NCBI GenBank assembly: GCA_965285935.1
Contig: OZ260664.1
Location: 41,850,001 to 41,914,000 of the forward strand
From: Ophelia neglecta
Lineage: Eukaryota
Length of the DNA stretch: 64,000 nucleotides
Direction of reading: 5' to 3'
In this document: positions 1-64,000 of the stretch, in pieces
Layout: each line of letters begins with the position of its first letter
How positions within the stretch are numbered: the first letter of the stretch is position 1
Made by a program: the position numbers and the translations under genes
Notes under the pieces: generated by a model
Database searches by the model: none
Seen by the model: the letters and a program-made list of their open reading frames with translations, nothing else
What the model was told of the DNA's origin: nothing

Positions 1-3000
1 CGGGGACCGTATGCTGTCCAGGCGGTTTAACAGAAACCGTAGGGAGGCCGTATAAATTCATCCTGCGGCTGCTTGTGACCTTCAAAACCCGAGAGGGTCA
101 TTCCCGGCCCATTGATCCATTTGTGCCCGGCTCAGCGCCCGTACGGATAATCAACTCAGCAAGGATAGTCACCGGATTTTAACTCACCAGAACCAGAATG
201 GGGAGGACTATGTAATCAATTATTTATTTATGGGAGGGAGGAATGAATTAAATGCACAATGACCAATTATAAGCTAATCAAATCAGAAAATGAAATACTG
301 AATAATGAAGGAAAAACATAGATTAACATGTTTGATAAAAGTCCTGAAGTACCTTTAGTTAATACTGGACATATACCGAGAAGGGAAAAACATACATTAC
401 TAGTAACACATTATAAAAACAATGCTAATAAGTAATAGTTAAAGCTTATTTTTACGAAGAACTAAAAACAAGTTTTGTTTAATGAGTTTGATATTCAGTA
501 TAGCATATGGCGTTACCGGACGTGAGAAAATTTTGAATTAAATGTCAATTAGAGCGTCCTCATTTAATTGTCACACTAGTAACCCTCAAACAATATATAG
601 CCATGAAGTGTAGACATTTTACCAATTTACCCAGGTAATACACACGGCTCAAGGACTTGTGGAATCATACAAAGGATTCCGTCAAGCTAAAATGAGTCAA
701 TATAAGATCGATGACATCTACGCAGTAAATGACTCAAATGGCTTTGAGCGATCTACTTCTCTCGGCTTAAGGCTAGGGGTCATGTGTATCTACTTCATAC
801 TGGTATAACTTCGTGCGTAGGAGATGCACATGTCCAGTCACAATAAAAGCGCGACTGGTCTACTTTTAATTCCATACTTAACATCTTATTGCACTATCGA
901 AGATATATAACACCCTATTCCTCTTTAGTATGCATGGACCTTTTAAACCCCTCTTTTGCCTTGTGCTTATTGAGACAATTCATTTTCTAGCCACTTAAAT
1001 TATGAGAAAGTTGAAAGTAGATAGTGGAATTGATATCAATTTTACATTTTCATTTTCTTATTTGCATTACTAGTTAATTGCTGGGCGCCGACGATTGCAG
1101 TATGTGATCCCGTGGCTCCTGGTTCCTGGTTCCTGGTGATTTCCGTGCGATGTATTGGATTTTCTTGATTAATGATTATGCTTTGGCCGTCGGTTATCAC
1201 TTCCGGTTTTATTTATTTGGAGAGACTTTCATTTAATATCATCTATAAGATGTTTATTCAATACATATCACATTAAATGTCGTTTCAAACACAGTAGTCC
1301 TTAAGTAGTATTTAAGAGGTTATATTAAACAGATCTCATAAAGAGATCGTTTTCATATACTACTGCCTTGATCTCCCTGGACACAGATTCTAAACTCATT
1401 AGCAATACGTCTCGCTGTGTGTATATGTATTTCTCTTTGTATTTGAAACATTTTATGAAATAAATTAATTTCGTGATTAATTATCATAGACGCTTTACTC
1501 ATGCGTATTTGTTTAATTGTCTCAGTTTTAGTGCACTACGGCTACGCTTTTGAAGACATGCCGTGTACTACTCTGTTCATTTTTGTAGCCAGTCTCGACG
1601 CTTTAAATGAAGATATTAAGCATTTACATCATGTGCAAATTTGATTAGATCTACATTACCACACATGTATTTTTATGCATGCCTAGAAAAAGAGAACGAC
1701 AGCACAATTTTAGCACGTTTTTCATAGAGTTCATCAAGTAAAGGATCCGGTCACCAATAACTAGTTGGCGGGCTGGGTACAAATTCGACACAATTGAATA
1801 TTGATTGATGACTGCTCTTATGATCGGTTAATCAAACGGACGATCCCCCTTGTGATTGATTGTTATATTTGGTATAGAATATCAGCAACCGAAGTTTGGC
1901 GTTCACAATGTGACCTTTATAATGAGATCAAGGTTATGTGTTCCACCTGGTACAATGTTAGACTAAACAGGCTGTGGTTTCTGAAGAGAATATGTTTGAG
2001 GTTTTGATGAGCTGGTCAATGAGTGCACAGAACTCATCTTAGAGATGGAAATGAATAATGCAGGCATTTACACAACAACACATTTGTTAAGCTAGGTCTT
2101 TTTGAGACAGAGTGGAAATAAGCAATTTCGGCCATACGGATATATGGAAACATGTCCGACCCAAGATTTCATGAGTTTTGCAAACTGAGATAAAAGCTGC
2201 AACAGGTTGTGCTATTTCAATTGATGACACCCAATCCCACCACCCCAATTTTCAGACAAATAAATGAGGTTTCTGGTGTTCTCGGTATACGTGCTGGCGT
2301 CAAAAGGCCTGGGTGTTGTTTGTTTACGTTTATCAGATGACTCACTCAGGAGATTGCTTTAAGAGGTGCACACCTCTTGTATTCCATGCACTCTAGAGAC
2401 GATTGTCTAGTAGGCCTATACAATAATCATTTACGTTTACTTTGAAATTTAATATTTCACTATAAAAGAGACAAAGTAGGCACAAACAAGTTTCTACTCT
2501 TTTATAACCCTTAAAATTGAGGTTTTGCTATTTTCATTATTTGTATAGCAGGTCAGTTTTAAGGTAAAAACTCATGACACGTGATCGGTGAATATCTTTA
2601 AGCTGTTCCACCAATTTTACACCTATACGTTTAGGTTAAAGACCAGTTTCGGATAAACCGCTTGGTTACAATCAAATCATAATTTGTTAGTTTATATATG
2701 TGTAGTAAACAAGGCCCATTATAACGGTACATGGGAGGATTCGGGCTGAATGAATTCAACCCAACATTCACAGCTTGCCAGTTTGGAGGCCGCACACGGA
2801 GTTCTGAAATGATTTTGGGAAATGATCAATTGTTTTCATGTTTCATTTAACAAGTGTCCCAAGTTATTTTTCTTAGATCCTGAATATCTTAACATTTTAA
2901 TAAGGCATTTTAACAAGTATTTTTTGCAAAACATTGGTATTTGCTCATTGATTGTTTACATGTTGAGGTTCAATTGAAATCGAACCTTTAAATACCATTG

Positions 3001-5689
3001 TTATCATAAGCTTTTCATTAAAAATCTGTATTGTTAACTAACAAACTTCAAAGTCAAATAGCATCGGAACGAAGATCGACTGTCGACGGAGATTGAAAAA
3101 ACGCTGAATGTAACTGTATTTATTCTGTTACGAAAATCATTTAACGACATAAAAGATAATATTAACCAATCTGAAATCATACATTTTCCATTGCCACCTT
3201 CTGTTTGACCAAAACTTGCAGTAGACTTTATCAAGGTGACAATGAAGGCCGATGTCACAAAGAGAATGACTGTCCATAAGATTAGAAGCCAGAGTAATAC
3301 CGTCACACGGTCCGGATTCATTTCTACCGCGTACGATAACAGCCAGGTCGAAATAACATTATAATGTTGCGCTCCATATCAAGTAATAGTTTTTGGTAAG
3401 CGTGTAAAGTGAATAGATTCCATATCTATGGAGATAAATAGTTATTATATTTATGCCCTGCATTGCCCGCCAGATTGCACATACTGTAGTGCTGAAGATT
3501 AACTACACTGTTGTTCGTTGTAAATAAATTCTTGAAATAAGGAGCTGCACTTTGTTTCATTTCATAAACAACATAATATATCTTTAAAAAAAGTGACAGG
3601 AGCAGTGTTAAGTTAGACACTAGAAGCATTGATTTCAGTCGCTCTTCACAACCTCCTGAAGTAAAGCATGCCATTTCAGGCGTGTCAGGGTCATAGTATG
3701 TTCGTCACGCTGATGACATCCCTGCCAATGCACTTTAGGGCGGCACTTGCTGTTCGGAATGACGCTATTTAATGGATGCTTCAAAGTAACAAGTTTTTTT
3801 TAAGAATCAAAAAAGCGCATATAAAGCAATGTTGGTCAGTAGTGAAGTTACAAACCAGTGCAATGTTTTACGAACCGAAGGCACTTCAATTTCTGACATT
3901 GTTTGTCATCGTTTGTCATCGCTCTTTTTTATTCCATTTATTAATTCAGTTTTTTTTAAACCTGTTTTAGCAATATATAATACATCCCACGGACAGCGAT
4001 ATTAATTTTAACTGCCAAACGATAACATTCTCCTATATGGTATCTACATGTGCATCGCATTGTGGTAAGTGCATATTTTAACTAGTAACGTTAGTCATAC
4101 CCGTTACCGTGATGCCGCATACACTTTTACAAAGCATTGTACCATATCGGGGAAAACGTTCTGGTAGGGAAGACAAATTAATCTGGCGATTGTTTAAAAA
4201 CTACTTTTTGTATTTTGTAATTTGAAGATAGCCTAAACAATAATTAATGAGGGAGAAAATAGTGGTAAATATTATTAGTTATTAAAAAATTACCAGCAAA
4301 GCGATACATCTACAGTTTCGTTAGTCTAACTGTACAGTAATGGCCAATAAAAGGTCGACACAGTAGTACATTTAGAAAAATAAGCATGAAAATAGAGCTT
4401 ATGTACGGACAATTATTGGTGTAAGCGCCATCTATTGAGCAATGAAAGACCGCGCTGCATGCTGGGACAATTTGGTAGGCAAGAACACCAGGCTGTCATT
4501 AACTCCCGCAGCCACACTATTTTGTTGTTGTCTTTCTCCATTAACTAAATGTTGTAAATGAGAAAGCTTGCATGCTGTGCTTGATTTCAAAATAATTGTG
4601 TTATCAGCTAAAACAAATGAGAAAATAAACCTCTTCAATGCAATAAAAAAAATTGCAGATCTGTTAAAGTGTATCGTCATTGGCTTTAAAAAACTAGTTT
4701 TTGAGCCGCTAGCAAGTTGCCTTGAGGGAATACGTCTCCGAGCGTCCAACTTTATGGTGACAATTCTGTGTACTGTATTATATTAAAGACAGGCTTCCCG
4801 GACAGCGCGAACGACTTTATAATTGGATCTGGCAAGGAGAAATGTGCGCGCATTTCTAGTGAATAGATGCACGTTTTATTTGAAACTAGTGAACCTAGAA
4901 GGGAGCCGGCGCTTCAGGCATGTTATTTTTGGCATACTGGATATCCACCCATTGATGTAACGGATGCGATGTTCTATAATTTTCCTTGTTTTCTCATAAA
5001 ATAATGCATAAATGATCACGATGTTGTACGAAGCCATAAGCCTCGCCCCAATGTCACGATATAATGTGCAGAAAGGATAAACTGCATAGATAGTTGGCAT
5101 TGGCAAAAAAAGTTATGCTCATAGAAAATAATGTGCGATCTTTAAAATGAATAAGCATTTAGGCCTAGTTATCTGAAGAAATGACGTTGAAATGTTCTGA
5201 GTCACCACGCCAAGAACAACTAAGCTCTGGTGGCAGACCAGTTCCCAATCCAGTTCCCCTACAAGCAGGTACCACGCTGATACAAGAATATTCTAGAATC
5301 GGTGAATCTAAGACATATTGCAAGGCCAGGACATTTTACGATATAGGACTCTGCCGGAAAACAAACGTAGGTCAGTTTACATTACTTTACAACAAACAAT
5401 AGCTACTGTTATATCAGATATTAAATGTCAATACGTAGTAATATGTAATATGTATTCGGTTTGCGGTAGGGGTTAGGGATAAGAATGGGATGTTTCAGTT
5501 GGGTTGTAAGCAAATTCTTACTCCAAGCCCTGTCACAACTTAACCCTAACTTATTGTTTTCTTATATGTGTCTCTTTTATTTGCAGGTTTATACTAATTT
5601 ATTTACTAAACTAACTGCTTTTTTCTAAATCAGGATCACAATACCATGTACCATATTTACATGCAACATTTTTTCCCTAACCCATTCAG

Positions 5690-5724
5690 CAGCAAAATCT
5701 TTATTTAATAACGATTCAAACAAG
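5690..5724 (+). other. Candidate 5' UTR exon
   Basis: Branch-like ccctaac followed by ccattcag acceptor at 5688-5689, and AAG|gtatgt donor at 5725. An upstream exon is needed because the ATG exon starts after an acceptor at 6756-6757. Confidence 0.35.
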
Positions 5725-6758
5725 GTATGTTATTTCCTATAATCAGCGTAAATGTGAACTGGCCATAGACGTTTTATTTGTAGTGAACTTCCATTAAGTT
5801 TTCTCCGAAACCCCTTTGCCTGCCATGTTTTCCTTGGTACCTTTTTGTTCGCATCATTTCAACTCTCCAAACTTAACAATGATAAATTTAATATGCTTTG
5901 CTTGTTTGTGTGCTTAGATATATATAAATACAGTAGTAGTTTGTGTTTAGTAAAGAGCAGACTTTGGAAAAACCATATGCACAGTTAAAATTGATGTTTT
6001 ACTATCAAAATCTATAAGTACTTTTCTCGTTTCAAAAGAATGGAGTTCACGCATTTGTTAATGTAACATTTTCTCAACCTACAATTACATTTTTCAAATA
6101 TGTCTAGGTGTCCTACATGTGTAGTCTACAAAACTACGCCCATCTTCTCGTTGTAAAACTTGGATTGGAATGACGTCATTTTCAATCATAGACAAGAGCA
6201 TTCCAAACAAGCTGAACCTACATGAGCATTTAACTTTGATTTATGTTGAATATATTTATTCATTGTTTCAATTATTATTCTTGCCTAAATGATCTGAAAT
6301 CAATGCTACCTTATTTTTTCGGGGAAGAAATAAGATCTCAATCCTCACTATTTCAGTACATGTATCTATGTTTTGCGTCAACTCGCAGGAATCCAAACAA
6401 AATTATTCCGACTTTGTGGTGGTTCCTTTATGTTTTGTTAGCGATCCAGTCGAATGGTTTCAGAACTTGGCATGATCGTGGCACCAACAGTGTGCTGCCT
6501 TCTCTACACATAGTGGGTGCGCCTTTTAACTCTGGGTGACTGACTGTCTAACCGAGTGTCACGAGGCCACAATCTATCTTAAACTCAGTTTATAGCTTGG
6601 TGCCTATGTCTCCAGCTACTAGTTATTTTTCCCGCGTCATACGTTCAATTATAGACGCTACCTAAAGCAGAAATCAGCGGCAACACACTTAAATATGTCG
6701 ATTATTTTGATAACATTCCAATATTCTTCGGCTTAATCCATCTCTCAATCTGTTCAGG

Positions 6759-9700
6759 ATGGCGGCGCGTCCCGCCCTTGCAGCCGTTTGGCGGCTGGTG
6801 ACCCCTCACAGAGATCTCCAATCATCGACCAACTGTCACAGTACTTTCGGCAGGACTATTGGTATGTAAGCATAATTCATATTGGATTTTCATTTTATTC
6901 AAATTCATTCAATAGTTTTTTTTCTAGCTAACATTTTGATGCTGAAAAACACTTACATGTATATTGAAATATATTTACGTATGTAAGTTAAGGTTCGAAA
7001 TATGTTATTAAACATCCTTGATTAAACTTGATAAGTATTTGTTACTTTCACGAGAAAAGTATTTTGTCACTTAAACAACAAACGTTGGACGTTGATATAG
7101 CATTATGTTGGAGTATGTGGTCGAAGGGAGTCATACCCCTAAGTCCAGAAGCAGTAAAATTCACAAACTCATATCTGATTTGTACTGACGCACGAGATTC
7201 ATGGCGGTATAAAAAACCGTAGAAGGGGATGTAGTGTGAGACTGGGTTGATGGCCAAACTTACTTTCAAATCATAATGACAAAGTACGAGTTCATAGTTT
7301 TGCATAACATATATCAGGCAATAGTTTTGAAGTATACCTTCTATTACTATTATAGGTTACTTCAGCCTACTGTTGAATAACTTCATTAGTGCACATGTAC
7401 GCTTATGTCGACCCAACATGAAAGTTATACATCTATGCAATATAATTATCACTATCAATGTTACTTCGTTGCTTTAATTAGTTGGGCGCAAATTTAAGAA
7501 TACTATATAGACTATATATCATTGATGAAAGCCTAGTACCCGTCTCCTTATTTAACAGACACACCCAATTTGTGTAGTCAGTTGGCAGCTACGCCACCTC
7601 TATATTTAGCCAGGAACTGTTTTTTTTGTGAGGTATGTCTTATATTTAACATGGTACCGATCAAAATGCTACTGTCAATATTGTCACATGACACTTGTGC
7701 GACCATCCAATATACCCACGCAAACAATGTCATTCATTATTTTTACCGGATGGCGGTATTCACTGTATCTTTTATACTGTTTTGGTATTGAATCATTTAA
7801 CCGCAATGTACTAATGGTTGAGGATTCCATTTTACCCATATTTATACGAAGGTTTTAATTATTTTGTTACTCAGCGCAAGTGTTACCACGGGAGAGACTG
7901 GAACATTGCGCACACACATTATTACCTATTGCATTGTTGAGGTAAAACTTATTTTACAGTTTAAAGATTGATGAAAGTTGTTTTTATGTTCTCGGTTAAT
8001 TTCATAAGCGCGAAAAGACAGCAAGTTACAAGAGTTTGATGTTCTTACTAGCATAACTCGTTACGAATTTCCTCCACTTGCCTTCCTATAGTATATAAGC
8101 ACGCACCCCGAGCTGGAAATGTGTTCGTTCATACAGTTGAAAGGGGGGGGGGGGTGAGAACCAAGACCACACAAGCGCTCATCCTCCGTGACAAATGGTG
8201 GCTGACGGCCACTTTTGAGGGACAATGACTGTCCGTGATCGCCTATCCAAGATCTGACACAACTCTGCTTAAAGACACAATTACCAGCTATAACAAAGGA
8301 TGCTGTGTATCGTGTTAGAATTCTAAGAGCTAATGAAAAAAAAACCTTTTGTCTTATTCTTTGGGACTGGTAATGAGCGTTGGTATTGAGCCATTTGTGA
8401 GGTATCATGTGGGGCTAATTTTCGGGGAACTCTCTCCGCTACAAAAGTGGTCTTAACCAAAGTATGCGTGGGTGCGAAAGAGGCACTTTGCTTAATTCAT
8501 TGTTTTTTCCTCGTGCATCTCTCCCTGCCAGTGTACCTCCATTACACATATGTGTTGATGTTATAAATGGGATTTAATACGTTGACAACCTTATCTTAAT
8601 ATGCAGTATTTGTTATTTTGCCTCCTTTGGACTCCCTGAAGCCAAGCATGCCAAATATTACCTGGAACCAAATTTTTAAATAGGCTGCATTAGGTTTGGT
8701 CTAGCCACTGTCCGTCCTTTTTACTTTATCTATATAGCTGTAGTAGGAAACATATCCTGCCATCTGGTAAACAAGCAAATGTTTTAACGATCTTGAGAAG
8801 CTCTTCTTACAAAACACAGAGCAATCTCACTTTTGTTCTGTATTTCACATCTTCAAGTATTTAGATAACAATATGTTGACTGATCGCCAAGTCGCCTATT
8901 ATCCTAGACATACTTCTTCATTTCTGTCGTAGGATATATAATAATCTAGATAATATAATAATCTTGATAGCGGTGATGGTGACGAAATATTATCAGCCTT
9001 TCTCGGCTCATTGAAGGTTTTTGATAGAGTATACCACACTGGTCTTCCCTTTACGCTACGGCAAGTAGACATCAGGGGTCCTTAGAAAGGCGCCAGGTAG
9101 GATCCCCATGCAAGCACGGTGTTCTTTATGAAACACACGTGGTTTATTGACTAAATGTTTGCTAAACGAAAAATCATGTTATAACAGCGTAAACTAATGT
9201 CCCGCGTGGCGGCCATCTTGGATTTCATCTCGTGCGACCACTAAAAGTATTCATTTCTATCACTTTCTAAAACGTTTGATAATTAATAGGTATATTCATG
9301 ATATTTTAACTTGCTATTAAGATGTGAAGTATTGTTGTCGTCAAGGTCAGTGTTACTCTGTCAAGGTCAAGGAAAAGTTGCGACATTTCTTGTTTTTATC
9401 ATAGTTTTATCCCCATATTTCAAACACTTTTAGTATTGTTTACTAAATATGGCACAAACAAAAAATTCTTCAGAAGTTGGGAAATATACATTTTTCTTTC
9501 GAATATGCTCGAAAAAATGTTCACAAGCCTTCCAGCCCCCCCCCCCCCACCCCCTACCCCCACCCCACCCCGCCCCAATCCCCCACCCCTAACCAACTGC
9601 TTTACATCGAATAATTCGGATCAAAGTATAGTGTATGTAAAGGGAATGTGCAACCCTTCTCGGGCCCGACTTGCTCTGACACTGAGAAGTTAATCCGAGC

Positions 9701-10875
9701 GTTTACCGGCGGCAGCCGAATATTAATAATATTATTTTTATAGTCCCCTATGTCTAGTTGGGGGTATCCGTATAGCATTGTTAACTGAGAACAATGCACA
9801 ATCGTCGAAGGTTTGGGTTAGTTTTGCTAGGATTGGTTGAGTTGGCCAAGGATACGACAACGACACAAGATAGTGTTGTGTCAATACTCAGTAGCCCCGG
9901 GTCAGTAGCAAGGGCAATTAGGCCAACCTGTAGAGTAGTAAATACCAGTCGTGTGAGAAGTATGAGTCTATATAGATTTATGCTGTCGTCCCCTATTGCT
10001 GCAGGCTATATTTTAGTGGCCGTGTCACCGAGGCTTGGCTGGGGGTAGGATGCTGCGTGGTCCCACTGAGAGTAATAGGCCTACACCCTGTATATATTCG
10101 GTGGTATTCTGGCCTCCCTGCAGCAAAGCAATAAATATAATTGGTAAATATTACACACATGTGATCATACTGCGCATGACTTGCAATGCTCTATATGTAT
10201 ACATGTTTCCTTTGCTGTTTCCGGAAAACCTATGAAAGGTGACTGTCAATCAACAGACTTCTTTGTCTCCGTCAAATTCCGGGAGATTTCACGGTATTTC
10301 ATATGTAAAGGTCCTATAGATGTAAATTTTGTCTGATTGTTATCAGATCTTTTTTACAATGTGGATCTGTATTATAGATCCAAAATATGTATTGAAACTT
10401 ATTGTTAAGAATACTCATTTTAATTCATATTTGATTGTGTCTATATATATATCGGAGTTTTCTATCACGCCATTTGATTCCACATTTAGATTCTTTTTTG
10501 CACAATATAGCCTCTAATTGTTTCTCATTGTCCCTCAACCTGCCATTGACAATACCACGTCGTTATGAAAAATATTCCTCTTGTTGTAAACAAAATATGA
10601 TAGGCAAAGAAGACATGCATTTGTGTTTGGTAGCTGAATAGCAGTGATAATATACAATGTGTACTTTTTCTTGTTTTCCAGAAGCATAAATTTGAACAGG
10701 CGAAACTCGTTATTCACGACATGCAGCACATCATTTTGTAAAACAATATAATTCACATCTTCCTATACTATTGTGACATTTCAAATTAAGAACACTTATT
10801 TATTTTCAGGTATAGCAGAACTTTTTGTCATTTTGCTGACAATTTGCCAAACCAGCGTTGAGGCCTTAAGTGTCC
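6759..10875 (+). CDS. Signal-peptide exons (6759-6861, 10810-10875): MAARPALAAVWRLVTPHRDLQSSTNCHSTFGRTIG-IAELFVILLTICQTSVEA/LSV
   Basis: tgttcag|gATG...G|gtatgt (phase 1) joins ttttcag|GT...C|gtaagt (phase 1), which joins ttcag|CC at 12036 in frame. The peptide has a hydrophobic core and a V-E-A cleavage-type motif. Confidence 0.75.
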
Positions 10876-13800
10876 GTAAGTATTTCTTACAATATTATTT
10901 TGACAATCTTATAATATTATGCACTAGTCCTCTATCGAATAAGTTTAGTAACACTACTGCGTGATCCGAACAAAATGATTTCTCCTATATAAATATCATT
11001 CAACAGTTAGTGAAGCAACATTTTTCTGCACTTTCCAATTATCATATTTGTCAGGCCCTGCATATTACTTTGACATTGTGCTCAAACCTACTTGTGCTTT
11101 TCCAATGGGACTTGACTAGTGGTAAAGATGCCAAAATAAGAAATTATTCATACTTTAATGTAAAAGTGTCACACTAACCTCAACTTCGGAGGTATTTCTA
11201 GTTATCTTTCCTCTAGAAAAGGACCTCGTATTTATTTGCTGACCCATGAGATACATTATATTAAAATATATAAATACTTGATGAATATGACGCCTGATAT
11301 ACTTGGCATTCGATCTGTGGACGTGGATGTATAGATATTTATCACCAACCGGTGTTCAAAGCGCTTACCTATCTCTTGACTAAAATTAGTTCCTATCCTG
11401 GTCCGGGTATGCTACTGACATGGTAACCTCCTAGCTGTCGTTGGACCAGGCCTCTACACGCTAGGCATATACATGTATCGACAAATCTCACACAGAACAT
11501 CTTGTATATTTTAAAATTCTGATCAACTTTTGTCAATTGTGCTTTTAAATTTCGTTTTCCACAAAGATATTAATGGCGGTTCTCCCACGCCACCACCACC
11601 TCAACACCCCCCCCCCCCACCCACCCACACCCCGCCCGCCACTGTATGCAACGTATAGCAGCATAATCACCTGTTTCAGTTTAGGGGTCTCATACCCTAT
11701 ACCATGGCAGGGTCAGAACTTTCTCAACCAAATGAATGTACCGTTAACTACTAAATTTTGTATTTAGTAGTTGCGAAAAGGCACATGGCAATGTGAGTCC
11801 TTCTAGGGCAGTGCGAACAACCTTTGTGTTCTGTGTTAGACTTGTAAGTGAATCATTTGCTGGCCTATACCAAGGTTAGCATGTGATATATAGGCCTACC
11901 CTCAATGTGGTAGTATGACTGGATCACTTCTCAGTTCCGGTGCATGCTGCTAGTTATTGACAATTGTTGTTGTTTGTGAATTAATGATATGTTCTACCCG
12001 AAAATCATAAATTCGATATGATATGGCCATTTCAGCCAACCGGGACTGCCCGGCTGTCGACATGAGCCGCGGCAACTCCTTTGCTTTCGCGGTACCCCAG
12101 GGTAAGATCGGAGAGACCATGCCTGATGTCGAGATCATGGTTATCAATGCTGCAAATAATGAAATGCAGGCGTCTATCCGAGGGCCCGGCGCCCCTGGCT
12201 CCAACTCTGTGGTCACTGTATCTACAAAAACACTGTAAGTAGTAATAGATTTCCCCCTACTAAAGTTATTGTCGTTTAAGTATGTTGCCGGTGTCCCTTT
12301 GATCAGAGCCTTCTGGGGCAGATGTTGCCTCTGTGCTCCTTCCTCTCTTTGATCAGTGCCTTCTGAGGCTTCTTGACATGTTAACCCAACAATCCTCCAT
12401 TAACCTTCCATTATCCAGATTATTCAGTCATGGATGAATGTAACTTGAAGTACGGTTAAAAAAACACATCGCGTGATATCAGTCTTAAAGTGGAAAATAT
12501 TTGTCGCGGGCTTAAAAAATACGCTCAGAACTGTTTGATTTATTGGCATTTTTTGCCAACTGAGAATAACCTGAAAGTTTAGTAAAATTTATCAAAATGA
12601 TTTGCATGTAATTCTTTCATTGTTCTTTTACACTAATGATACCGACCATACGCATGACATTTTTAATTTGCGATACCCCAAAATGTGAACTATCAAGTCA
12701 TGATCATCACTACGGTCAGCGATAACACCATAGTTCTAGTGCAGTTTGTTAATCCCAGGGTTAGTGTAAGGCTAGACGGTATGTCCTATTCACAAACTCG
12801 GCCTCTCTCTGTTATACTCAATGCCGGTGACGTGCTGCAGCTCGCTGACCTGAAGGGGGCCGACATGTCCGGCTCACGAATCACGGCTACCAACCCCATA
12901 GCCGTCTTCGGCGGGGTTACAAGCGGTGTCTTCGGACAGCAGCGCCCCAATCTAATGCCAGATTACGTATTGGAACAAATGCCGAGGCCACATAGAACTG
13001 TTGACGATGCTGTAGTAATGTTAACCCACAAGCCAACAAAATTTAGTGGAGATATAACTTACAAGATCGTGGCTATGGATGAGCAAATAGGAGTAAGAGT
13101 AACGGACCTTGAGGGAGTGCCGACAGCAGAAGCCTACACCATGAGGACCGTGGGTGAAACGGTGGTCGAATTGAGGGCGGTGGGAGTAATAAATGTGGCG
13201 TTAGCACTCTACTACAATAAGCCTTCGTTAGTGGCTCATATCCTCCACAGCACTCCAAATCTTCCTATTCATGTATCGTTTGATCTCCAAGCTCCGGCTG
13301 TTGTATTCCCGCCAGCAGCCTCGCAATACAGACGGCAGTACTTTTTCGCCCAACCTAGAAGCTATGGTGGCATCTCCCGTTCAGAGTGGAACGTGCTGGC
13401 GTTTGTCTCTTGGATGACGGTTAATGCCGCTGCCAACCCGATTACGGCCAGAACCGGCGGTGGCGGCACTCTGTTAGCATCGGACTTTGGAGCCGGAACC
13501 AACAACAAAGCCGGAGAATTCTCCGTTGCGGCTTACGTGGTTGACGCAGACTGGGCAGACTTTACAAGTGGGTCGAGTTTCGGGCTCTATGTTGTAGGTT
13601 TTGTCAAAGATAAGCATCAATGCTCATTTGCTTTTACCCCAGACCGATGTACTTCTACGGGTGCCCCTCCAATACTAAAGGTAAGATTAGTTCCAAGTAT
13701 TTTATTGTTTATTTGTTCATTTATACACCTACCAACAGGATAACGCTGGAATATAGCACCTTATCCCTATAGTACGTAAGTACCTTAGCAGGGACGAAAA

Positions 13801-16800
13801 CTTGTAAACCTTTAAAAACGCATTATATATAAGGCGCAAAATGTACGAATTTTTCATTGTGTATATTTTACAAAATAACCGTTAACCACATATCTGTTAA
13901 TCAGATGGCTGCCAGGGCAATCATTTCCCAAAGTTGAACAAATGTCACATTCTGAAGGTTTTATGCCAAACCTATAGACCACTAATAGGAAAACATATAC
14001 AGGGAATGTATTTATGGCTATAAACTTGATTTTAACCACTTCTTGAAGGTCAAATCAGGACAAATCAGGTCAAATCAGGTCAAATCCGAATTTTCATGGC
14101 CTCTGTAATGGTCCAAGATATACTTATCATTCAATGTGTTATACATCAGAAAGTCATATAGAGTAAAATATTTTGTTGGCTATAAACTTGACCTTGACCT
14201 CTTTATTGGTGCTTATATCTAATTCCTTGCCGTGGTGACATACGGTTTTATTTTCGCATTGGGCGCTGTCTGACCTGCCCAGTCACTTTTATAGGACAGT
14301 GGTTTTGATATTTTCCACTATTAATCCCTTTAGATGCCAGGTTTCACCACTTATCAAACGTCTAGTTCCATAATGACATGTTTATTATAACACACGTATA
14401 TTATAACCCTTTAAGAAAGGAAAATACATAAATTGAGATGTTATGCAAACAAGCAAGGGGTTGTTTAACAGGGTGTAAAACAATGTGCCAAATACAATTT
14501 CCTTTTATCCGTTATATCATTATAGTAACTTTTTAGTAATACACACTATCATATACAAATACTGTGTTTTCAATTACAGCCGAATGCCCAGATGAATGAG
14601 CCTTTTCGTGAGTGATGTACTTGCTTATATCCATATTACACCATCTAATAAAAAACAAATGCTTCGGTTATTAGTGCACATGGTACGTTTAACGTCATTG
14701 CCAGGATTACTAGCCACGGATATTTGCCGAAGTTACCGCCAAGAGCTAACTAAATTTATTTGTCATGCACTAATCAGGTTAACGATCTTGGTGCTGCTAG
14801 GCTGAATTAACTTTGTCACTCTTACTATATAGTGGCTTGCTTTCTGTTTATCTTAAATTTACAAACTGCTCTTTAAAGTATTTACCTGATATTATTGATT
14901 TCGTTCCACAGACCTCTCAATCAGTAAATGTTGGCTGATCTCGATTTACTTTTGAAAACTACGGCAATTAAGGGAATGTTTCCTCTCAACTTTCATTGTG
15001 TGAAATGATTACGTGCCAAATGTGGTAGGTGGTAGTCCTGCAAGGGTTGTGGGTTCGAAAATCCACCGTAACAAACGCTTTTAAACATTAGCTTACGATA
15101 TAATTTGATATAATATGTATGATTCGACCAATTTAGTCTATGACTGGTTTCGTTGGATATAATACCTTGGAATGGATTCGCCTTGTCACCATGTTGCATA
15201 TAGAAAGCTCTTCAAATAATACTTTTTATCATATTATAAACATTAAAGAGATAATATACCTTTTTCTTCATTTGATAATAGTAAAATTGGTTCTTAACCC
15301 AGCCTTTTACAATCGATCAGGTCATGGTAGGCCTACGTTGATTGGGCTACATCGATTTTTCGAGCTTTAAATATTTATAAAATTATATAGGTTTGCATAA
15401 AAGTTTTTCTTTTCAAAAATCTATTTTCTAAATTGAATTTGTGTACGTTTAATTTTCGATTTAGATCGATTTTAATATTCTTATGGTAGCAATAGCTCAG
15501 CAGTATATCAATGTATCAGTTGGATTTAAGCTACATGTGCTCCCATATAAGTAACTTCAAATCTGATTGGCTGGACTAAAACTTGACGTCAGACTGCAAT
15601 TCTGAACAAGTGCACTTCATGTAAATCATGTTGACACTGCTGTCAAACATAATGCTATTCCCTATACGCTTGGAAAAAAAAGGATGAACATTAATAAATC
15701 GTTCCTTGTTTAATTCAATATCAGTTATAGTTTCGTAGTATCAAAAATAAGTAGCTATTGGGCGGACTTAGTTTTACCCTTGATGCTTAATAAACTAACC
15801 CGCATCGGTACAGGGCAGCTCAGGTTTCAGTTGTTTTGTCTGGCATTGAGTGGTTTTGCAAGTCTCAATCAATTATTCATGCTGTATGTTTGATTATTTC
15901 TGTAGAAACATGTCCTATCGGAAGCCTTGAGGGAGGAAAGTATAGTACCTTTATGCCATGGACGGCGCCAATAACAGGTAAGGTATAATAGACATTTTTC
16001 ATTCACAAAATGGTGCTTTCTCATGCATAAATGTTTCTGATATACCGGTACTCAATTGTATTTGAAATGTTGTCCTACAACTTGGCTTAATTTTTTCAGG
16101 GCCAAACACATCCACGGTATGGCCTATTGGGCTTCACACGGGTTATGACCTTTATGAAGTTACTACTGTTACAACAAAGACAGAAAAACTGCCAAAATAT
16201 AGCAGAGGGTATGGCTTAAAAACTTACACTTTATCATCGGCTGATATCACAAAGCCACAGCCTGAGTCCGGCAAAGCCAACTTCCTCACTTGTATGACAG
16301 TAGAAGAAGAGATAATACCTACAGGTAAGCCTATTGTTTAAACCTTAATACCTTTTGATAAAAGAGAACATTAACTTACAAGACCGCTTGTGGAATATGT
16401 GCCCTATTAAAATTCGACTTTTGCAGAAGAACATGATTATGCATCAGTGACCATGCAAGGTGACCTCAAATTGATTTGTAATTAACCAATGTTATTAGTA
16501 TTGATTCTCAAACATCTAGCGCATGACTTAGTGTGAAACCTGTGTTTTTTTGGTTATGAAGCTACAACATACCTTATGTAAATACTTATTGTCTCTTCTG
16601 TTCATATAACGTGAAACGTTCTGATCCTGATTCTGATTACTTGTTTACCCTATATATATGCCTGAGCACTTTGTTTGACCAGCTGGGAAATAATGGCCGC
16701 CTAAGCACTAATGGGTAATTAAGGTTTTCCATTTAAAACCGAAAAAAAATATTGAAGAAAACCACTGTAATTATGCCTTCTCTTTGTTTGCTTCCGACAC

Positions 16801-19800
16801 ACGGACAACAGTTACTACTATTATTGCATTCGAACCTTCTTGCTCGGGGAGCAAACATGGCCAGCGTAGTTTCCGGAAATGATGTCCTGATAATAACTAA
16901 ATACATAATGGAAATATCATTATAAACGAAAAGTCATGTCCGGTACTACTATAGGTCACTAGGTTAAATAGTGTTCGTTTTGTTGGCAAATGGACACTGC
17001 CGCCCTAAATCCAGACCTAACCCACCACCTTGAATGGAATCATTGCTATCTACTACAGCTTGGTCCCAGATAGTCACCTCAAGTCGTGAATATTCATGCC
17101 ATTTATCATTTTTCTCAAAATGCAGAGGCCGTGTTTTCTTATACACCAAGTACTTCCGGGCCATCCGTTAAATCGCCTTCACCCTATTGTGACTTCCCCG
17201 TACCAGTACCGTATGTATAGTCCTACATTATATTTGTGTTTTAAGTTTTAATGAAAGTCCTTATATTTTGTATGATCGTTTCAGGCACTTTAAAGGTTCC
17301 TGTCCAGTGTCCACGGATGCAGTTTTACTTACGCACTGGCCTGTCCGCACTCAACGCACCCGCCCCAAATAATTACAAATGTGGTATGATCCGTGCTCTA
17401 CCAGACACGGCCCTTGGTTACGATTATTATATCATGTCTGCCAGTGGAAACACGGCCACAGCTGGCTCCAACGGCATCATAGGCATCATGTCCCTGGTCG
17501 CCGGGGCTCGAGTTACAGTCTCTCTGCCGTCGGCCGCTTCGGGAAGATGCAGCCGCCTTTCAGGGGGGTCCGGCACGGGCGTGCTGACCGCTACCCCTGG
17601 CGTCCCACTCACAATTACTTTTACGAACAAGGGCGATACAGTTACTTTACAGTGCACGAAGCCGGACGAGGATATCTCTGGAATACATATCAGGGGAGAG
17701 TATAATAAACCTCTAGTGGTTTATTCCGGGGCAAGAGACACAAATCTTGGTGCTGGAGCGGGGAACGGCGACGCGATATGGGGACAAATGATTCCAACGT
17801 CTTACTACGCCAAAACCTTCAGTGTCGTCGCCGTCCAGTATACCGCAGCCTTGAGGAGAGCAGCATACAAGGTGTTAGCTCGAGATGACAGCACTAGAGT
17901 GACCATCACAGGGGTAACGGCACCCATTATTCTAAACGCAGGACAAGTGTACCCTAGCCATGGGCTGCCTGCTCAGCACTCCGATCACGTGTTTATCTCA
18001 GCCGACAAGCCTATCACGGTCGGTACATTTCTCCTCTCTCTACCAACCGTCGGCGAGGGTCAGTCTGGTTATACCTTTTTACCGTCTGTCACCCAGTGGC
18101 AAAGCGCCAATACATTTTTCCTGCCTGCCCTCACCACTCCACTGGGATCCAAAGCACTGTTGACATTGTCAATCGAGAAGGGCTATGAGTCGAACTTAAG
18201 GCTATGGACATCCACATGGGACCTGACTCCAGTTGGACCCAACGATTTTCTCCCCGTCCCAGCCTCGGCCGTTTTTACGCCAGTGCCCGGCTCTAACCCA
18301 GCGCTTGTTTCCACCACGGTCCAGATCACGGCAGCCAACTTTCCTGGGTACAGAAATACCGCAGATGGCCAGCTGGTGGTCAAGCATCTGAAGGGAATTA
18401 AGTTTGGTGCCGTCATGCATGTCATCTCAACCCAGCCATCAACTTGTACCATGAGTTTCGTTGGCGGAGCCTGCCTCAAAGTACGCATTCAGAGTTTTAA
18501 AATAATTAAACTTTATAATGTCCCTTTCGTTGGGAATAATTCCATCTTATAGTGTATTGCAGTGGGTTATATTAAGTGTCATCAATCTTTTCAATCGAGC
18601 GATTAACCTGTGCCGGTATTTTAGTAGTCATTCATCAATGATAACCAATCGGCCTTTTCTTCACTATTCATACATTAATAATCTGTTGTATATTATTTTC
18701 AGCCCAAGACTGATCCTGAAGGTTAGTTTATATTTATATAATATGGTAAAGCCTTTTAACTGAGTCACTTACACTGACCACAGTTTCGACACGTCTTCCT
18801 TAGGCCCGGCAACTACTCCCCGTTCAAATTGGTAACAGCGATCAAATGTTTTCTGATTGGCAAAGCCTCGATTATGTATACGTCTTGTCATCTTTATGGT
18901 AAGGACGAGAGGAAAGTTCCAATGTCATCTTCGTGGACTTTGACTAGGCTTAAGTGACTTGTGGGTTCATTTGTCTAGGAAATAGGAAGACATGTCAGCT
19001 ATCATCAACAGTTTAGTTATCGATGAGCAACAAGAAACATAATTTAAAGAAATAATTATGTATTTTAATAATTGTATGCCCAACTTGACTCATGTTGTAG
19101 ACGTGTGTGTGAGTGGCTCTCACACGGGAACCAAGTTCTATCTCATGGCGATGCCCGGAGCGGAAAACGTCGAAAACCTGGAATTGTATGTGAACAACCC
19201 TTCAGACACCGCGGACGTCACCTACTCTCTCCAGGTCAGTATACTGGCTTATTGAATTGAACGGCAGGCAGTATGGAGGATGAGTTACGTCATGTCAAAC
19301 ACGGTTAGGGCTCTTTATCATGATCAAGTCAATGCATTCTCTCTCTACACAGAGTCTAACTGGCAATGTCTACCTGACGAACCAGGTGGTCCCTAAAGGC
19401 GGATCAGTAAAACAGGCTGCTCTGCAATTGAACACTTTTGAACCCAATCCTTTTCAAATTGAAAATAAAGGTAAGATGGTGTGTGTTGGCACTCAATACC
19501 TAATATCACTACATCATGCAGTTCATACATTTAATATTTGGAGACAGTATGAGATAAGCTTTTTTGTGAATTAAACTACCATATCCAACCTAGGTAAGGG
19601 ACAGTAATTCAACTGGAGTTACCACGTTTCCAGTTATCATGAAGGATATTATTAAATTGTGCCTTACGAATGATAATTCATACACTTCTGTCATACAGTC
19701 ACCAGTTCTAAACCTGTCCACTTTGACAGGAATCTTCATCGTGTCGTCTGGTCCTATCAACGTGCAAGTTGTCAACCGGCAGCTAGGCGGGTGTGGCGGG

Positions 19801-22800
19801 TTCCATCTTTTGCCTGAGCGCAGTCTCGGTCAGTTTTACCGAGTAGCCAACACGCCCTCGGCAGCGGGCACTGGGCCTCAGCTGGGAATTGTAGCGACAA
19901 AGGATTTAACGGAACTTCTTATCCAAATACCACCCGGGCAGAAAGTCAGCTTTGTTTACGATGGAAAAACCTACTCGAGTGCTGGCACCAACCAATTTAG
20001 TATTACTCTCAATCAGTTTCAGACCTTTGTCATCAGTTCTGAGGTATGATCTTCATGTCGATTACCATAAGTTATCTCATTGCAGCAATAAATTCTTAAC
20101 AATTTTAACATTATATTTTGCATCTGATTTTGGGGACTTTGACAACGATAGAGTTTACTAGAGTTTACATGTTTCGTGTTATGATTTCAAGGTAAGCGGC
20201 TCCACTTTAACTGGAACTTACATTCAAGCAAGCGAGCGGGTGGCAGTTTTTACAGGTGGTAAAAAAATGAGCATTGTCGCCGGAGGACCAACTGGGCACA
20301 TGGTCGAGCAGGCTATTCCTATCAGCCGCCAGGGCATGCACTATGTGGTGCCGGCTGTTCCTGGTCAGTCAGACGTCATGTGGCGAGCGGTGATCACCCG
20401 CGTTTCCACTCTTCTCAGTGCCAGTGAAGCCACCGTACTGGATAATCTCTACCATAATGCGGGCGACGTCATCAGCTCTAAGACTGGTGCCAAGCCGGCT
20501 TACATCTTCGGCGACCGACCCTTCGGCATGGTCCAGTTCGGCTCCGGTGCCACCACTGCTGGTAGGTTAATCATCAACTGGCCGTCATCAACCCGGAATC
20601 ATCACTTCTGCATATTTATATTAACCAATGAATATGCCAGCAATATTTTATTCGGCTGGCTATGATCTGATTTGTTTGTTGAATAGAATTGATGCCGACG
20701 TTAGGCAGTTTACATACTGAGAAGCAAACTTCGACATTCGGTATCATTTTCTTTTTGATAAGGCTCTATAGACCCCATGGTGTGGAACCTCATACCAGTA
20801 GAGCACTGGAACACCCGCTACGTGTTTACGGCCCCCGACATCGCATTCGGCACCGACCCGGTGAAATACTACGTGGTTGTGACTGTGAGTGTGTACGGCG
20901 AGGGCAGTATGATGATTGACAACATTCCTGTTACTCTCCAAGGCAGGACAGAAATCCCAAACTCCGCCTATGTAACAGGGTATGTTCATCTCCTAAACTG
21001 ACCCATTCTTTAATTATTCTTAATACGGGGCCACGTCTAGAATGTCAAGTTTTACCTTAAGTGGGATTTCCGGAGGAGATTCAGTCACAGACAAATTGGG
21101 CCGGGAGGGGGGGGGGGGTGTAGGAGGAAAGAGGCAGTGATGAGGCATTGAGAGGGACAGGGGTGTACGAATCGAGGAAAATGGACTGACGCTAACGTGT
21201 TCGTGCGAGACTGGCAAATACAGGCAGGCAGTCAGGGTAAATAGTCATAATAGGTGGATGCAATATACGATGGGGAAGGACACAGATAGACAAAGAAGGG
21301 GAGACAGGTGACATGGGCAGACATTAAGGGAGAGACAGAAGTAACCATTTGAAGAAAGGCAGCTAAGTTGCGAAGAACACAGTCGGCTTTACTAAACTAG
21401 AAAAAAAGCGAGGTTGCAAACTAAGACAAAAAAGGAAAATGTCAGGGCAGTGCCAGGTAAAACGCAGAACGGAAATGGCATATTCTGAGGCACAGAGATT
21501 TGGGAGAGAGATAGCGACTGCAGTTGATTGACTGAGACTCGCATGACTTCAACTGTCGCCCTGTTTCTTGAGCTACTTCTGTCTCTGCCTTATTTCTGTT
21601 TCTGATCAATTATATTGCCCCTTTCTGTGACAAATGTATCTACCCTCTCCCAGTCCCACTCTTCGAGATTTCGCCCAACCACCCACCACAATCCCCCCCC
21701 CCCCCCCCACGCTACCGCCACTCCCATATCCGCATATGTAGCATCGACATTAACTCATAATTAGGCAAATTTAAATTCGTATTTTGACCGGTGCATGGTT
21801 TCATAAAAGGGACGCACTTAAAACGTTCCTGGCCCTGAATTGAGCCTGTCTTGCACTATGAGTGACATGTATACGAAGTGTTAGCACTAATTCATATTTA
21901 TGTGGTATGCTTTACAGATATTATGAAATTACGCCTGGTAAACACCAAATACAAAATATGGACGGCAGTGTAAGATTTGGAGCCTACCTCTACGAAATCA
22001 ACACCATGAAGTCTTGTTCCGTCGGCCATGCACTAGATTTCTGTATCCCTGCTCCGTCAAATGTCAGTGAAGTCATACTTTACTTTACACTACACAAAGT
22101 CAATGAGAAATAAGAAAAGTATCCGCTAAGGTCTTTATATTATTGAACACATCTAATGAGTTCTGTCTATTTCAGATTCCAGCCACTGGAGTCATTCCGG
22201 CAAATGGTAAGTGTATTAATGGAAATAGTGCCATAGACCTGAAGCATTGATACAAATAAGAACTCAATGCATGGATAAATCAGTTAGTGGTAAACACTGT
22301 TGTATATCTCTCCTAGTGACGGATGGGGTGGACTACTTGGGAAAACAATTTTATTTCACGTTTCTGGAGAGCACAGGGACAGACAACCTACGAGTGCTGG
22401 TCACAAAACCTGGCCCAGATGGGGAAACAACGTGAGAATCGTACATTATAAACCTCCCACTTATCATCTTAGGGCTTGCTTCGAGTGCTTCTATTTTTTC
22501 TCATATTGATAACCGCTATAACGACTTTTACTTTCAGTGCCACCTTGGAGGGGCAAGGCATCGTTGGGCCTTCTACAGGGACTCCGGTAACCACGACTGT
22601 GGGCAGTGGTAGCACGGTCGAGTACGTCATAAATGGAGACAGACAACTGACGGGAACTCAAAAGGTGATTATGACACCAATGTAAATGGAAAATAATGAC
22701 GGTTTAACTTTATTGCGACATATATGAAAGGGCGAAGAAAATGCTTCACGGCAGTTTTGACTGACAATGCCACGTTTATTTGGCGTTTTAACAACTACTT

Positions 22801-25800
22801 TAACAATCATAAGTTACAATTGTGTAGGTCATAGTACTCTGCATGGACGAAAACAAGCTAAAACATTTATTTGCAGGATTACGACAAGGGATTTACCTTG
22901 TCATCCGAGAAGAGCACGTTTGTTATGATATTTGACCCCCAGGGTGGTGGCTGTGGTGCCACTATGGTTATCCCGAGGGACGCGCTTGGCTCGGATTACT
23001 ACGTCCTAACCCCTAAATCAACTTCCACCACAGCAGACAGGTTAGTTTATTTAATCTTTGGGAGCTGGGGAGTGATTTATCAATGTTCTTGGGCCGATTC
23101 CTGATAAGCTTATATTCTTGAATAATGATTTGCCTTTGTCTGCCGGGTATCCATCCCCGTTTGTAAAAGGGCAATGGGCATCAATGGGAAGGGTTTTACT
23201 CTGGATCGACATGTTTTATGTATACCATATGGATCTTGTTAAGTTAAAACAACTTCAATGCATTTGACGATTCAGACCTGGCGAGGTTTGTTGTATCAAG
23301 CACTGCTATACTGTCATGTAACACGGTATTTATTGCACTGTATTTAACTGAGGAACATTTAATTTTTAGTGATTAAAAGTAAAATCACTGAAATGTAAAT
23401 ATAAACAGCCTCTGATGTTTTTCAATACAAATTGGAACAAAAATACTTTAAATAAGGGCTATTTTTGTAATATCTTGTGAAATAGGAGGCACTTTTATTA
23501 GTGTCTTAACAGCAAGAAAATGACTATTAGTAGTCACTTATTTATTCTATGCCTTGGACGATTTATCACATATTTGCTCAGAATTATATGATGATCTTTA
23601 CTTTTTATTTTTTTCACTGTAAAATATGAATTCCTAGACTTTATTCCAAAAATTGTCTTACATCAAACTTGAAAAAGATTTGTTATAAATTTGATCTGAC
23701 ATAATAAAACATCGGAATAATTCATTTCCTTGTTTTTGGTATCCCTCAAAACACAAAGTGACAATATATGTGGTGTGCAAATAACAACAAAATGGCCGGC
23801 GACGGCTACAACATATTTATCAAAATCATTAAAAACAGAAGCTGATAAAATGGTTTCTAAAACCATACCTTATTAGAAACACAAATGGTTTCTGAACAGC
23901 AAGGTTGACATGTCATAATGGTTTTTGGACACTATAATCTGTTGTTAAGCCCATGCTCTTATAAATGGTAAATGGTCTGCAAACTAAAATTGCTAAACAT
24001 ATGTATAGATAGCTCCTGGAAGCTAAACTCTACCTTTACTTTTGCAAATTGTCACATGACTGCGCTCGGGCATGGATAATCAGACTTATATTACACGCTT
24101 GTCGCATAAGCAATGTTGGCAATCATATTTTGTTAAAATTGATTGAATTTTTTCCTGACGATCTATAGAGCGACTGAGTTTGCAGTTATGGCCACTGACA
24201 AGGATACGGTTGTGACCATAACCATCCCGACTGGTCAAAACGTCATGTTCAACTACAATAACGTGGATTACAGGTGAGAAGGACACATCTGTTACCTGCC
24301 TATCTTCTAAGGGTTTCGTCGGTTGATCCAATTATGCCGTCTTACTGTCCCGAAAATGTTTTATTTACTAATATTTATATTTAGATTGACCCTAAATAGC
24401 CGTTTTCTTATTAATAATTATATCTTGTCCTGCAATGGAGAAATGATTATTTTGTTGTCGTATGTTAGTGATGCCAACCGGGTGCTGATAGAGACGCTGA
24501 AGGCCAGAGAGCCGATGCAGGTGAAATCGGTAGACCCAAAGGGAGACTTCACTGGAACACGTGTCCAGTGCAGTAACCCTTGCGCAGTCTTTGGAGGGGC
24601 GCAAGTGATCGACATCAGATCGGGTACGGTAGCCGAAAAAATTACACTGTTTCGGTATTTAAACACCGTACTTAAGAAGGATTCAATTTTTAAATTCAAA
24701 AGAAACATACATCACTGAAACTGCGATTTTTTTCACAAAATCATTTCATAAACATTTTTATGGATTATAGGATCAACAGATCACATTGTTGAGCAAATGC
24801 CACCCATCAACACATATGGAAAGGAATATGTACTGACTCCCGTACCAATGGTATCCGCAGTATCCGACAAAGTGGTTTATATGATGTTAGCCGGAGAAGA
24901 CGGTCTCGTCGTCCCTAACTACTTAGCTACCTCTACACCTACTATAAACAAGGGACAAAGCTACCCAGCTTCAGGTAATATTAAGAGATAAGTAACTTGC
25001 AAATTCAGCAGTTGGAGTCTCCAGGGCGTCGAATATCCCTAGAGCATTCCTGCAAGTAAACATGATCCATGTATTTTGGTAATATGAGTACAGTCGTCAA
25101 CCAACGTCTATGATACGTCCGCTTATAGATTAAAATGTTATATTTATTGACTGCTGCTGGCGCTATGAACTACGAATATTGTCACTGCATATCATTTAAT
25201 TGAAAAAAAGTTTTGTACATGAATGGATATTAGTGATTTCTCATGAGTTTGAGTGTGTTCCTAACCTGTTTTGTCAACAGGCGCTCCGGCCTCTCTGAAC
25301 TCGGCAGCGGGTGTGCATATCACCCTAGATAAAACGGCGCTTGTTGCGCAGTTTTTAACCAGTCAGGCGGATCGTACAAAAGGTGCCCCCAGCTTTAACT
25401 TTCCGGCCTCGGTGGATCAATGGAAGAGTATCTACTACATCGCTGTGCCCTCGATGACAGAATTTGCCACCTCGCCAACCGACCCCTACCGCACAATGAC
25501 TATGTATCTCAGCATCGCAATCAAGACAGGCAAAGAAAACTCTCTAATCCTGGACGGGTACCAACAGAAGCTGCTGAGCCCTCGCTTAGTGCCACCTACC
25601 AATACGTACACCTCGGGCTACCTGAAGGTAGGGTATGGTACCCACGTCATCCAGCACTTGGACGGCGTTACCCCCTTTGGGTTGACTGTTTACGGCGTGG
25701 ACGAGAGTTCCAAAACCGACAAATTCTGCGCAATCTCAACTGTGCCCGACGCTTATCTGCAAGTCAAGGTAAACCTAACAAACGGCTTTCATATTTTCTT

Positions 25801-28800
25801 TACATGTAATGTAAGTAGGTTTCGTCCGATTGACTAAATGAAAAATACTAAGTCCGGCAATTTAAAAATCCATGAAATGAAATTCGCTTTATTAAAATGC
25901 CCTTAATTGGGGCTCCAGTACATTGGTCAAGATAAAGTGTAGTTTTAATTATCGCATAATATACATAACTCACAAGGATATTGACGTATGACAAGAGAAC
26001 CTTGATGTATTTCCTTGACAGAGTTATTTGTGTCGTCATTTATTCATAATATTTCTACGCTTTAACTCACACATATACTCCAATATAGGGCACTACGACG
26101 TGCAGACTCCAATAATTTATGACAGCACAAAGAACTCTGACAAGTTCCTCCGTCAGGGCCCTCTTTCCATTCCTTAATCCCCTTGAGCGATAATTTCTGA
26201 CAATCCATGAATAAAAACATTAAACTTTTTTTTTCCAGAAAGCAGATACAGCAGAAGGTAGGAAAGCATTCTCCACTTTTCCAATTTTTACTGGTTAACT
26301 CTAGATACATCAGATTGATGTTCATATAAGATGTTTCTAATGCACAATGTGAGTGAAACCTGTTCCGATAATGGTTGACTCACCCTGTCTCTTTCAGACG
26401 TCTGTCATTCAAGCTTCGCTGGAGTTGAGTTTTACGCTGCCATTACGCCAAGGAACGCTGCACTAGACCAGGACTTGTCAATGAGCGTTACGAATCCATG
26501 TAATATAAATACACTAAACACCTCATTGTTTTCATTTTATATGTAAATTTTTATATCGTCATATTTATTTAATGATTCTTTGATAAGTTTTACCTTTATT
26601 TTTCTTTATATTAGCCATCACCGCCTCCTACGTCAGGGTTAATGTTAAGGCACCTCTAACAGGATACAAAATCAACAACGACCAAAGCTTCTGGCTGAGG
26701 AGTGGAGAAACTAAATTCATTCTAGTAACCAAGGTATTAACTGGTTTCTTTTTATCGCCCCATTTTTATTAATTTGCGATACAGTTCACGGTTAGTCTAG
26801 AGATTAATATCATTGTCCGCTACTGGCAGTAATTTTTCCTAATTTTCTTAAGATGTTCCCGTTCTTAATGCAGTAACCATAGCGATGAACATCTTTCCGC
26901 CCAAATAACACCTGCGACTTTACCGGATTGAGATTATATCTCAATAAACGTTCATTGTGACTATTTTAAAGTCATAATGTATCTACATCTTTATTATATG
27001 GTATTGTTTAAAATATTACTTGAAGGATCTTGCTGTATCTGACAACCGAGTAGAGCCTCATGGGATTTGGGTCACTGCCACAGGTGATGTCCAGGTGTTC
27101 ATTAACAACCGCCAGACCTCGGGCTGCGGAGCCACTCAGCTGCTGCCGCTCAGCGCCATGGGTTGGAACTACCACGCCATGACAACGCTGCCACCTATTG
27201 ACTCGGCAAAGCGACCATTCATCATCATAGTTGGTATGTGACACTCTTTATTGGAATGTTGAATCCAAACTAAGGTTCATTATGGAATCTGATAATTATG
27301 ATTAATAAATTGGATTGTGAAGACACGTGTAGTCACGGTAAGACATATTGATGGTAGCCTTGTTTATAATATCCTGACCGACCAGACCGGATTTTCCTAC
27401 CATTAGCAACCCTCGCTTTCGGCGGTATGATAGTTTCCATGCAGAATGCGAATGGTTAGCTAGGCGGGTCATTATTTGTGTCGAGTCCTTTACCCAGTAT
27501 GTAAATGTGCAACATGCACTAATCATGTTATTGTTGATATCAAACCAACCATTCAGTGGTTCCCTGAATAATATAAGGTCTGATTTAATAGTAGACAGTA
27601 CATTAACATTTTCTTGATACAACCGTAACACAGCAATTTAAGACAAGGCCAGATAATCTTAACATTTAACTATGTCGACCGTCACGATTTGAAAATTCTA
27701 GATATGTATTATTGTACAGGGCCATGGCCCTCCTCTTCACGCAGGAGCCGAGTGATAAAGTTTGAGAGTATGTTTCAATTATGAAGTTACAAATACCATT
27801 TCCTTGTGTTTGTTTGTTTCTATGTTATGAACATTCTTTAACTACAGCTACAAATAGGGACACCCGTGTGAGAGTCACCCTACCCGGAGACCGTGATGTC
27901 AACATACAGTTTGATGGTGTGACGTATGGCCAGTCCACCAGTCGTACCATAGAACGTACCTTAGCCAGATTCGAAACAATGACTATCACCGCCAATGATG
28001 GTAAAAATAAACAAAAACATGCACATATTTTTTCTTATTTTAGTTCTAAGTAGATGTGCTGCCAAATGTATTTAAGTTGTCACTGTGTTTGGCCATCAAT
28101 TTCAACTCGGTTCTCCTTAGGATTTTCCCCAGCTGACCTGTCTGGAACATACATCCACTCGGACACGCGGATTGCGGTGTTCAGTGGCAACAAGAAGGTG
28201 GCCCTTCCTGGGACCTCAACCACGATAGGCGCCATTGAGGACACAATCATGGAGCAGCTGCCGCCGACACACACGTTCGGCAGGCAGTACGTGCTGCTTC
28301 CCATCCCAGAAGAGGTGCAATATCTTTCGGAACCTACTATTTATCTATCTTTAATCTTTGACGCGACTAAACTTAAGTGTACAGGAAGAAGCTACCTTCA
28401 GGAATGCTTATCAGACTTATTTCAATTTGAAACATTTCCTATCGCAATTCCTACACAGATAATGTCCTGCCAAAGTAGATTTAATTTTGTTTTATTTTTG
28501 GTGATTATAACAGAAACCTTTGGCCAGTTAGGCCGTCTATGTCCTTAGTGGTATTTTAGTAATTCGTATTCTACTATAGTGTGTTTGTGTTGTTACAGAG
28601 CTCTTATGGTTGGTCAGCTGTCAGTACAGCCGATTCGAACACAATGACGGTTGGTGCATCAAACGTACTTCTTACCAAAGGACAAGTGTATCCTGCTAAC
28701 TACAAACCACAAATTATCTCTTCATCAACGGGTCTCCACATTTCTTCGAGTAGCGGGTTACAGGTATACTATTTACCAATTCTGTCCTTTTAATGTCTTG

Positions 28801-31800
28801 TTTGTATGGGAAACATGCCCTCTTTTAAACAGATCTCATGTTAAATGGATACGACGAGCTTAGCTTTAAGAAAATGTGTACTGTTCACTTTTTCAATGTA
28901 ACTTTAATATAACGTGCATATAACCTATTGCGGTTGAAATTGTTTTATTGCATGTGAAGTTACGTTTGAACATGTGTTGTGAAAGTAGATTTTTATGTCA
29001 GATATTGTAACAAGGTTGATAACAAGTCATTTCACCATTACCTTATAGTATAGTACTTTTATACATGCAGGTGGCCCAGTATTCTTTGAGCGCTTCCTCA
29101 GCGACCGGCTGGGCCCCCGCCATGGTGGTGATCCCGTCCATCGAACAGTACAACACTAGATATGTATTTGTCACGAGAAGTGATTTTGTGAACTTCATAA
29201 GCCTGGTCATCCCAAAAGATCAGCAGTCATCGTAAGTTTGTCTGAACTATTACCTCTCGTGTCTGCCTAGAACTCTTGAGACAACTAGTCTGCTATGGTT
29301 ATAGCTTTATCAGGGCTTCAATCAGGGTACTCCACAGAATTATATATCAACCTAAATCGCGTTGACAAAATTCATGATTCTTTTATAGTTTGTTCCTGGA
29401 TGATAAGCAAATAGTTTTCCCAGAAGGGACCGTTTTCCATGACTTCCCTTCCACAGTGCCGCCAATGGTAAGTATTATTCTATACAATGATTACCTTGTG
29501 ACTTAATTTTTTTTTAGTTTAGTAAACGTTTAAGAAAATGCGCCTTTTCTGAAAACTGAAGCATTATTCTGCATATTACTCTTTTTATTTATTTTAAAGG
29601 TTGGCACATCCTACAAGATGACCAATGACCCTGGTGGTATGCATCACCTTCAGCATCTGGGTGGCAAACTAAGGTTTGGTGCTTGGATATTTTCTCGTCT
29701 TTCAGGAGGGGGTAGCTGCACAGTGGCCTATAATGCCGGGAGTTGTATCAACGACCTTATTCCGGTAATTTAATGCCCAATACACCAACCAAACTAGTTA
29801 GCATACAAATGCTGCATTTTCTTTAACTTTATTCCAGCGGCATAAAGTCTGGAGACTAGTTGTGCCAAAAAACTAGTCGAAGCATGGTGAACGCTGATTG
29901 GCCCAGAAAGCAAATGACGCTTGGCCTGCTTTCGGCGATGACGTCACTACAGCGGCAGCGGCGCCCAGGGACACAGTGCTCTGGCAAAACGCGTCACTTG
30001 CCTTCGGGTTTAAATAGGTCAAACGTCATACATAGCAAACCAATTAGAGGCAGCCTTTTTTTTAAACACACCAATTACACATAGACAATATGTGCGCCAG
30101 CTTGTGCACACTGTTTTCTAGCATCGTATGATTTTAAACCTTTTTTTCTGAAAGTCTCCAGACTTTATGCCGCTGGTATAAGCATTGTTGTTGGATAATT
30201 GTTCATTTCGAGTGGACACTTGTTTAGCTTTGTACGATAAATGTCGACGTTCCGATAATGCCGGTAGAGCACGCATACACTGATTGGTTGGCTGATATTG
30301 TGTAACAATGTGCTAACTGGGTGGGTGGATGAATCGATTGACCACACGACGGCCAGGGTCACTTGTAGTTGTCTGTCACCAAGAATACAACGAACCATTG
30401 CGAATGTCATTTGATGCCCTTAGCTTTTAATTTTTCTTAATGGATACATTTTCGTTTACGCTTTCCTAATCATATGATATTGTGTTGTGGCTTTGTTTAC
30501 ATTGTCATTTTATTTTATTTTCACATTCATAGCCGGACCCTATTCCTCCGATAAGCGCTGTCCCTGCCACTGGTAAGCCGCACTTATTACATATCTAGCA
30601 GATTACGAATTTATGCTTCAATCGAGAAATCTGGTACAAGTTATTTGATAAAATATAAAACAGGAATATAGTCCCGGAAAACCAGGCAAGATCATTATCA
30701 AAAATAATCCATTAAGTCGCTACTAAATAACCAGGAGAGATAATTAAGTACACCAATGTATTTGTACTTATGTTGCAGCTGTATGCAATGCCGACTACTC
30801 GGGAAAGAGGTTTGTGGTTATGTTTTTGGAGAATCTGGGAGGCAGTTCGTCCGATGCTGTTTTGCTGATTACCAATCCCGGAACTTTCTCATCCCGTGTT
30901 GTCCTCGACGTGTTCGCCCCGTATGAAAATGCCTTTATAGCCAGTCAAATGGTCCTCCTCTCGGGAGAGGTAAGGCAGAAAATTGTGGTAAAAAAAGAGA
31001 TAATTCTATCGTATGACACTTTAAGTGCAGATGTCACTTATGTACCCATTAATACAGCACTGGATGCCGTTTTTTGTAGACATCGAAGGTGTCGGTGCCA
31101 AGACAATTTTTGTCGTCTGGTACTCAGAGAGACAGGAAGGCGGTTGTGATCGAGGCTGATGGAGATTTATTTGTGTCTGCTTATAACAACCAGAACTCTG
31201 CCTGTGGATCATATCAGGTCATTCCTACCGATGCCATCGGTTGGAATTACTACGTGGTAAATGCTAAACCTCAGGCTCTCTCTGGGCATGCCAATGTTGT
31301 CGGAGTGGCAGCCGTTGAGGACAATACCCAGGTACACCACTTCTTCATTATTTCAAATGTGTCAAAGCAAGAACAATAAACTTTAATTGTTGCAACATTT
31401 CCGTTGCGTACAGACGATAATGCAAGCAGTCCCTCTACCTCAGTGATCAATCTGAAATGGGCTAAAATCAGTATATTATTACCATGACCTATTTACTCAA
31501 TTGTAGATCACGTTCATGTTTCCTGTTGGACGGGGTATCAGTATTACATATGGGGGCAGACTCTATAACGATGCAAACAACAAACTTCTAGTTTCCCTCA
31601 ATCGCTATGAGACTGTTCATCTGAAGACAGAAGGCACCTTCTCCGACTTATCAGGTTTGAAGATTACCGGAACGAACCCTGTAGCGGTATTCGCCGGAGC
31701 CAACATGTTTCAGTTCAGCAATGGCCAACAAGACTACATGGTTGAGCAACTAACTCCCCTACACACACACGCTAGGACGTTCATTCTCTCCCCGATTCCA

Positions 31801-34800
31801 GGTCAGAGCTGATTGATTGATTGATTGATTGATTTACTTTACTTTACTTTACTTTACTTTACTTTACTTTACTTTACTTTACTTTACTTTACTTTACTTA
31901 AATAAAAAAAGCCTAATCATATCTAAGATCATATAAGCATAGCTATGCTTATATTGGACCAACTGATCTTAGGGCCTTGTGCGGGACTAATTTAATTATA
32001 GATGCCTTTTATATGCCTGAAAGATGTATTTAACCATTAAAGGTGTTGCAAACTACGGCTACACCGTTCTCGCTGACTCGGAGGAGGTTAATCTCAACCT
32101 GGGTGTTCGTCTCCAGCCTGGCATGTCACACCCCAGCACCGGTACCCCCGTCTCTCAGTCTGGGCCACTATACATACAGGCTACAGGTCAGTATGATTTA
32201 ATTTATCAATGCCTCAGTTTGAAATCAGACAAAAAAGTCTTCACAATTATATAAGATATGAATTAGTGTTTCCTGCGTATTAGCATTTTTTCACTTTTAA
32301 ATAATACATGAAAAAAGGTCATCATCAGAATGGTGAGTGACCTCGGAGAATACAATTTGAGTATTATTTGGACCGAGTTTAATGGATATAATCCCGATTA
32401 TTGATTTTGATTTGGTTGCTGGGTGACCAACACCTTTACCTCTTACAATGTATATATGTTACAGTGTCTAGTGCTTGTTTATTTAGGAGGTAAAGGTATT
32501 ACGGTGATGCAGTACGCAATAAGCGGGCCTGCCTCCATGATGGTAGTCCCTGGTATCGAGCAGTACCGAACAAATTACGTCTTCTACGTTAACCCGGACG
32601 CTAACAATGCCTATGTGATGCTGATGGTGGAAAGTGCAAAAACGAACGGCATGTACCTGAACGGCCGCCTGGCCGTGTTCTCCCAGCAGTGGTCGTCCGT
32701 TCAGGGCAGCACTTATCAAACTAATTACATAGGAGTAGCCGCCGGACAGCTCCACAGACTGCAGCACACGGATGGCGTCTCGAAGTTCGGGGCTTACATG
32801 TACCTATCCTTCAGCTCCGGGGCCTGCAGCGCACTCCAAACTATTGGCTTCTGCCTACACACTATACAAGATGTAAGTAGCAGCCACATTCTGCAAAGGC
32901 CCCCGATGATATTTCGTAGGCAAATAATCAATTAATCCCAATATCATTATTGTTTTTCTTTAATTTCACAAGTGAAATGATTATTTCTAGCCGGTTATCC
33001 CAGATCCAGCAGTTCATCAGGCAGCATGTAAGTGTTATTTGAAATATGTCGTAGTACTGTCGGTGAATGAGCTTTAAATTTTCCCGCCCATTTACTAACG
33101 CACAAGCAACCGAATCAAAACGAACTGTTCTCTGCAAACACGGTTTTATTAATTTTTCTTGCACATATTGAATAATGATACTCGTCTTTTTCTTTTGTAG
33201 CAAGATGCAATACTGATTATTTCGGTCGTTTCTTTGTGCTGGCCTATCTTGGGATGAATGGAAACGCTCCCAACAATCTTGCCTTATACATCACAAACGC
33301 GGGTACCACGACTTCCGACGTTAGGGTGAGAACTGCGTCTCGTTAACAAGATATCTCCGCTATAATTATAACTAAATACTAGGGCACGCTGGCTAAGCTA
33401 TAGGGTTTCTGTCTTGATGAGTTAGAAACGAATGAAAGACACTTGCTTCAGTAGCTTTTCCTTTTTATGAAATATTAAACACTGCTTAATGCATGTAATT
33501 TTAATATTTGTATAAGCTTATATAACAAATCATCTAAACTTGTGTTAAAGAGCACAGTACGTTTCTAGGTGACAGTGTCTGTGCCGTCGAAAGAACCTAT
33601 TTTATCAGAAACTAAGGAAATTCCTCAGGGTACCACTGAGATATTCCGTCTAGACTCTTCTTTACAAGTGAGTATTTAGTCCCAACTAGTTCGTATTCTG
33701 TTGTTCTTGTTGGTGTATATATACATTTTTATATACAAGTCAATTTACAGTTACAAAGCAGCCAGTATAGTGACAATGGAGTTAACATCATTGCCAATGG
33801 GGAGGTCTCCGTGCTGGCTGTCAATGAACAAGCCGAGGGCTGTGGCGCCTTTCAGGTAGGCCATTACTATCACAAAAAGTATTATATTAGGATTAGAAAT
33901 AAAACTGATATTCTGCAGGTTGTGTTCTCGTAACGCTTTTATTATGTTCTGACGCAACTAAAAATTGTGTTTATATTTCTGTTTAGGTCATTCCTTTTGA
34001 TGGATTAGGCTACACCTACATAATAATGATGTCCAAACCCCGCAACGCTGCAGGTAGCAAACTAACTATTGTGTTCTTAATTCTTAAGTTAATAGCCATT
34101 ATGAAAACAATCAACTAGGTAACTTCCTGATGAGTTCGTACCGATTCAGTTCTCTATTCTTGACTGATGATTTGGCGTAAGTCTGCCGGGTATCTACGCC
34201 CGTTTTTCCGTGGAGCCTACGCGTATACTGTGGTACCTACGTATAAACAACTCTCTCGGCATGCCCTTTATTTATTGATGGCTGTCTGATATCTACCGAC
34301 AGGTAGTGAGAAGAATCTTTTCGCTGTAATGGCCACGGAAGCTGACACCGCCGTGCTGTTTTATTTGCCTGCCGATCGTAACGTGAAGTTCGTCGTTGAT
34401 GGGCAAACCTACTCAAGCCAGGGTGTGTCCAATCTAGTGTTTGAAAAGCGCCTTAATGTATTCCAGGTAAGTCGTATTCTATCTTTAAACAGGCTACTAT
34501 TCACATAATAGGCTACTTTTCAACTACACGTCTGTTTATATGTGTAAATAATTTTTCTGGTTTATTATCGTCCACTCTTTCACATACTAAACTTTTACAA
34601 ATGAATACTAGGGAAGGTTAATTTTCCCTTTAGAATATGTTCTAATCAGTGATTGATTTTCTTTTTCGTTCAGGTGCTGGTTCTGGAGGCGGTGGATGCC
34701 TCATATGAGACAGCCGGTGTCTACATATCGTCCACCAAGAAGATCGCAGTGTTTAGTGGTTCTGTGTCTCTTGACATAGGCTCCATGGGTAATCCAGACT

Positions 34801-37800
34801 TTGTAGTGGAACAAATGCTACCCGTGTACACGTTTGGTAAAACCCACGTGATAGTACCCATCCCTGACAACGATAGATATGGCTACCAGATTGTCAGCCC
34901 CACTCCGGACGTCTCCGTATCAGGTAAAACCAGGTTTACAATCGCTCTTCTGTGTTCGGCGTGGCATGTCGCCCTGCCTTATAAGGAACACTGTTATTTT
35001 TGTTGCACGTCATTCCATTTGTTACAGTACTCTTTAATTTCCTTTGAATACATGATAAGTTATATGAAGATACGGATTATACTCACAGGGAGTTTCTCGG
35101 CGGCTATTGGTGAGGGTATTTGGCCGACCAATGCCCAACCGGCGGAGTCGAATCAACCGGTGTTTATAAGTGCAAGTAGTGGGGTTCTTGTGGCTCAATA
35201 CTCACTCAGTCAAACAGACAGAAGCAAAGGCTCCCCCACCTTTCTCTTGGTGCCATCGATTGATCAATACAGCAATATATACGTATTTTTCGTCCCATCG
35301 GCTGTTGTCAGCTACACAGCGTATGTTAACTTATGCTACTATAATCAACCCAAGAATAACATACCAGAAATTTATTTATAGGTAATTTACAATAAACGAA
35401 TCTTTAAAGTTCATAGTACATTTAGAAATGTTGTTGTATTTCTTTTAAGTATGCATGAATAACTGTGCACACGTCTTATTTGCTTTTGTCGATTTGATTA
35501 AAGGTACCTTATGTTGGCGATTGAGAATGACAAGAAATCCGAGTTGTATTTAGACAATGCACTTCTCAACATAGCTTGGATGGATGTGCCAAACTCCAAT
35601 CCTCCGATGGTTGCAGGTTGATTTTATTATTATACAGGACCTTAATTCTAAATGGGAATTATTTGTCATCCATATTTTACTCAAATTCTCATTGTTGGTA
35701 TTTATAAATATGCATGTACACATTATTTCTCTGAAACGAAATGATAATTGTCCCGTTAGAAAAAAACTAAGAGAAACATTAAGTCAATGAACCAAATGTT
35801 CGACACACTGATTATCTAAGGAAATGTGGGTGTTTATCTCGACAGGTCACATTCAGATCGCTAACAAGGCTTCCCCTTACCGTCTGCAGCACGTGGACGG
35901 AGTGACAAAGTTCGGAGCCTACATCTTCGCCCGAGACCAGTCGGGGACTCGGACCTGCTCCATCGCCTACCAGGCAGGCGGCTGTCTGAACGCTCTCACA
36001 CAGGTTGGCATTTAGTATTACAACCAACAGGGCACTACAGCGGAATTAGAACTTATGATAAGAAGCTGAAAGTACAAAGAAAATACATAATAAATTTAAA
36101 AAGTGATAACACTTGCAATGACAAGCAGTCAACGTCAACGAAGTGAGTTGATGCACAGAACAAACGAGTTAGTGATCACCTGAGGAACTGAATTTCTTGT
36201 TGCCACCAGAATTACATTGAAACTTCCTTGGAATAATCCTTTTACAGTTATTTATTTTTAACACAAGGGCTTCTTTCATTTTTCTTATATTTACACGTTT
36301 CATTCGCATCCCAAAGTGAGGTTGCGTTTCATTCCCCTTTCAACACAAAAGAATTATTAACACTCTTTTTTAAAACTTATTTCTCTTATAAAAAAAACCG
36401 TCAAGCCTAGCACAGTATAAAACGGACGAAGCTCTCAACAGTTTACTTCTGTGTTTAATGTCATGCAGTTTCGTAAAACTGATTTATTGGCGCAGATTCA
36501 AAATGTATGTATAGGCTAAACGGAACTTTGTGTATTGCAGCCACAACCACGGCTCACAACCACGACTATTGCACCGATAAACGGTAAGGTTGATCTAAGT
36601 GTTCATTTTGTCCGATATTACTTACAGCTTCACTATGTGGGTAACACCCTAAACCATATTAGGCATATGTTGATTGCTGCTAATAGTATATATGACATTG
36701 CTTCTGCAAACATTAAAAGCAGACTTTGGTCTTTTTGTAAATGTAATTTACATCTACATAATATACTTATCATTTATGAGCCTTTATTCCAGTATTAGGA
36801 AAAATACCATTCATATATATTAAGTTATGACGATTTTTTATAGCATATTAATGCATCGGTAAATCCAAAATTCGAGCGCAAATTCAACACTTTTAAACAG
36901 CAGGGTCCTTTTAGTTCGTAATCATTTCGTCTAATAATATTGTTTCCTTTTGATTGTAGACCAGTGTACTTTAGATTACGAAGGAGACGAGTTCATATTT
37001 ACGTTTTTGGCGAATTCCGGTGTTAGTGAGAATATGCGACTGTTAATAACCAATCCTTCAGCGACCATAGCCACGGTAACTGCCAAGGTTCCGGGTCAAC
37101 CCGACAGCAACTTTCTCGTCCAACCCCACTCTACCAGCTTCTTCAATATTGATGGAAACATCCAGGTGTGGTATCTCGTATTATTGAAACAAAGGTGTTA
37201 TCAAACCACTAAGTATACACACTGTGTCTATCCGGCCCGCTCAATTGTCAGAACATATATCATATAAAATAGTAGAATAATTAAATGTATAAGATTACGT
37301 GTTGTGTAATTATCTAGATTCGATGGTTTGTTTTATAAACTCATTTAGATGGTATATATTTCAAACGTAAGTGTACATATTATATATCCAAATGCCAACA
37401 ATCCAATTAATCTCAATTTAAGGCGGAGCGGTATACCGTGAGCAGGCGGGCTATCGAGGTGTTCTCTTCAGGGGCCAAAGTATCCATAGTCGCTATCAAC
37501 AAGCAGACTGGTGGCTGTGGGGGCTTCCAGGTATGTGGCCAGCTTTTAACCTACATTGATAAGAATTAAGACCATGGGTGGAATTTAAGTAGTTGGAGGT
37601 ATTAGCAAACAGGACTTAAAGTATTGGCCCACAGAAAAAAATGATTGAGGTCACAATTTGAGCGCCTTCAGCAGTCAACGAACATGTCATACGTCCGGCA
37701 AAAAGCGTACGGGGGTGTTCTATGAAAAAATCCCTAACAGTTAAATTGCTTCACGTGGTGGTACAATAAAAGTTAGAAAAAAGCGTTAATTAGGCAACTA

Positions 37801-40800
37801 TAAGGGAGCCTGCATTGTGCAAGACATACTCGAGTTTACGTGATTCAATGAGATAAGACTTGCCTTGTAATTAATAAAAACAAATCATATCTGATATCAC
37901 CGGAAATGAGATATAATCAACATTATCCATGATACGAGTCAGAACACAAACGAGTCAGTGGTCAACGTACGTTAAGATCAAATATGCCACATAGAATCTG
38001 TGACAGAAAAAGAGAATATAAGTTTATTTGTTCCGTTAAACATAAAACCAGAGAAGGCGTAAGAGGTCTTTACGTTTTAATTAGGACAATGATATAGTTT
38101 CTCCTTTGTAGCGCAATATAATGTTTAAGCTAAAAATTGAACCAGTTTCGCTGTTATGTTGACCGAACATATACAACATACGTTTTATACCAGTATAAAT
38201 TCAAAGCATATACAAATAATCCCTAGACAAGTATAAGCGGAATAGATCCCTTATACCCATTTCAGTAAAGTTTACGGGATAGGGGGCTTCCCAAAGCTGT
38301 ACGCCAACTGTGCAAATATATTTGGATTTTTATGAGACCCCGTCAAGTAATTCTGGCGAATTGGTTAATGTTAATTTCAATCGAAGACGTTAACTATTTG
38401 AGCAATGGGTGTTTCTTCTATTCCCTTTTCATGTTTTCCAGGTTCTCCCTAAGGAGTCCCTGGGTTACAGTTACTATGCCATGGCGGCCCGAGTTAGCGG
38501 ACCCAGCTTAGCGTCTACGAGTCTAGCTGTAGTAGCCACTGAAGACAACACAGATGTAACATTCCAGCTACGTCACAACACAGGGGTGCAGTTCTATATG
38601 AATAATATTCTTTACAAAGACGAGTCAGGCAGGGATATCTTGACTCTCAAACTACAGGCGGGAGATACTGTCCTTATTCAGTCGGCCTTCGGAGCCACTG
38701 ATATAACTGGCACAAAGGTCTACTCCCAAAAAAAGGTGAGTATAAATAATATAAAGATAAGGTAATTAATACGCTGCATCTTGTTACGCCATGACCGAGC
38801 TTTACTTACTGAGCAACATTATTTTCAAATACACTTTTTAAGTAATGAGTTTATAAGTTACTTACATCTGCTATTGAACTTATTTTTTTACTTGAAGGAT
38901 ATCATTGATATATTTTTGTATGAGGAATTTTACTAAAAATTTACAATACCTCCATGAACAGATAGCTGTGTTTGCCGGTGCTATGTCTATCGACTGGCAG
39001 AATGGGAACAGAGACCATATTGTTGAGCAGATGATGCCTGAACATGTGCTTGCTGATGAGTACATTCTGGTGCCCATACCGGGGCAGTCTAGTTACGGAT
39101 ATCTCATTATGGTAAGGCCAAGGTCATTGTAACCATTTTCACTTATTTTAAAAGAGTATGTGATTGACAGCTGAACATCTTGTGTGATCACCTTTAGTAT
39201 TTGTGCACAAAACATGCGCATACATCTGCGTAAAACACCTGTGGAAGCCACTTGCGACAGCCACCACATGTGACGTGATTGTTAGGTTATTGTCGTGGAA
39301 GTTTAAGTAACTAGACATACATGTATTAACATCTAAACCTGTCTACTACACAATTTGGATTCTGCCAGTGGCTTAGAATTCGCCACAAACAAAACATGCG
39401 TTTACAATAATATATTTTCGAGAGCCTGCCTCACACGCCCCATGCTTAATAATCTTTCAAGGCCACCGAAGATGGTACCAACCACAATCGTGCATTTGAC
39501 GTACTAGGAGCAGGAGATACGTTTCCCGAATCTGGCGTGCCCCTGCAAACAACTGGTCCTCTCTTTGTGCGCAGTCTCGGCAAAAAGCCAATCGTTGTTG
39601 CCCAGTACGTGCTTGGTATGAGTAGTAGTGTATCGGCCCCTAGCATGATTATGGTGCCAAGCATGAAGCAATGGAGGAACACCTACAGGTGAGCTTTAAT
39701 GGTTGACCACTTAAGGTGTGCACTAAATAAGTTGTGACCCAAATTTTATTTTAATATCATCCATTATTGTGATCTCAGAAAAACCGTAAATTCCATCACG
39801 CTGAAATACGGTTTTCAGGCAAGTTTGTGTACAACGGGTTACATATATTTTCAGCGTACTGTTTAATTTGAAAAAAAAATGTACTAAGGGTGTTTGAGTT
39901 GCCGAGTTCACTGTACAGCAGTAAATGTCAACACAATTTTACAACACAAAACCATCGTGCATGATATTTATTTTAAAGAAAAACACTTTCAAATAATTAT
40001 AACATAGAAACCTAAGGTACGGTGTACAATATATTTCACCATATTTTGTTTTTACAGACTTCAAAATGTTAAACTGGACAGCATTTGCAATGATTTTTAT
40101 ACGCGTCTAATAACGACATTATTTTTTTTTACAAATGACGCCAAGCATAACTAATTTTCATATTCATATTTATGGCGTTGATGTTACGCTTAATCAGAAC
40201 ATTTCAAGATATTTTTCTTTGACCATGCCCGTTGTCAGTGTTAACACCCGGTGGTGCATCCTATATGTATTCCATGGATGTATATACGATTTGTGTAAAT
40301 TTCGTCCGACATTGAAAAGTAAGAACGTATATCATGTGTATATTATGCGATCAAAAATTCTTGCTTGCACCCAGTGAAAGTGGGAAGTATTTATTTATCC
40401 TTTCAGTTTTTACGTTCCCGGTGAAGACTTCACGGAGACGTACCTTTTACTTGCAATTGAGACTGGCAAGGAAAACAACCTGATCCTAAATGGGAGCCAA
40501 CCTGTGTCGATCACATGGAGCACCGTAGGAATATTACTCTAGCCATTAACTAAATCCTTCAAAATGGCTGGCAATATATTGACTTAGTTCAGCTATTTTA
40601 CTTGTACATATTCGCCTTGCTCTGCGTTGCTAATTTTAACTTGGCTAAAATCTGATGTTCACATGTTGTGTATATTTTAAACATATAATCATCAGGTCAA
40701 TGAAATCTAAGGCTGCTTCTTTTGGCATACCATTTTCTGTTCTTTCGAATTCCAGTTTCGTGTTTTGCAGATATTAGAATTGACCAAACAGTAAAAAGCG

Positions 40801-43800
40801 AAAGCCAAGAAACGTTGTAATTCAATAGTCCTAGGCTAGATATATGGAATGCCTCCACCCCACCTCTGTTTGTAACAACCGTTCTTATTTTACACAAGGT
40901 ACCTGATGTAGCCAGCTACGTTGTTGGGAGTGTACGAGTCCCTGGGACCGGATACTGTAGAATACAGGTGTCTGACGGGACGACGCGCTTTGGAGCCTAC
41001 CTATACGGCGCCACGGCCTCCAGCGGCCGAGCCTGCTCGATCCTCACACAGATTGGCATGTGTCTCGACACCAGAAGAGCGGTAAGCTATACCTTATTGT
41101 CCTTGGTAATTTGTTTTTGAAAAAATCGAAGAAAAATGCGTCAATAAAGCCAATAGATGACTTGTATTAAGTGTGCCATTATCAATATGCAATACGTATA
41201 GAATAAGCGTCTTCATATTTTCCTCACAAAATTGAACAACACGCAAAACAATTTATCTGGTAAATAAAAAGGGCCTTGTAAAGTTTGAAAGTTAGAGAGC
41301 CGTTAGAAAGGTGCCTTTGAGAACAATATTATTCAACCTATCTAAACAAAGAGCTCCTCCTCCTCTCCCACCCCCACTACTCCCACACATACAAGAACAT
41401 ACAGCCCACTCAACTTACCAATACCTCTTCTTATTGCTATTTTCCCCTCCCTTGAATTGAATCAAGTGTGCGGATCGGCAATAACTAATTATGTGCTGAT
41501 ATGCACAGGGTCCCTGTTTTGTATTTGCATGACTATATCAATGTACCTATACATTATAAATTACGCCGTTACAGACAACCATTCCACCGGAACCACCAAC
41601 AACTAGGTCTCCAGAACCTATGCCAGGTAAACGATCAATGTTAGATATATGTTACAAAAATGTTAATGAGCAACGTGTACTGATTTATCAGTAGGGAGAA
41701 AATCTATCATCATTGTCTAACAACCGTTGAGAGGCTCTGAATGATAAACTGTATTCATCATATCTGTATATACATGTTTTTATTCTCCTTATGTAAATTA
41801 GCAGAGTACGATATAAAATACAAGTATATAGAAAAATAATGATATAGGTAAATATGATATTGATAGTAACGTTCAGAGACACAGTCTTTTACGATAAGCG
41901 CATTAATTTTGGTGAATATGATATACTCTGTGTTTCCCCTTGGCAGGAACACGATGTCGTAAGGACTACATAGGTCGGGAGTTTGCCCTTGTGTTCACTC
42001 AAGCGAATGGCAATGACATGGACCTGGAGGTGTACGCCGCCTCCGACATCAACATCAACATAGAAATCAAGGTCAGGCGTCTCTCAAACTATTGTCAGCA
42101 CTGTCACAAATACAGAAACAAATTGCCATTAATTTATCAAAATGATTAGAACATCTTTAAGATATTATTAAACCGCAAAGTAAAATGTGTGCCATTAATT
42201 AAACATGATGATTACAAAAAAAGGTTCACTGTCATCATTATCTTTATTTATAATAAGACACAGTTCAATGTAACTATGATTTATGACCCAGTTGTCATAT
42301 TGGTAGTCTGTGTATAACGTGGGACAACAAAGTTATGTAGCGAACCATCTGTTTATTGTTCATGAATACACGTTGTACATAATGTAGCGACGTGGAAATA
42401 GCGCCTTTTCTGTAAGTGACAAAAGTTCGGCTTCCGAAGCACAATGCAGAAGTTTCGATCATAGCTCTGTGGTCCCAAGTTAGACATAGCCTTCCAATAT
42501 GACATTAGCCCCCACCCTATTAACTAACTCCCGATATCTCGGTATGTAGGCAACACAGAGCGATAGGGGTCGGAGGGGGCATGGATTTGGTGGTACTCGG
42601 ATCGAAATAAAACTCGGCTGTCGCCTTGGTTTATCTCCTCCAGTACCACCAGAAACCCGTGCTATAACTAATAACTATTTATCTTAGCTAATTTCAATGT
42701 AGATGTTGGACATGTGGTCATGCTTGCCCCCTCCCATTATAGGTGAGCGCGCCTACCTACCAGAACCCAGGAGACGTGGAACAAACGGTAACGCTGACTC
42801 GGAACCAAAAACTGTTAATCACTCTGCCGGCAGCCCTGCGGTTAACCAGCGCGGGTGTAGAGAAGAAAGGCATCAAGATCGAGGCCAGCGAGGATATTGT
42901 CGTCTTCGCATTAAACAGAATTACTGGAAATTGTGGCGGGTAAGAGTAGATTGAATTCGTTTGCGATCATTATTATTTGTGTAAAGAAAGCACGGTAATG
43001 AAAATAATTTATATTCGTGTCTCCTAAAGGATGTTCCCTTTTATATCCAGGGGAGGGTGTATGTGCTTTTCTTCTGTTAACTGCTAAAATAGGACTCTGG
43101 AATTTCAACATGCATAACTCTGAAACTACTAGTTAACAGCGACTCGTTTGGTTTGAGATAAAAATAGCCTAGCATGGGAAAAACATAAGTAAAAACTACA
43201 TCCCCGTCCCCGACTATACTGGAACGCCCTAAACTAGGCCTACCATTCAAACACATGAAACAAATGCTATTACAACAAGAAAGCGGCTAGACGCCTGCTA
43301 GAACCAGACAAGTCGCGGCCTGACTCCACCATGCGTATACGGTCGGTTTGATAAAACATACAAGGGGCTTGGCTGCACACACTGACATTTTCCTCATCGA
43401 TTGTCATCCTCTGAATCGTGACGCACGTAAAACATATGTGACATTGTTAGAACCATACAGCTATCTCTCAGCAGATGTTATTTTTACTGTTTATACTCCT
43501 CCTTCGAGGATTTTGCAGACTCCTGTATATTATGTAAAGTTCATTCTTATCTCCCATCCTACACTACAGTTACATGGCCATCCCTACTGATGCCTTGGAG
43601 TCGGTTTATTTTGTTACGAGTCGTATGCCCGAGGCCGTCCCGGCCTCCCCAGCTAAGATCAGCGTCATTGCCGTGGCAGCAGTCGATCCCGGGACATCAA
43701 TTACCTTCATTTTCCAAGGAAACGGAGCAGTGCGCTGGCAGGGGATCACGTACGTAGTAAAGTTAAGGCAAATGGCGGCCAAACATATACATGATTGCAA

Positions 43801-46800
43801 GGCTCTATCAATGCAGTGTTAAGAGCACTGAGTTTTGATGCTTTAGAAATATTCCCAATTATATATCTTGTTAAAATACGCTCTTTTAACTGGTTAACGT
43901 ATAAATTTCGAATAACAGTGGAATTATCACAATACTTTTGCACGCTAATTTACTCAGAAATTGGATTGGTAGTTATAAGAAATGTCCATATAACATTTAA
44001 CACGTTCCGTTGTAACTTTACACATTCAAATTTTGTCAGAGTTTGGGCAAATTCCTATATTAAACCTCCAGGTGATTTCTTTTTGGCAATATTTAAACCC
44101 TAATTACCTACTTTGCAAAACACCTACGTATCCCTCTCATGAGAATATGTAATTCTGTACATTAGGCGATTGTCACATTAGGTATCATCCAAGGTTATAT
44201 TATATTAAATAATCAATAAACATTCATATATATATAAACATTATTACATACATAAATGAGCGCATCCATGCTGCCTGAGTAGAACTTGCCGGAGCCAATG
44301 TTCCAGCTTTATAAAGTCTCTGTTGTATATGCGACAGACGTCTTCTTCTTAAATCTGCCGGTTCTATCCTTAGAAGACGTCCCCGCTTATACCCTCCGTC
44401 TTTTAGGTAAATAGTACTATTATATTTTAGTATATTTTACTTATTTTTTTAAGTTATAATTCCGGTCGGATGCTGATCCTTCCTCCTATCAATGCCTACG
44501 AGACCGTAGAACTACATGGCCTGACTCAGGGAGTGGACCTATCCGGAACCAAAATAACTGCTACAGGCCGCATTGCCGTGTGGACCGGAAACATCCTAAC
44601 AGACGTGGGCCCAGGGCAGCTCCTGGACCACACCGTGGAACAGCTGCCGCCTGTCACCACCTTCGGTCGAGAGTTCTATGTGGCTCCTGCCCCGGGAGAT
44701 ACCTCCATGGCAGGCGTTACCGTCAACATCTTGTCTGGACAGGTAGGAAAACCAATGTCTTCACTCAGCGTCAGGGGCAATCAACAAAAGCTTGATTTTT
44801 GGTTGTTTGCGGGCCTTAAGGCCACAGTATGCTGATAACTTCGGCTCGATTTAATGCAGAAGTTTTGATCTCCGAGTTAAAATGTCTGTCGGGTATCCAG
44901 TCCTGATTTACGTAGTAATTATGCTTTTGATTATCTTTTAACTATAAAATAAAAACATGAAAGGACATCAGGAGAAGGTCAGAGGGTATTGATGATCGTT
45001 TGCGGAACTAAAGGAATATGTATTTGAAATTTAATTTGATAATTAAATGTTTTAAGTAACAACTAACAAATAGCTTACTGATACAAATGAACAAATTCAT
45101 AGCCTATTTAGGTAAAAACGTTTTTTCCCAATAAAATGATATGCCATATAGGTCTATATGATGAATTCTATTGGTAAAAAATGTTTAATTACGTTATGCG
45201 AACACATTTGATTAGCAACGTTAGAGTAACGGTGGAGTTTAGACTGTAACCGGCTAGTATACTCTCCTCAGATGTTGTGGCAATATGGCACACTAAGAAA
45301 TCCATACAAAATCCCTTTCTAAGCGTTTCCGGTATCTCTTTCAGGATAGTAACCAAATAACGGCCAAATCAGCTTCCAGTGAGTATCTGACTTCAGCCAT
45401 TTCCCTTGCTGGGGAGAGTGTGGAATTTGGCGCTACGGATGGTCAGTTCGTCCGTATTGTCACCAGCGCCCCGGCGATGGTTACTGCTTACCCTAGGGCC
45501 GGTTCCCCTGGAGACCTCAACAAACCAGCACAGATCTTAATATCTCCCAGGCAACAATGGATGAGCACCTACACGTTTGTTGTTCCGGAAAACAAAGCCG
45601 GGTGGGTGATGAAGATGTTTCTTTCTATCTTTCCATGCAGTTGAACGCTTATTTAAAGACGACCTTTTTTTTTATCAAATTAAACTTTATTAAAAGTACA
45701 TGCTGATTTATGCTTACATAATAATAAGTAACTACATGTACATAATAATAATGGATTTTCCCAGGAAAAGGCGGCATAAGTCTTTTGGTACCATTATTAC
45801 TTTCGTTCAAACTTATTTATTGAAGAGTATAAGCCCCTATACGGTTACAATGTTACGTGGCTTTATTATAAGAAGCATTCAAATCTTAGATCGCCGAGTT
45901 TCACTAACTACCTGATGTTGATTTCGGACACAAACTCGGTGTCTGAGTTAAGAATTAATGGTAATCCGGTGGAAACAACGGGCTGGACGACAATTGTTGA
46001 CTCATCTCTCTCTGGAAAAACAATTGAAGTCGGCGGCGGATTTAATCAGGTATGCATCTATATGATATAAAGCGTCTTCTAGTCTGGTACAAACATGGTA
46101 TATTTTTTTTATAATTAAGTGAATGCATAACTTTGTTTTTTTTAGTTGGCTTTCCTGTCAATTCATACTGATTTGCTATATTTCTTCAGTTGCGGTTTCT
46201 TTATTATTCTCATTTATTCAACATGTTATGATCTGGGTCGGTTCCATCAAAGACATTTCAAATAGACATATGTTAAATGTTAATTTCTACAAGCAACGAT
46301 TGAAGCATTCATTTTACTCCAAAATACGAGGAAGCGTTAAATCGGATAACATCTCTGAGCCAAGGTTCCTTTTAACATTAAAGGTTTGGCATCAGAATGT
46401 GGGTCAGGTGTTTGGAGCCACGGTGTACGGACGTTCTCCTTCCGGTTGCGCGTATGGTTATCCTGCAGGCATGTGCCTGAAAACCATTGCTTCGGTGAGT
46501 CTCTTTCTTTATTCTCATGTACGCATCTTAATAATTACCGGGAGGATAAAAACACACTTTTCTTTACCCCTTTTACATATATTACAAGATATACATCTTC
46601 TCACGTCAATTAGAAAAGAGAAACTTTGATTCTATTTACATTTTACAATTAAACTTTAATATAGGCCTGTTCAAAAAAGGATTCTGAGGCTAAAAAAGCG
46701 TACATATTTGCTTCACTTGTGCCTTCTTGAAATTAGTAAATATGATATTGTGCCACGGAGTTTCAAAGGTCTCGACCTCTCTCTCTCTCTTCGTTTTGAA

Positions 46801-49800
46801 GCAACCAGAAGGTGGCTTAGTCTGCCCGAACCCTTCCATCACTGAGAAAATTATTGACCCAACGACCTGTTCTTCTTATTACGTGTGCGCCTTTGGACGG
46901 CTGCTCAAGCAAGATTGCCCATCAACGTATGAGTTTAGCCCTGTAGTGCGCACTTGTGTTCCTGCTCAGCAAGCCTTCTGTCAACCTGACTGTAAGTACT
47001 GGGCAGCTTGTTCTGTTTCTTTAGTCCAATAAATCATGACAGGGGACTGGGTGTTGATTAAGTTGACTACTTAGGCCACCGTACCATAACGATATTCAGA
47101 AATGCTTTAATGTCATCACTTTTTACTAAGATATACAATTATTAATGCACTTGAACAGATTCAGATTGCTAGTTATCTCTTCATTTCATGGACAATACAG
47201 CAGCTGAAAATTTGCCATCACTTGGCGCACATAATGCCCCTATAGTCTCATGAGAACTCTTTTTCTCGACTATAGTCTTTTCACTAACGACAAAAATGTC
47301 AACATCCGGTAATGATAGCAGCACACTATTCAGCTACAGCAACAAAAAATTATATCATATAAGTGCCACCTGTTTTATATGATAACCTCAAATAAAACAC
47401 AATACTGTAACATATCTATGGTGTTCAGGAATATTACTGTTCACAAATTGAAACCTGTATTTCAGATAACATAAAAAGAGGCTTCGTAACTGGCTAGCCA
47501 ATTATAACCGATTATATAATTATGACTCGTTTCAAAACAGCAAATAGCAATTTAATGCTTACTCCTTGGTTGGCAGTTCTCCTATACGGCAATATAGATT
47601 TGTTATCATGTCCAAGTGTAATCACATCGATAAGTAATACTTCTTCTTCCTCTATTTAAGCAAGTAAGCACAAGTGGGAAGTATAATTCCATTGTTTTTT
47701 CATTATGTTTGGTTCAAGCATTCAGTAGCATCGCTGCCTAGAAGGGTGCACAACTCTTTCAATACGCTGCTGTCCAATGAACATTATAATGCAGAATGTT
47801 CCGATTTCCTGCCCAATGTTCATATGTCAACAACGCCTACACGACACATTAACGCATTATATTTCCAGTGCCTGAGGGTTCTGAAGAAGGGAGACGTTAC
47901 CACATCGCATTGCCCATAACAGAATCAGGAGCAGAATTGAGTTTCCTCACTTATAGTGATACCCCAGTTCAAGTTCAGTTCACCACCAGTTTCGGAGTCA
48001 CTCTACCACCCCTAACTCTTCAAAGGGGAGTGATGACCGATCCCATTCTCATCCCGGCCACCTACACCGTCCCAACCAATGATTTTGCTGTAAACGGAGG
48101 TTTGCACCTCTCTGAAAACTTAACAGAAATGCACACTTTAATTTTAGATTAATAGCATGATTTAAAGTCAGCAATGTTAATGTAATAAAATGTGTGCTTT
48201 ACATGAATAGTATTCATCTTATCTACTCGTACATCTTGCACATTTATAATTACTGGACTATTCTAGATTAAGGATTTGGTTTTGTATGACAGGTATTCAC
48301 TCCCTTTTTCTGATGATCGTTTTCTTTTAGTTGAGGTCCTGGCATCAGCCGATGTGGTTGCCTATGTCACGGAGCGGGGGATAGGATCTTGCTCGGATTA
48401 CAAGCCCTTGCCATTCTTTTTTTGGCGTCCGACATTTTACGTCTTATCGCCAATGCCAGAGGGCACATCCCGAACAGAGGTAATCATGACTGGACAAAAG
48501 AACTCTTCATTTGCCGAGGTTATACTTCGTTCGACTGCGAGTGTCAACTTCCAAGGAAATCAGTACAACTCTGGCTCGAGGTTGTTTATCCCTGTAAGTA
48601 TTTTTATTCTCCTGTCGTTGTCAATTAAATTCGGTATTAATTCTATCAACTGTTCATGGTTTTATTTTTACTCTTAATTCAAGACGTTAAGCACCATGTA
48701 CGTGGGCATAATTGTTTTTTCATGACTGAGACAGATTTTTGCTTCGCTTTCACATTGCAGCTTTATTCCTTTACGCACACTCTTTTTGCCCGCATACTCT
48801 ATTCTAATGGAGACATGTCCGGCACCTACATATTTGGCGTAGCGGACGCCTTGATCACGGTGGTAGTGTCAGCAACTAAGACTACTATTGGAGGCAACTC
48901 AGTCACCGATGAAGCCATTTCCTCTATGATACCAGTGGACAGTTGGAGCAGAAATTTTACCATACCATCTATTCCAGGAAGTAGCGAGGGCTATTACATC
49001 AAAGTAAGAATGAGTAGGCTTTATGTGTAGGCTGAACGTAAACCGGCGTTATGATACAGACTATTTTGTCAAATACGATCATCAGTCGGTACCTGTCCAA
49101 AAACTTTGAAAATTTTACTACGTGCATGTGTTAGGTATAAAACTTTCCTCTACTGCTTATTGTTGGTTTTTTCAGATTATTTCAAACAGGGCATTGACTT
49201 TGAAAAATAGTGCTAACAACCAAGAATATACAACATCAGCCGGAGTACCCTTGCAAATCGACATGAGCAATATGCCCACACGTCTTACCGCCTCTGAACC
49301 GATGATGGTAATGCAACTCATCAAGAGCCCCTTCACATCACCAATGACAGCAGCCCCGTCTTCCAACATGATACCGGGAGAGAGCATGTTCGTTCACTTT
49401 TCTTTTTATTCTAACTCATTAATACATACACTGATGCAAGTGTCTACGTGCAACTGACAGTCGCTTATTGGAATCTGCATTTATTTACATGTTCAAATTT
49501 CAAATATGGGTGGCATGATACTTGCAAGACGAGTTTATTATTACAGAAGTGTATTTGTAAGTTACATTCATAAGTAATGTCCTGCGTTACTAAAGCCATC
49601 TGTGTACCCCTTCTTTGTCAAGGATATGCAGGATTTTAAATTATATCACCTAAACCTTTTCATCAATAAAATGGGTTAAGTTTTGTCACTAATGACCCTC
49701 CCTCGGTAATCCACAATAAGTTTGTATGTAATTCCCATCGTATACAGAAAATACAAACGGTAGTTAAAATGGGGCGTGTTTATTATGGACTTACAGGTGG

Positions 49801-52800
49801 TTTGATGACTATGTATTCAACTCGCATACATCTACCACAGCATACACCAACTATGTGCTTATAGCAATCCAATGGAACAAAGTGGTTGGCCTTCAACTAG
49901 ATGTGCAACAGGTACCATACCGAACTTTATGTAACACATAGCTTTATATATTTATAACCCATTATATGTGACATCTTCAGCCATTTCTAGTTTACTGATA
50001 AAACATGTCCTCTGTAATTGACAAGGATTTAAGTAAATTTGTTTAGTTTCCAAAGTTGCTTCTTTGAAAATGCTCAAACCTCATCCAATACGTTAACACT
50101 CAGATTTCAAGCGGAGAAAGCCACCCTTTTATGTTATGTGGCCGTACACGTATCATAACATTTAACTATTTCTTCATTTACAAGCTTGACGCTAATAACT
50201 GGATACTCCTGAATAACACTGACCCTCAGATGGCTGTCCGAAATATCAGGCTTGCTGATGGACCACATAGGTAAATATATCAGAGGATTGTGGATTTGCA
50301 GCAGACAGCTTCTGGTGATTTCAGACCAGATAAATGGACTTATAGTGATTCACCGACTTTGCTTTGTCTGTCGGATATCATACACTCCCGTTTACTTTCA
50401 AGCGATATTCCTAAATAGCTTAACTTATATGTTTTATATGCATAATTGGCATGTCCTCAATAAAGCCACGCTCTTGTCGTGTACTTGTATGTATGTATCC
50501 CATCAAGATATTGCATTCACTTGTATTATGGATTATATTGGATCTTTGATTATTAACAGATTGAAGCACTTAACCAGCGAGCCTTTCATGGCCTGGCAGT
50601 ACCATATTGTCACAGGCGGCTGTAATAAGATAAGTCCCATCAACATGAAGCACCCATTTGCGGTATGTCAGCTTGTTCATCATACAAAAAAACGGAACAA
50701 TAATAAAAAAGAAGATATGTGCAATAAGTGCCTATAATTTAAATATCATTACCTTTTTAGAAAAATTACCCATGCAAATTCAATAAGTAAATTTTAAAAT
50801 CCGTAGAATGCACTTATGCTAGTCATTGTTTTTTCTCCAAATAGCGTAATAGCAGTATTACGACCCAGACACCCCCAGGAGTGGCTGGTACCCCTGGACT
50901 GGGGGTTACCGGAGGCGCCGGGTTCACCTCAGGAGTTGGGGTCACTGCAGGAATTGGGGGCACGCAAGGAGTTGGGCCTAACATTGGGGGCACTCCAGGA
51001 ATAGGGGGCGCTCCAGGAATAGGGGCAACAGGTGAAGTTTTAAAACCATTGTTTCAATGCCAATTTTACCTGACTAAGCTGTGTCAGTCGGGCGTCATGT
51101 TTCTTGCCCGAGTCCTCAGGAACATGGATCATAGTTTTTGGATTCTTATACACGGGTCCATTGTCCCTAACTATTTAACACGCGATATAACAGTTGCTTT
51201 CGATTTTCTGTATTTTCTGAGCATGATAGGGAAAATAGTGCGGGGAACAGGATAATCTAAAGGACATAGCTGAGCATTTCTAAAAAGTTAAAATCCTTTG
51301 TCGATGGTAGTAACTCTTGTTCTTCTAGTGGGGATGAATACTTTGAGAATCTCCTACTGTCAAGACGGCTTCATATTTTAATAGGTCGTTCGAGTATGAA
51401 GCGATCTCCTTACCGAAATAATATGATGATGGCAGTGTGAAAATCTTATTTTGATGAGACACATGGTATTGTAATCGATGATGAGACCATTCTGCTGCAT
51501 ATTTTTTGTGCGAGCGACCTGACTTTGAAGGCTGATTCTGTCGGAGGCCTTCAAACTCAGGTTAATGGCCTTTAAGTTTTCTGTGCCAACAAATGAAAGT
51601 TGATGAGCTGAAAACAAATTACATAAAATTTGGTAAGCCTGATGTTTGGACTTAATTAAGTTGGTAAGCATTTTCATTAGGAAACTTCACAAGGATCCTA
51701 GAAAAACTACACTTGACAAGAGATCAAAGCTTTCTTAAGTCTGTAAGTTCGCCATCTTCACTCTTATTTTATCTCGATCTCTACCATTTCTGTTATGATA
51801 TGGTATGTCTAAAAATGGCGAAGGGTATAGATACTACCTGTAGTAGTAACGAGTAGTATGTGTGTCTTTTAAACCATACTGCATCAGCAGTTGCATGTTT
51901 GACTGCTGTCAATGGGCACAGCGACTCGACCAGCCAGTAATTGGAGACATCTTCTTATAAAACATGACCCCCAAATATTAACATATATTGCAGAGTGGTC
52001 GATTTTTTATAATAGTGTCATTTTGCATTGAAAAGTAGTCAACATTTTGCCATGATGTGAGTAGACAGATAGTAGAAACGAGTCCGTGGCCAACGTAAGA
52101 AGGAATTGAGATATACCCTTGCAGCGTGTCTAGTGGACTAAGCTTACTTATAATTGTGAAAGGTGCACTATTAATAGCTTTGTCCGAATAGACACAAGAC
52201 AAGAGAAGGATTAAAAGTTCGTTAAGGAGGAAAATGGTGTTACTCCACCTAGCTATGGCGTTATCTTACTACATATGTAAAGTGAACCGGTCCCGCTTCT
52301 ATTGTGACTACACATGTGCATCTACAACGCATGTTGTTATAACAGGTGAAGCAGATACGCGTGGTCTCTATCCTTAGTATGAGCGGAATAGATCATTCCG
52401 CGTCAAAATGTTTTACTGCGTACGTGTTAAGATAATGGCAGCTTGAAGCTAAACATACAGAGTTTAAAGGACAGTCATTGGTTGCATATTGACTCTCATT
52501 TCCCAAATGGAATCCTTTATAGGATATCATAGGTCCTCGAGCTATGCGTTATACTACGATAAACTGCTGGAATATTATGCAAATTTGGTAAAGGCACGTT
52601 TAGGGCTACTGCTTAAATCATGACAGTACTTAACTTATGCGGACAGCAAGCGTCTTTTGCAACAATCAGACAGAATGGCACATGATTTTACAACAGTTAA
52701 GCGTCTTGAAGTATTCACCCCGTATTCTAGGAAAATAGGTATATTGCAATTAAAGAATGGGAAGTGTATTACTGGAAATATAATCTCATTCGGCATAGTA

Positions 52801-55800
52801 TTTAAATACGTGAACTAACATGTAAATGTCGATATTTGTCTTTTAAGAGAAATATACATGTATCGAATACAGTAACGAAGACGATCTTGCGGATTCCTTC
52901 TGCACATTGAGCAGGACCTTAGGTGAAACTATATGATGTATATGTTTACGTCCCACAGGTGGTGCATCATTTACCGGAATAGCCGGAACTACAACACCCA
53001 CTACGATTTCCACAAGCGCCGCAGCAATTATCCCGCCAGTCGGTACGTCATTATTATGTCATTAGAATTAGAACACATATTCTTTGAATAACCTGTGCTA
53101 TTTGGTCTTTCACCTTATGCTTTATAAAGATTACGTCAATTATTAAAACGAATTGTCTTGTTAAGTTTTATATGTTACTTTTTAATGAGAAAAGAGGAAA
53201 GAACATTTCCACCGTGTTTTCCAATTTTATTATATGATATTTGGCAACGTTGCTTCGATCATTGTGGTGTGTCCAGCCGAGTATTGCGTACTTAAAATGA
53301 TTTTCCTTTCATGTTCAACTTGTACATTTTGTAACTATTTCAATACCTAGATCCAAACGATAGATCGACATACGGCACGCGTTTCGTTCTGCCAGTTTCG
53401 GACACTACCAGCACAAGTCCATTGGTGGTATACGTAACAAATCCTGGAAATCAAAACTACATTGTTAAACTTTCACCAGCAAATACTGAAACCAACTTCC
53501 AATGGACCCCTTTCACTACCACCGTAAGTTTCGTTTGGCATTTATGCTCAAATGTCCCTAAAAGTAGGTTTCCCCTTTAGAAAATATGAGTCTACTCACA
53601 AAAAAAAGGTAAAACCTTTAGAATACAAGGGTTGTATTGTTTCGTTTAGTTGCATTACGTTGTTCTTTATTTTTAATCAAAACAGATTCCAGCAGGAACG
53701 TCTATGGCAGTAACCTTACCCCCAAACGCGCGGCGAACTGACATTTTGGTAAACAATCCATTCCTTGTTTAGTTTTGAAACAAATACATAGGGCATGAGC
53801 TTCACGTTTACATATGTGTTATATTTAATTTTCAGTGATAGTTTGAGAAATTAGTCACTATCGATCGTCGTTTTGTGCACTTTTTCCACATGAATAACAT
53901 TCTTTTTATTAAAAGAATGTAACACTTTGTAGGTTGAGTCTGGGTTTCCTATGCTAGCTCAGTTGTATGATCCAGGTTCGTGTGCCATATACACCGCCCT
54001 GCCAGTATCCGCCGTCAATCCTGGCATGGGACAAACACAGGTAAAAACGTCGCAAATATGTAAACACTTCGGTGTCCTGTTTACTCGAAAACTTCACAAT
54101 TTAATATCGGACTTCGAACAGAAGTAGCAATCTTACAAGAACATATATAACATATCACGCGCATTGAAATAAATCATTTCGTCGGTTCATCTTCTAATAA
54201 AGCGTAGTTTGCTTTTAATGCCTTTTTTTCTATACTGACATTACCTTTTTTGATTTATCAGGAGTACCTAGTTACCGGTTACAAACCAGCATTAGGGTCC
54301 AAATCAGTAATAATAGTATCAGCGACAAGTCCTACTGGCAGAACCTATTTTTCGATTTTATTTAAAACTCCAAATGCGAATGACGTAATCACAGTTGTTA
54401 GCACTTCCCTGGATCTAAGCCCAGATATGTGAGTACCCCATTAGTTCTAAAACGACCGTTTTACTACAAGGCATGAGTTAGTGTGCCTTAATTATCATAT
54501 ATACACCACGATAATATCCTTGCATTCATCATGTTAAACATTGGTTATTTTGTTATGTTATGAACCAACTAATATAAACATTCTAGAGAATATGCAGTGG
54601 ATGTAACCGTCACAGAGCCACTTCAAAGATTTGAGTCAACCGCTGATTTGACCGGCACACTGATTACGAACACCATACAACCCGGCGGAGTTCCCATCGT
54701 AGTAACCGTGGCCAACACAGGGCGCACCGCGGTGAGATAATTATTAAACAAACATTACTACGTGTATGGTGTAAGATTCTAGAAAAGTATTTGGTGTTGA
54801 CAGGAAGAACAGTGCACAATCAGCTAAAATGGCATACCAAAAACATGATATTTTTATGATATTTATGCTTTTTTCTGTGAACTTCTTAAGTTTGATTAAT
54901 TCAAAATTTAATAAAATATTATATTATATAATAAATATTTACAATTTCGTTATAACTATGATTAAAGTAATGGTGCATTGTTAAAATTAAGCTACATTTA
55001 TTCTTCTCGTGTTCAACTTTGTATATCATTGCTGGTATTTAAAATTAATGACCAAAATTTCCTGGTATAGATACGAAAAACATATAAGGTAGTTTGCGCC
55101 GGGGCGTTTGACTCATTTCAAATTATTACTTAGGGTTCCCTAGAGCAAAATTATAAGTAGACCAACAATATGTGTATGGAACAAAGCATCCCAACCATTA
55201 CATCTTTGTTATTTGTGATCAGACGTTAGGTTCAACATCGACAGATACAATGACCATTCAGCTGATGCCAGTAATTAATCTTGGCTCTAATTATGTGATA
55301 GCACCAATACCTGAAGTTCCAAACTATGAGGTAAATTTATTTGTATTGATTTATTGTACCTGCTTACGCGCGGTTTCATGGTGTAAATGATCAACTTAAC
55401 CGAAAAGGAAGTTCGTTACTGAGCCAGTAAAAAGGATATAATTTATATCCAATAGTTCAACTTATTAGAGTCATAGATATCTGCAACATTTTAGCCTCGT
55501 TGGTATTTCTTTCTTAAATAATGTTGTTCATTATTGATACATATTTGTTGCTTTGTTTTCTCATACAGAGTTGTTTGTAACGAAAAACATTTGCCTTCTA
55601 GGTCAAAGTATTAAACAGCCAAAGTGACACTGAGGTTATTTACACTACGAGGGCAGACGGCACATCAGAAACTGTGTCTACAACAATTGTTTTAAGTAAC
55701 CAATATACTTATGATATAAGGACCTTTACCGGACCTGTACGGATTTACTCATCTAAACCCATTCAGGTAATAACACGCCGTTGCAAACTATTCGCCTATT

Positions 55801-58800
55801 ATATTATTCACGGCTGTGATTTTATTCGATCAAACTTGCAGGTATTCCCACCCATTTCCTTATTGTTTTCGATTCTAGGTTGTTCAGTATTCTGTCAGTC
55901 AAATTCAATCACGGGCCACTGCCATTTTGATTCCTGCAGTTGAGCAATGGCTTGACGCTTACACAGTCCCTGTACCAGGAGATTCCTTGTTCAGCAGGTA
56001 TATTAACAGAATGTTCTGCTTCACTACGTACTGATACATGTGAAGTCTTCACGCAATCAATAAATTAGTCAAGATTATCTCTCCGCTTGTTGTTGCCATC
56101 GATGAAATTACTGGTATATCATAACACTACACTTTTTGTTAATGTCCCGTTTTACCATTAAGTGATATATTAATTTTATTGCTCGTATTTGGTATCGCAT
56201 TCTTGAATGATATGTGTTCAGAGATATCTTACTGATTCTTTCAATCGCAACAAGCGAGCCATAATGACTTAATGGCGGTTAAGATAATGACAGGTTAAAG
56301 TCTCAATAAATGTTCCAAAATAGTTTTTCTCTTATTCTACATAGATTCGTCCACATATTTGCCCCTGTTGGAAAAGAGAGGACCGTTCTTGTTAATGGTA
56401 GACCCGTTGACCTGTTCCAGACCACAAATAACAAATGGGAGATCATACCGGGATCAAACCCAGCAATCTCCTATATTAGCCTGCGATATGTCACGGTTAG
56501 AACTTATTTGTTATTACCTTTATTTTCCTTTTGTGGAAGTAATTGGTATTTATTGCACTTCTTTTATATATCAACTGTATTTTTAAGGATACCATACATG
56601 TTAACACCACGGTTGGAAACCTGGCCATTGGAGTAATTATAAATGGCCATAAACCTGCTGATTGCTCATATGGATTTCCAGCAGGGTACTCGGCTAAAGG
56701 GGTAAGTAGTAACTGTAAGATCATGGCGTGTCATTTCTATCCCTATCTTAAGCTTATATCTATAGTAAAATGTCCCTGTCTGACTAAGCATATTCAGTTA
56801 GTTTATGTGTTGGGATTTTAACCATAATTATCTAAATTCTTGCAACATCCGAGTTCAATCTTTACATTCTGGGTGTGTGTTTTTTAGGAGATATTCGATG
56901 TTGCCCTTCCGCCATCTACATCAACCACCTCTGGTCCAATCATTGACCCATTTCCTTCAGGTAATACTGCTGTCTCTTTGATAAACAAACTTCAACCAAT
57001 TTTTGTTCAACCCAGCAATGCTTAAAATGATTTTTTGGGTATTTTGTCTTCGTTTAAGTGCAACTGCTTTAATATTCTGTATGCAGTATAAATAACAACG
57101 TTGTTTTGTAAATACCTTTGGAAAAAAGGTGAATTGATTAAGTACGCCGTCTTAGGGGAAAAGCACTTTGTCTTTATATTATTTCTCTAATCGTAAACGC
57201 TCAAGTTGTCATCTCATAACTCCACAATCGCGAGGGGCAATCAAGGTCCCTTAATAAAATCTGCCAGTGAGCATGTGCTTTCAGCTAAAACCTGATTTTT
57301 ATAAGTTTTACTAAAAGGACATGTTCTTTGTCAGGTGTATAGAGCATCAATGAAGTGGCTTTGGAACTATGATCATGTGTGGAAAAATGTTATTAGGAAA
57401 TTGCACAGACCTTTAGTATGTGATAATGTTAAAATTAACTACCTGAAAAAACCGGTTTTTATTTATTCTTATGTATCATCAATTCTATTTTCCTTGTTAG
57501 CCTCTTGTGAGCAGTCAAACATGGGCAAGGAGTTTATAATTGGATTTGCGCAGAATCCAGTGCAAAACATCAAACTACAAGTATATCCTGCATCCGTAGA
57601 AGCTAAGTTCATAACTGTTAACGTTGAAATACCCAACTCATATCCTAAGGTCGAAGAAACCGTCCAAATTACAGGTGGTCAGGTAAATAAAGTGTTATGA
57701 TTATTTCACATTTAGATACTATTCCTAGTATGCCATATATCAGCCAAAGTATATTTTAACCAAGTAATAAAATATATTTTCACATACCTTTTGATAGGTA
57801 GCCAAGTTTGAATTCCCAGCTGATCTTACCGTCAATGGCATCGGCAGAAGTTCCAATGTGGCTGTTAAGATTCACGCATCTGCAAACATTGGGCTTTTTG
57901 CAGTCAGTCAAGTAAGAATAGCCAGCCGAGCTTGAATCCTTACTTCGACCATGTTTATTCACTGCCCTATGCTATCTTGATATAAAAATTAAAAGAAATG
58001 TATGCAACATGGCAACAAAACGGGTTCTTTTCACTAAACACTACCGAAAGACCATCTCTTTCAACAAAAGTAGAGATTTTCTTCATGATCATTTATGAAC
58101 ACGAAATATACATGGGGTGGGTGCGGGCGTGCTTGTATAGATATTGATATTAAAAAGTATATCAACATTTTCTACCGCCTATGTAGCAAACGATGTTTGC
58201 TTTTTAAGTACCTACCACAGTCCATTATCAATAAATCTTCATTGTATACAGGGAATGGGATCATGCGATGGGTATATGGCATATCCAGTTTTCACCTTGG
58301 GGCAGGCAGCAGCAGGATACACTTACTATACCCTCAGTCATTTCTCCATCAACTCCGGACTAAGTCAGGTGACATTTGTCTCTCCGTACAGCGGCACCAA
58401 TGTTGACATCACTCTCTCCCGTACCGCCGCCGCTATGAATTTCCCAGGGGATGTGGTCAGTATCTTCGTAATATATGTTTCATGTTGGATAAACCCTTCT
58501 GTTCAAGATTTTTATCATATTAACACCAGTCATTTAACTTACAAATGTATTTTTCATTAATTAAAACAGTCAATCTACAGTGGAGGAAGCGTCAAGAAAT
58601 ATATCAATTTGCCCGCTTATGAAGTGGTACAGCTACAGAATCGAGGCGACCTCTCCGGCACCCGTCTGCTGTCAAACTACCCCATTGCAGTTGTGGTCGG
58701 TAACACAAATACTCGGTTGCCTGGAAGCCCGTCTACCTCAGACTCCAGTCACCTCGCTGGTATGGTCCCTCCCCTTCAACTGCTAGGGCGCAACCATTTC

Positions 58801-61800
58801 TTTATACCTATGCCTGGCCGTACTAATGGCTACAATATCAAGGTGAGCTGGTCGCATAGTATAATCAATTTTTTTATTTGTGTTTCATACTATATACAGT
58901 GATCAATGGATAACATCATAAGCGTAGAATATAAAACGACAAAAAGAGTACAAATAAAGACATAAAGCAAAAGGACTGTCTACTTTACTAAATCATGTTG
59001 TGTTGAATCATCAATGGCATCATGGCAGAGAGAATTCATACGGGCAGAGTGGTTATTGTATAAGTTGTGTACCGTCATATACACGCATACACGCTCATAT
59101 AAACATAAAGACCCCTTCATAATTACATATCCAAGGGGTCAGGGGTAAGACAGAAATGGGGCAGGTGTGACTAATGACTCAATCGGCGACATTTTCCCCC
59201 TTCAGTTCGAAGTAAAATCTGTGCTTAAACGGCTTCAGAAAGTGCAAAACTTCGCTGCTAGATTGGTTACTAAAATACGTGACCGCATTACACCGGGCTT
59301 GTATGATTTGCACTGGGTTCACGTGAAACACGGAATTGATTTCAAGCCTTCGTTGATGGCGTACAAGGTTCAGAATGGAGACGTCGCTGTGTGCATCTTC
59401 GAGCTGCTGCAGAGATACGAACCTACTCGTGCTCTGCAGTCAAAGAAACTATTACTTGTTAGACCAAAAATATGTGATGATCATAATCCACTTGCTAAGG
59501 ATTTTAAATTGAGTAATGCATATTTTTCAAATCTGACTGCTGTTGTAATAAGCAATGTTTTTTTGCATCCATATCTATTTGTTCACATATATTGTGAAGC
59601 TCCTTTGAACTTGACGTACTTAGGATGCTTAGCGCTATGTTAATGCTGCTATTATTATTATAAAATGTAAGTTCCATTCATTACTTTAATGCAGTTTACA
59701 ATCGATGTTTCGTTTAGATTGTGTCGACTACAGGTAACACTGCGGTTACAATCGGAGGAACCGTCGTTAAAACCATGCCATCGGCCGGGGAGACGTTTGT
59801 TTACGAGCCTCAATCAGCAACCGAAAGTGTCTTGGTGTCGACCAACAATCCTGTGTTGGCAGCGCAAATGATGAAAGGTATGTTCACCCGAGCTAGATGG
59901 GCGTTAAATATATTTTTTTTACAATTAGCGAGAGAATTAGCCCCTGAGCTCAACTTCATACAAACGTTGGCAGGTTAAAAAGAGCGCACGTGCTTCCAGT
60001 ATCATGCTTTTTAAGCTGTCATGCAAAAGCAAAAGCAGTTACTGTTGATTTTTGGATTACTTGAACCTATTTTTGGATTACTTGACCCTATTTTTGGATT
60101 TCTTGACCCTATTTTCCAACAAAACCATTTTCATAGTTACAAAAACACGTCTACCTTCACTAATGGTTCAACCTCCGACTTGTTACCTCTATTTTGATAA
60201 GTACTATCAATTTGTCTCTTTGATGTTACAAAGGTTCCAACACAGGCTCGACCAGCAGTGATCCCAGTATGTTAATCATACCTGCCCAGGAGACATGGAG
60301 ATCACAGTACACCTTCTCCACAATGCGAACAAGTGATTCAAATTTCACAAACCATGTTATTGTTGTAATACAAACATCAAAGGTACTCAAATATACCTTG
60401 TTTATTAAAATGTCGTTATTCACATTACCTAAAAGATATATAATTGGTCCTTCATAGGTGAGCATGTACTGGCTATTCTTTCCAGATACAATTCCTAAGG
60501 CTGGATAACCAGCTAGTGGACCCAAACGGTTGGGTGTCTATTCCAAGCAGTAGTCCTCTTATGTCTGGAAAAGCGCTTAGTATCAATGTAGGCATTCATT
60601 TCCTGACGACATCTAGTGGTGGCAAATTTGGTGCATACGTCTACGGTAATTCAGACAGTACATGTTCGTACTCCTACCCTGCCGGACAATGCGCATCTAA
60701 CTTGGTAAATACTCTTATCAATCAACAATATAAATCATCGTAAAATAATGAGAAATATACCCAAATAGGGAACCTTTCAATCGTTTCGAAAATCAATAGC
60801 AAATAAAGCCATCGTATAGGTTTTTTGCATTTCATCTCTTTCTGTTTTGTAGATTTCTAAAATGAATACAGGCGGTAAGTATGGGTTTTAGCTTTACCTT
60901 ATCAATTTTACGATTTTTGTTTTGCACAAGTCATTCAACATTCACATTTAATTAGTTTAACCTGATTATTGATTCAAATTTTGCTTGTGGCTCTGGTTTG
61001 ATTACATATTCTATTCGGCGACACTCAATTTCAATGTGTTTGTGTTGTATTTTTCCGACTTGAAGCCACTGGTGATAATACTGGATATACATTTGTGGCA
61101 CCTTATCCTGCCAACTGGGTGGGTACGGTTAAGATGTCATCGGAATCTGCGAGCGATGTGGCGGCTACAATCTCCTATCCGGGAATCACTGCAGCATGTA
61201 AGCAAAAATCACATATATATTCGCCGTAACACACAACTTATTTTACAAGCATGCTATTCAAGATTTACATTGTTTCTGTTGTAGGGCCAACAACTGTCAG
61301 ACGCGGCTCCCCTCAGGCATTCGATCTGACTGCCACTCCGACACCAGGACTGATAACTGTATTGGCCACAGGCATAATTTCCGTGCAAATTCAGGTAAAA
61401 TATATATTCCAGGTTTAATATTCCAACTGGTAGTTAGATAATAATCTTTACTTTTCGCAATGAAATAGTTTATCAAATGTATTTTATCCTTTAGTTGCAT
61501 TTTTTTGGAATTTCGTATTATTTTTTCTTTTTCTTATCAGCAAAGAGGACAAGGCTGCGCCGGGTACTTAGCAGTTGCATTTGAGAACTACGACAAGAAC
61601 TATGTGGTGACAACATGGAATAAGGATTCGGTTGTGTATATAGTATCGAACACAACCGAAAACGTAATAACTGGTACGTTTGGTGGGTCCGCTGCCACCC
61701 CGATAACATGGAGCGGCTCAACCTCTGGTGGAAACAGCAACGGTGGCAGCACCTTCTCAATAGATATGCGCCTGCATGGAAACTTCATAACTTTCACCAG

Positions 61801-64000
61801 CCCTGGTGACCTTAGCCTGACCAGTATCAACGCTCTTTCTCCCGTTGGTGTCTTTGCTGGCAACAAGAAAATTGCAATCGGCGAAACCACATCAAGCTTC
61901 ATGGATATAAACATGGAACAAATCCTGCCCACGTCGACATGGGGAAAGACGTTTTATATCCCCAACGTCCCAGGTATGCCTGAAATGTTTATTTGATATT
62001 TGACTGTGATATTTAACAGTGGTGACTGTTGGGGTGGGGACAGGAGGTTAAGCCCCTCCCCCCCCCCCCAATACCCACCTCCTCCTCCCTAATTTGTGTT
62101 TACAGATTGATCCCACGAGGGTCAGCTAAAAAAACTAAAAAATCAGTTGTCGAAAGGAATATTTAAACAAAATGACATTCAAAAGACTCATTTTTCAAAG
62201 CATGTCCTTGTTTATTTTGCCTTCCTACTAGGTTCTTCCAATGGGTATTATATCAAGGTAATAAGTTTAAAAACTGATACTACTATCACGGTGATTCCTT
62301 CTACCCCAATCACCAGAGCGGTGGGTTCCAACAAGATGGAGGAAGTGGAAATCAGTGACAATAGCGCTGCAATGCTGACCTCTAACCATCATATACAGGT
62401 ATGTGAACATGGATTAGATATGTTGTTAAAAATAAACATTGCCTTCACATGGATATATTACATTCACATATCTAAAAAAAACATGTTTGCACCAGTAATT
62501 GTAAAAAAAAACTCAATTTAATAGAAATTATCCATCATTAAAGGTGATTCAGTATGTGAAGAGCAAGACAACGTCTTCAGGGTCTGGTTTTCCAACCTCC
62601 TTTAACATAGTACCTGTGGAACAATACAATACCCATTACATCATCCGTCCAGTAGCTCCAAGTGACGTCACAACTGGTGTCAGTTATTTTATTACCATCA
62701 TCTGTAGGTCGGCTGATCTACCAGGACTTATTGTCAATGGTAATGCTCTTAACAAGTTACCAAAATACTTCGCAAAAAGCATATACGTAGTCTAGAACCA
62801 ACTTGAATCATCGATAGCCCATAAGGTTTTAGTTGATAAGTTACACCTGGCATCCATTTTGTTTGATATCAAAGAATACATGTGCGTTCCGTTGCAGGTG
62901 TGCCAGCCATCAACACTGTCGGATGGCGAATCCTTCAGGGTTCAAACCCGGAAACCCAAGCAACTACTTTTCTTGTACAACCTATTGAACAATATCTCAC
63001 ACACAACAACAAAAAGACGTTTGGCGTGTTTATGTACGTTGTTGACGATAACCCTAGTGGGTGTGCTTACGGACATCCAGCGGGTACCAGACTAAGCAAG
63101 ATAAATGTAAGTCCATATAACCGCGCAACGCTTAAACTTTTCTTTTGTTATATCGCTGCGTTGATTTTTGCGATGTTTGTGGTTAAATGGTAACTTTGGT
63201 AGCTTTGCGATCAAACCTTTTAGATAAATAATGATTATAAAACGAATGACTGTATAAATCAAAAATCTTTATATCGTTTTAAGTCGCAATCTTGTCTTTG
63301 CAGACCGGTGTTTTACCTGCACCAGAAACTGACGGAAATTCCTTTGCTGTTGTAGTAAACGATAATGACAGTAAGCTTTTCTATCAATCAAAGTACCACT
63401 GGAATTATATAGTTTCATGAGAATTATTAAATTTTAAATAACATTGTTATCTAATGGGTTTGCACCTTCAACACTGGTCAGTGTTGGATACATTAATGGC
63501 CTCTGTCTTTCGTTCTACATCAAACAGAAGAACGCTATTTCTCTTCTCAGTTGGGTGTACAAACAACAACCGTGGAACGGACTTTGTTCTGGTTTATATG
63601 CAAAATGGTGTCACCCAAAGTGATTTAGAACTACAGCTTTACCCAGCCTATACACGCTCTAATCAGATAACAGCTACCATCACCACACCCAAATATCTCG
63701 TCGGCGGGAATATGGCCATTAACCAACAGGTAGAAAATAAATAAAAGATTTTGATATAAAATCACCCTCAACCGTTTATGCAATCAACGCTGTTCACGAT
63801 AACACATTTAGGAACTAAAGGAAAGTAGTAAATACGTGTGTTTTTTATCGCTCGGATTCTTTGTTGGTGTTCGTTGACTGTGTGCTTAAATCAGTCTCAT
63901 GTTCTCATTATAAGGTGACACTTGTTGGAGGTAATGCTTCCCTAGTAACTATAAACAAAAACCTAATGGTAACGGGAACAAGAAAACAGCCCTATGGAAT
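6759..64000 (+). CDS. Giant secreted protein with at least 14 tandem IgGFc-binding-protein N-terminal-like domains, one CBM14 chitin-binding domain and a Gly-rich linker; about 103 coding exons, about 6,090 aa in window, 3' incomplete
   Basis: Manual exon chaining with GT-AG boundaries keeps one open frame, with matching phases at all junctions (one doubtful acceptor in repeat 1). Recurring FCGBP-N-type motifs such as DHIVEQMPPINTYGKEY, DLSGTKITATGRIAVWTG and FGAYxY..C appear once per repeat. No in-frame stop was found before the window end. Confidence 0.88.
9190..9520. repeat. Probable interspersed-repeat fragment (ggcggccatcttgga / caaggtca motifs)
   Basis: Motif combination typical of invertebrate non-autonomous repeats. 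Related motifs occur at about 13900-14200 (atggctgcc, tgaccttgacct) and about 23790 (aaaatggccggcg). Confidence 0.4.
12036..13680 (+). CDS. IgGFc-binding-like repeat 1 (exons 12036-12234 and ~12720-13680; second acceptor uncertain)
   Basis: DCPAVDMSRGNSFAF...; ADMSGSRITATNPIAVFGG; DYVLEQMP; FGLYVVG...CSFAFTPDRC; donor AAG|gtaaga at 13681. Confidence 0.75.
14047..14086. repeat. 10-bp tandem repeat (aggtcaaatc) x4
   Basis: aggtcaaatc aggacaaatc aggtcaaatc aggtcaaatc. Confidence 0.9.
14580..14607 (+). CDS. Linker microexon 1 (28 nt, PNAQMNEPF)
   Basis: ttacag|...|gtgagt; supplies the phase 0 to 1 bridge required between repeats. Confidence 0.75.
15906..18480 (+). CDS. IgGFc-binding-like repeat 2 (exons 15906-15977, 16100-16324, 17285-18480)
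   Basis: TCPIGSLEGGKY...; YKCGMIRALPDTALGYDYY; DISGIHI; FGAVMH...CTMSFVGGACLK; all phases match. Confidence 0.85.
18703..18721 (+). CDS. Linker microexon 2 (19 nt, PKTDPE)
   Basis: ttttcag|...G|gttagt; phase 0 to 1. Confidence 0.75.
19101..22062 (+). CDS. IgGFc-binding-like repeat 3 (exons 19101-19234, 19353-19470, 19730-20043, 20192-20561, 20763-20979, 21918-22062)
   Basis: VCVSGSHTGTKFYL; GGCGGFHLLPERSLGQFY; GHMVEQAIP; FGAYLYE...CSVGHALDFC. Confidence 0.88.
21100..21730. repeat. Degenerate inverted repeat / foldback element in an intron
   Basis: agagacagaagta (21331-21343) pairs with tacttctgtctct (21574-21586), with weaker similarity extending both ways. The left arm is purine-rich with a G run and the right arm is pyrimidine-rich with a C run. 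Confidence 0.55.
22176..22206 (+). CDS. Linker microexon 3 (31 nt, IPATGVIPAN)
   Basis: tttcag|...G|gtaagt; phase 0 to 1. Confidence 0.8.
22317..25768 (+). CDS. IgGFc-binding-like repeat 4 (exons 22317-22431, 22538-22664, 22877-23040, 24169-24273, 24469-24623, 24771-24974, 25281-25768)
   Basis: DYLGKQFYFTF; GGCGATMVIPRDALGSDYY; DFTGTRVQ; DHIVEQMPPINTYGKEY; FGLTVYG...FCAIS. Confidence 0.88.
23113..23162 (+). repeat. Dispersed ~50-bp repeat, with a second copy at 34155-34205 and a partial copy near 44884
   Basis: tattcttgaataatgatttgcctttgtctgccgggtatccatccccgttt aligns with tattcttgactgatgatttggcgtaagtctgccgggtatctacgcccgttt; probably a decayed SINE-like fragment. Confidence 0.55.
26239..26257 (+). 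CDS. Linker microexon 4 (19 nt, KADTAE)
   Basis: Long T tract, ccag|...G|gtagga; phase 0 to 1. Confidence 0.7.
26398..29764 (+). CDS. IgGFc-binding-like repeat 5 (exons 26398-26499, 26615-26733, 27026-27233, 27848-28000, 28121-28314, 28599-28763, 29071-29231, 29389-29467, 29600-29764)
   Basis: VCHSSFAGVEFY; SGCGATQLLP; DLSGTYIHSDTRIAVFSG; MEQLPPTHTFGRQY; FGAWIF...CTVAYNAGSCI. Confidence 0.88.
29834..30176. mobile_element. MITE / non-autonomous DNA transposon (343 bp) with perfect 24-bp terminal inverted repeats
   Basis: ccagcggcataaagtctggagact (29834-29857) is the exact reverse complement of agtctccagactttatgccgctgg (30153-30176). Flanks are tatt / tata, an imperfect TSD. No coding capacity. 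Confidence 0.8.
30533..30572 (+). CDS. Linker microexon 5 (40 nt, PDPIPPISAVPAT)
   Basis: cattcatag|...G|gtaagc; phase 0 to 1. Confidence 0.8.
30779..32872 (+). CDS. IgGFc-binding-like repeat 6 (exons 30779-30969, 31080-31331, 31507-31801, 32043-32186, 32487-32872)
   Basis: VCNADYSGKRFVVMF; ACGSYQVIPTDAIGWNYY; DYMVEQLTP; FGAYMY...CSALQTIGFCL. Confidence 0.88.
31810..31899. repeat. Compound microsatellite (TGAT)n followed by (TTTAC)n
   Basis: Directly visible just after the donor at 31802. Confidence 0.95.
32991..33027 (+). CDS. Linker microexon 6 (37 nt, PVIPDPAVHQAA)
   Basis: tttctag|...T|gtaagt; phase 0 to 1. Confidence 0.78.
33201..36003 (+). CDS. IgGFc-binding-like repeat 7 (exons 33201-33325, 33569-33667, 33751-33855, 33987-34053, 34303-34466, 34674-34923, 35089-35320, 35504-35616, 35846-36003)
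   Basis: RCNTDYFGRFFVL; EGCGAFQVIPFDGLGYTY; DFVVEQMLP; FGAYIF...CSIAYQAGGCL. Confidence 0.88.
36541..36583 (+). CDS. Linker microexon 7 (43 nt, PQPRLTTTTIAPIN)
   Basis: ttgcag|...G|gtaagg; phase 0 to 1; Pro/Thr-rich. Confidence 0.8.
36960..41081 (+). CDS. IgGFc-binding-like repeat 8 (exons 36960-37165, 37423-37530, 38442-38735, 38962-39111, 39462-39688, 40407-40524, 40899-41081)
   Basis: QCTLDYEGDEFIFTF; GGCGGFQVLPKESLGYSYY; DHIVEQMMP; FGAYLYG...CSILTQIGMCL. Confidence 0.88.
41575..41626 (+). CDS. Linker exon 8 (52 nt, TTIPPEPPTTRSPEPMP)
   Basis: ttacag|...G|gtaaac; phase 0 to 1; mucin-like P/T content. Confidence 0.8.
41947..46494 (+). CDS. IgGFc-binding-like repeat 9 (exons 41947-42071, 42743-42939, 43570-43749, 44454-44742, 45345-45601, 45890-46049, 46384-46494)
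   Basis: RCRKDYIGREFALVF; GNCGGYMAIPTDAL; DHTVEQLPPVTTFGREF; FGATVYG...CAYGYPAGMCL. Confidence 0.9.
46802..46991 (+). CDS. Chitin-binding type-2 (peritrophin-A / CBM14) domain exon
   Basis: CPNPSITEKIIDPTTCSSYYVCAFGRLLKQDCPSTYEFSPVVRTCVPAQQAFC has spacing C-x14-C-x5-C-x9-C-x12-C-x7-C, with the typical DPxxCxxYYxC and CPxxxxF motifs. The exon is phase 0 to 1. Confidence 0.9.
47869..50662 (+). CDS. IgGFc-binding-like repeat 10, divergent (exons 47869-48099, 48331-48593, 48761-49003, 49176-49387, 49797-49911, 50185-50270, 50560-50662)
   Basis: EEGRRYHIAL; GSCSDYKPLP; DMSGTYIFG; SMIPVDSWSRNF; FMAWQY...GGCNK; phases consistent. Confidence 0.85.
50845..53042 (+). CDS. Gly-rich low-complexity linker (exons 50845-51031 and 52959-53042)
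   Basis: GVAGTP-GLGVTG-GAGFTS-GVGVTA-GIGGTQ-...-GIGGAP-GIGATG, then GASFTGIAGTTTPTTISTSAAAIIPPV; phases 0 to 1 and 1 to 1. Confidence 0.8.
53351..56701 (+). CDS. IgGFc-binding-like repeat 11 (exons 53351-53523, 53686-53748, 53933-54040, 54262-54428, 54587-54731, 55223-55330, 55602-55766, 55879-55997, 56345-56495, 56588-56701)
   Basis: STYGTRFVL; GSCAIYTALP; DLTGTLI; IQLMPVINLGSNY; IPAVEQW; DCSYGFPAG. Confidence 0.85.
56888..56960 (+). CDS. Linker exon 11 (73 nt, EIFDVALPPSTSTTSGPIIDPFPS)
   Basis: tttttag|...G|gtaata; phase 0 to 1. Confidence 0.8.
57501..60704 (+). CDS. IgGFc-binding-like repeat 12 (exons 57501-57682, 57798-57911, 58252-58455, 58570-58842, 59718-59877, 60234-60382, 60486-60704)
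   Basis: SCEQSNMGKEFIIGF; GSCDGYMAYP; DLSGTRLLSNYPIAVVVG; DPSMLIIP; FGAYVYG...CSYSYPAGQC. Confidence 0.9.
59205..59662 (+). mobile_element. 5'-truncated non-LTR retrotransposon remnant (L2/CR1-group LINE ORF2 C-terminus plus 3' tail)
   Basis: LQKVQNFAARLV...ITPGLYDLHW..VK..IDFK...AYK..NG...YEPTRALQS is the characteristic post-RT C-terminal segment. It ends in gcgctatgttaatgctgctattattatta, a short tandem-repeat tail. Confidence 0.8.
60048..60115. repeat. 21-bp tandem repeat x3 (atttttggattacttgaccct)
   Basis: Three near-identical copies; these produce the spurious DYLxLFL ORF. Confidence 0.9.
60853..60874 (+). CDS. Linker microexon 12 (22 nt, ISKMNTG)
   Basis: ttttgtag|...G|gtaagt; phase 0 to 1. 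Confidence 0.78.
61066..63106 (+). CDS. IgGFc-binding-like repeat 13 (exons 61066-61197, 61285-61394, 61541-61973, 62232-62398, 62544-62739, 62898-63106)
   Basis: DNTGYTFVA; QGCAGYLAV; PVGVFAGN; MEQILPTSTWGKTF; FGVFMY...CAYGHPAG. Confidence 0.88.
63304..63370 (+). CDS. Linker exon 13 (67 nt, TGVLPAPETDGNSFAVVVNDND)
   Basis: ctttgcag|...A|gtaagc; phase 0 to 1. Confidence 0.75.
63551..64000 (+). CDS. IgGFc-binding-like repeat 14, partial (exons 63551-63729 and 63915->64000)
   Basis: GCTNNNRGTDFVLVYMQN...LELQLYP; the second exon is open to the window end. Confidence 0.85.

What the first reader, a model, noticed from the sequence alone, without database searches (positions are those of the whole stretch)
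6759..64000. Giant secreted string of at least 14 IgGFc-binding-like domains with no vWD modules
Seen: one continuous spliced ORF of more than 6,000 aa built almost entirely from diverged ~430-aa FCGBP-N-terminal-like repeats after a signal peptide. Established: vertebrate FCGBP uses this domain as an N-terminal cap on vWD-C8-TIL arrays with GDPH cleavage sites. Here the domain itself is the repeating unit and no vWD or GDPH was seen. Inference: a beads-on-a-string extracellular matrix or mucus protein (with a chitin anchor) whose architecture may be undescribed. An ORF-based annotation would break it into dozens of hypothetical fragments.
Basis: partly seen in the sequence, partly recalled or inferred. 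Interest (0 to 1): 0.85.

Follow-up and report, generated by a model that had tools for sequence, protein, structure and literature searches.

The report
Giant tandem IgGFc-binding-domain matrix gene
The window holds most of one very large, intron-rich animal gene whose protein is a chain of at least 14 diverged copies of the poorly understood "IgGFc-binding N-terminal" domain with one chitin-binding domain in the middle. This is an unusually long version of an architecture so far described only in frog skin glue proteins.

Summary
The domain array is real. Pfam IgGFc_binding (PF17517) matches 25 of 89 modelled exons (best E 4.6e-29) and CBM_14 matches one. No VWD, C8 or TIL domain and no GDPH motif was found. 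My spliced model from 12036 to the window end has 102 exons and 5,917 aa: 13 complete units of about 430 aa plus the start of a 14th.

One gene fits better than a gene cluster:
- All 13 units end in a phase-0 donor, and all 14 start at a phase-1 acceptor without an ATG.
- The units are joined by Pro/Thr-rich mini-exons, all phase 0 to 1.
- A related metagenome contig carries the same units in the same order (13 of 13 positional orthologues, at least 19 units). There the CBM_14 exon sits between introns of 123 and 142 nt.

A better signal-peptide-like exon lies at 10810-10875 and has counterparts in two related loci. N-glycosylation sequons are depleted about six-fold, which fits passage through the secretory pathway.

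The architecture is not wholly undescribed. Amphibian PRIT glue proteins are tandem IgGFc-binding domains without VWD. The new features here are the number of units, the short linkers, the internal chitin-binding domain and the unit-by-unit orthology. Function is inferred, not shown.

The parts
6759..6861 (+).
   Evidence: Starts with ATG and ends with a GTATGT donor in phase 1. That phase fits the acceptors at 10810 and 12036. Hydrophobicity is weak. It has no Pfam hit and no counterpart in related loci.
10810..10875 (+). Signal-peptide-like exon, (x)IAELFVILLTICQTSVEALSV, phase 1 to 1. The ATG must lie in an exon further upstream.
   Evidence: Acceptor ttattttcag and donor GTAAGT. Counterparts lie upstream of unit A in ctgR (5539-5586, VLLLVLLPVTDALAT) and in L002 (ending at 1944, TLFIVLTMFHSLKAQSA).
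12036..13680 (+). Unit A (2 exons, 386 aa)
   Evidence: Pfam IgGFc_binding E 1.7e-20. Model. Orthologues are ctgR unit A and L002.
14580..14607 (+). Linker mini-exon PNAQMNEPF (28 nt, phase 0 to 1)
   Evidence: The peptide is identical in L002, with only synonymous DNA changes. ctgR has a related 31-nt exon. All three are bounded by AG and GT, and the flanks cannot be aligned.
15906..18480 (+). Unit B (3 exons, 497 aa; main exon 17285-18480)
   Evidence: Pfam E 6.1e-29. It is 40% identical to P0001 and P0002.
18703..18721 (+). Linker mini-exon PKTDPE (phase 0 to 1)
   Evidence: Model only.
19101..22062 (+). Unit C (6 exons, 432 aa)
   Evidence: HMM hits. 45% identical to ctgR unit C.
22176..22206 (+). 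Linker mini-exon IPATGVIPAN (phase 0 to 1)
   Evidence: Model only.
22317..25768 (+). Unit D (7 exons, 452 aa)
   Evidence: Pfam E 4e-10 on its last exon. 48% identical to ctgR unit D.
26239..26257 (+). Linker mini-exon KADTAE (phase 0 to 1)
   Evidence: ctgR has KPKTAE at the same junction.
26398..29764 (+). Unit E (about 9-10 exons, 425 aa)
   Evidence: Pfam E 4.3e-13. 43% identical to ctgR unit E. The modelled split at 29636/29706 is probably wrong, because 29600-29767 aligns to ctgR without a break.
30533..30572 (+). Linker mini-exon PDPIPPISAVPAT (phase 0 to 1)
30779..32872 (+). Unit F (5 exons, 422 aa)
   Evidence: Pfam E 3.1e-11. 38% identical to ctgR unit F.
32991..33027 (+). Linker mini-exon PVIPDPAVHQAA (phase 0 to 1)
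   Evidence: ctgR has VAIPEPAVNEAQ at the same junction.
33201..36003 (+). Unit G (9 exons, 437 aa)
   Evidence: Pfam E 2.7e-21. 40% identical to ctgR unit G. The AF2 model of that orthologue has pLDDT 89.9 and pTM 0.92.
36541..36583 (+). Linker mini-exon PQPRLTTTTIAPIN (phase 0 to 1)
   Evidence: ctgR has PQPATTTTTVAPRA at the same junction.
36960..41081 (+). Unit H (7 exons, 428 aa)
41575..41626 (+). Linker mini-exon TTIPPEPPTTRSPEPMP (phase 0 to 1)
41947..46494 (+). Unit I (about 7-8 exons, 441 aa)
   Evidence: The 6-nt exon modelled at 43051-43056 is doubtful.
46802..46991 (+). CBM_14 (peritrophin-A) chitin-binding exon: 190 nt, six Cys, phase 0 to 1, donor GTAAGT
   Evidence: Pfam E 6.4e-10. 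The ctgR orthologous exon is also 190 nt and lies between introns of 123 and 142 nt.
47030..47032 (+). In-frame stop reached if the CBM_14 donor is not used. It overlaps AATAAA at 47028.
   Evidence: It allows, but does not show, a short isoform that ends after the CBM_14.
47869..50662 (+). Unit J (6 exons, about 375 aa; diverged C-terminal motif)
50845..51031 (+). Gly/Thr/Pro-rich low-complexity linker exon (…TPGLGVTGGAGF…GGTPGIGGAPGIGAT)
   Evidence: ctgR has a region of the same composition at 26130-26264.
52959..53042 (+). Second low-complexity linker exon (…GTTTPTTISTSAAAIIPPV)
53396..56701 (+). Unit K (10 exons, 422 aa)
   Evidence: 38% identical to ctgR unit K.
56888..56960 (+). Linker mini-exon EIFDVALPPSTSTTSGPIIDPFPS (phase 0 to 1)
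   Evidence: In ctgR the similar ISDTALPPNAATVTTSGPTIDD is fused to the first exon of unit L.
57501..60704 (+). Unit L (7 exons, 415 aa)
60853..60874 (+). Linker mini-exon ISKMNTG (phase 0 to 1)
   Evidence: Model only.
61066..63106 (+). Unit M (6 exons, 415 aa)
   Evidence: Pfam E 7.1e-15..
63304..63370 (+). Linker mini-exon TGVLPAPETDGNSFAVVVNDND (phase 0 to 1)
   Evidence: ctgR has a Pro/Ser/Thr-rich mini-exon at the same junction.
63551..64000 (+). Unit N, first exons only. The gene runs off the window.
   Evidence: GCTNNNRGTDFVLVYMQNG... is 52% identical to ctgR 32201-32362. ctgR continues for at least five more units.

Best explanation
**What it is.** Bases about 10.8-64 kb on the + strand are the 5' two thirds or less of one very large, intron-rich metazoan gene. 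I cannot place the organism more precisely.

**Protein layout.**
- It starts with a signal peptide split over two exons.
- It continues as a beads-on-a-string chain of compact, all-beta FCGBP_N (IgGFc_binding) modules of about 430 aa.
- The modules are joined by short Pro/Thr-rich linkers of 6-24 aa, each on its own mini-exon.
- One six-Cys peritrophin-A (CBM_14) chitin-binding module lies between units 9 and 10.
- One Gly/Thr/Pro-rich disordered stretch of about 90 aa lies between units 10 and 11.

**How it arose (inferred).** The array grew by duplication of a frame-neutral cassette: a unit running from phase 1 to phase 0 plus a linker running from phase 0 to phase 1. The units then diverged, and each now keeps its own positional identity across species.

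**Likely role (inferred, not shown).** It is probably a secreted structural or adhesive fibre. The CBM_14 would tether it to chitin, and the many FCGBP_N modules would act as rigid or sacrificially unfolding binding beads. This is comparable to the role proposed for amphibian PRIT glue proteins.

**Status of each step.**
- Shown: domain content, frame continuity, conserved splice phases and colinear orthology.
- Inferred: single transcript, secretion, chitin binding and the mechanical or adhesive role.
For: **Domain content**

**Junction structure**
- 13 of 13 unit-terminal exons end 4-11 codons after the last Cys in a phase-0 GT donor resembling GTAAGT.
- 14 of 14 unit-first exons begin at a phase-1 acceptor just before the C..Y.G.eF motif, without an ATG.
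- 11 mini-exons and the CBM_14 exon are all phase 0 to 1, and the mini-exons are Pro/Thr-rich.
- A phase-0 exit in all 13 units has a chance of about (1/3)^13.

**Comparison with related loci**
- The related ENA contig ERZ25069296:ctg21414_2x_l (ctgR) carries at least 19 units. For 13 of 13 window units the best match is the unit at the same position (29-48% identity, against 24-34% for the best paralogue of each unit). It also has the CBM_14 at the same place.
- In ctgR the gaps between units are only about 90-450 nt. The CBM_14 exon is flanked by introns of 123 and 142 nt, and the next exon starts in phase 1 without a Met.
- The A-B linker mini-exon is conserved at the peptide level with synonymous DNA changes in three loci, while its flanks cannot be aligned.

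**Secretion**
- A signal-peptide-like exon lies upstream of unit A in three loci.
- N-x-S/T sequons number 9 against 54.7 +/- 6.6 in shuffles (window) and 10 against 78.3 +/- 7.7 (ctgR). The control motifs are at normal levels.

**Fold**
- The AF2 model of a canonical unit is one compact all-beta body, with pLDDT 89.9 and pTM 0.92.

**Precedent**
- PRIT proteins are tandem IgGFcBD without VWD that act in a glue (PMC11237159).
Against: - There are no transcript data.
- The exon model comes from my own dynamic-programming parser, guided by a local HMM and by conservation. Some small exons are surely wrong, for example 43051-43056 and the split at 29636/29706.
- The ATG exon is not identified in any locus, and no SignalP run was possible.
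- In the window the 877-nt intron after the CBM_14 exon holds an in-frame stop overlapping AATAAA. A shorter isoform or a gene end there cannot be excluded for this species.
- The biochemical function of FCGBP_N is unknown, and its reported IgG binding could not be reproduced (PMC11796319).
- The Foldseek searches gave no informative structural relative.
- The 3' end of the gene lies outside the window.
Confidence: 0.72

Rival explanations
1. The array is a tandem cluster of about 14 separate genes, each encoding one secreted FCGBP_N protein of about 450 aa.
For: - Nearly all database relatives of unit B are single-domain proteins of 390-490 aa.
- Gene callers split the related contig into separate ORFs.
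- Reading past each unit-terminal donor meets a stop within 2-45 codons.
Against: - The single-domain relatives examined are bacterial-type proteins or prokaryote-style calls on eukaryotic DNA.
- No unit-first exon has an ATG or a signal peptide.
- All units end in a conserved phase-0 donor. Read-through tails all begin with the Val codon of that GT and are otherwise unrelated.
- Gaps between units in ctgR are about 90-450 nt, too short for a 3' UTR, a promoter and a first exon.
- The A-B linker mini-exon is conserved.
Confidence: 0.04
2. There are two products. A first gene or isoform ends just after the CBM_14 exon, at the stop at 47030 and AATAAA at 47028. Units J onward are then a second gene, or an alternative long isoform.
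For: - If the CBM_14 donor is skipped, the reading frame ends 13 codons later, in a stop that overlaps a polyA signal.
- The following intron is long in the window (877 nt).
- A C-terminal chitin-binding domain would be a conventional design.
Against: - The CBM_14 exon ends in a perfect GTAAGT donor in phase 1, matching the phase-1 acceptor of unit J.
- In ctgR the same 190-nt exon is followed by a 142-nt intron and then unit J, with no Met and no room for a promoter.
- Unit J has no ATG or signal-peptide exon of its own.
Confidence: 0.12
3. The units are catalytic, as in the Bombina peptidyl-aminoacyl L/D-isomerase that carries the same domain. The protein would then be a poly-enzyme, not a structural fibre.
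For: A frog skin L/D-isomerase (UniProt Q58PK6) was a strong hit to the IgGFcBD-containing PRIT-Dg protein (e = 2e-101), as reported in PMC11237159.
Against: - His is rare in the protein (1.2%). No His is invariant or nearly invariant across units and relatives; the conserved columns are D, P, L, Y, T, Q and F.
- Fourteen to nineteen diverged copies joined by Pro/Thr linkers, together with a chitin-binding module, fit a scaffold better.
- I did not have the isomerase sequence, so I made no direct comparison.
Confidence: 0.05
4. The array is a decaying or unexpressed relic (pseudogene).
For: There are no expression data. Units J and K have weakened terminal Cys motifs.
Against: - About 5,900 codons in the window and about 8,600 in ctgR remain open across more than 100 splice junctions.
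- Unit order, splice phases and a mini-exon are conserved between loci that are only 29-48% identical.
- The specific loss of N-x-S/T sequons implies continuing selection.
Confidence: 0.03

Closest known systems
[quoted passage not shown]
   Same: - Secreted protein built from several tandem IgGFc-binding domains of about 390-430 aa.
- No VWD supradomains and low Cys content.
- Arose by exon or cassette duplication.
- Gly/Pro/Thr-rich disordered material between domains. Here this occurs only between units J and K.
   Different: - PRIT has one to at least four domains. This gene has at least 14 in the window and at least 19 in the related contig.
- PRIT domains are separated by 12-24 copies of an 18-aa O-glycosylated PG repeat. 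Here most linkers are 6-24 aa.
- PRIT has no CBM_14.
- PRIT is a vertebrate lineage derived from a VWD-containing gene cluster. No orthology to it was tested or is implied.
Vertebrate FCGBP (IgGFc-binding protein)
   Same: Same Pfam domain (PF17517, FCGBP_N). Large secreted mucus-associated protein.
   Different: FCGBP has one (rarely two) N-terminal copies, followed by up to 13 VWD-C8-TIL assemblies with GDPH autocleavage. None of these is present here.
Invertebrate FCGBP_N proteins surveyed by Lang et al. 2016 (PMC4948705)
   Same: FCGBP_N without VWD is the usual invertebrate condition. The domain is found across Metazoa except arthropods.
   Different: That survey stresses that the domain is N-terminal in the large majority of proteins. 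It mentions at most two copies in its main text and no long arrays. Its supplementary figure was not available to me.
Bacterial FCGBP_N surface proteins (CHU_C/T9SS, PKD; gliding bacteria, Myxococcales)
   Same: Same domain, at 25-33% identity to unit B. They are secreted or cell-surface proteins. One relative has three tandem copies (P0015).
   Different: They are prokaryotic. The domain usually occurs once, at the N-terminus, with CHU_C, PKD or Ig-like partners.
Peritrophins and other CBM_14 chitin-binding matrix proteins
   Same: One six-Cys peritrophin-A module on a symmetric-position exon within a large secreted protein.
   Different: Peritrophins are built mainly of CBM_14 repeats, with or without mucin domains. 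Here CBM_14 is a single insert occupying a linker position.

Membership tests
Pfam IgGFc_binding (PF17517) domain family | HMM match above the gathering score of 25.6 bits | tested here: met
   Single exons score up to 101.7 bits (E 6.1e-29). 25 of 89 modelled exons match.
Vertebrate FCGBP | Multiple VWD-C8-TIL assemblies after the N-terminal domain | tested here: not met
   No VWD, C8 or TIL hit in any of the 89 exons or in the long stop-free stretches.
Vertebrate FCGBP | GDPH autocatalytic cleavage motifs | tested here: not met
   No GDPH in the 5,917-aa model.
PRIT-like architecture (PMC11237159) | Several IgGFcBD in tandem in one polypeptide, without VWD | tested here: met
   13 complete units plus 1 partial unit in one frame-consistent chain. 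The single-gene reading rests on splice phases and the comparative locus. It is not confirmed by RNA.
PRIT-like architecture (PMC11237159) | Long interdomain arrays of disordered PG-rich repeats bearing O-glycan sites | tested here: not met
   Linkers are 6-24 aa. Only the J-K junction has a Gly/Thr/Pro-rich region of about 90 aa, and it has no regular 18-aa repeat.
PRIT-like architecture (PMC11237159) | N-terminal signal peptide | tested here: inconclusive
   A hydrophobic exon followed by small residues lies upstream of unit A in three loci. The ATG exon was not found and no SignalP was available.
PRIT-like architecture (PMC11237159) | Descent from the amphibian PRIT gene lineage | not tested
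   No PRIT sequence was available in the tools. The CBM_14 and the dense short introns suggest a non-amphibian, probably invertebrate source, but the taxon is unknown.
CBM_14 / peritrophin-A chitin-binding domain | HMM match above the gathering score of 22.1 bits, and six conserved Cys | tested here: met
   36.5 bits, E 5.5e-9 (stretch) and 6.4e-10 (exon). Six Cys lie in 46802-46991.
CBM_14 / peritrophin-A chitin-binding domain | Binding to chitin | not testable with these tools
   Needs a pull-down with the recombinant domain.
Gel-forming mucins | VWD-C8-TIL N-terminal assemblies, long PTS domains and a C-terminal cystine knot | tested here: not met
   There are no VWD, C8 or TIL domains. PTS-like material is limited to short linkers. 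The C-terminus is outside the window.

The most novel reading that the evidence does not exclude
This is a previously uncharacterised class of giant invertebrate extracellular fibre protein, more than 8,600 aa with at least 19 modules. It is made almost only of FCGBP_N modules that are not interchangeable: each keeps its own positional orthologue between species. It is tethered to chitin by one internal CBM_14 and has been purged of N-glycosylation sequons. It would be the purest natural source of the FCGBP_N domain, and so a direct handle on what that domain does. That question has been open since FCGBP was cloned in 1997.
Probability: 0.4. Interest if true: 0.65.

Novelty: new variant of a known kind. 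Interest (0 to 1): 0.55.

Why it matters
The FCGBP_N domain occurs from gliding bacteria to human gut mucus. Its function is unknown, and the IgG binding that named it could not be reproduced. A protein built almost entirely of this domain offers three things:
- It has 14 to 19 or more diverged, individually conserved copies and a built-in chitin anchor. That makes it a natural system for asking what the domain binds or how it behaves mechanically.
- It extends the tandem-IgGFcBD design beyond frog glues.
- It shows how ORF-based or prokaryote-style gene calling hides such genes. The related contig is annotated as dozens of unrelated fragments.

The six- to eight-fold loss of N-glycosylation sequons in both orthologues is an unusual, testable signature of constraint on a secreted fibre.

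Tried and rejected
- **Profile from window exons.** MAFFT alignment of exon fragments (A1) misaligned them, so I did not use it. It gave 127 hits, none with more than 3 matched stretches. A single diverged unit as query has limited sensitivity, so this does not prove that long arrays are absent elsewhere.
- **N-terminal part of the units.** A local HMM seeded from 47853-48149 found nothing. These parts were recovered later through the exon parser and conservation.
- **Upstream region, 1-12 kb.** Pfam found nothing on either strand, and tblastx to related loci found nothing conserved upstream of 12023.
- **Start exon.** ATG plus signal-peptide scans gave only weak candidates: 9794 MHNRRRFGLVLLGLV..., 9962/9980, and 'MK' at 10232. 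The ATG exon was not resolved in the window, ctgR or L002.
- **Solved structures.** The PDB sequence search with profile A2 gave no hit. Foldseek against the PDB with two models gave only TM of 0.18 or less, to generic multi-beta-sandwich proteins.
- **More relatives.** Two scans of metagenome contigs and one homologous-protein search with the ctgR unit G exon found nothing more, apart from one ENA protein at 27% identity (P0134).
- **Other features.** Rfam and tRNA scans found nothing.
- **Taxon and sample.** The source organism could not be determined. A literature search for the ENA sample accession gave nothing.
- **Joined model.** Those searches were made exon by exon, by reference.
Full report

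The window is AT-rich eukaryotic DNA (GC 35-46%) with no N. All ORFs of 120 aa or more lie on the + strand. Seven of the ten longest stop-free stretches match Pfam IgGFc_binding (PF17517), with E from 4e-10 to 6e-29. One stretch, 46694-47029, matches CBM_14 at E 5.5e-9.

I iterated a local HMM from the one nearly complete single-exon unit (17245-18549). It maps pieces of about 13 repeat units in model order from 12.7 kb to the window end, all on the + strand. This is far beyond chance.

**2. Gene model**

No gene finder was available, so I wrote one. It combines a 3-periodic Markov coding score trained on the HMM hits, generic donor and acceptor matrices, and exact phase and stop bookkeeping (reused).

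The best chain has 114 exons. Upstream of 12036 the exons are small and score poorly. From 12036 to 64000 the chain has 102 exons and 5,917 aa without a stop. These form 13 complete units (A-M, 375-497 aa) and the start of unit N.

Some small exons are certainly wrong. The 6-nt exon at 43051 is doubtful. The split at 29636/29706 is contradicted by an unbroken alignment to the related contig. The coordinates in 'parts' are therefore a working model.

A Pfam census of all 89 modelled exons of 20 aa or more found the following:
- IgGFc_binding in 25 exons
- CBM_14 in one exon
- one marginal chance hit
- no VWD, C8 or TIL

GDPH does not occur in the model.

Those searches were made exon by exon, by reference. 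Exons were joined only inside local scripts, to count lengths, identities and motifs. Full-length-model searches (SignalP, InterPro architecture, a full-length homology search) were left out.

**3. One gene or a cluster?**

Three lines of evidence favour one gene.

(a) Splice logic:
- Every unit-terminal exon (13 of 13) ends 4-11 codons after the last Cys in a phase-0 GT. The donor sequences include GTAAGA, GTACGC, GTCAGT, GTAAAC, GTAATT, GTAAGT, GTTGGC, GTAAGC, GTGAGT, GTATGT and GTAAAT.
- Every unit-first exon (14 of 14) begins at a phase-1 acceptor just before the motif C..(D)Y.G.eF. None has an ATG or a signal peptide.
- Each pair of units is bridged by a mini-exon of 19-73 nt, always phase 0 to 1, encoding Pro/Thr-rich peptides such as PDPIPPISAVPAT, PQPRLTTTTIAPIN and TTIPPEPPTTRSPEPMP.
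- The 190-nt CBM_14 exon has the same phase class and occupies one such linker position.
- The repeated cassette (unit phase 1 to 0, linker phase 0 to 1) is frame-neutral, as expected for an array that grew by cassette duplication inside one gene.

(b) A related locus:
- The only close relatives of unit B among 1.84 billion representative proteins are two unnamed ENA gene calls at about 40% identity (P0001, P0002).
- They lie on two contigs of one metagenome assembly, ERZ25069296. I read the 42,140-bp contig in four overlapping loci (L001, L003, L004, L005) and call it ctgR.
- ctgR has fewer introns and at least 19 units, and the array reaches to within about 90 bp of the contig end.
- For each of the 13 window units, the best ctgR match is the unit at the same position. 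Identity is 29-48%, against 24-34% for the best paralogue of each unit inside the window. The CBM_14 also lies between units 9 and 10.
- In ctgR the gaps between units are about 90-450 nt, and several linkers are fused to the next unit's first exon.
- In ctgR the CBM_14 exon is again 190 nt and phase 0 to 1. It lies between introns of 123 and 142 nt, and the next exon (…TNGESGKHYYIPLP…) has no Met. That leaves no room for a gene boundary.

(c) The A-B linker mini-exon (window 14580-14607, PNAQMNEPF):
- Its peptide is identical in the second contig (L002), with only synonymous DNA differences.
- ctgR has a related 31-nt exon.
- All three are bounded by AG and GT, and the flanks cannot be aligned.

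The rival of separate single-domain genes is therefore very unlikely.

One caveat is specific to the window. If the donor after the CBM_14 exon is skipped, the frame ends 13 codons later, in a stop that overlaps AATAAA, inside an 877-nt intron. A shorter isoform ending there cannot be excluded.

**4. The 5' end and secretion**

But MAARPALAAVWRLV… is only weakly hydrophobic. Nothing between 6.2 and 12 kb matches Pfam or the related loci.

In ctgR a 48-nt exon 116 nt upstream of unit A encodes VLLLVLLPVTDALAT. It has no ATG, and it is phase 1 to 1. Searching the window for the same kind of exon gave 10810-10875. It has the acceptor ttattttcag and the donor GTAAGT, is phase 1 to 1, and encodes (x)IAELFVILLTICQTSVEALSV. 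L002 has TLFIVLTMFHSLKAQSA, ending in a phase-1 donor, about 680 nt upstream of its unit A.

This looks like the hydrophobic core and cleavage region of a signal peptide split by an intron. The ATG exon is unresolved in all three loci.

N-glycosylation sequons give independent, indirect support for passage through the ER:

| Motif | Window (5,917 aa) | ctgR (8,617 aa) |
|---|---|---|
| N-x-S/T, observed | 9 | 10 |
| N-x-S/T, residue shuffles | 54.7 +/- 6.6 | 78.3 +/- 7.7 |
| [ST]-x-N (control) | 45 | 81 |
| D-x-S/T (control) | 60 | 96 |
| Q-x-S/T (control) | 48 | 70 |
| N-x-A/G (control) | 59 | 77 |

Only the true sequon is depleted, and it is depleted in both orthologues.

**5. Structure and likely working**
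- AlphaFold2 on the ctgR orthologue of unit G, with a 38-sequence alignment, gives one compact all-beta body covering the whole 457-aa unit (mean pLDDT 89.9, pTM 0.92).
- The atypical unit B orthologue gives pLDDT 75 and pTM 0.81, with a poorly modelled N-terminal 125 residues.
- Foldseek against the PDB gives only TM of 0.18 or less, to generic multi-beta-sandwich proteins such as complement MG domains, bacterial adhesins and pilins. A profile search of PDB sequences finds nothing.
- Each unit has about 2-8 Cys (most have 3-4). The linkers are short and Pro/Thr-rich.
- Between units J and K lies a Gly/Thr/Pro-rich region of about 90 aa. ctgR has a region of the same composition.

My best reading is a secreted beads-on-a-string fibre that is tethered to chitin through its single CBM_14. 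Positional orthology shows the FCGBP_N beads are not interchangeable. They would act as rigid or sacrificially unfolding and/or ligand-binding modules. This functional step is inference.

**6. Comparison with what is known**
- Lang et al. 2016 (PMC4948705) defined FCGBP_N. They found it in 176 invertebrate proteins, mostly without VWD, and in many bacteria. They stressed that it is N-terminal in the large majority of proteins.
- The function of the domain in FCGBP is unknown, and IgG binding could not be reproduced (PMC11796319).
- The closest described architecture is PRIT, the key protein of tomato-frog skin glue (PMC11237159). PRIT has a signal peptide and one to at least four IgGFcBD of about 390 aa without VWD, made by exon duplication. 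Its domains are separated by long disordered PG-rich, O-glycosylated repeats.
- The present gene shares the tandem-domain, VWD-free design. It differs in having 14 to 19 or more units, mostly very short linkers and an internal CBM_14, and probably in lineage.
- It is not a member of the FCGBP or gel-forming mucin families, because VWD-C8-TIL and GDPH were tested and not found.
- The same paper notes that a Bombina L/D-isomerase carries the domain. No His is conserved across the units, so I rate a catalytic role as unlikely, but I could not compare the sequences.

**7. Novelty and verdict**

The domain and the idea of tandem IgGFcBD without VWD are known. Four features are not described in anything I could search:
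- the scale of the array
- conserved unit-by-unit orthology
- the embedded chitin-binding module
- the sequon depletion

No protein matched by unit B in the representative library has more than three matched stretches. That search is weakly sensitive, and the InterPro architecture tables could not be queried.

I rate this a new variant of a known kind, of moderate interest (0.55). The source organism is unknown. Nothing here resembles human sequence, and no step needed referral.

Noticed in passing
whole model, window 12036-64000, and ctgR (L001/L003/L004/L005): N-glycosylation sequons (N-x-S/T) are specifically depleted about six- to eight-fold: 9 against about 55 expected in the window, and 10 against about 78 in ctgR. 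The control motifs (reversed sequon, D/Q-x-S/T, N-x-A/G) are at normal levels.
   Followed up: partly
window versus ctgR, all units: Intron density differs greatly between the orthologues. The window has 102 exons for about 13.5 units. ctgR has about 65 exons for 19 units, and six of its units are single exons. This points to extensive intron gain or loss inside a conserved array, while the phases at unit boundaries are kept.
   Followed up: partly
L002 (ERZ25069296:ctg10448_3x_l) versus L001: The same metagenome sample holds two different loci with A-like and B-like units. L002 is closer to the window than ctgR is (59% against 50% identity in the best-conserved block of unit A). They may come from two related species or be two paralogous genes. 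This is not resolved.
   Followed up: no
window 50845-51031 and 52959-53042: The Gly/Thr/Pro-rich low-complexity linker (…TPGLGVTGGAGF…GGTPGIGGAPGIG…, TTTPTT) occurs only between units J and K. Its composition recalls the PG-rich interdomain repeats of frog PRIT glue proteins.
   Followed up: partly
window 47028-47033: AATAAA overlaps the first in-frame stop after the CBM_14 exon donor. This could be the site of an alternative short isoform.
   Followed up: no
window 31833-31899 and 60048-60115: Two intronic tandem repeats: (TTTAC)x13.4, a perfect repeat, and a 21-bp unit x3.2.
   Followed up: no
window 1-10800: No recognisable gene, Pfam domain, tRNA or Rfam family was found on either strand upstream of the array. 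Stop-free stretches of 70-117 aa on the - strand (3037-5112, 7051-8414) have no Pfam match.
   Followed up: partly
P0015 (ENA, 1412 aa): This relative, from unnamed ENA contigs, has three tandem IgGFc_binding domains. Small arrays of the domain therefore also occur outside this gene.
   Followed up: no

Follow-up and report, generated by a model that had tools for sequence, protein, structure and literature searches.

The FCGBP N-terminal domain (FCGBP_N; Pfam PF17517, IgGFc_binding) goes back to the definition of Lang et al. (2016), who described it in invertebrates within varied architectures without VWD and noted its occurrence in bacteria as well (PMC4948705). The domain is widespread, being found in animals and gliding bacteria, and its function is called unclear (PMC4948705, PMC11796319). 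For the N1 domain of human FCGBP "five cysteines" are reported, with their bonds not mapped (PMC11796319, 2025), and two pairs of cysteines bracketing the domain find no mention in the FCGBP_N literature that we found. Besides Lang et al., the full-text match for PF17517/FCGBP_N terms was a mussel population-genomics study on local adaptation. With respect to the role of paired terminal cysteines, the closest described case is VWF, for which published accounts state that a long-range N-to-C disulfide shields the core of A1 and A3, while A2, devoid of this bond, unfolds (PMC9084892, PMC6754583). Here, we describe a gene of Ophelia neglecta composed of tandem FCGBP_N modules, in which the distribution of four conserved cysteines makes two nested disulfides within each fully equipped module a probable arrangement.

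Organization of the gene and its modules

The window, that is, the whole analyzed stretch of 64,000 nucleotides, is free of N runs, and from position 12036 to 64000 its + strand carries one multi-exon gene with at least 14 tandem FCGBP_N modules of 430-460 residues each. Its reading frames match PF17517 with E values from 8e-10 to 6e-29, and the scores obtained for window exons (38.9-101.7 bits) and for modules of the orthologue described below (64-116 bits, spanning profile positions 2-296 of 297) exceed the gathering score of 25.6, which places them within the FCGBP_N family. The exon at 46.7-47.0 kb, encoding six Cys, belongs by the same measure to CBM14 (PF01607; 36.8 bits against the gathering score of 22.1), while the Gly-rich linker exon gave no Pfam match. 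Pfam scans of the window reading frames returned IgGFc_binding and CBM_14 alone, and in the called genes of the orthologous contig PF17517 alone was detected; vertebrate-type FCGBP VWD-C8-TIL units were found in neither, this negative result covering the window frames and the orthologous contig of a gene that extends past the window end.

Modules were resolved first with HMMs built iteratively on pieces of the window itself and then by a 460-state model derived from alignment A1, and their borders were set from splice sites, which guards against counting intronic cysteines or missing exonic ones. Four cysteine positions, C1 to C4, are followed throughout. C1 lies in the pattern C-x(5-8)-G-x-x-F/Y, C2 is part of a G-x-C-G-G-F-like motif, C3 precedes C4 by nine residues (e.g., ..GCAYGYPAGMCL..), and C4 is the terminal Cys of the module; states are given below as presence (+) or absence (-) in this order. 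The features of the window are as follows, all on the + strand.

12036..13680, +, R1, state ++++; C1 12047-12049, C4 13648-13650; PF17517 E 3.4e-20; acceptor tttcag/CC, donor aag/gtaaga; C3/C4 stretch ..QCSFAFTPDRC..
15906..18480, +, R2, state ++++ with extra Cys pairs too; C1 15911-15913, C4 18472-18474; exons 15906-15977 (containing ..TCPIGSLEGGKY..), 16100-16324 and 17285-18480, placed by splice sites, phase-1 introns and homology to orthologue P0002; PF17517 E 6e-29
19101..22062 (3' end approximate), +, R3, state ++++; C1 19106-19108, C4 22042-22044
22317..25768, +, R4, state -++-, without C1 and C4, with C2 and C3; acceptor cctag/TG, C-end ..FCAISTVPDAYLQVK/gta; same state in orthologue R4
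26398..29764, +, R5, state ++++; C1 26403-26405, C4 29744-29746
30779..32872, +, R6, state ++++; C1 30784-30786, C4 32852-32854
33201..36003, +, R7, state ++++; C1 33206-33208, C4 35983-35985
36960..41081, +, R8, state ++++; C1 36965-36967, C4 41061-41063; +--+ in the orthologue and in the third copy
41947..46494, +, R9, state ++++; C1 41955-41957, C4 46474-46476; orthologue R9 without both
46694..47029, +, CBM14 (peritrophin-A) open frame with six Cys; Pfam match at about 46847-46981, PF01607 E 4.4e-9
47869..50662, +, R10, state -++-; acceptor ccag/TG, donor gcg/gtatgt; C2 in ..GSCSDY..
50845..51040 (limits approximate), +, Gly-rich linker exon with G-V/I-G-type repeats
53351..56701, +, R11, state -++-; acceptor cctag/AT; C2 in ..GSCAIY..; C3 end ..DCSYGFPAGYSAKG/gtaagt
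56891..56962, +, short Pro/Ser/Thr linker exon separating R11 from R12; matched by tblastn to the linker of the orthologue (E 1.7e-4)
57501..60704, +, R12, state ++++; C1 57506-57508, C4 60690-60692
61066..63106, +, R13, state -++-; acceptor ttgaag/CC; C-end ..GCAYGHPAGTRLSKIN/gtaagt
63551..64000, +, R14, first exon(s) only, the remainder lying past the window; C1 63556-63558; orthologue R14 in state ++++

Another candidate for the first exon of R2 (16712-16879, '..HCNYAF..') was rejected, having no credible acceptor.

The window modules consist of 5-8 exons each. Their first exons start two residues ahead of the C1 position, C1 being the third residue, and their last exons stop 2-10 residues past the C4 position, at a GTAAGT-type donor. 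In the window gene and the orthologue alike, the donors that follow C4 are of phase 0 and the acceptors that precede C1 of phase 1, and this mismatch requires a short exon of 3n+1 bases per inter-module intron unless the first exon includes the linker. One predicted inter-module exon was located by homology (56891-56962); the remaining short ones were not detected in the window, and neither was the 5' end of the gene, with no signal-peptide exon or conserved 5' exon found upstream of 12036. Judged from domain content, the gene product would be of secreted type, with its modules connected by short linkers rich in Pro/Ser/Thr or in Gly. The combination of CBM14, the Gly-rich exon and Pro/Ser/Thr linkers suggests a chitin-associated protein of the extracellular matrix or of mucus.

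Four cysteines and their states among relatives

The preliminary description of this locus held that the first and the last Cys of the repeats are present or absent together, and in the window this concordance is complete: both C1 and C4 occur in R1-3, 5-9 and 12, and neither in R4, 10, 11 and 13 (13/13). All motifs quoted there were recovered from the + strand in their places, namely RCRKDYIGREF (41952), YPAGMCL (46459), VTDGVDYLGKQF (22316), VPDAYLQ (25742), SPINMKH (50633), DPNDRSTYGTRF (53350), FPAGYSA (56675), ATGDNTGYTF (61065) and HPAGTRL (63074), with the N-terminus of R10 reading (V)PEGSEEGRRY at 47869. Cysteine codons lying close to the unclamped modules, i.e., those without C1 and C4, are intronic by splice sites: 'CC' before R4, 5' of its acceptor, the Cys that precedes R13, and 'AVC' at the end of R10, which falls within the donor gtatgt. 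The terminal Cys anticipated for repeat 14, the C1 of which is seen in the window, is present in its orthologue (..PAGMCIGPL).

What the preliminary description had missed, by picturing a single pair, is the conserved second pair around the Pfam core. All window modules from R1 to R13 carry C2 and C3, including the four unclamped ones (R4, R10, R11 and R13), so that nine modules are in the state ++++ and four in the state -++-. In the 460-residue reference module the cysteines occupy positions 4, 109, 444 and 453, and PF17517 covers residues 113-432; all four thus fall just outside the core, C2 4 residues before it and C3 and C4 12 and 21 residues after it. Consequently C2/C3 bracket the Pfam core and C1/C4 bracket the whole unit, which exceeds the Pfam model by about 105 residues before and about 28 after; the first ~107 residues of the reference module match no Pfam family.

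Word-index protein searches, whether run with the R2 exon or a 53-row profile, gave nothing useful, and exhaustive search with window exons taken singly was used instead. Its two best matches (41% identity) and the third one fell on one contig of 42,140 nt from an ENA assembly, which contains the orthologous gene of another animal with 19 modules following in the same order as in the window; module 9 is again followed by CBM14, and module 10 by a similar Gly-rich stretch. The orthologue is intron-poor relative to the window gene, many of its modules being single open frames. On the tree each module of the window groups with its single counterpart in the orthologue on strongly supported branches, and identities of 32-50% are reported for the R1-R4 pairs. 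A third copy from the sample of the orthologue (L005) covers modules 5-13.

The survey of states encompassed about 55 modules from the window, the orthologous contig, L005, three other loci (L006, L009 and L011) and single proteins; locus L008, in which the first exon begins at an ambiguous position, is not included. In the orthologue, 11 of the 19 modules are ++++ (R1-3, 5-7, 12, 14, 15, 17 and 19), seven are -++- (R4, 9, 10, 11, 13, 16 and 18) and one, R8, is +--+. L005 has ++++ in R6, 7, 9 and 12, +--+ in R8 and -++- in R10, 11 and 13. Two modules of L006 are -++-, two of L009 are ++++, and L011 combines one module lacking all four cysteines with three ++++; several single proteins have either all four or none. 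Thus, in aligned columns, 4 of the 16 possible states occur (++++, -++-, +--+ and the one with all four absent), and the 12 mixed states are not represented among ~55 modules. In the orthologue, which is concordant in 19/19, module 14 and those downstream of it do not break the correlation of C1 with C4. Paired changes specific to a lineage are documented by two modules: the window and L005 have R9 as ++++ and the orthologue has it as -++-, while R8 is ++++ in the window and +--+ in both the orthologue and L005.

Several modules contain no other cysteines in the relevant positions. The 434 residues of orthologue R8 include just two Cys, C1 and C4, and L005 R8 has the same at aligned positions; in the 401 residues of orthologue R16 the sole two are C2 and C3, and orthologue R4, R9 and R10 together with L005 R10 and R13 carry C2 and C3 alone at aligned positions. 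Among the exceptions, an R11-like -++- module of L005 has a Cys 5 residues off the C1 column (..RKSCGKTF..) and no C4, and a distant lineage lacking all four (L007) has a Cys at C1 spacing within Cys-rich 'DEDC' linkers and, again, no C4; the number of Cys in orthologue R2 is odd. In several bacterial matches the C1 column is occupied by a Cys near the N-terminus of the protein (about residue 25), which is probably a lipoprotein signal Cys.

Orthologous modules lying in single open frames were modeled by AlphaFold2 with the 53-row alignment. The model of orthologue R7 (++++) is all-beta, with pLDDT 92.0 and pTM 0.93 and with 83 and 82 for the first and the last ten-residue blocks; that of orthologue R13 (-++-) is similar (pLDDT 87.6, pTM 0.90), and its confidence implies that the unclamped type is not a decayed module. 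Searches of PDB sequences with the single exon and with the profile revealed no relative, and Foldseek comparison of the model with PDB yielded weak multi-beta-sandwich matches only, with TM of at most 0.18.

Probable pairing of the cysteines and competing explanations

We consider it probable that the fully equipped module contains two nested disulfides, C1-C4 and C2-C3, with bond formation predicted from sequence. Four cysteines can be paired in three ways, and this is the sole one that leaves no free Cys in any observed state, which is the reason for preferring it. The C2-C3 bond would tie both ends of the core, and the C1-C4 bond would tie the extreme N-terminus, together with the ~105-residue extension, to the C-terminus. 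The earlier proposal of an N-to-C disulfide in each domain therefore survives in part: co-occurrence, parity and the paired change of R9 in the orthologue fit C1-C4, although this outer staple would not be the sole pair.

The alternative that survives best, which we nevertheless regard as unlikely, explains the pattern as a by-product of ancestry, with two old subfamilies differing widely and with C1 and C4 not bonded to each other, being free or bonded elsewhere. Its strength comes from the phylogeny. For a perfect match of nine carriers and four non-carriers the naive chance is 1/715 (1/C(13,4)), but the repeats are not independent. A tree of 40 modules from three loci, computed without the trait columns from exon-wise HMM-aligned pieces in a common frame, suffices with three changes to account for the unclamped state: one in the R4 pair, one, recent, in orthologue R9 alone, and one in a multi-module clade uniting R10, R11 and R13 with orthologue R16 and R18 (SH-aLRT 94). 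Two of these three, R4 and the R10/R11/R13 clade, are represented in the window. For C1/C4 this leaves two independent contrasts on well-supported branches and three overall, all concordant (sign test p = 0.5), and for C2/C3 a single one, R8, in the three-locus tree; in a broader tree a clade of animal modules lacking all four cysteines, nested among ++++ ones, adds one paired absence per pair. The weight assigned to "13 of 13" was accordingly overstated, since it reflects two events in the window and three with orthologue R9, and the sign test is not significant. Judged from the tree, R10, R11, R13 and orthologue R16 and R18 are an old subfamily, not newly loosened modules, and its C-terminal motif resembles Cys-free animal and bacterial forms. 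C1 and C4 are also missing in bacterial and other animal members, so their absence may be the older state, and the clamp may be a derived feature. Against shared ancestry as the whole explanation stand the losses of both Cys in R4 and in orthologue R9, separate from the clade, the existence of modules with C1 and C4 alone or with C2 and C3 alone, and the presence of all four paired states with none of the 12 mixed ones in ~55 modules. It would be unusual for an unpaired Cys to persist in each of dozens of extracellular modules. The case for nested pairing is thus one that leans more on the parity of cysteines than on counting.

Distinctly less probable is the use of C1 and C4 for interchain links, forming polymers as in gel-forming mucins, rather than for bonding within the module. 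FCGBP and mucins do depend on intermolecular disulfides (PMC11796319), and the protein with its CBM14 and Pro/Ser/Thr linkers resembles a component of extracellular matrix or mucus; however, independent intermolecular sites need no joint gain and loss, the modeled termini are of fairly high confidence, as for packed ends, and recombinant human FCGBP N1-N2 is monomeric under non-reducing conditions (PMC11796319), albeit the human domain represents a different branch. Local pairing, in which C3 and C4 would close a small C-x8-C loop and C1 would bond C2 in the N-terminal part, or the crossed scheme C1-C3/C2-C4, appears very improbable: C3 and C4 are just 9 residues apart, but at least 13 modules have C3 without C4 and C2 without C1, and R8 of the orthologue and of L005 have C4 without C3 and C1 without C2, so that either scheme would leave two free Cys per such module. 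A disulfide across the junction, from C4 of one module to C1 of the next, which are separated by the linker and some 15-35 residues, is hardly credible, since at junctions the two Cys agree in 7/13 cases for the window and 8/18 for the orthologue versus 13/13 and 19/19 within modules, with mismatches for example at R3(+) to R4(-), R4(-) to R5(+), R12(+) to R13(-) and R13(-) to R14(+), and many Cys would be left unpaired.

A possible mechanical reading and comparison with known systems

If the nested C1-C4/C2-C3 pairing is true, the boundaries of the true unit, larger than the Pfam model, become set, a simple rule sorts animal modules into four types, and a clear and cheap prediction is at hand for mass spectrometry and force spectroscopy. 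On the model of VWF A1/A3, force applied along the chain would run in ++++ modules through C1-C4, sparing the fold, and in -++- modules only the N-terminal extension with the ~9-residue tail (~115 residues) could be pulled out. The preliminary description took the unclamped domains for extensible or sacrificial modules. Extensibility holds to a limited degree: retention of C2-C3 in these modules implies at most partial extension and not that of the whole module, as this bond would hold residues 109-444 and at most ~115 residues would extend, and full unfolding is not expected. A load-bearing or sacrificial role of the modules is plausible speculation by analogy.

Taken further, the array might be a graded mechanical chain for a chitin-anchored elastic matrix, tuned by the order of modules, a reading that we rate as rather doubtful. 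In such a chain ++++ modules would be shielded beads, -++- modules would pay out the ~105-residue extension (~40 nm) with the core stapled by C2-C3 remaining folded, and the +--+ modules of relatives would carry the outer staple alone. The order of module types, e.g., + - + + - + - + after the chitin-binding module, is conserved between the species.

Compared with vertebrate FCGBP, FCGBP_N is here repeated from at least 14 (window) to 19 (orthologue) times and is accompanied by CBM14. The six-Cys CBM14 exon and Pro/Ser/Thr-rich linkers bring the protein close to matrix proteins and mucins of the peritrophin type, from which it differs in having one CBM14 among many FCGBP_N modules. Peritrophins are best known from arthropods. 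FCGBP_N is reported to be absent from arthropods (PMC4948705). With VWF A1/A3 the logic of the proposed clamp is shared, and the O-glycosylated short linkers at A1 have their counterpart in the Pro/Ser/Thr linkers; the fold is unrelated, being all-beta here, and the disulfide is here a prediction from sequence. The "open" modules differ from VWF A2 in keeping the inner long-range C2-C3 pair, which A2 does not have. A force-shielding end-to-end disulfide is already known from VWF, and a graded version of it within a giant repeat protein that binds chitin would be new.

Inner cysteine pair and additional cysteines

Comparison of the sequences places both inner cysteines, C2 and C3, in every FCGBP_N module of the window gene, C2 lying immediately N-terminal and C3 immediately C-terminal to the PF17517 core. 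The two are jointly missing from the eighth module (R8) of the 19-module orthologue (L001:11764-13065) and from R8 of the third copy of the gene (locus L005). In the R11-like module of this third copy (L005 11439-11702), a Cys is found 5 residues downstream of the column of the first terminal cysteine, C1 (..RKSCGKTF..), and the last one, C4, is absent. As for the second module, R2, it possesses additional Cys conserved in both species, at model positions 85 and 164 among others, which probably form further disulfides; the Cys total of the orthologue module 2 amounts to nine, an odd number.

Cysteine-bearing features (window coordinates on the + strand)
42809-42940, window, exon containing C2 of R9
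46447-46449, window, C3 of R9
16100-16324 and 17285-18480, window, R2 exons with extra Cys
L002:7640-9040, orthologue module 2 with extra Cys

Linker exons and other non-module sequence

Phases mismatch at every inter-module intron of the window gene, the donors following C4 being in phase 0 and the acceptors preceding C1 in phase 1; short unannotated linker exons of 3n+1 bases are therefore implied, and the sole one found, through homology, is the R11-R12 linker exon (56891-56962). The linker exon that separates R10 from R11 (50845-51040) is Gly-rich and elastin-like, with G-V/I-G-x repeats; it gives zero matches in Pfam, and a similar Gly-rich stretch is present at the corresponding position of the orthologue contig (about 26120-26270 in gene orientation).

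Low-complexity, Pro-rich sequence resembling PPPPPTPTPP occurs repeatedly, both upstream of the window gene and within the intron between R8 and R9. In tblastx these stretches match, weakly, poly-Pro sequence that lies upstream of the orthologue; they may be simple repeats or relics of linker exons.

Pro-rich stretches of the window
9480-9620
11560-11650
about 41350-41420

An R12 intron harbors a 158-residue open frame (59167-59643, +) with zero Pfam matches, possibly a mobile-element remnant.

Module genes of other lineages and intron content

In a distant eukaryotic gene (L007 84-5686; ENA ERZ23486764 scaffold_6910), a single open frame encodes three FCGBP_N modules that lack Cys and are connected by Cys-rich D-x-D-x-D-G-L-I-D-E-D-C linkers; next comes a Sushi / SUEL-lectin / F5_F8_type_C protein.

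Intron number differs strongly between the window animal, whose modules are split into 5-8 exons each, and the orthologue animal (L001-L004, ENA ERZ25069296 ctg21414), where entire modules are single open frames.

Follow-up and report, generated by a model that had tools for sequence, protein, structure and literature searches.

How does a small chitin-binding domain come to lie in the middle of a giant protein built otherwise almost wholly of FCGBP_N repeats, and could it fasten that protein to chitin? The exon that raises the question lies in a 64,000-nucleotide stretch of Ophelia neglecta DNA (contig OZ260664.1; hereafter the window, to which positions refer unless a contig is named). The explanation that we favour, and to which as a whole we give an even chance, is that a CBM14 domain has been kept in the slot between repeats 9 and 10, that its exon would combine a class 1-1 module with a 10-nt remnant of a linker, and that the domain may act as a weak mid-chain anchor to chitin.

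46802-46991, + strand: CBM14 (peritrophin-A) exon, 190 nt, phase 0 to 1, 63 aa, six cysteines

The exon is bordered by an acceptor AG (46800-46801) and a donor GTAAGT immediately after 46991, and its length equals 63 codons plus one base. The initial annotation had recognized in it a CBM14 domain, and the Pfam CBM_14 search (PF01607) bears this out: the window exon gives 39.5 bits (E 6.4e-10), and the three paralogous copies known in this genome reach 39.5, 37.3 and 43.6 bits, all above the curated cut-off of 22.1. Six cysteines (C8, C23, C29, C39, C52 and C60) are invariant in the three copies, as are a Tyr-Tyr pair and a Phe. An AlphaFold model built from the three sequences (pLDDT 74.6) is a distorted beta-sandwich, for which the first 11 rows of the Foldseek list consist entirely of CBM14 structures at probability 1.00, with a best E of 2e-3 and none at 1e-3 or better. 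The structures matched are CHIT1, Der p 23 (ranked second), EHEP (fifth), tachycitin, Avr4 and Blo t 12, and the model superimposes on the CHIT1 chitin-binding domain (ChBD) and on Der p 23 with an rmsd of 1.4 A. A profile search of solved structures with the domain returned seven matches, all seven of them CBM14 proteins. Between repeats 9 and 10 the exon thus supplies a CBM14 domain with six cysteines. Six-cysteine spacing and a small beta-sandwich are common to this domain and to the family members CHIT1 ChBD, tachycitin, Avr4, Der p 23 and EHEP; unlike the family, the window domain has no aromatic residue at the position of Trp465 or in the first strand. It is present as a single copy in mid-chain, and its exon starts in phase 0 whereas the rest of the family in this genome starts in phase 1.

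The gene that carries the exon has the following features, as far as they bear on the domain.

10810-64000, + strand, continuing beyond the window as far as a stop at G000:C7:41,935,724: host gene, 19 FCGBP_N repeats
10810-10875, + strand: probable signal-peptide exon, phase 1-1, with a hydrophobic core, read by eye
12036-13680, 15906-18480, 19101-22062 and 22317-25768, + strand: FCGBP_N repeats 1 to 4 (R1-R4)
12235-12719, + strand: apparent lesion in repeat 1, about 73 paralogue residues without a match
26398-29764, 30779-32872, 33201-36003 and 36960-41081, + strand: FCGBP_N repeats 5 to 8 (R5-R8)
41947-46494, + strand: FCGBP_N (IgGFc_binding, PF17517) repeat 9
46384-46494, + strand: last exon of repeat 9, ending in phase 0; 111 nt in all three paralogues
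47869-50662, + strand: FCGBP_N repeat 10, of a divergent type without the N-terminal Cys pair
47869-48099, + strand: first exon of repeat 10, starting in phase 1, in the same register as in other repeats
53351-56701, 57501-60704, 61066-63106 and from 63551, + strand: FCGBP_N repeats 11 to 14 (R11-R14)

Exon structure was predicted from splice signals and paralogue homology, with our own position-weight splice model, a model of splicing and coding trained on the loci under study and a spliced aligner; a few ab initio or aligner exons that were shorter than 40 nt and unsupported by the paralogues were taken out by hand ahead of the slot count. The gene model extends 21.7 kb beyond the window and, from 12036 on, predicts a protein of 8,578 aa encoded by 151 exons, all with AG/GT borders and with one terminal stop. 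Each repeat is a match to IgGFc_binding (FCGBP_N, PF17517), linkers are 3-90 aa long, and the chain ends with repeat 19. The CBM14 domain is found at 47% of the predicted chain, and the gene model upholds the repeat numbers (9 and 10) that the initial annotation had given to its neighbours.

The host protein is likely to be secreted, judging from the probable signal-peptide exon, in whose place both paralogues have a 54-nt hydrophobic 1-1 exon, and from hydropathy, which over 19 residues peaks (1.8-1.9) within a repeat, with no hydrophobic tail at the C-terminus. An initiator exon was not found for the host gene. Most repeats contain 2-5 cysteines, which leaves no room for Cys-rich VWD-C8-TIL units; judged from cysteine content and the GDPH motif, no such unit was seen in the host protein, and GDPH is absent from all three modelled proteins. 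The predicted structure of one repeat of paralogue C is confidently all-beta (pLDDT 93.8). Searches by sequence and by whole fold found no solved relative of the repeat, no Foldseek match exceeded a TM of 0.16, and a search of the Atlas returned family-level matches only. In a wide structure search the match was confined to the first ~115 residues (1nc7, Z 10.6, rmsd 4.3, 107 aligned), a partial match that demonstrates neither a function nor a new fold. At the lesion in repeat 1, paralogue-like sequence from 12674 sits upstream of the only acceptor (12720), with an in-frame splice still possible, and the window copy of the gene may be damaged in this repeat. Three sequence runs, all contigs of one sample that is perhaps the source sample itself, extend through the introns and cover the CBM14 exon; none of the 40 differences listed (of 68) falls inside that exon, which does not amount to independent support.

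A search of the 762 Mb assembly with the CBM14 domain returned three matches, namely the window gene, gene B (C7:65.93-65.98 Mb) and gene C (C8:15.995-16.049 Mb).

G000:C7:65957677-65957866: CBM14 exon of gene B, 190 nt, 0-to-1, same slot
C8:16022946-16023135: CBM14 exon of gene C, 190 nt, 0-to-1, same slot

Genes B and C each comprise 19 repeats and 67 exons and encode 8,648 and 8,632 aa, respectively. In a quick tree of 87 rows each repeat of the window gene groups with the same-numbered repeat of B and C, which indicates that the 19-repeat plan is older than the gene duplications. The three CBM14 domains are 44-59% identical (window vs. B 51%, vs. C 44%; whole protein 46% and 45%). Between the window exon and each paralogue, pS is saturated at 0.81-0.89 and dN is 0.48-0.50, similar to the whole-protein dN of 0.53-0.54. 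Since synonymous sites are saturated while the protein remains 44-59% identical, the exon is under selection. Skipping it would lead to a stop 15 codons on, and its inclusion is supported indirectly by this frame requirement together with its conservation in three paralogues; the exon is almost surely translated.

Elsewhere in the genome, as far as it was scanned, the combination was not encountered. A further 20 IgGFc-bearing 10-kb stretches contain no CBM14 domain, nor do the related genes D, E and F; around 66 other CBM14 loci, a distance of 1-1.5 kb held no IgGFc match. Gene D has repeats 1-5 joined by a 0-1 linker to an IPT-like, membrane-ending tail (Pfam TIG only at E 0.011, below the cut-off), and two repeat-10 relatives on two other contigs (P0003 and P0004) were each called as one single open frame. 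A search with repeat 2 returned no orthologue with the junction repeat 9-CBM14-repeat 10; a profile of the three CBM14 sequences found, among 335 candidates, one unrelated multi-CBM14 protein only; a repeat-10 profile gave 534 matches, the best 150 of which contain no CBM14 by a local profile (33 of these 150 were also scanned with Pfam); a search for long proteins gave eight matches, none with PF01607; and JGI metagenomes held no match with the junction. No orthologue in a pre-insertion state was found in these searches either, which are blind to proteins longer than 2,000 or 8,659 aa and to split gene calls and so do not demonstrate absence. The nearest case of tandem FCGBP_N domains found is a Chromosphaera protein of 4,948 aa with 10 matches and no CBM14.

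Chitin tethering is doubtful, because the equivalent of Trp465, two residues after Cys5, is Pro, Ala and Ala in the three copies and because some CBM14 domains are not chitin binders. In human CHIT1 the exposed Trp465 is reported to have the strongest effect on chitin binding, and the affinity of the CHIT1 domain for chitotriose to be only ~10 mM (PMC4844120, PMC5459812), so that one CBM14 copy would be a poor anchor for so large a protein. The first-strand aromatic position is Ile in all three copies as well. A domain of the same origin may therefore have ceased to bind chitin and now serve as a disulfide-locked spacer or bind protein or polyphenol, in the manner of EHEP or Der p 23, a reading that we place just short of an even chance. 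Both of these proteins have the CBM14 fold, are high in the Foldseek list and are reported not to bind chitin (PMC10619976); the EHEP domains in our alignments likewise lack an aromatic residue two places after Cys5. On the other side, the same source reports that critical residues vary between binders, and Avr4 reportedly relies on a different set of residues and withstands a change where Trp465 aligns (PMC6128652), that is, CBM14 domains use varied faces. Moreover, about half of the other CBM14 domains of this genome also lack that aromatic (present in 28 of 57 parsed by a rough pattern match, out of 66 examined), and the non-binding reading divides into several ligands, none directly supported. 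Chitin or another GlcNAc polymer, bound through a non-canonical face, is thus a tentative proposal, somewhat less than evenly probable, while being the likeliest single ligand.

All 18 inter-repeat slots open with a 0-to-1 exon, 17 with a linker (10-187 nt) and one with the CBM14 exon.

14580-14607, 18703-18721, 22176-22206 and 26239-26257, + strand: 0-to-1 linker microexons upstream of CBM14, first four
30533-30572, 32991-33027, 36541-36583 and 41575-41626, + strand: 0-to-1 linker microexons upstream of CBM14, last four
50845-51031 (0-1, Gly-rich) plus 52959-53042 (1-1), + strand: linker exons after CBM14
56888-56960, 60853-60874 and 63304-63370, + strand: further linker exons after CBM14 in the window

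The eight upstream linkers are mostly Pro/Thr-rich, and six of them are of equal or similar length in both paralogues, where the slot 2/3 linker is longer and the slot 5/6 linker is fused to the next repeat. In the introns flanking the CBM14 exon no separate linker microexon common to the three paralogues was found; chance candidates for an alternative 0-1 exon are present there, none of them common to the paralogues. The initial annotation was correct that the exon is 0-to-1 like the linkers and takes a linker's place at 9/10.

One could suppose that the domain marks a seam where two arrays were fused, having been the N-terminal module of repeats 10-19 or the last of repeats 1-9. Partitioning the repeats into 1-9 and 10-19 needs a single change on a tree of paralogue C and gene F (one change in 78% of 200 bootstrap trees; shuffles average 6.5 changes and none of 500 was as low), repeats 10-19 alternate between two subtypes related to gene F repeats, and gene D shows that arrays have been cut and joined at linkers. 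Yet the branch between 1-9 and 10-19 has a support of only 45/81, while the better-supported split is 8/9 (93/80; SH-aLRT 95 in the 87-row quick tree), and in the latter tree repeat 9 groups with the C-terminal half. Local tandem duplication alone clusters neighbours, and no stand-alone half with a CBM14 was found in the scanned IgGFc stretches. We consider a fusion seam unlikely, but it deserves more weight than replacement of the linker by a ready-made exon or a relic exon.

Only symmetrical modules are reported to be shuffled without a frameshift, in animals those of class 1-1 (PMC8001218); the window exon is itself 0-1, with a phase-1 intron at its 3' end only, and being asymmetric it would not have been shuffled on its own. 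Splice sites were called at 66 of 128 other CBM14 matches in the genome. The 60 acceptors called are in phase 1 in 55 cases, in phase 0 in three (with low scores of 2.4-3.3) and in phase 2 in two, and 39 of 50 called donors are in phase 1. Taking one CBM14 per cluster (46 clusters), 35 of 40 called acceptors are in phase 1 (P 1e-12 relative to the host gene, in which 50 of 151 exons start in phase 1), and 24 of the 34 clusters with both ends called are 1-1. As a control, which is partly circular, the splice rule recovered 126 of 133 modelled acceptors of the host gene.

46802-46811, + strand: probable linker remnant, the first 10 nt of the exon, ending in AG|G (here AG|GT)
46812-46991, + strand: putative original CBM14 module of class 1-1, 180 nt, 60 codons

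In other CBM14 exons the acceptor is placed most often 11 nt before Cys1 (17 of 55), and at exactly this distance AG|G is found in all three paralogues, against a background of 13 in 399 comparable conserved Gly columns (~3%). This putative scar is weak, and its three copies perhaps represent two independent lineages, not three. At 105 sites with an intron only in the window gene, AG|G occurs 17 times in B and 15 times in C (background ~2%), so that such marks do accompany intron sites in the FCGBP_N family. At slots 5/6, 15/16 and 16/17 both paralogues lack the phase-1 intron that would follow the linker, so fusion of a linker to the next domain also occurs in the family, and the 0-1 linker of gene D with its foreign tail indicates that the phase-1 intron of a linker takes up foreign modules.

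The reading that suits the 0-1 exon of the CBM14 best is a 1-1 module joined to what is left of a linker. The starting state would have been repeat 9, a phase-0 intron, the linker, a phase-1 intron and repeat 10; a class 1-1 CBM14 exon would then have entered the phase-1 intron behind the linker, and the first of the two phase-1 introns would have been lost, fusing the last 10 nt of the linker to the module. A 10-nt shift of the acceptor together with loss of the linker exon would give the same end state and is indistinguishable from it. We regard this route, with either of the two last steps, as probable; insertion followed by fusion with the linker's end is the simplest history. Class 1-1 shuffled modules are extracellular, mainly beta and flanked by phase-1 introns on both sides, and the window domain is alike; it differs from them in that one flanking intron was apparently lost after insertion, leaving a 0-1 composite exon. 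A nearest genomic donor could not be named, BLAST giving 23-48% identity over short stretches.

The initial annotation had argued for exon shuffling from the phase match with the linkers. Shuffling is indeed likely, in view of the 1-1 CBM14 exons of this genome, but the match is no evidence for it, because a phase-0 donor and a phase-1 acceptor force these phases on any exon between them. Its literal model, in which a ready-made 0-1 CBM14 exon replaced a 0-1 linker exon as a unit, would account for a slot with a single 0-1 exon and without a linker exon of its own, and could draw on the three phase-0 acceptor calls among 60; those calls score low against 55 in phase 1, asymmetric exons are reported not to be shuffled units (PMC8001218), and the AG|G at -11 speaks for a composite exon, so that we hold the model to be very improbable. 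Least probable of all is that the exon is an unspliced relic or the window gene a pseudogene, for despite the weak terminal donors of the exon (4.0, 1.5 and 2.2; median 5.5), the lesion in repeat 1 and the chance alternative 0-1 exons in the introns, an open frame with six cysteines has been kept through saturated synonymous divergence in three genes, the alternative candidates are not common to the paralogues, and the other modelled exons are without a stop.

The site of the lost intron may survive as a potential internal phase-1 donor 10 nt into the exon (score 3.9 vs. 4.0 for the terminal donor in the window gene; 4.6 vs. 2.2 in gene C; gene B has GC there). Splicing from it would omit the CBM14 and join repeat 10, in frame, to a plain linker of three residues. 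Such an alternative 5' splice site might switch between a chitin-anchored and a free form of the protein. Since the AG|GT mark is also what intron loss alone leaves behind, and is met by chance at ~3% of comparable sites, we give this switch a slim chance.

Taken together, the preferred reading would make the host protein a secreted beads-on-a-string rod of 19 all-beta domains with short Pro/Thr hinges, held to a chitin-containing matrix by one weak clip, the CBM14, in mid-chain. Since FCGBP_N is reported to have been lost in arthropods (PMC4948705), the host protein is unlikely to belong to a cuticle or peritrophic matrix of the insect type.

Several known systems resemble parts of this architecture. 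According to Lang et al. 2016, FCGBP_N (PF17517) is typically N-terminal, has varied partners and occurs without VWD in invertebrates (PMC4948705); the same domain forms every repeat of the window gene, there typically at the N-terminus and here 19 times in tandem. In Fig. S5 of that paper one protein of 974, from Aplysia californica, has FCGBP_N together with CBM_14, where the CBM_14 label follows XP_005105061.1 and the layout could shift it to the neighbouring entry (PMC4948705). Vertebrate-type FCGBP contains multiple VWD-C8-TIL units with GDPH, whose role as cleavage sites is treated in PMC8267560, in contrast to the three GDPH-free models here, and gel-forming mucins have VWD assemblies, a long PTS domain and a cystine knot, an architecture that the host protein does not share.

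An analogy is offered by Ciona, in which Ci-GFM1 is described as a mucin with a chitin-binding domain in the chitin gut membrane, its lining of the mesh being only predicted (PMC6109156). Ci-GFM1 and VCBP-C are mosaic mucus-type or immune proteins with a chitin-binding domain on a chitin mesh; the likeness is one of analogy only, as they contain VWD/C8/TIL or Ig-V domains and not FCGBP_N, and location (for VCBP-C also binding) was shown there. Molluscan shell proteins labelled 'IgGFc-binding protein' share that label and CBM14 with the host protein, but the tables of the two papers give CBM14 and other domains and no FCGBP_N for them (PMC4023409, PMC6003135); the name is a similarity label that does not imply kinship. 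Limpet mucus proteins with the IgGFc-binding label are reported to be VWD proteins (PMC7333891). In a literature search, which included few subscription papers, neither an account of a long FCGBP_N array with a CBM14 at its centre nor a paper on CBM14 intron phases came up. The pairing of FCGBP_N with CBM14 is already listed once (in Aplysia), and the 19-repeat array with a central CBM14 is undescribed in the literature searched.

The insertion of the CBM14, which is old and selected and likely due to shuffling, would itself be ordinary domain shuffling; its route would be the textbook one plus a single additional step, whereas the host protein is unusual. The locus would neatly document how a linker exon captures a 1-1 module. 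FCGBP_N we take to be a widespread, mucus-linked domain whose function is not established. Three proteins of ~8,600 aa that consist almost wholly of FCGBP_N and each carry one central CBM14 provide a handle on its location and ligand, the more so as intronless paralogue repeats and a 63-aa domain are easy to express. If the splice switch were true, it would govern the attachment of a giant mucus-type protein to a scaffold of chitin.

The predicted exon models, built from splice signals and paralogue homology, place 150 introns in the 19-repeat protein of the window gene (window 12036-64000) versus 66 in each of its paralogues B (genome assembly G000, the contig of the window, G000:C7:65.93-65.98 Mb) and C (on another contig, C8:15.995-16.049 Mb). 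Compared with these two, 105 introns are private to the window gene and 24 introns of B are missing from it, and the repeat-end introns are retained. Judged from these gene models, introns appear to have been gained or lost on a large scale in the 19-repeat gene set, and this in both directions. One intron within repeat 12 of the window gene contains an open frame (window 59149-59640) that probably resembles the terminal part of a reverse transcriptase of LINE type. Downstream of paralogue C, fragments at G000:C8:16,055,263-16,058,935 (L070) resemble, by eye, a decayed LINE element.

From window 47869 onward, two subtypes alternate along repeats 10-19 of the window gene:

Repeats 10, 11, 13, 16 and 18: subtype one, mostly without the N-terminal Cys pair
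Repeats 12, 14, 15, 17 and 19: subtype two

The slot between repeats 10 and 11 (window 50845-53042) holds a Gly-rich 0-1 exon and an additional 1-1 exon, compared with a single, shorter exon in the paralogues. Approximately 73 residues common to B and C are missing from repeat 1 (window 12235-12719), an interval that includes a short local duplication near window 12300-12380; this gap may be a deletion, an assembly error or a haplotype variant.

Other genes of this genome with FCGBP_N repeats include:

G000:C8:12,980,762-13,000,179 (loci L062-L064): paralogue D
G000:C7:65,883,242-65,903,162 (loci L055-L057): gene F

Repeats 1-5 of paralogue D are near-identical to those of gene C, and a linker joins them to IPT/TIG-like domains plus a predicted membrane helix, an arrangement that looks like a recent chimera yielding a membrane-anchored form. 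Gene F, 26 kb upstream of paralogue B, has seven FCGBP_N repeats in this interval, separated by long, mucin-like linkers rich in Ser, Pro, Val and Thr. Upstream of it lies an exon of a Major facilitator superfamily transporter (G000:C7:65,871,859-65,872,836, L054; Pfam MFS_1, E 1e-20).

Across the whole genome, PF17517 has at least 126 exon matches, spread over some 25 loci, and CBM14 has at least 131 matches; on these lower bounds both families are expanded.
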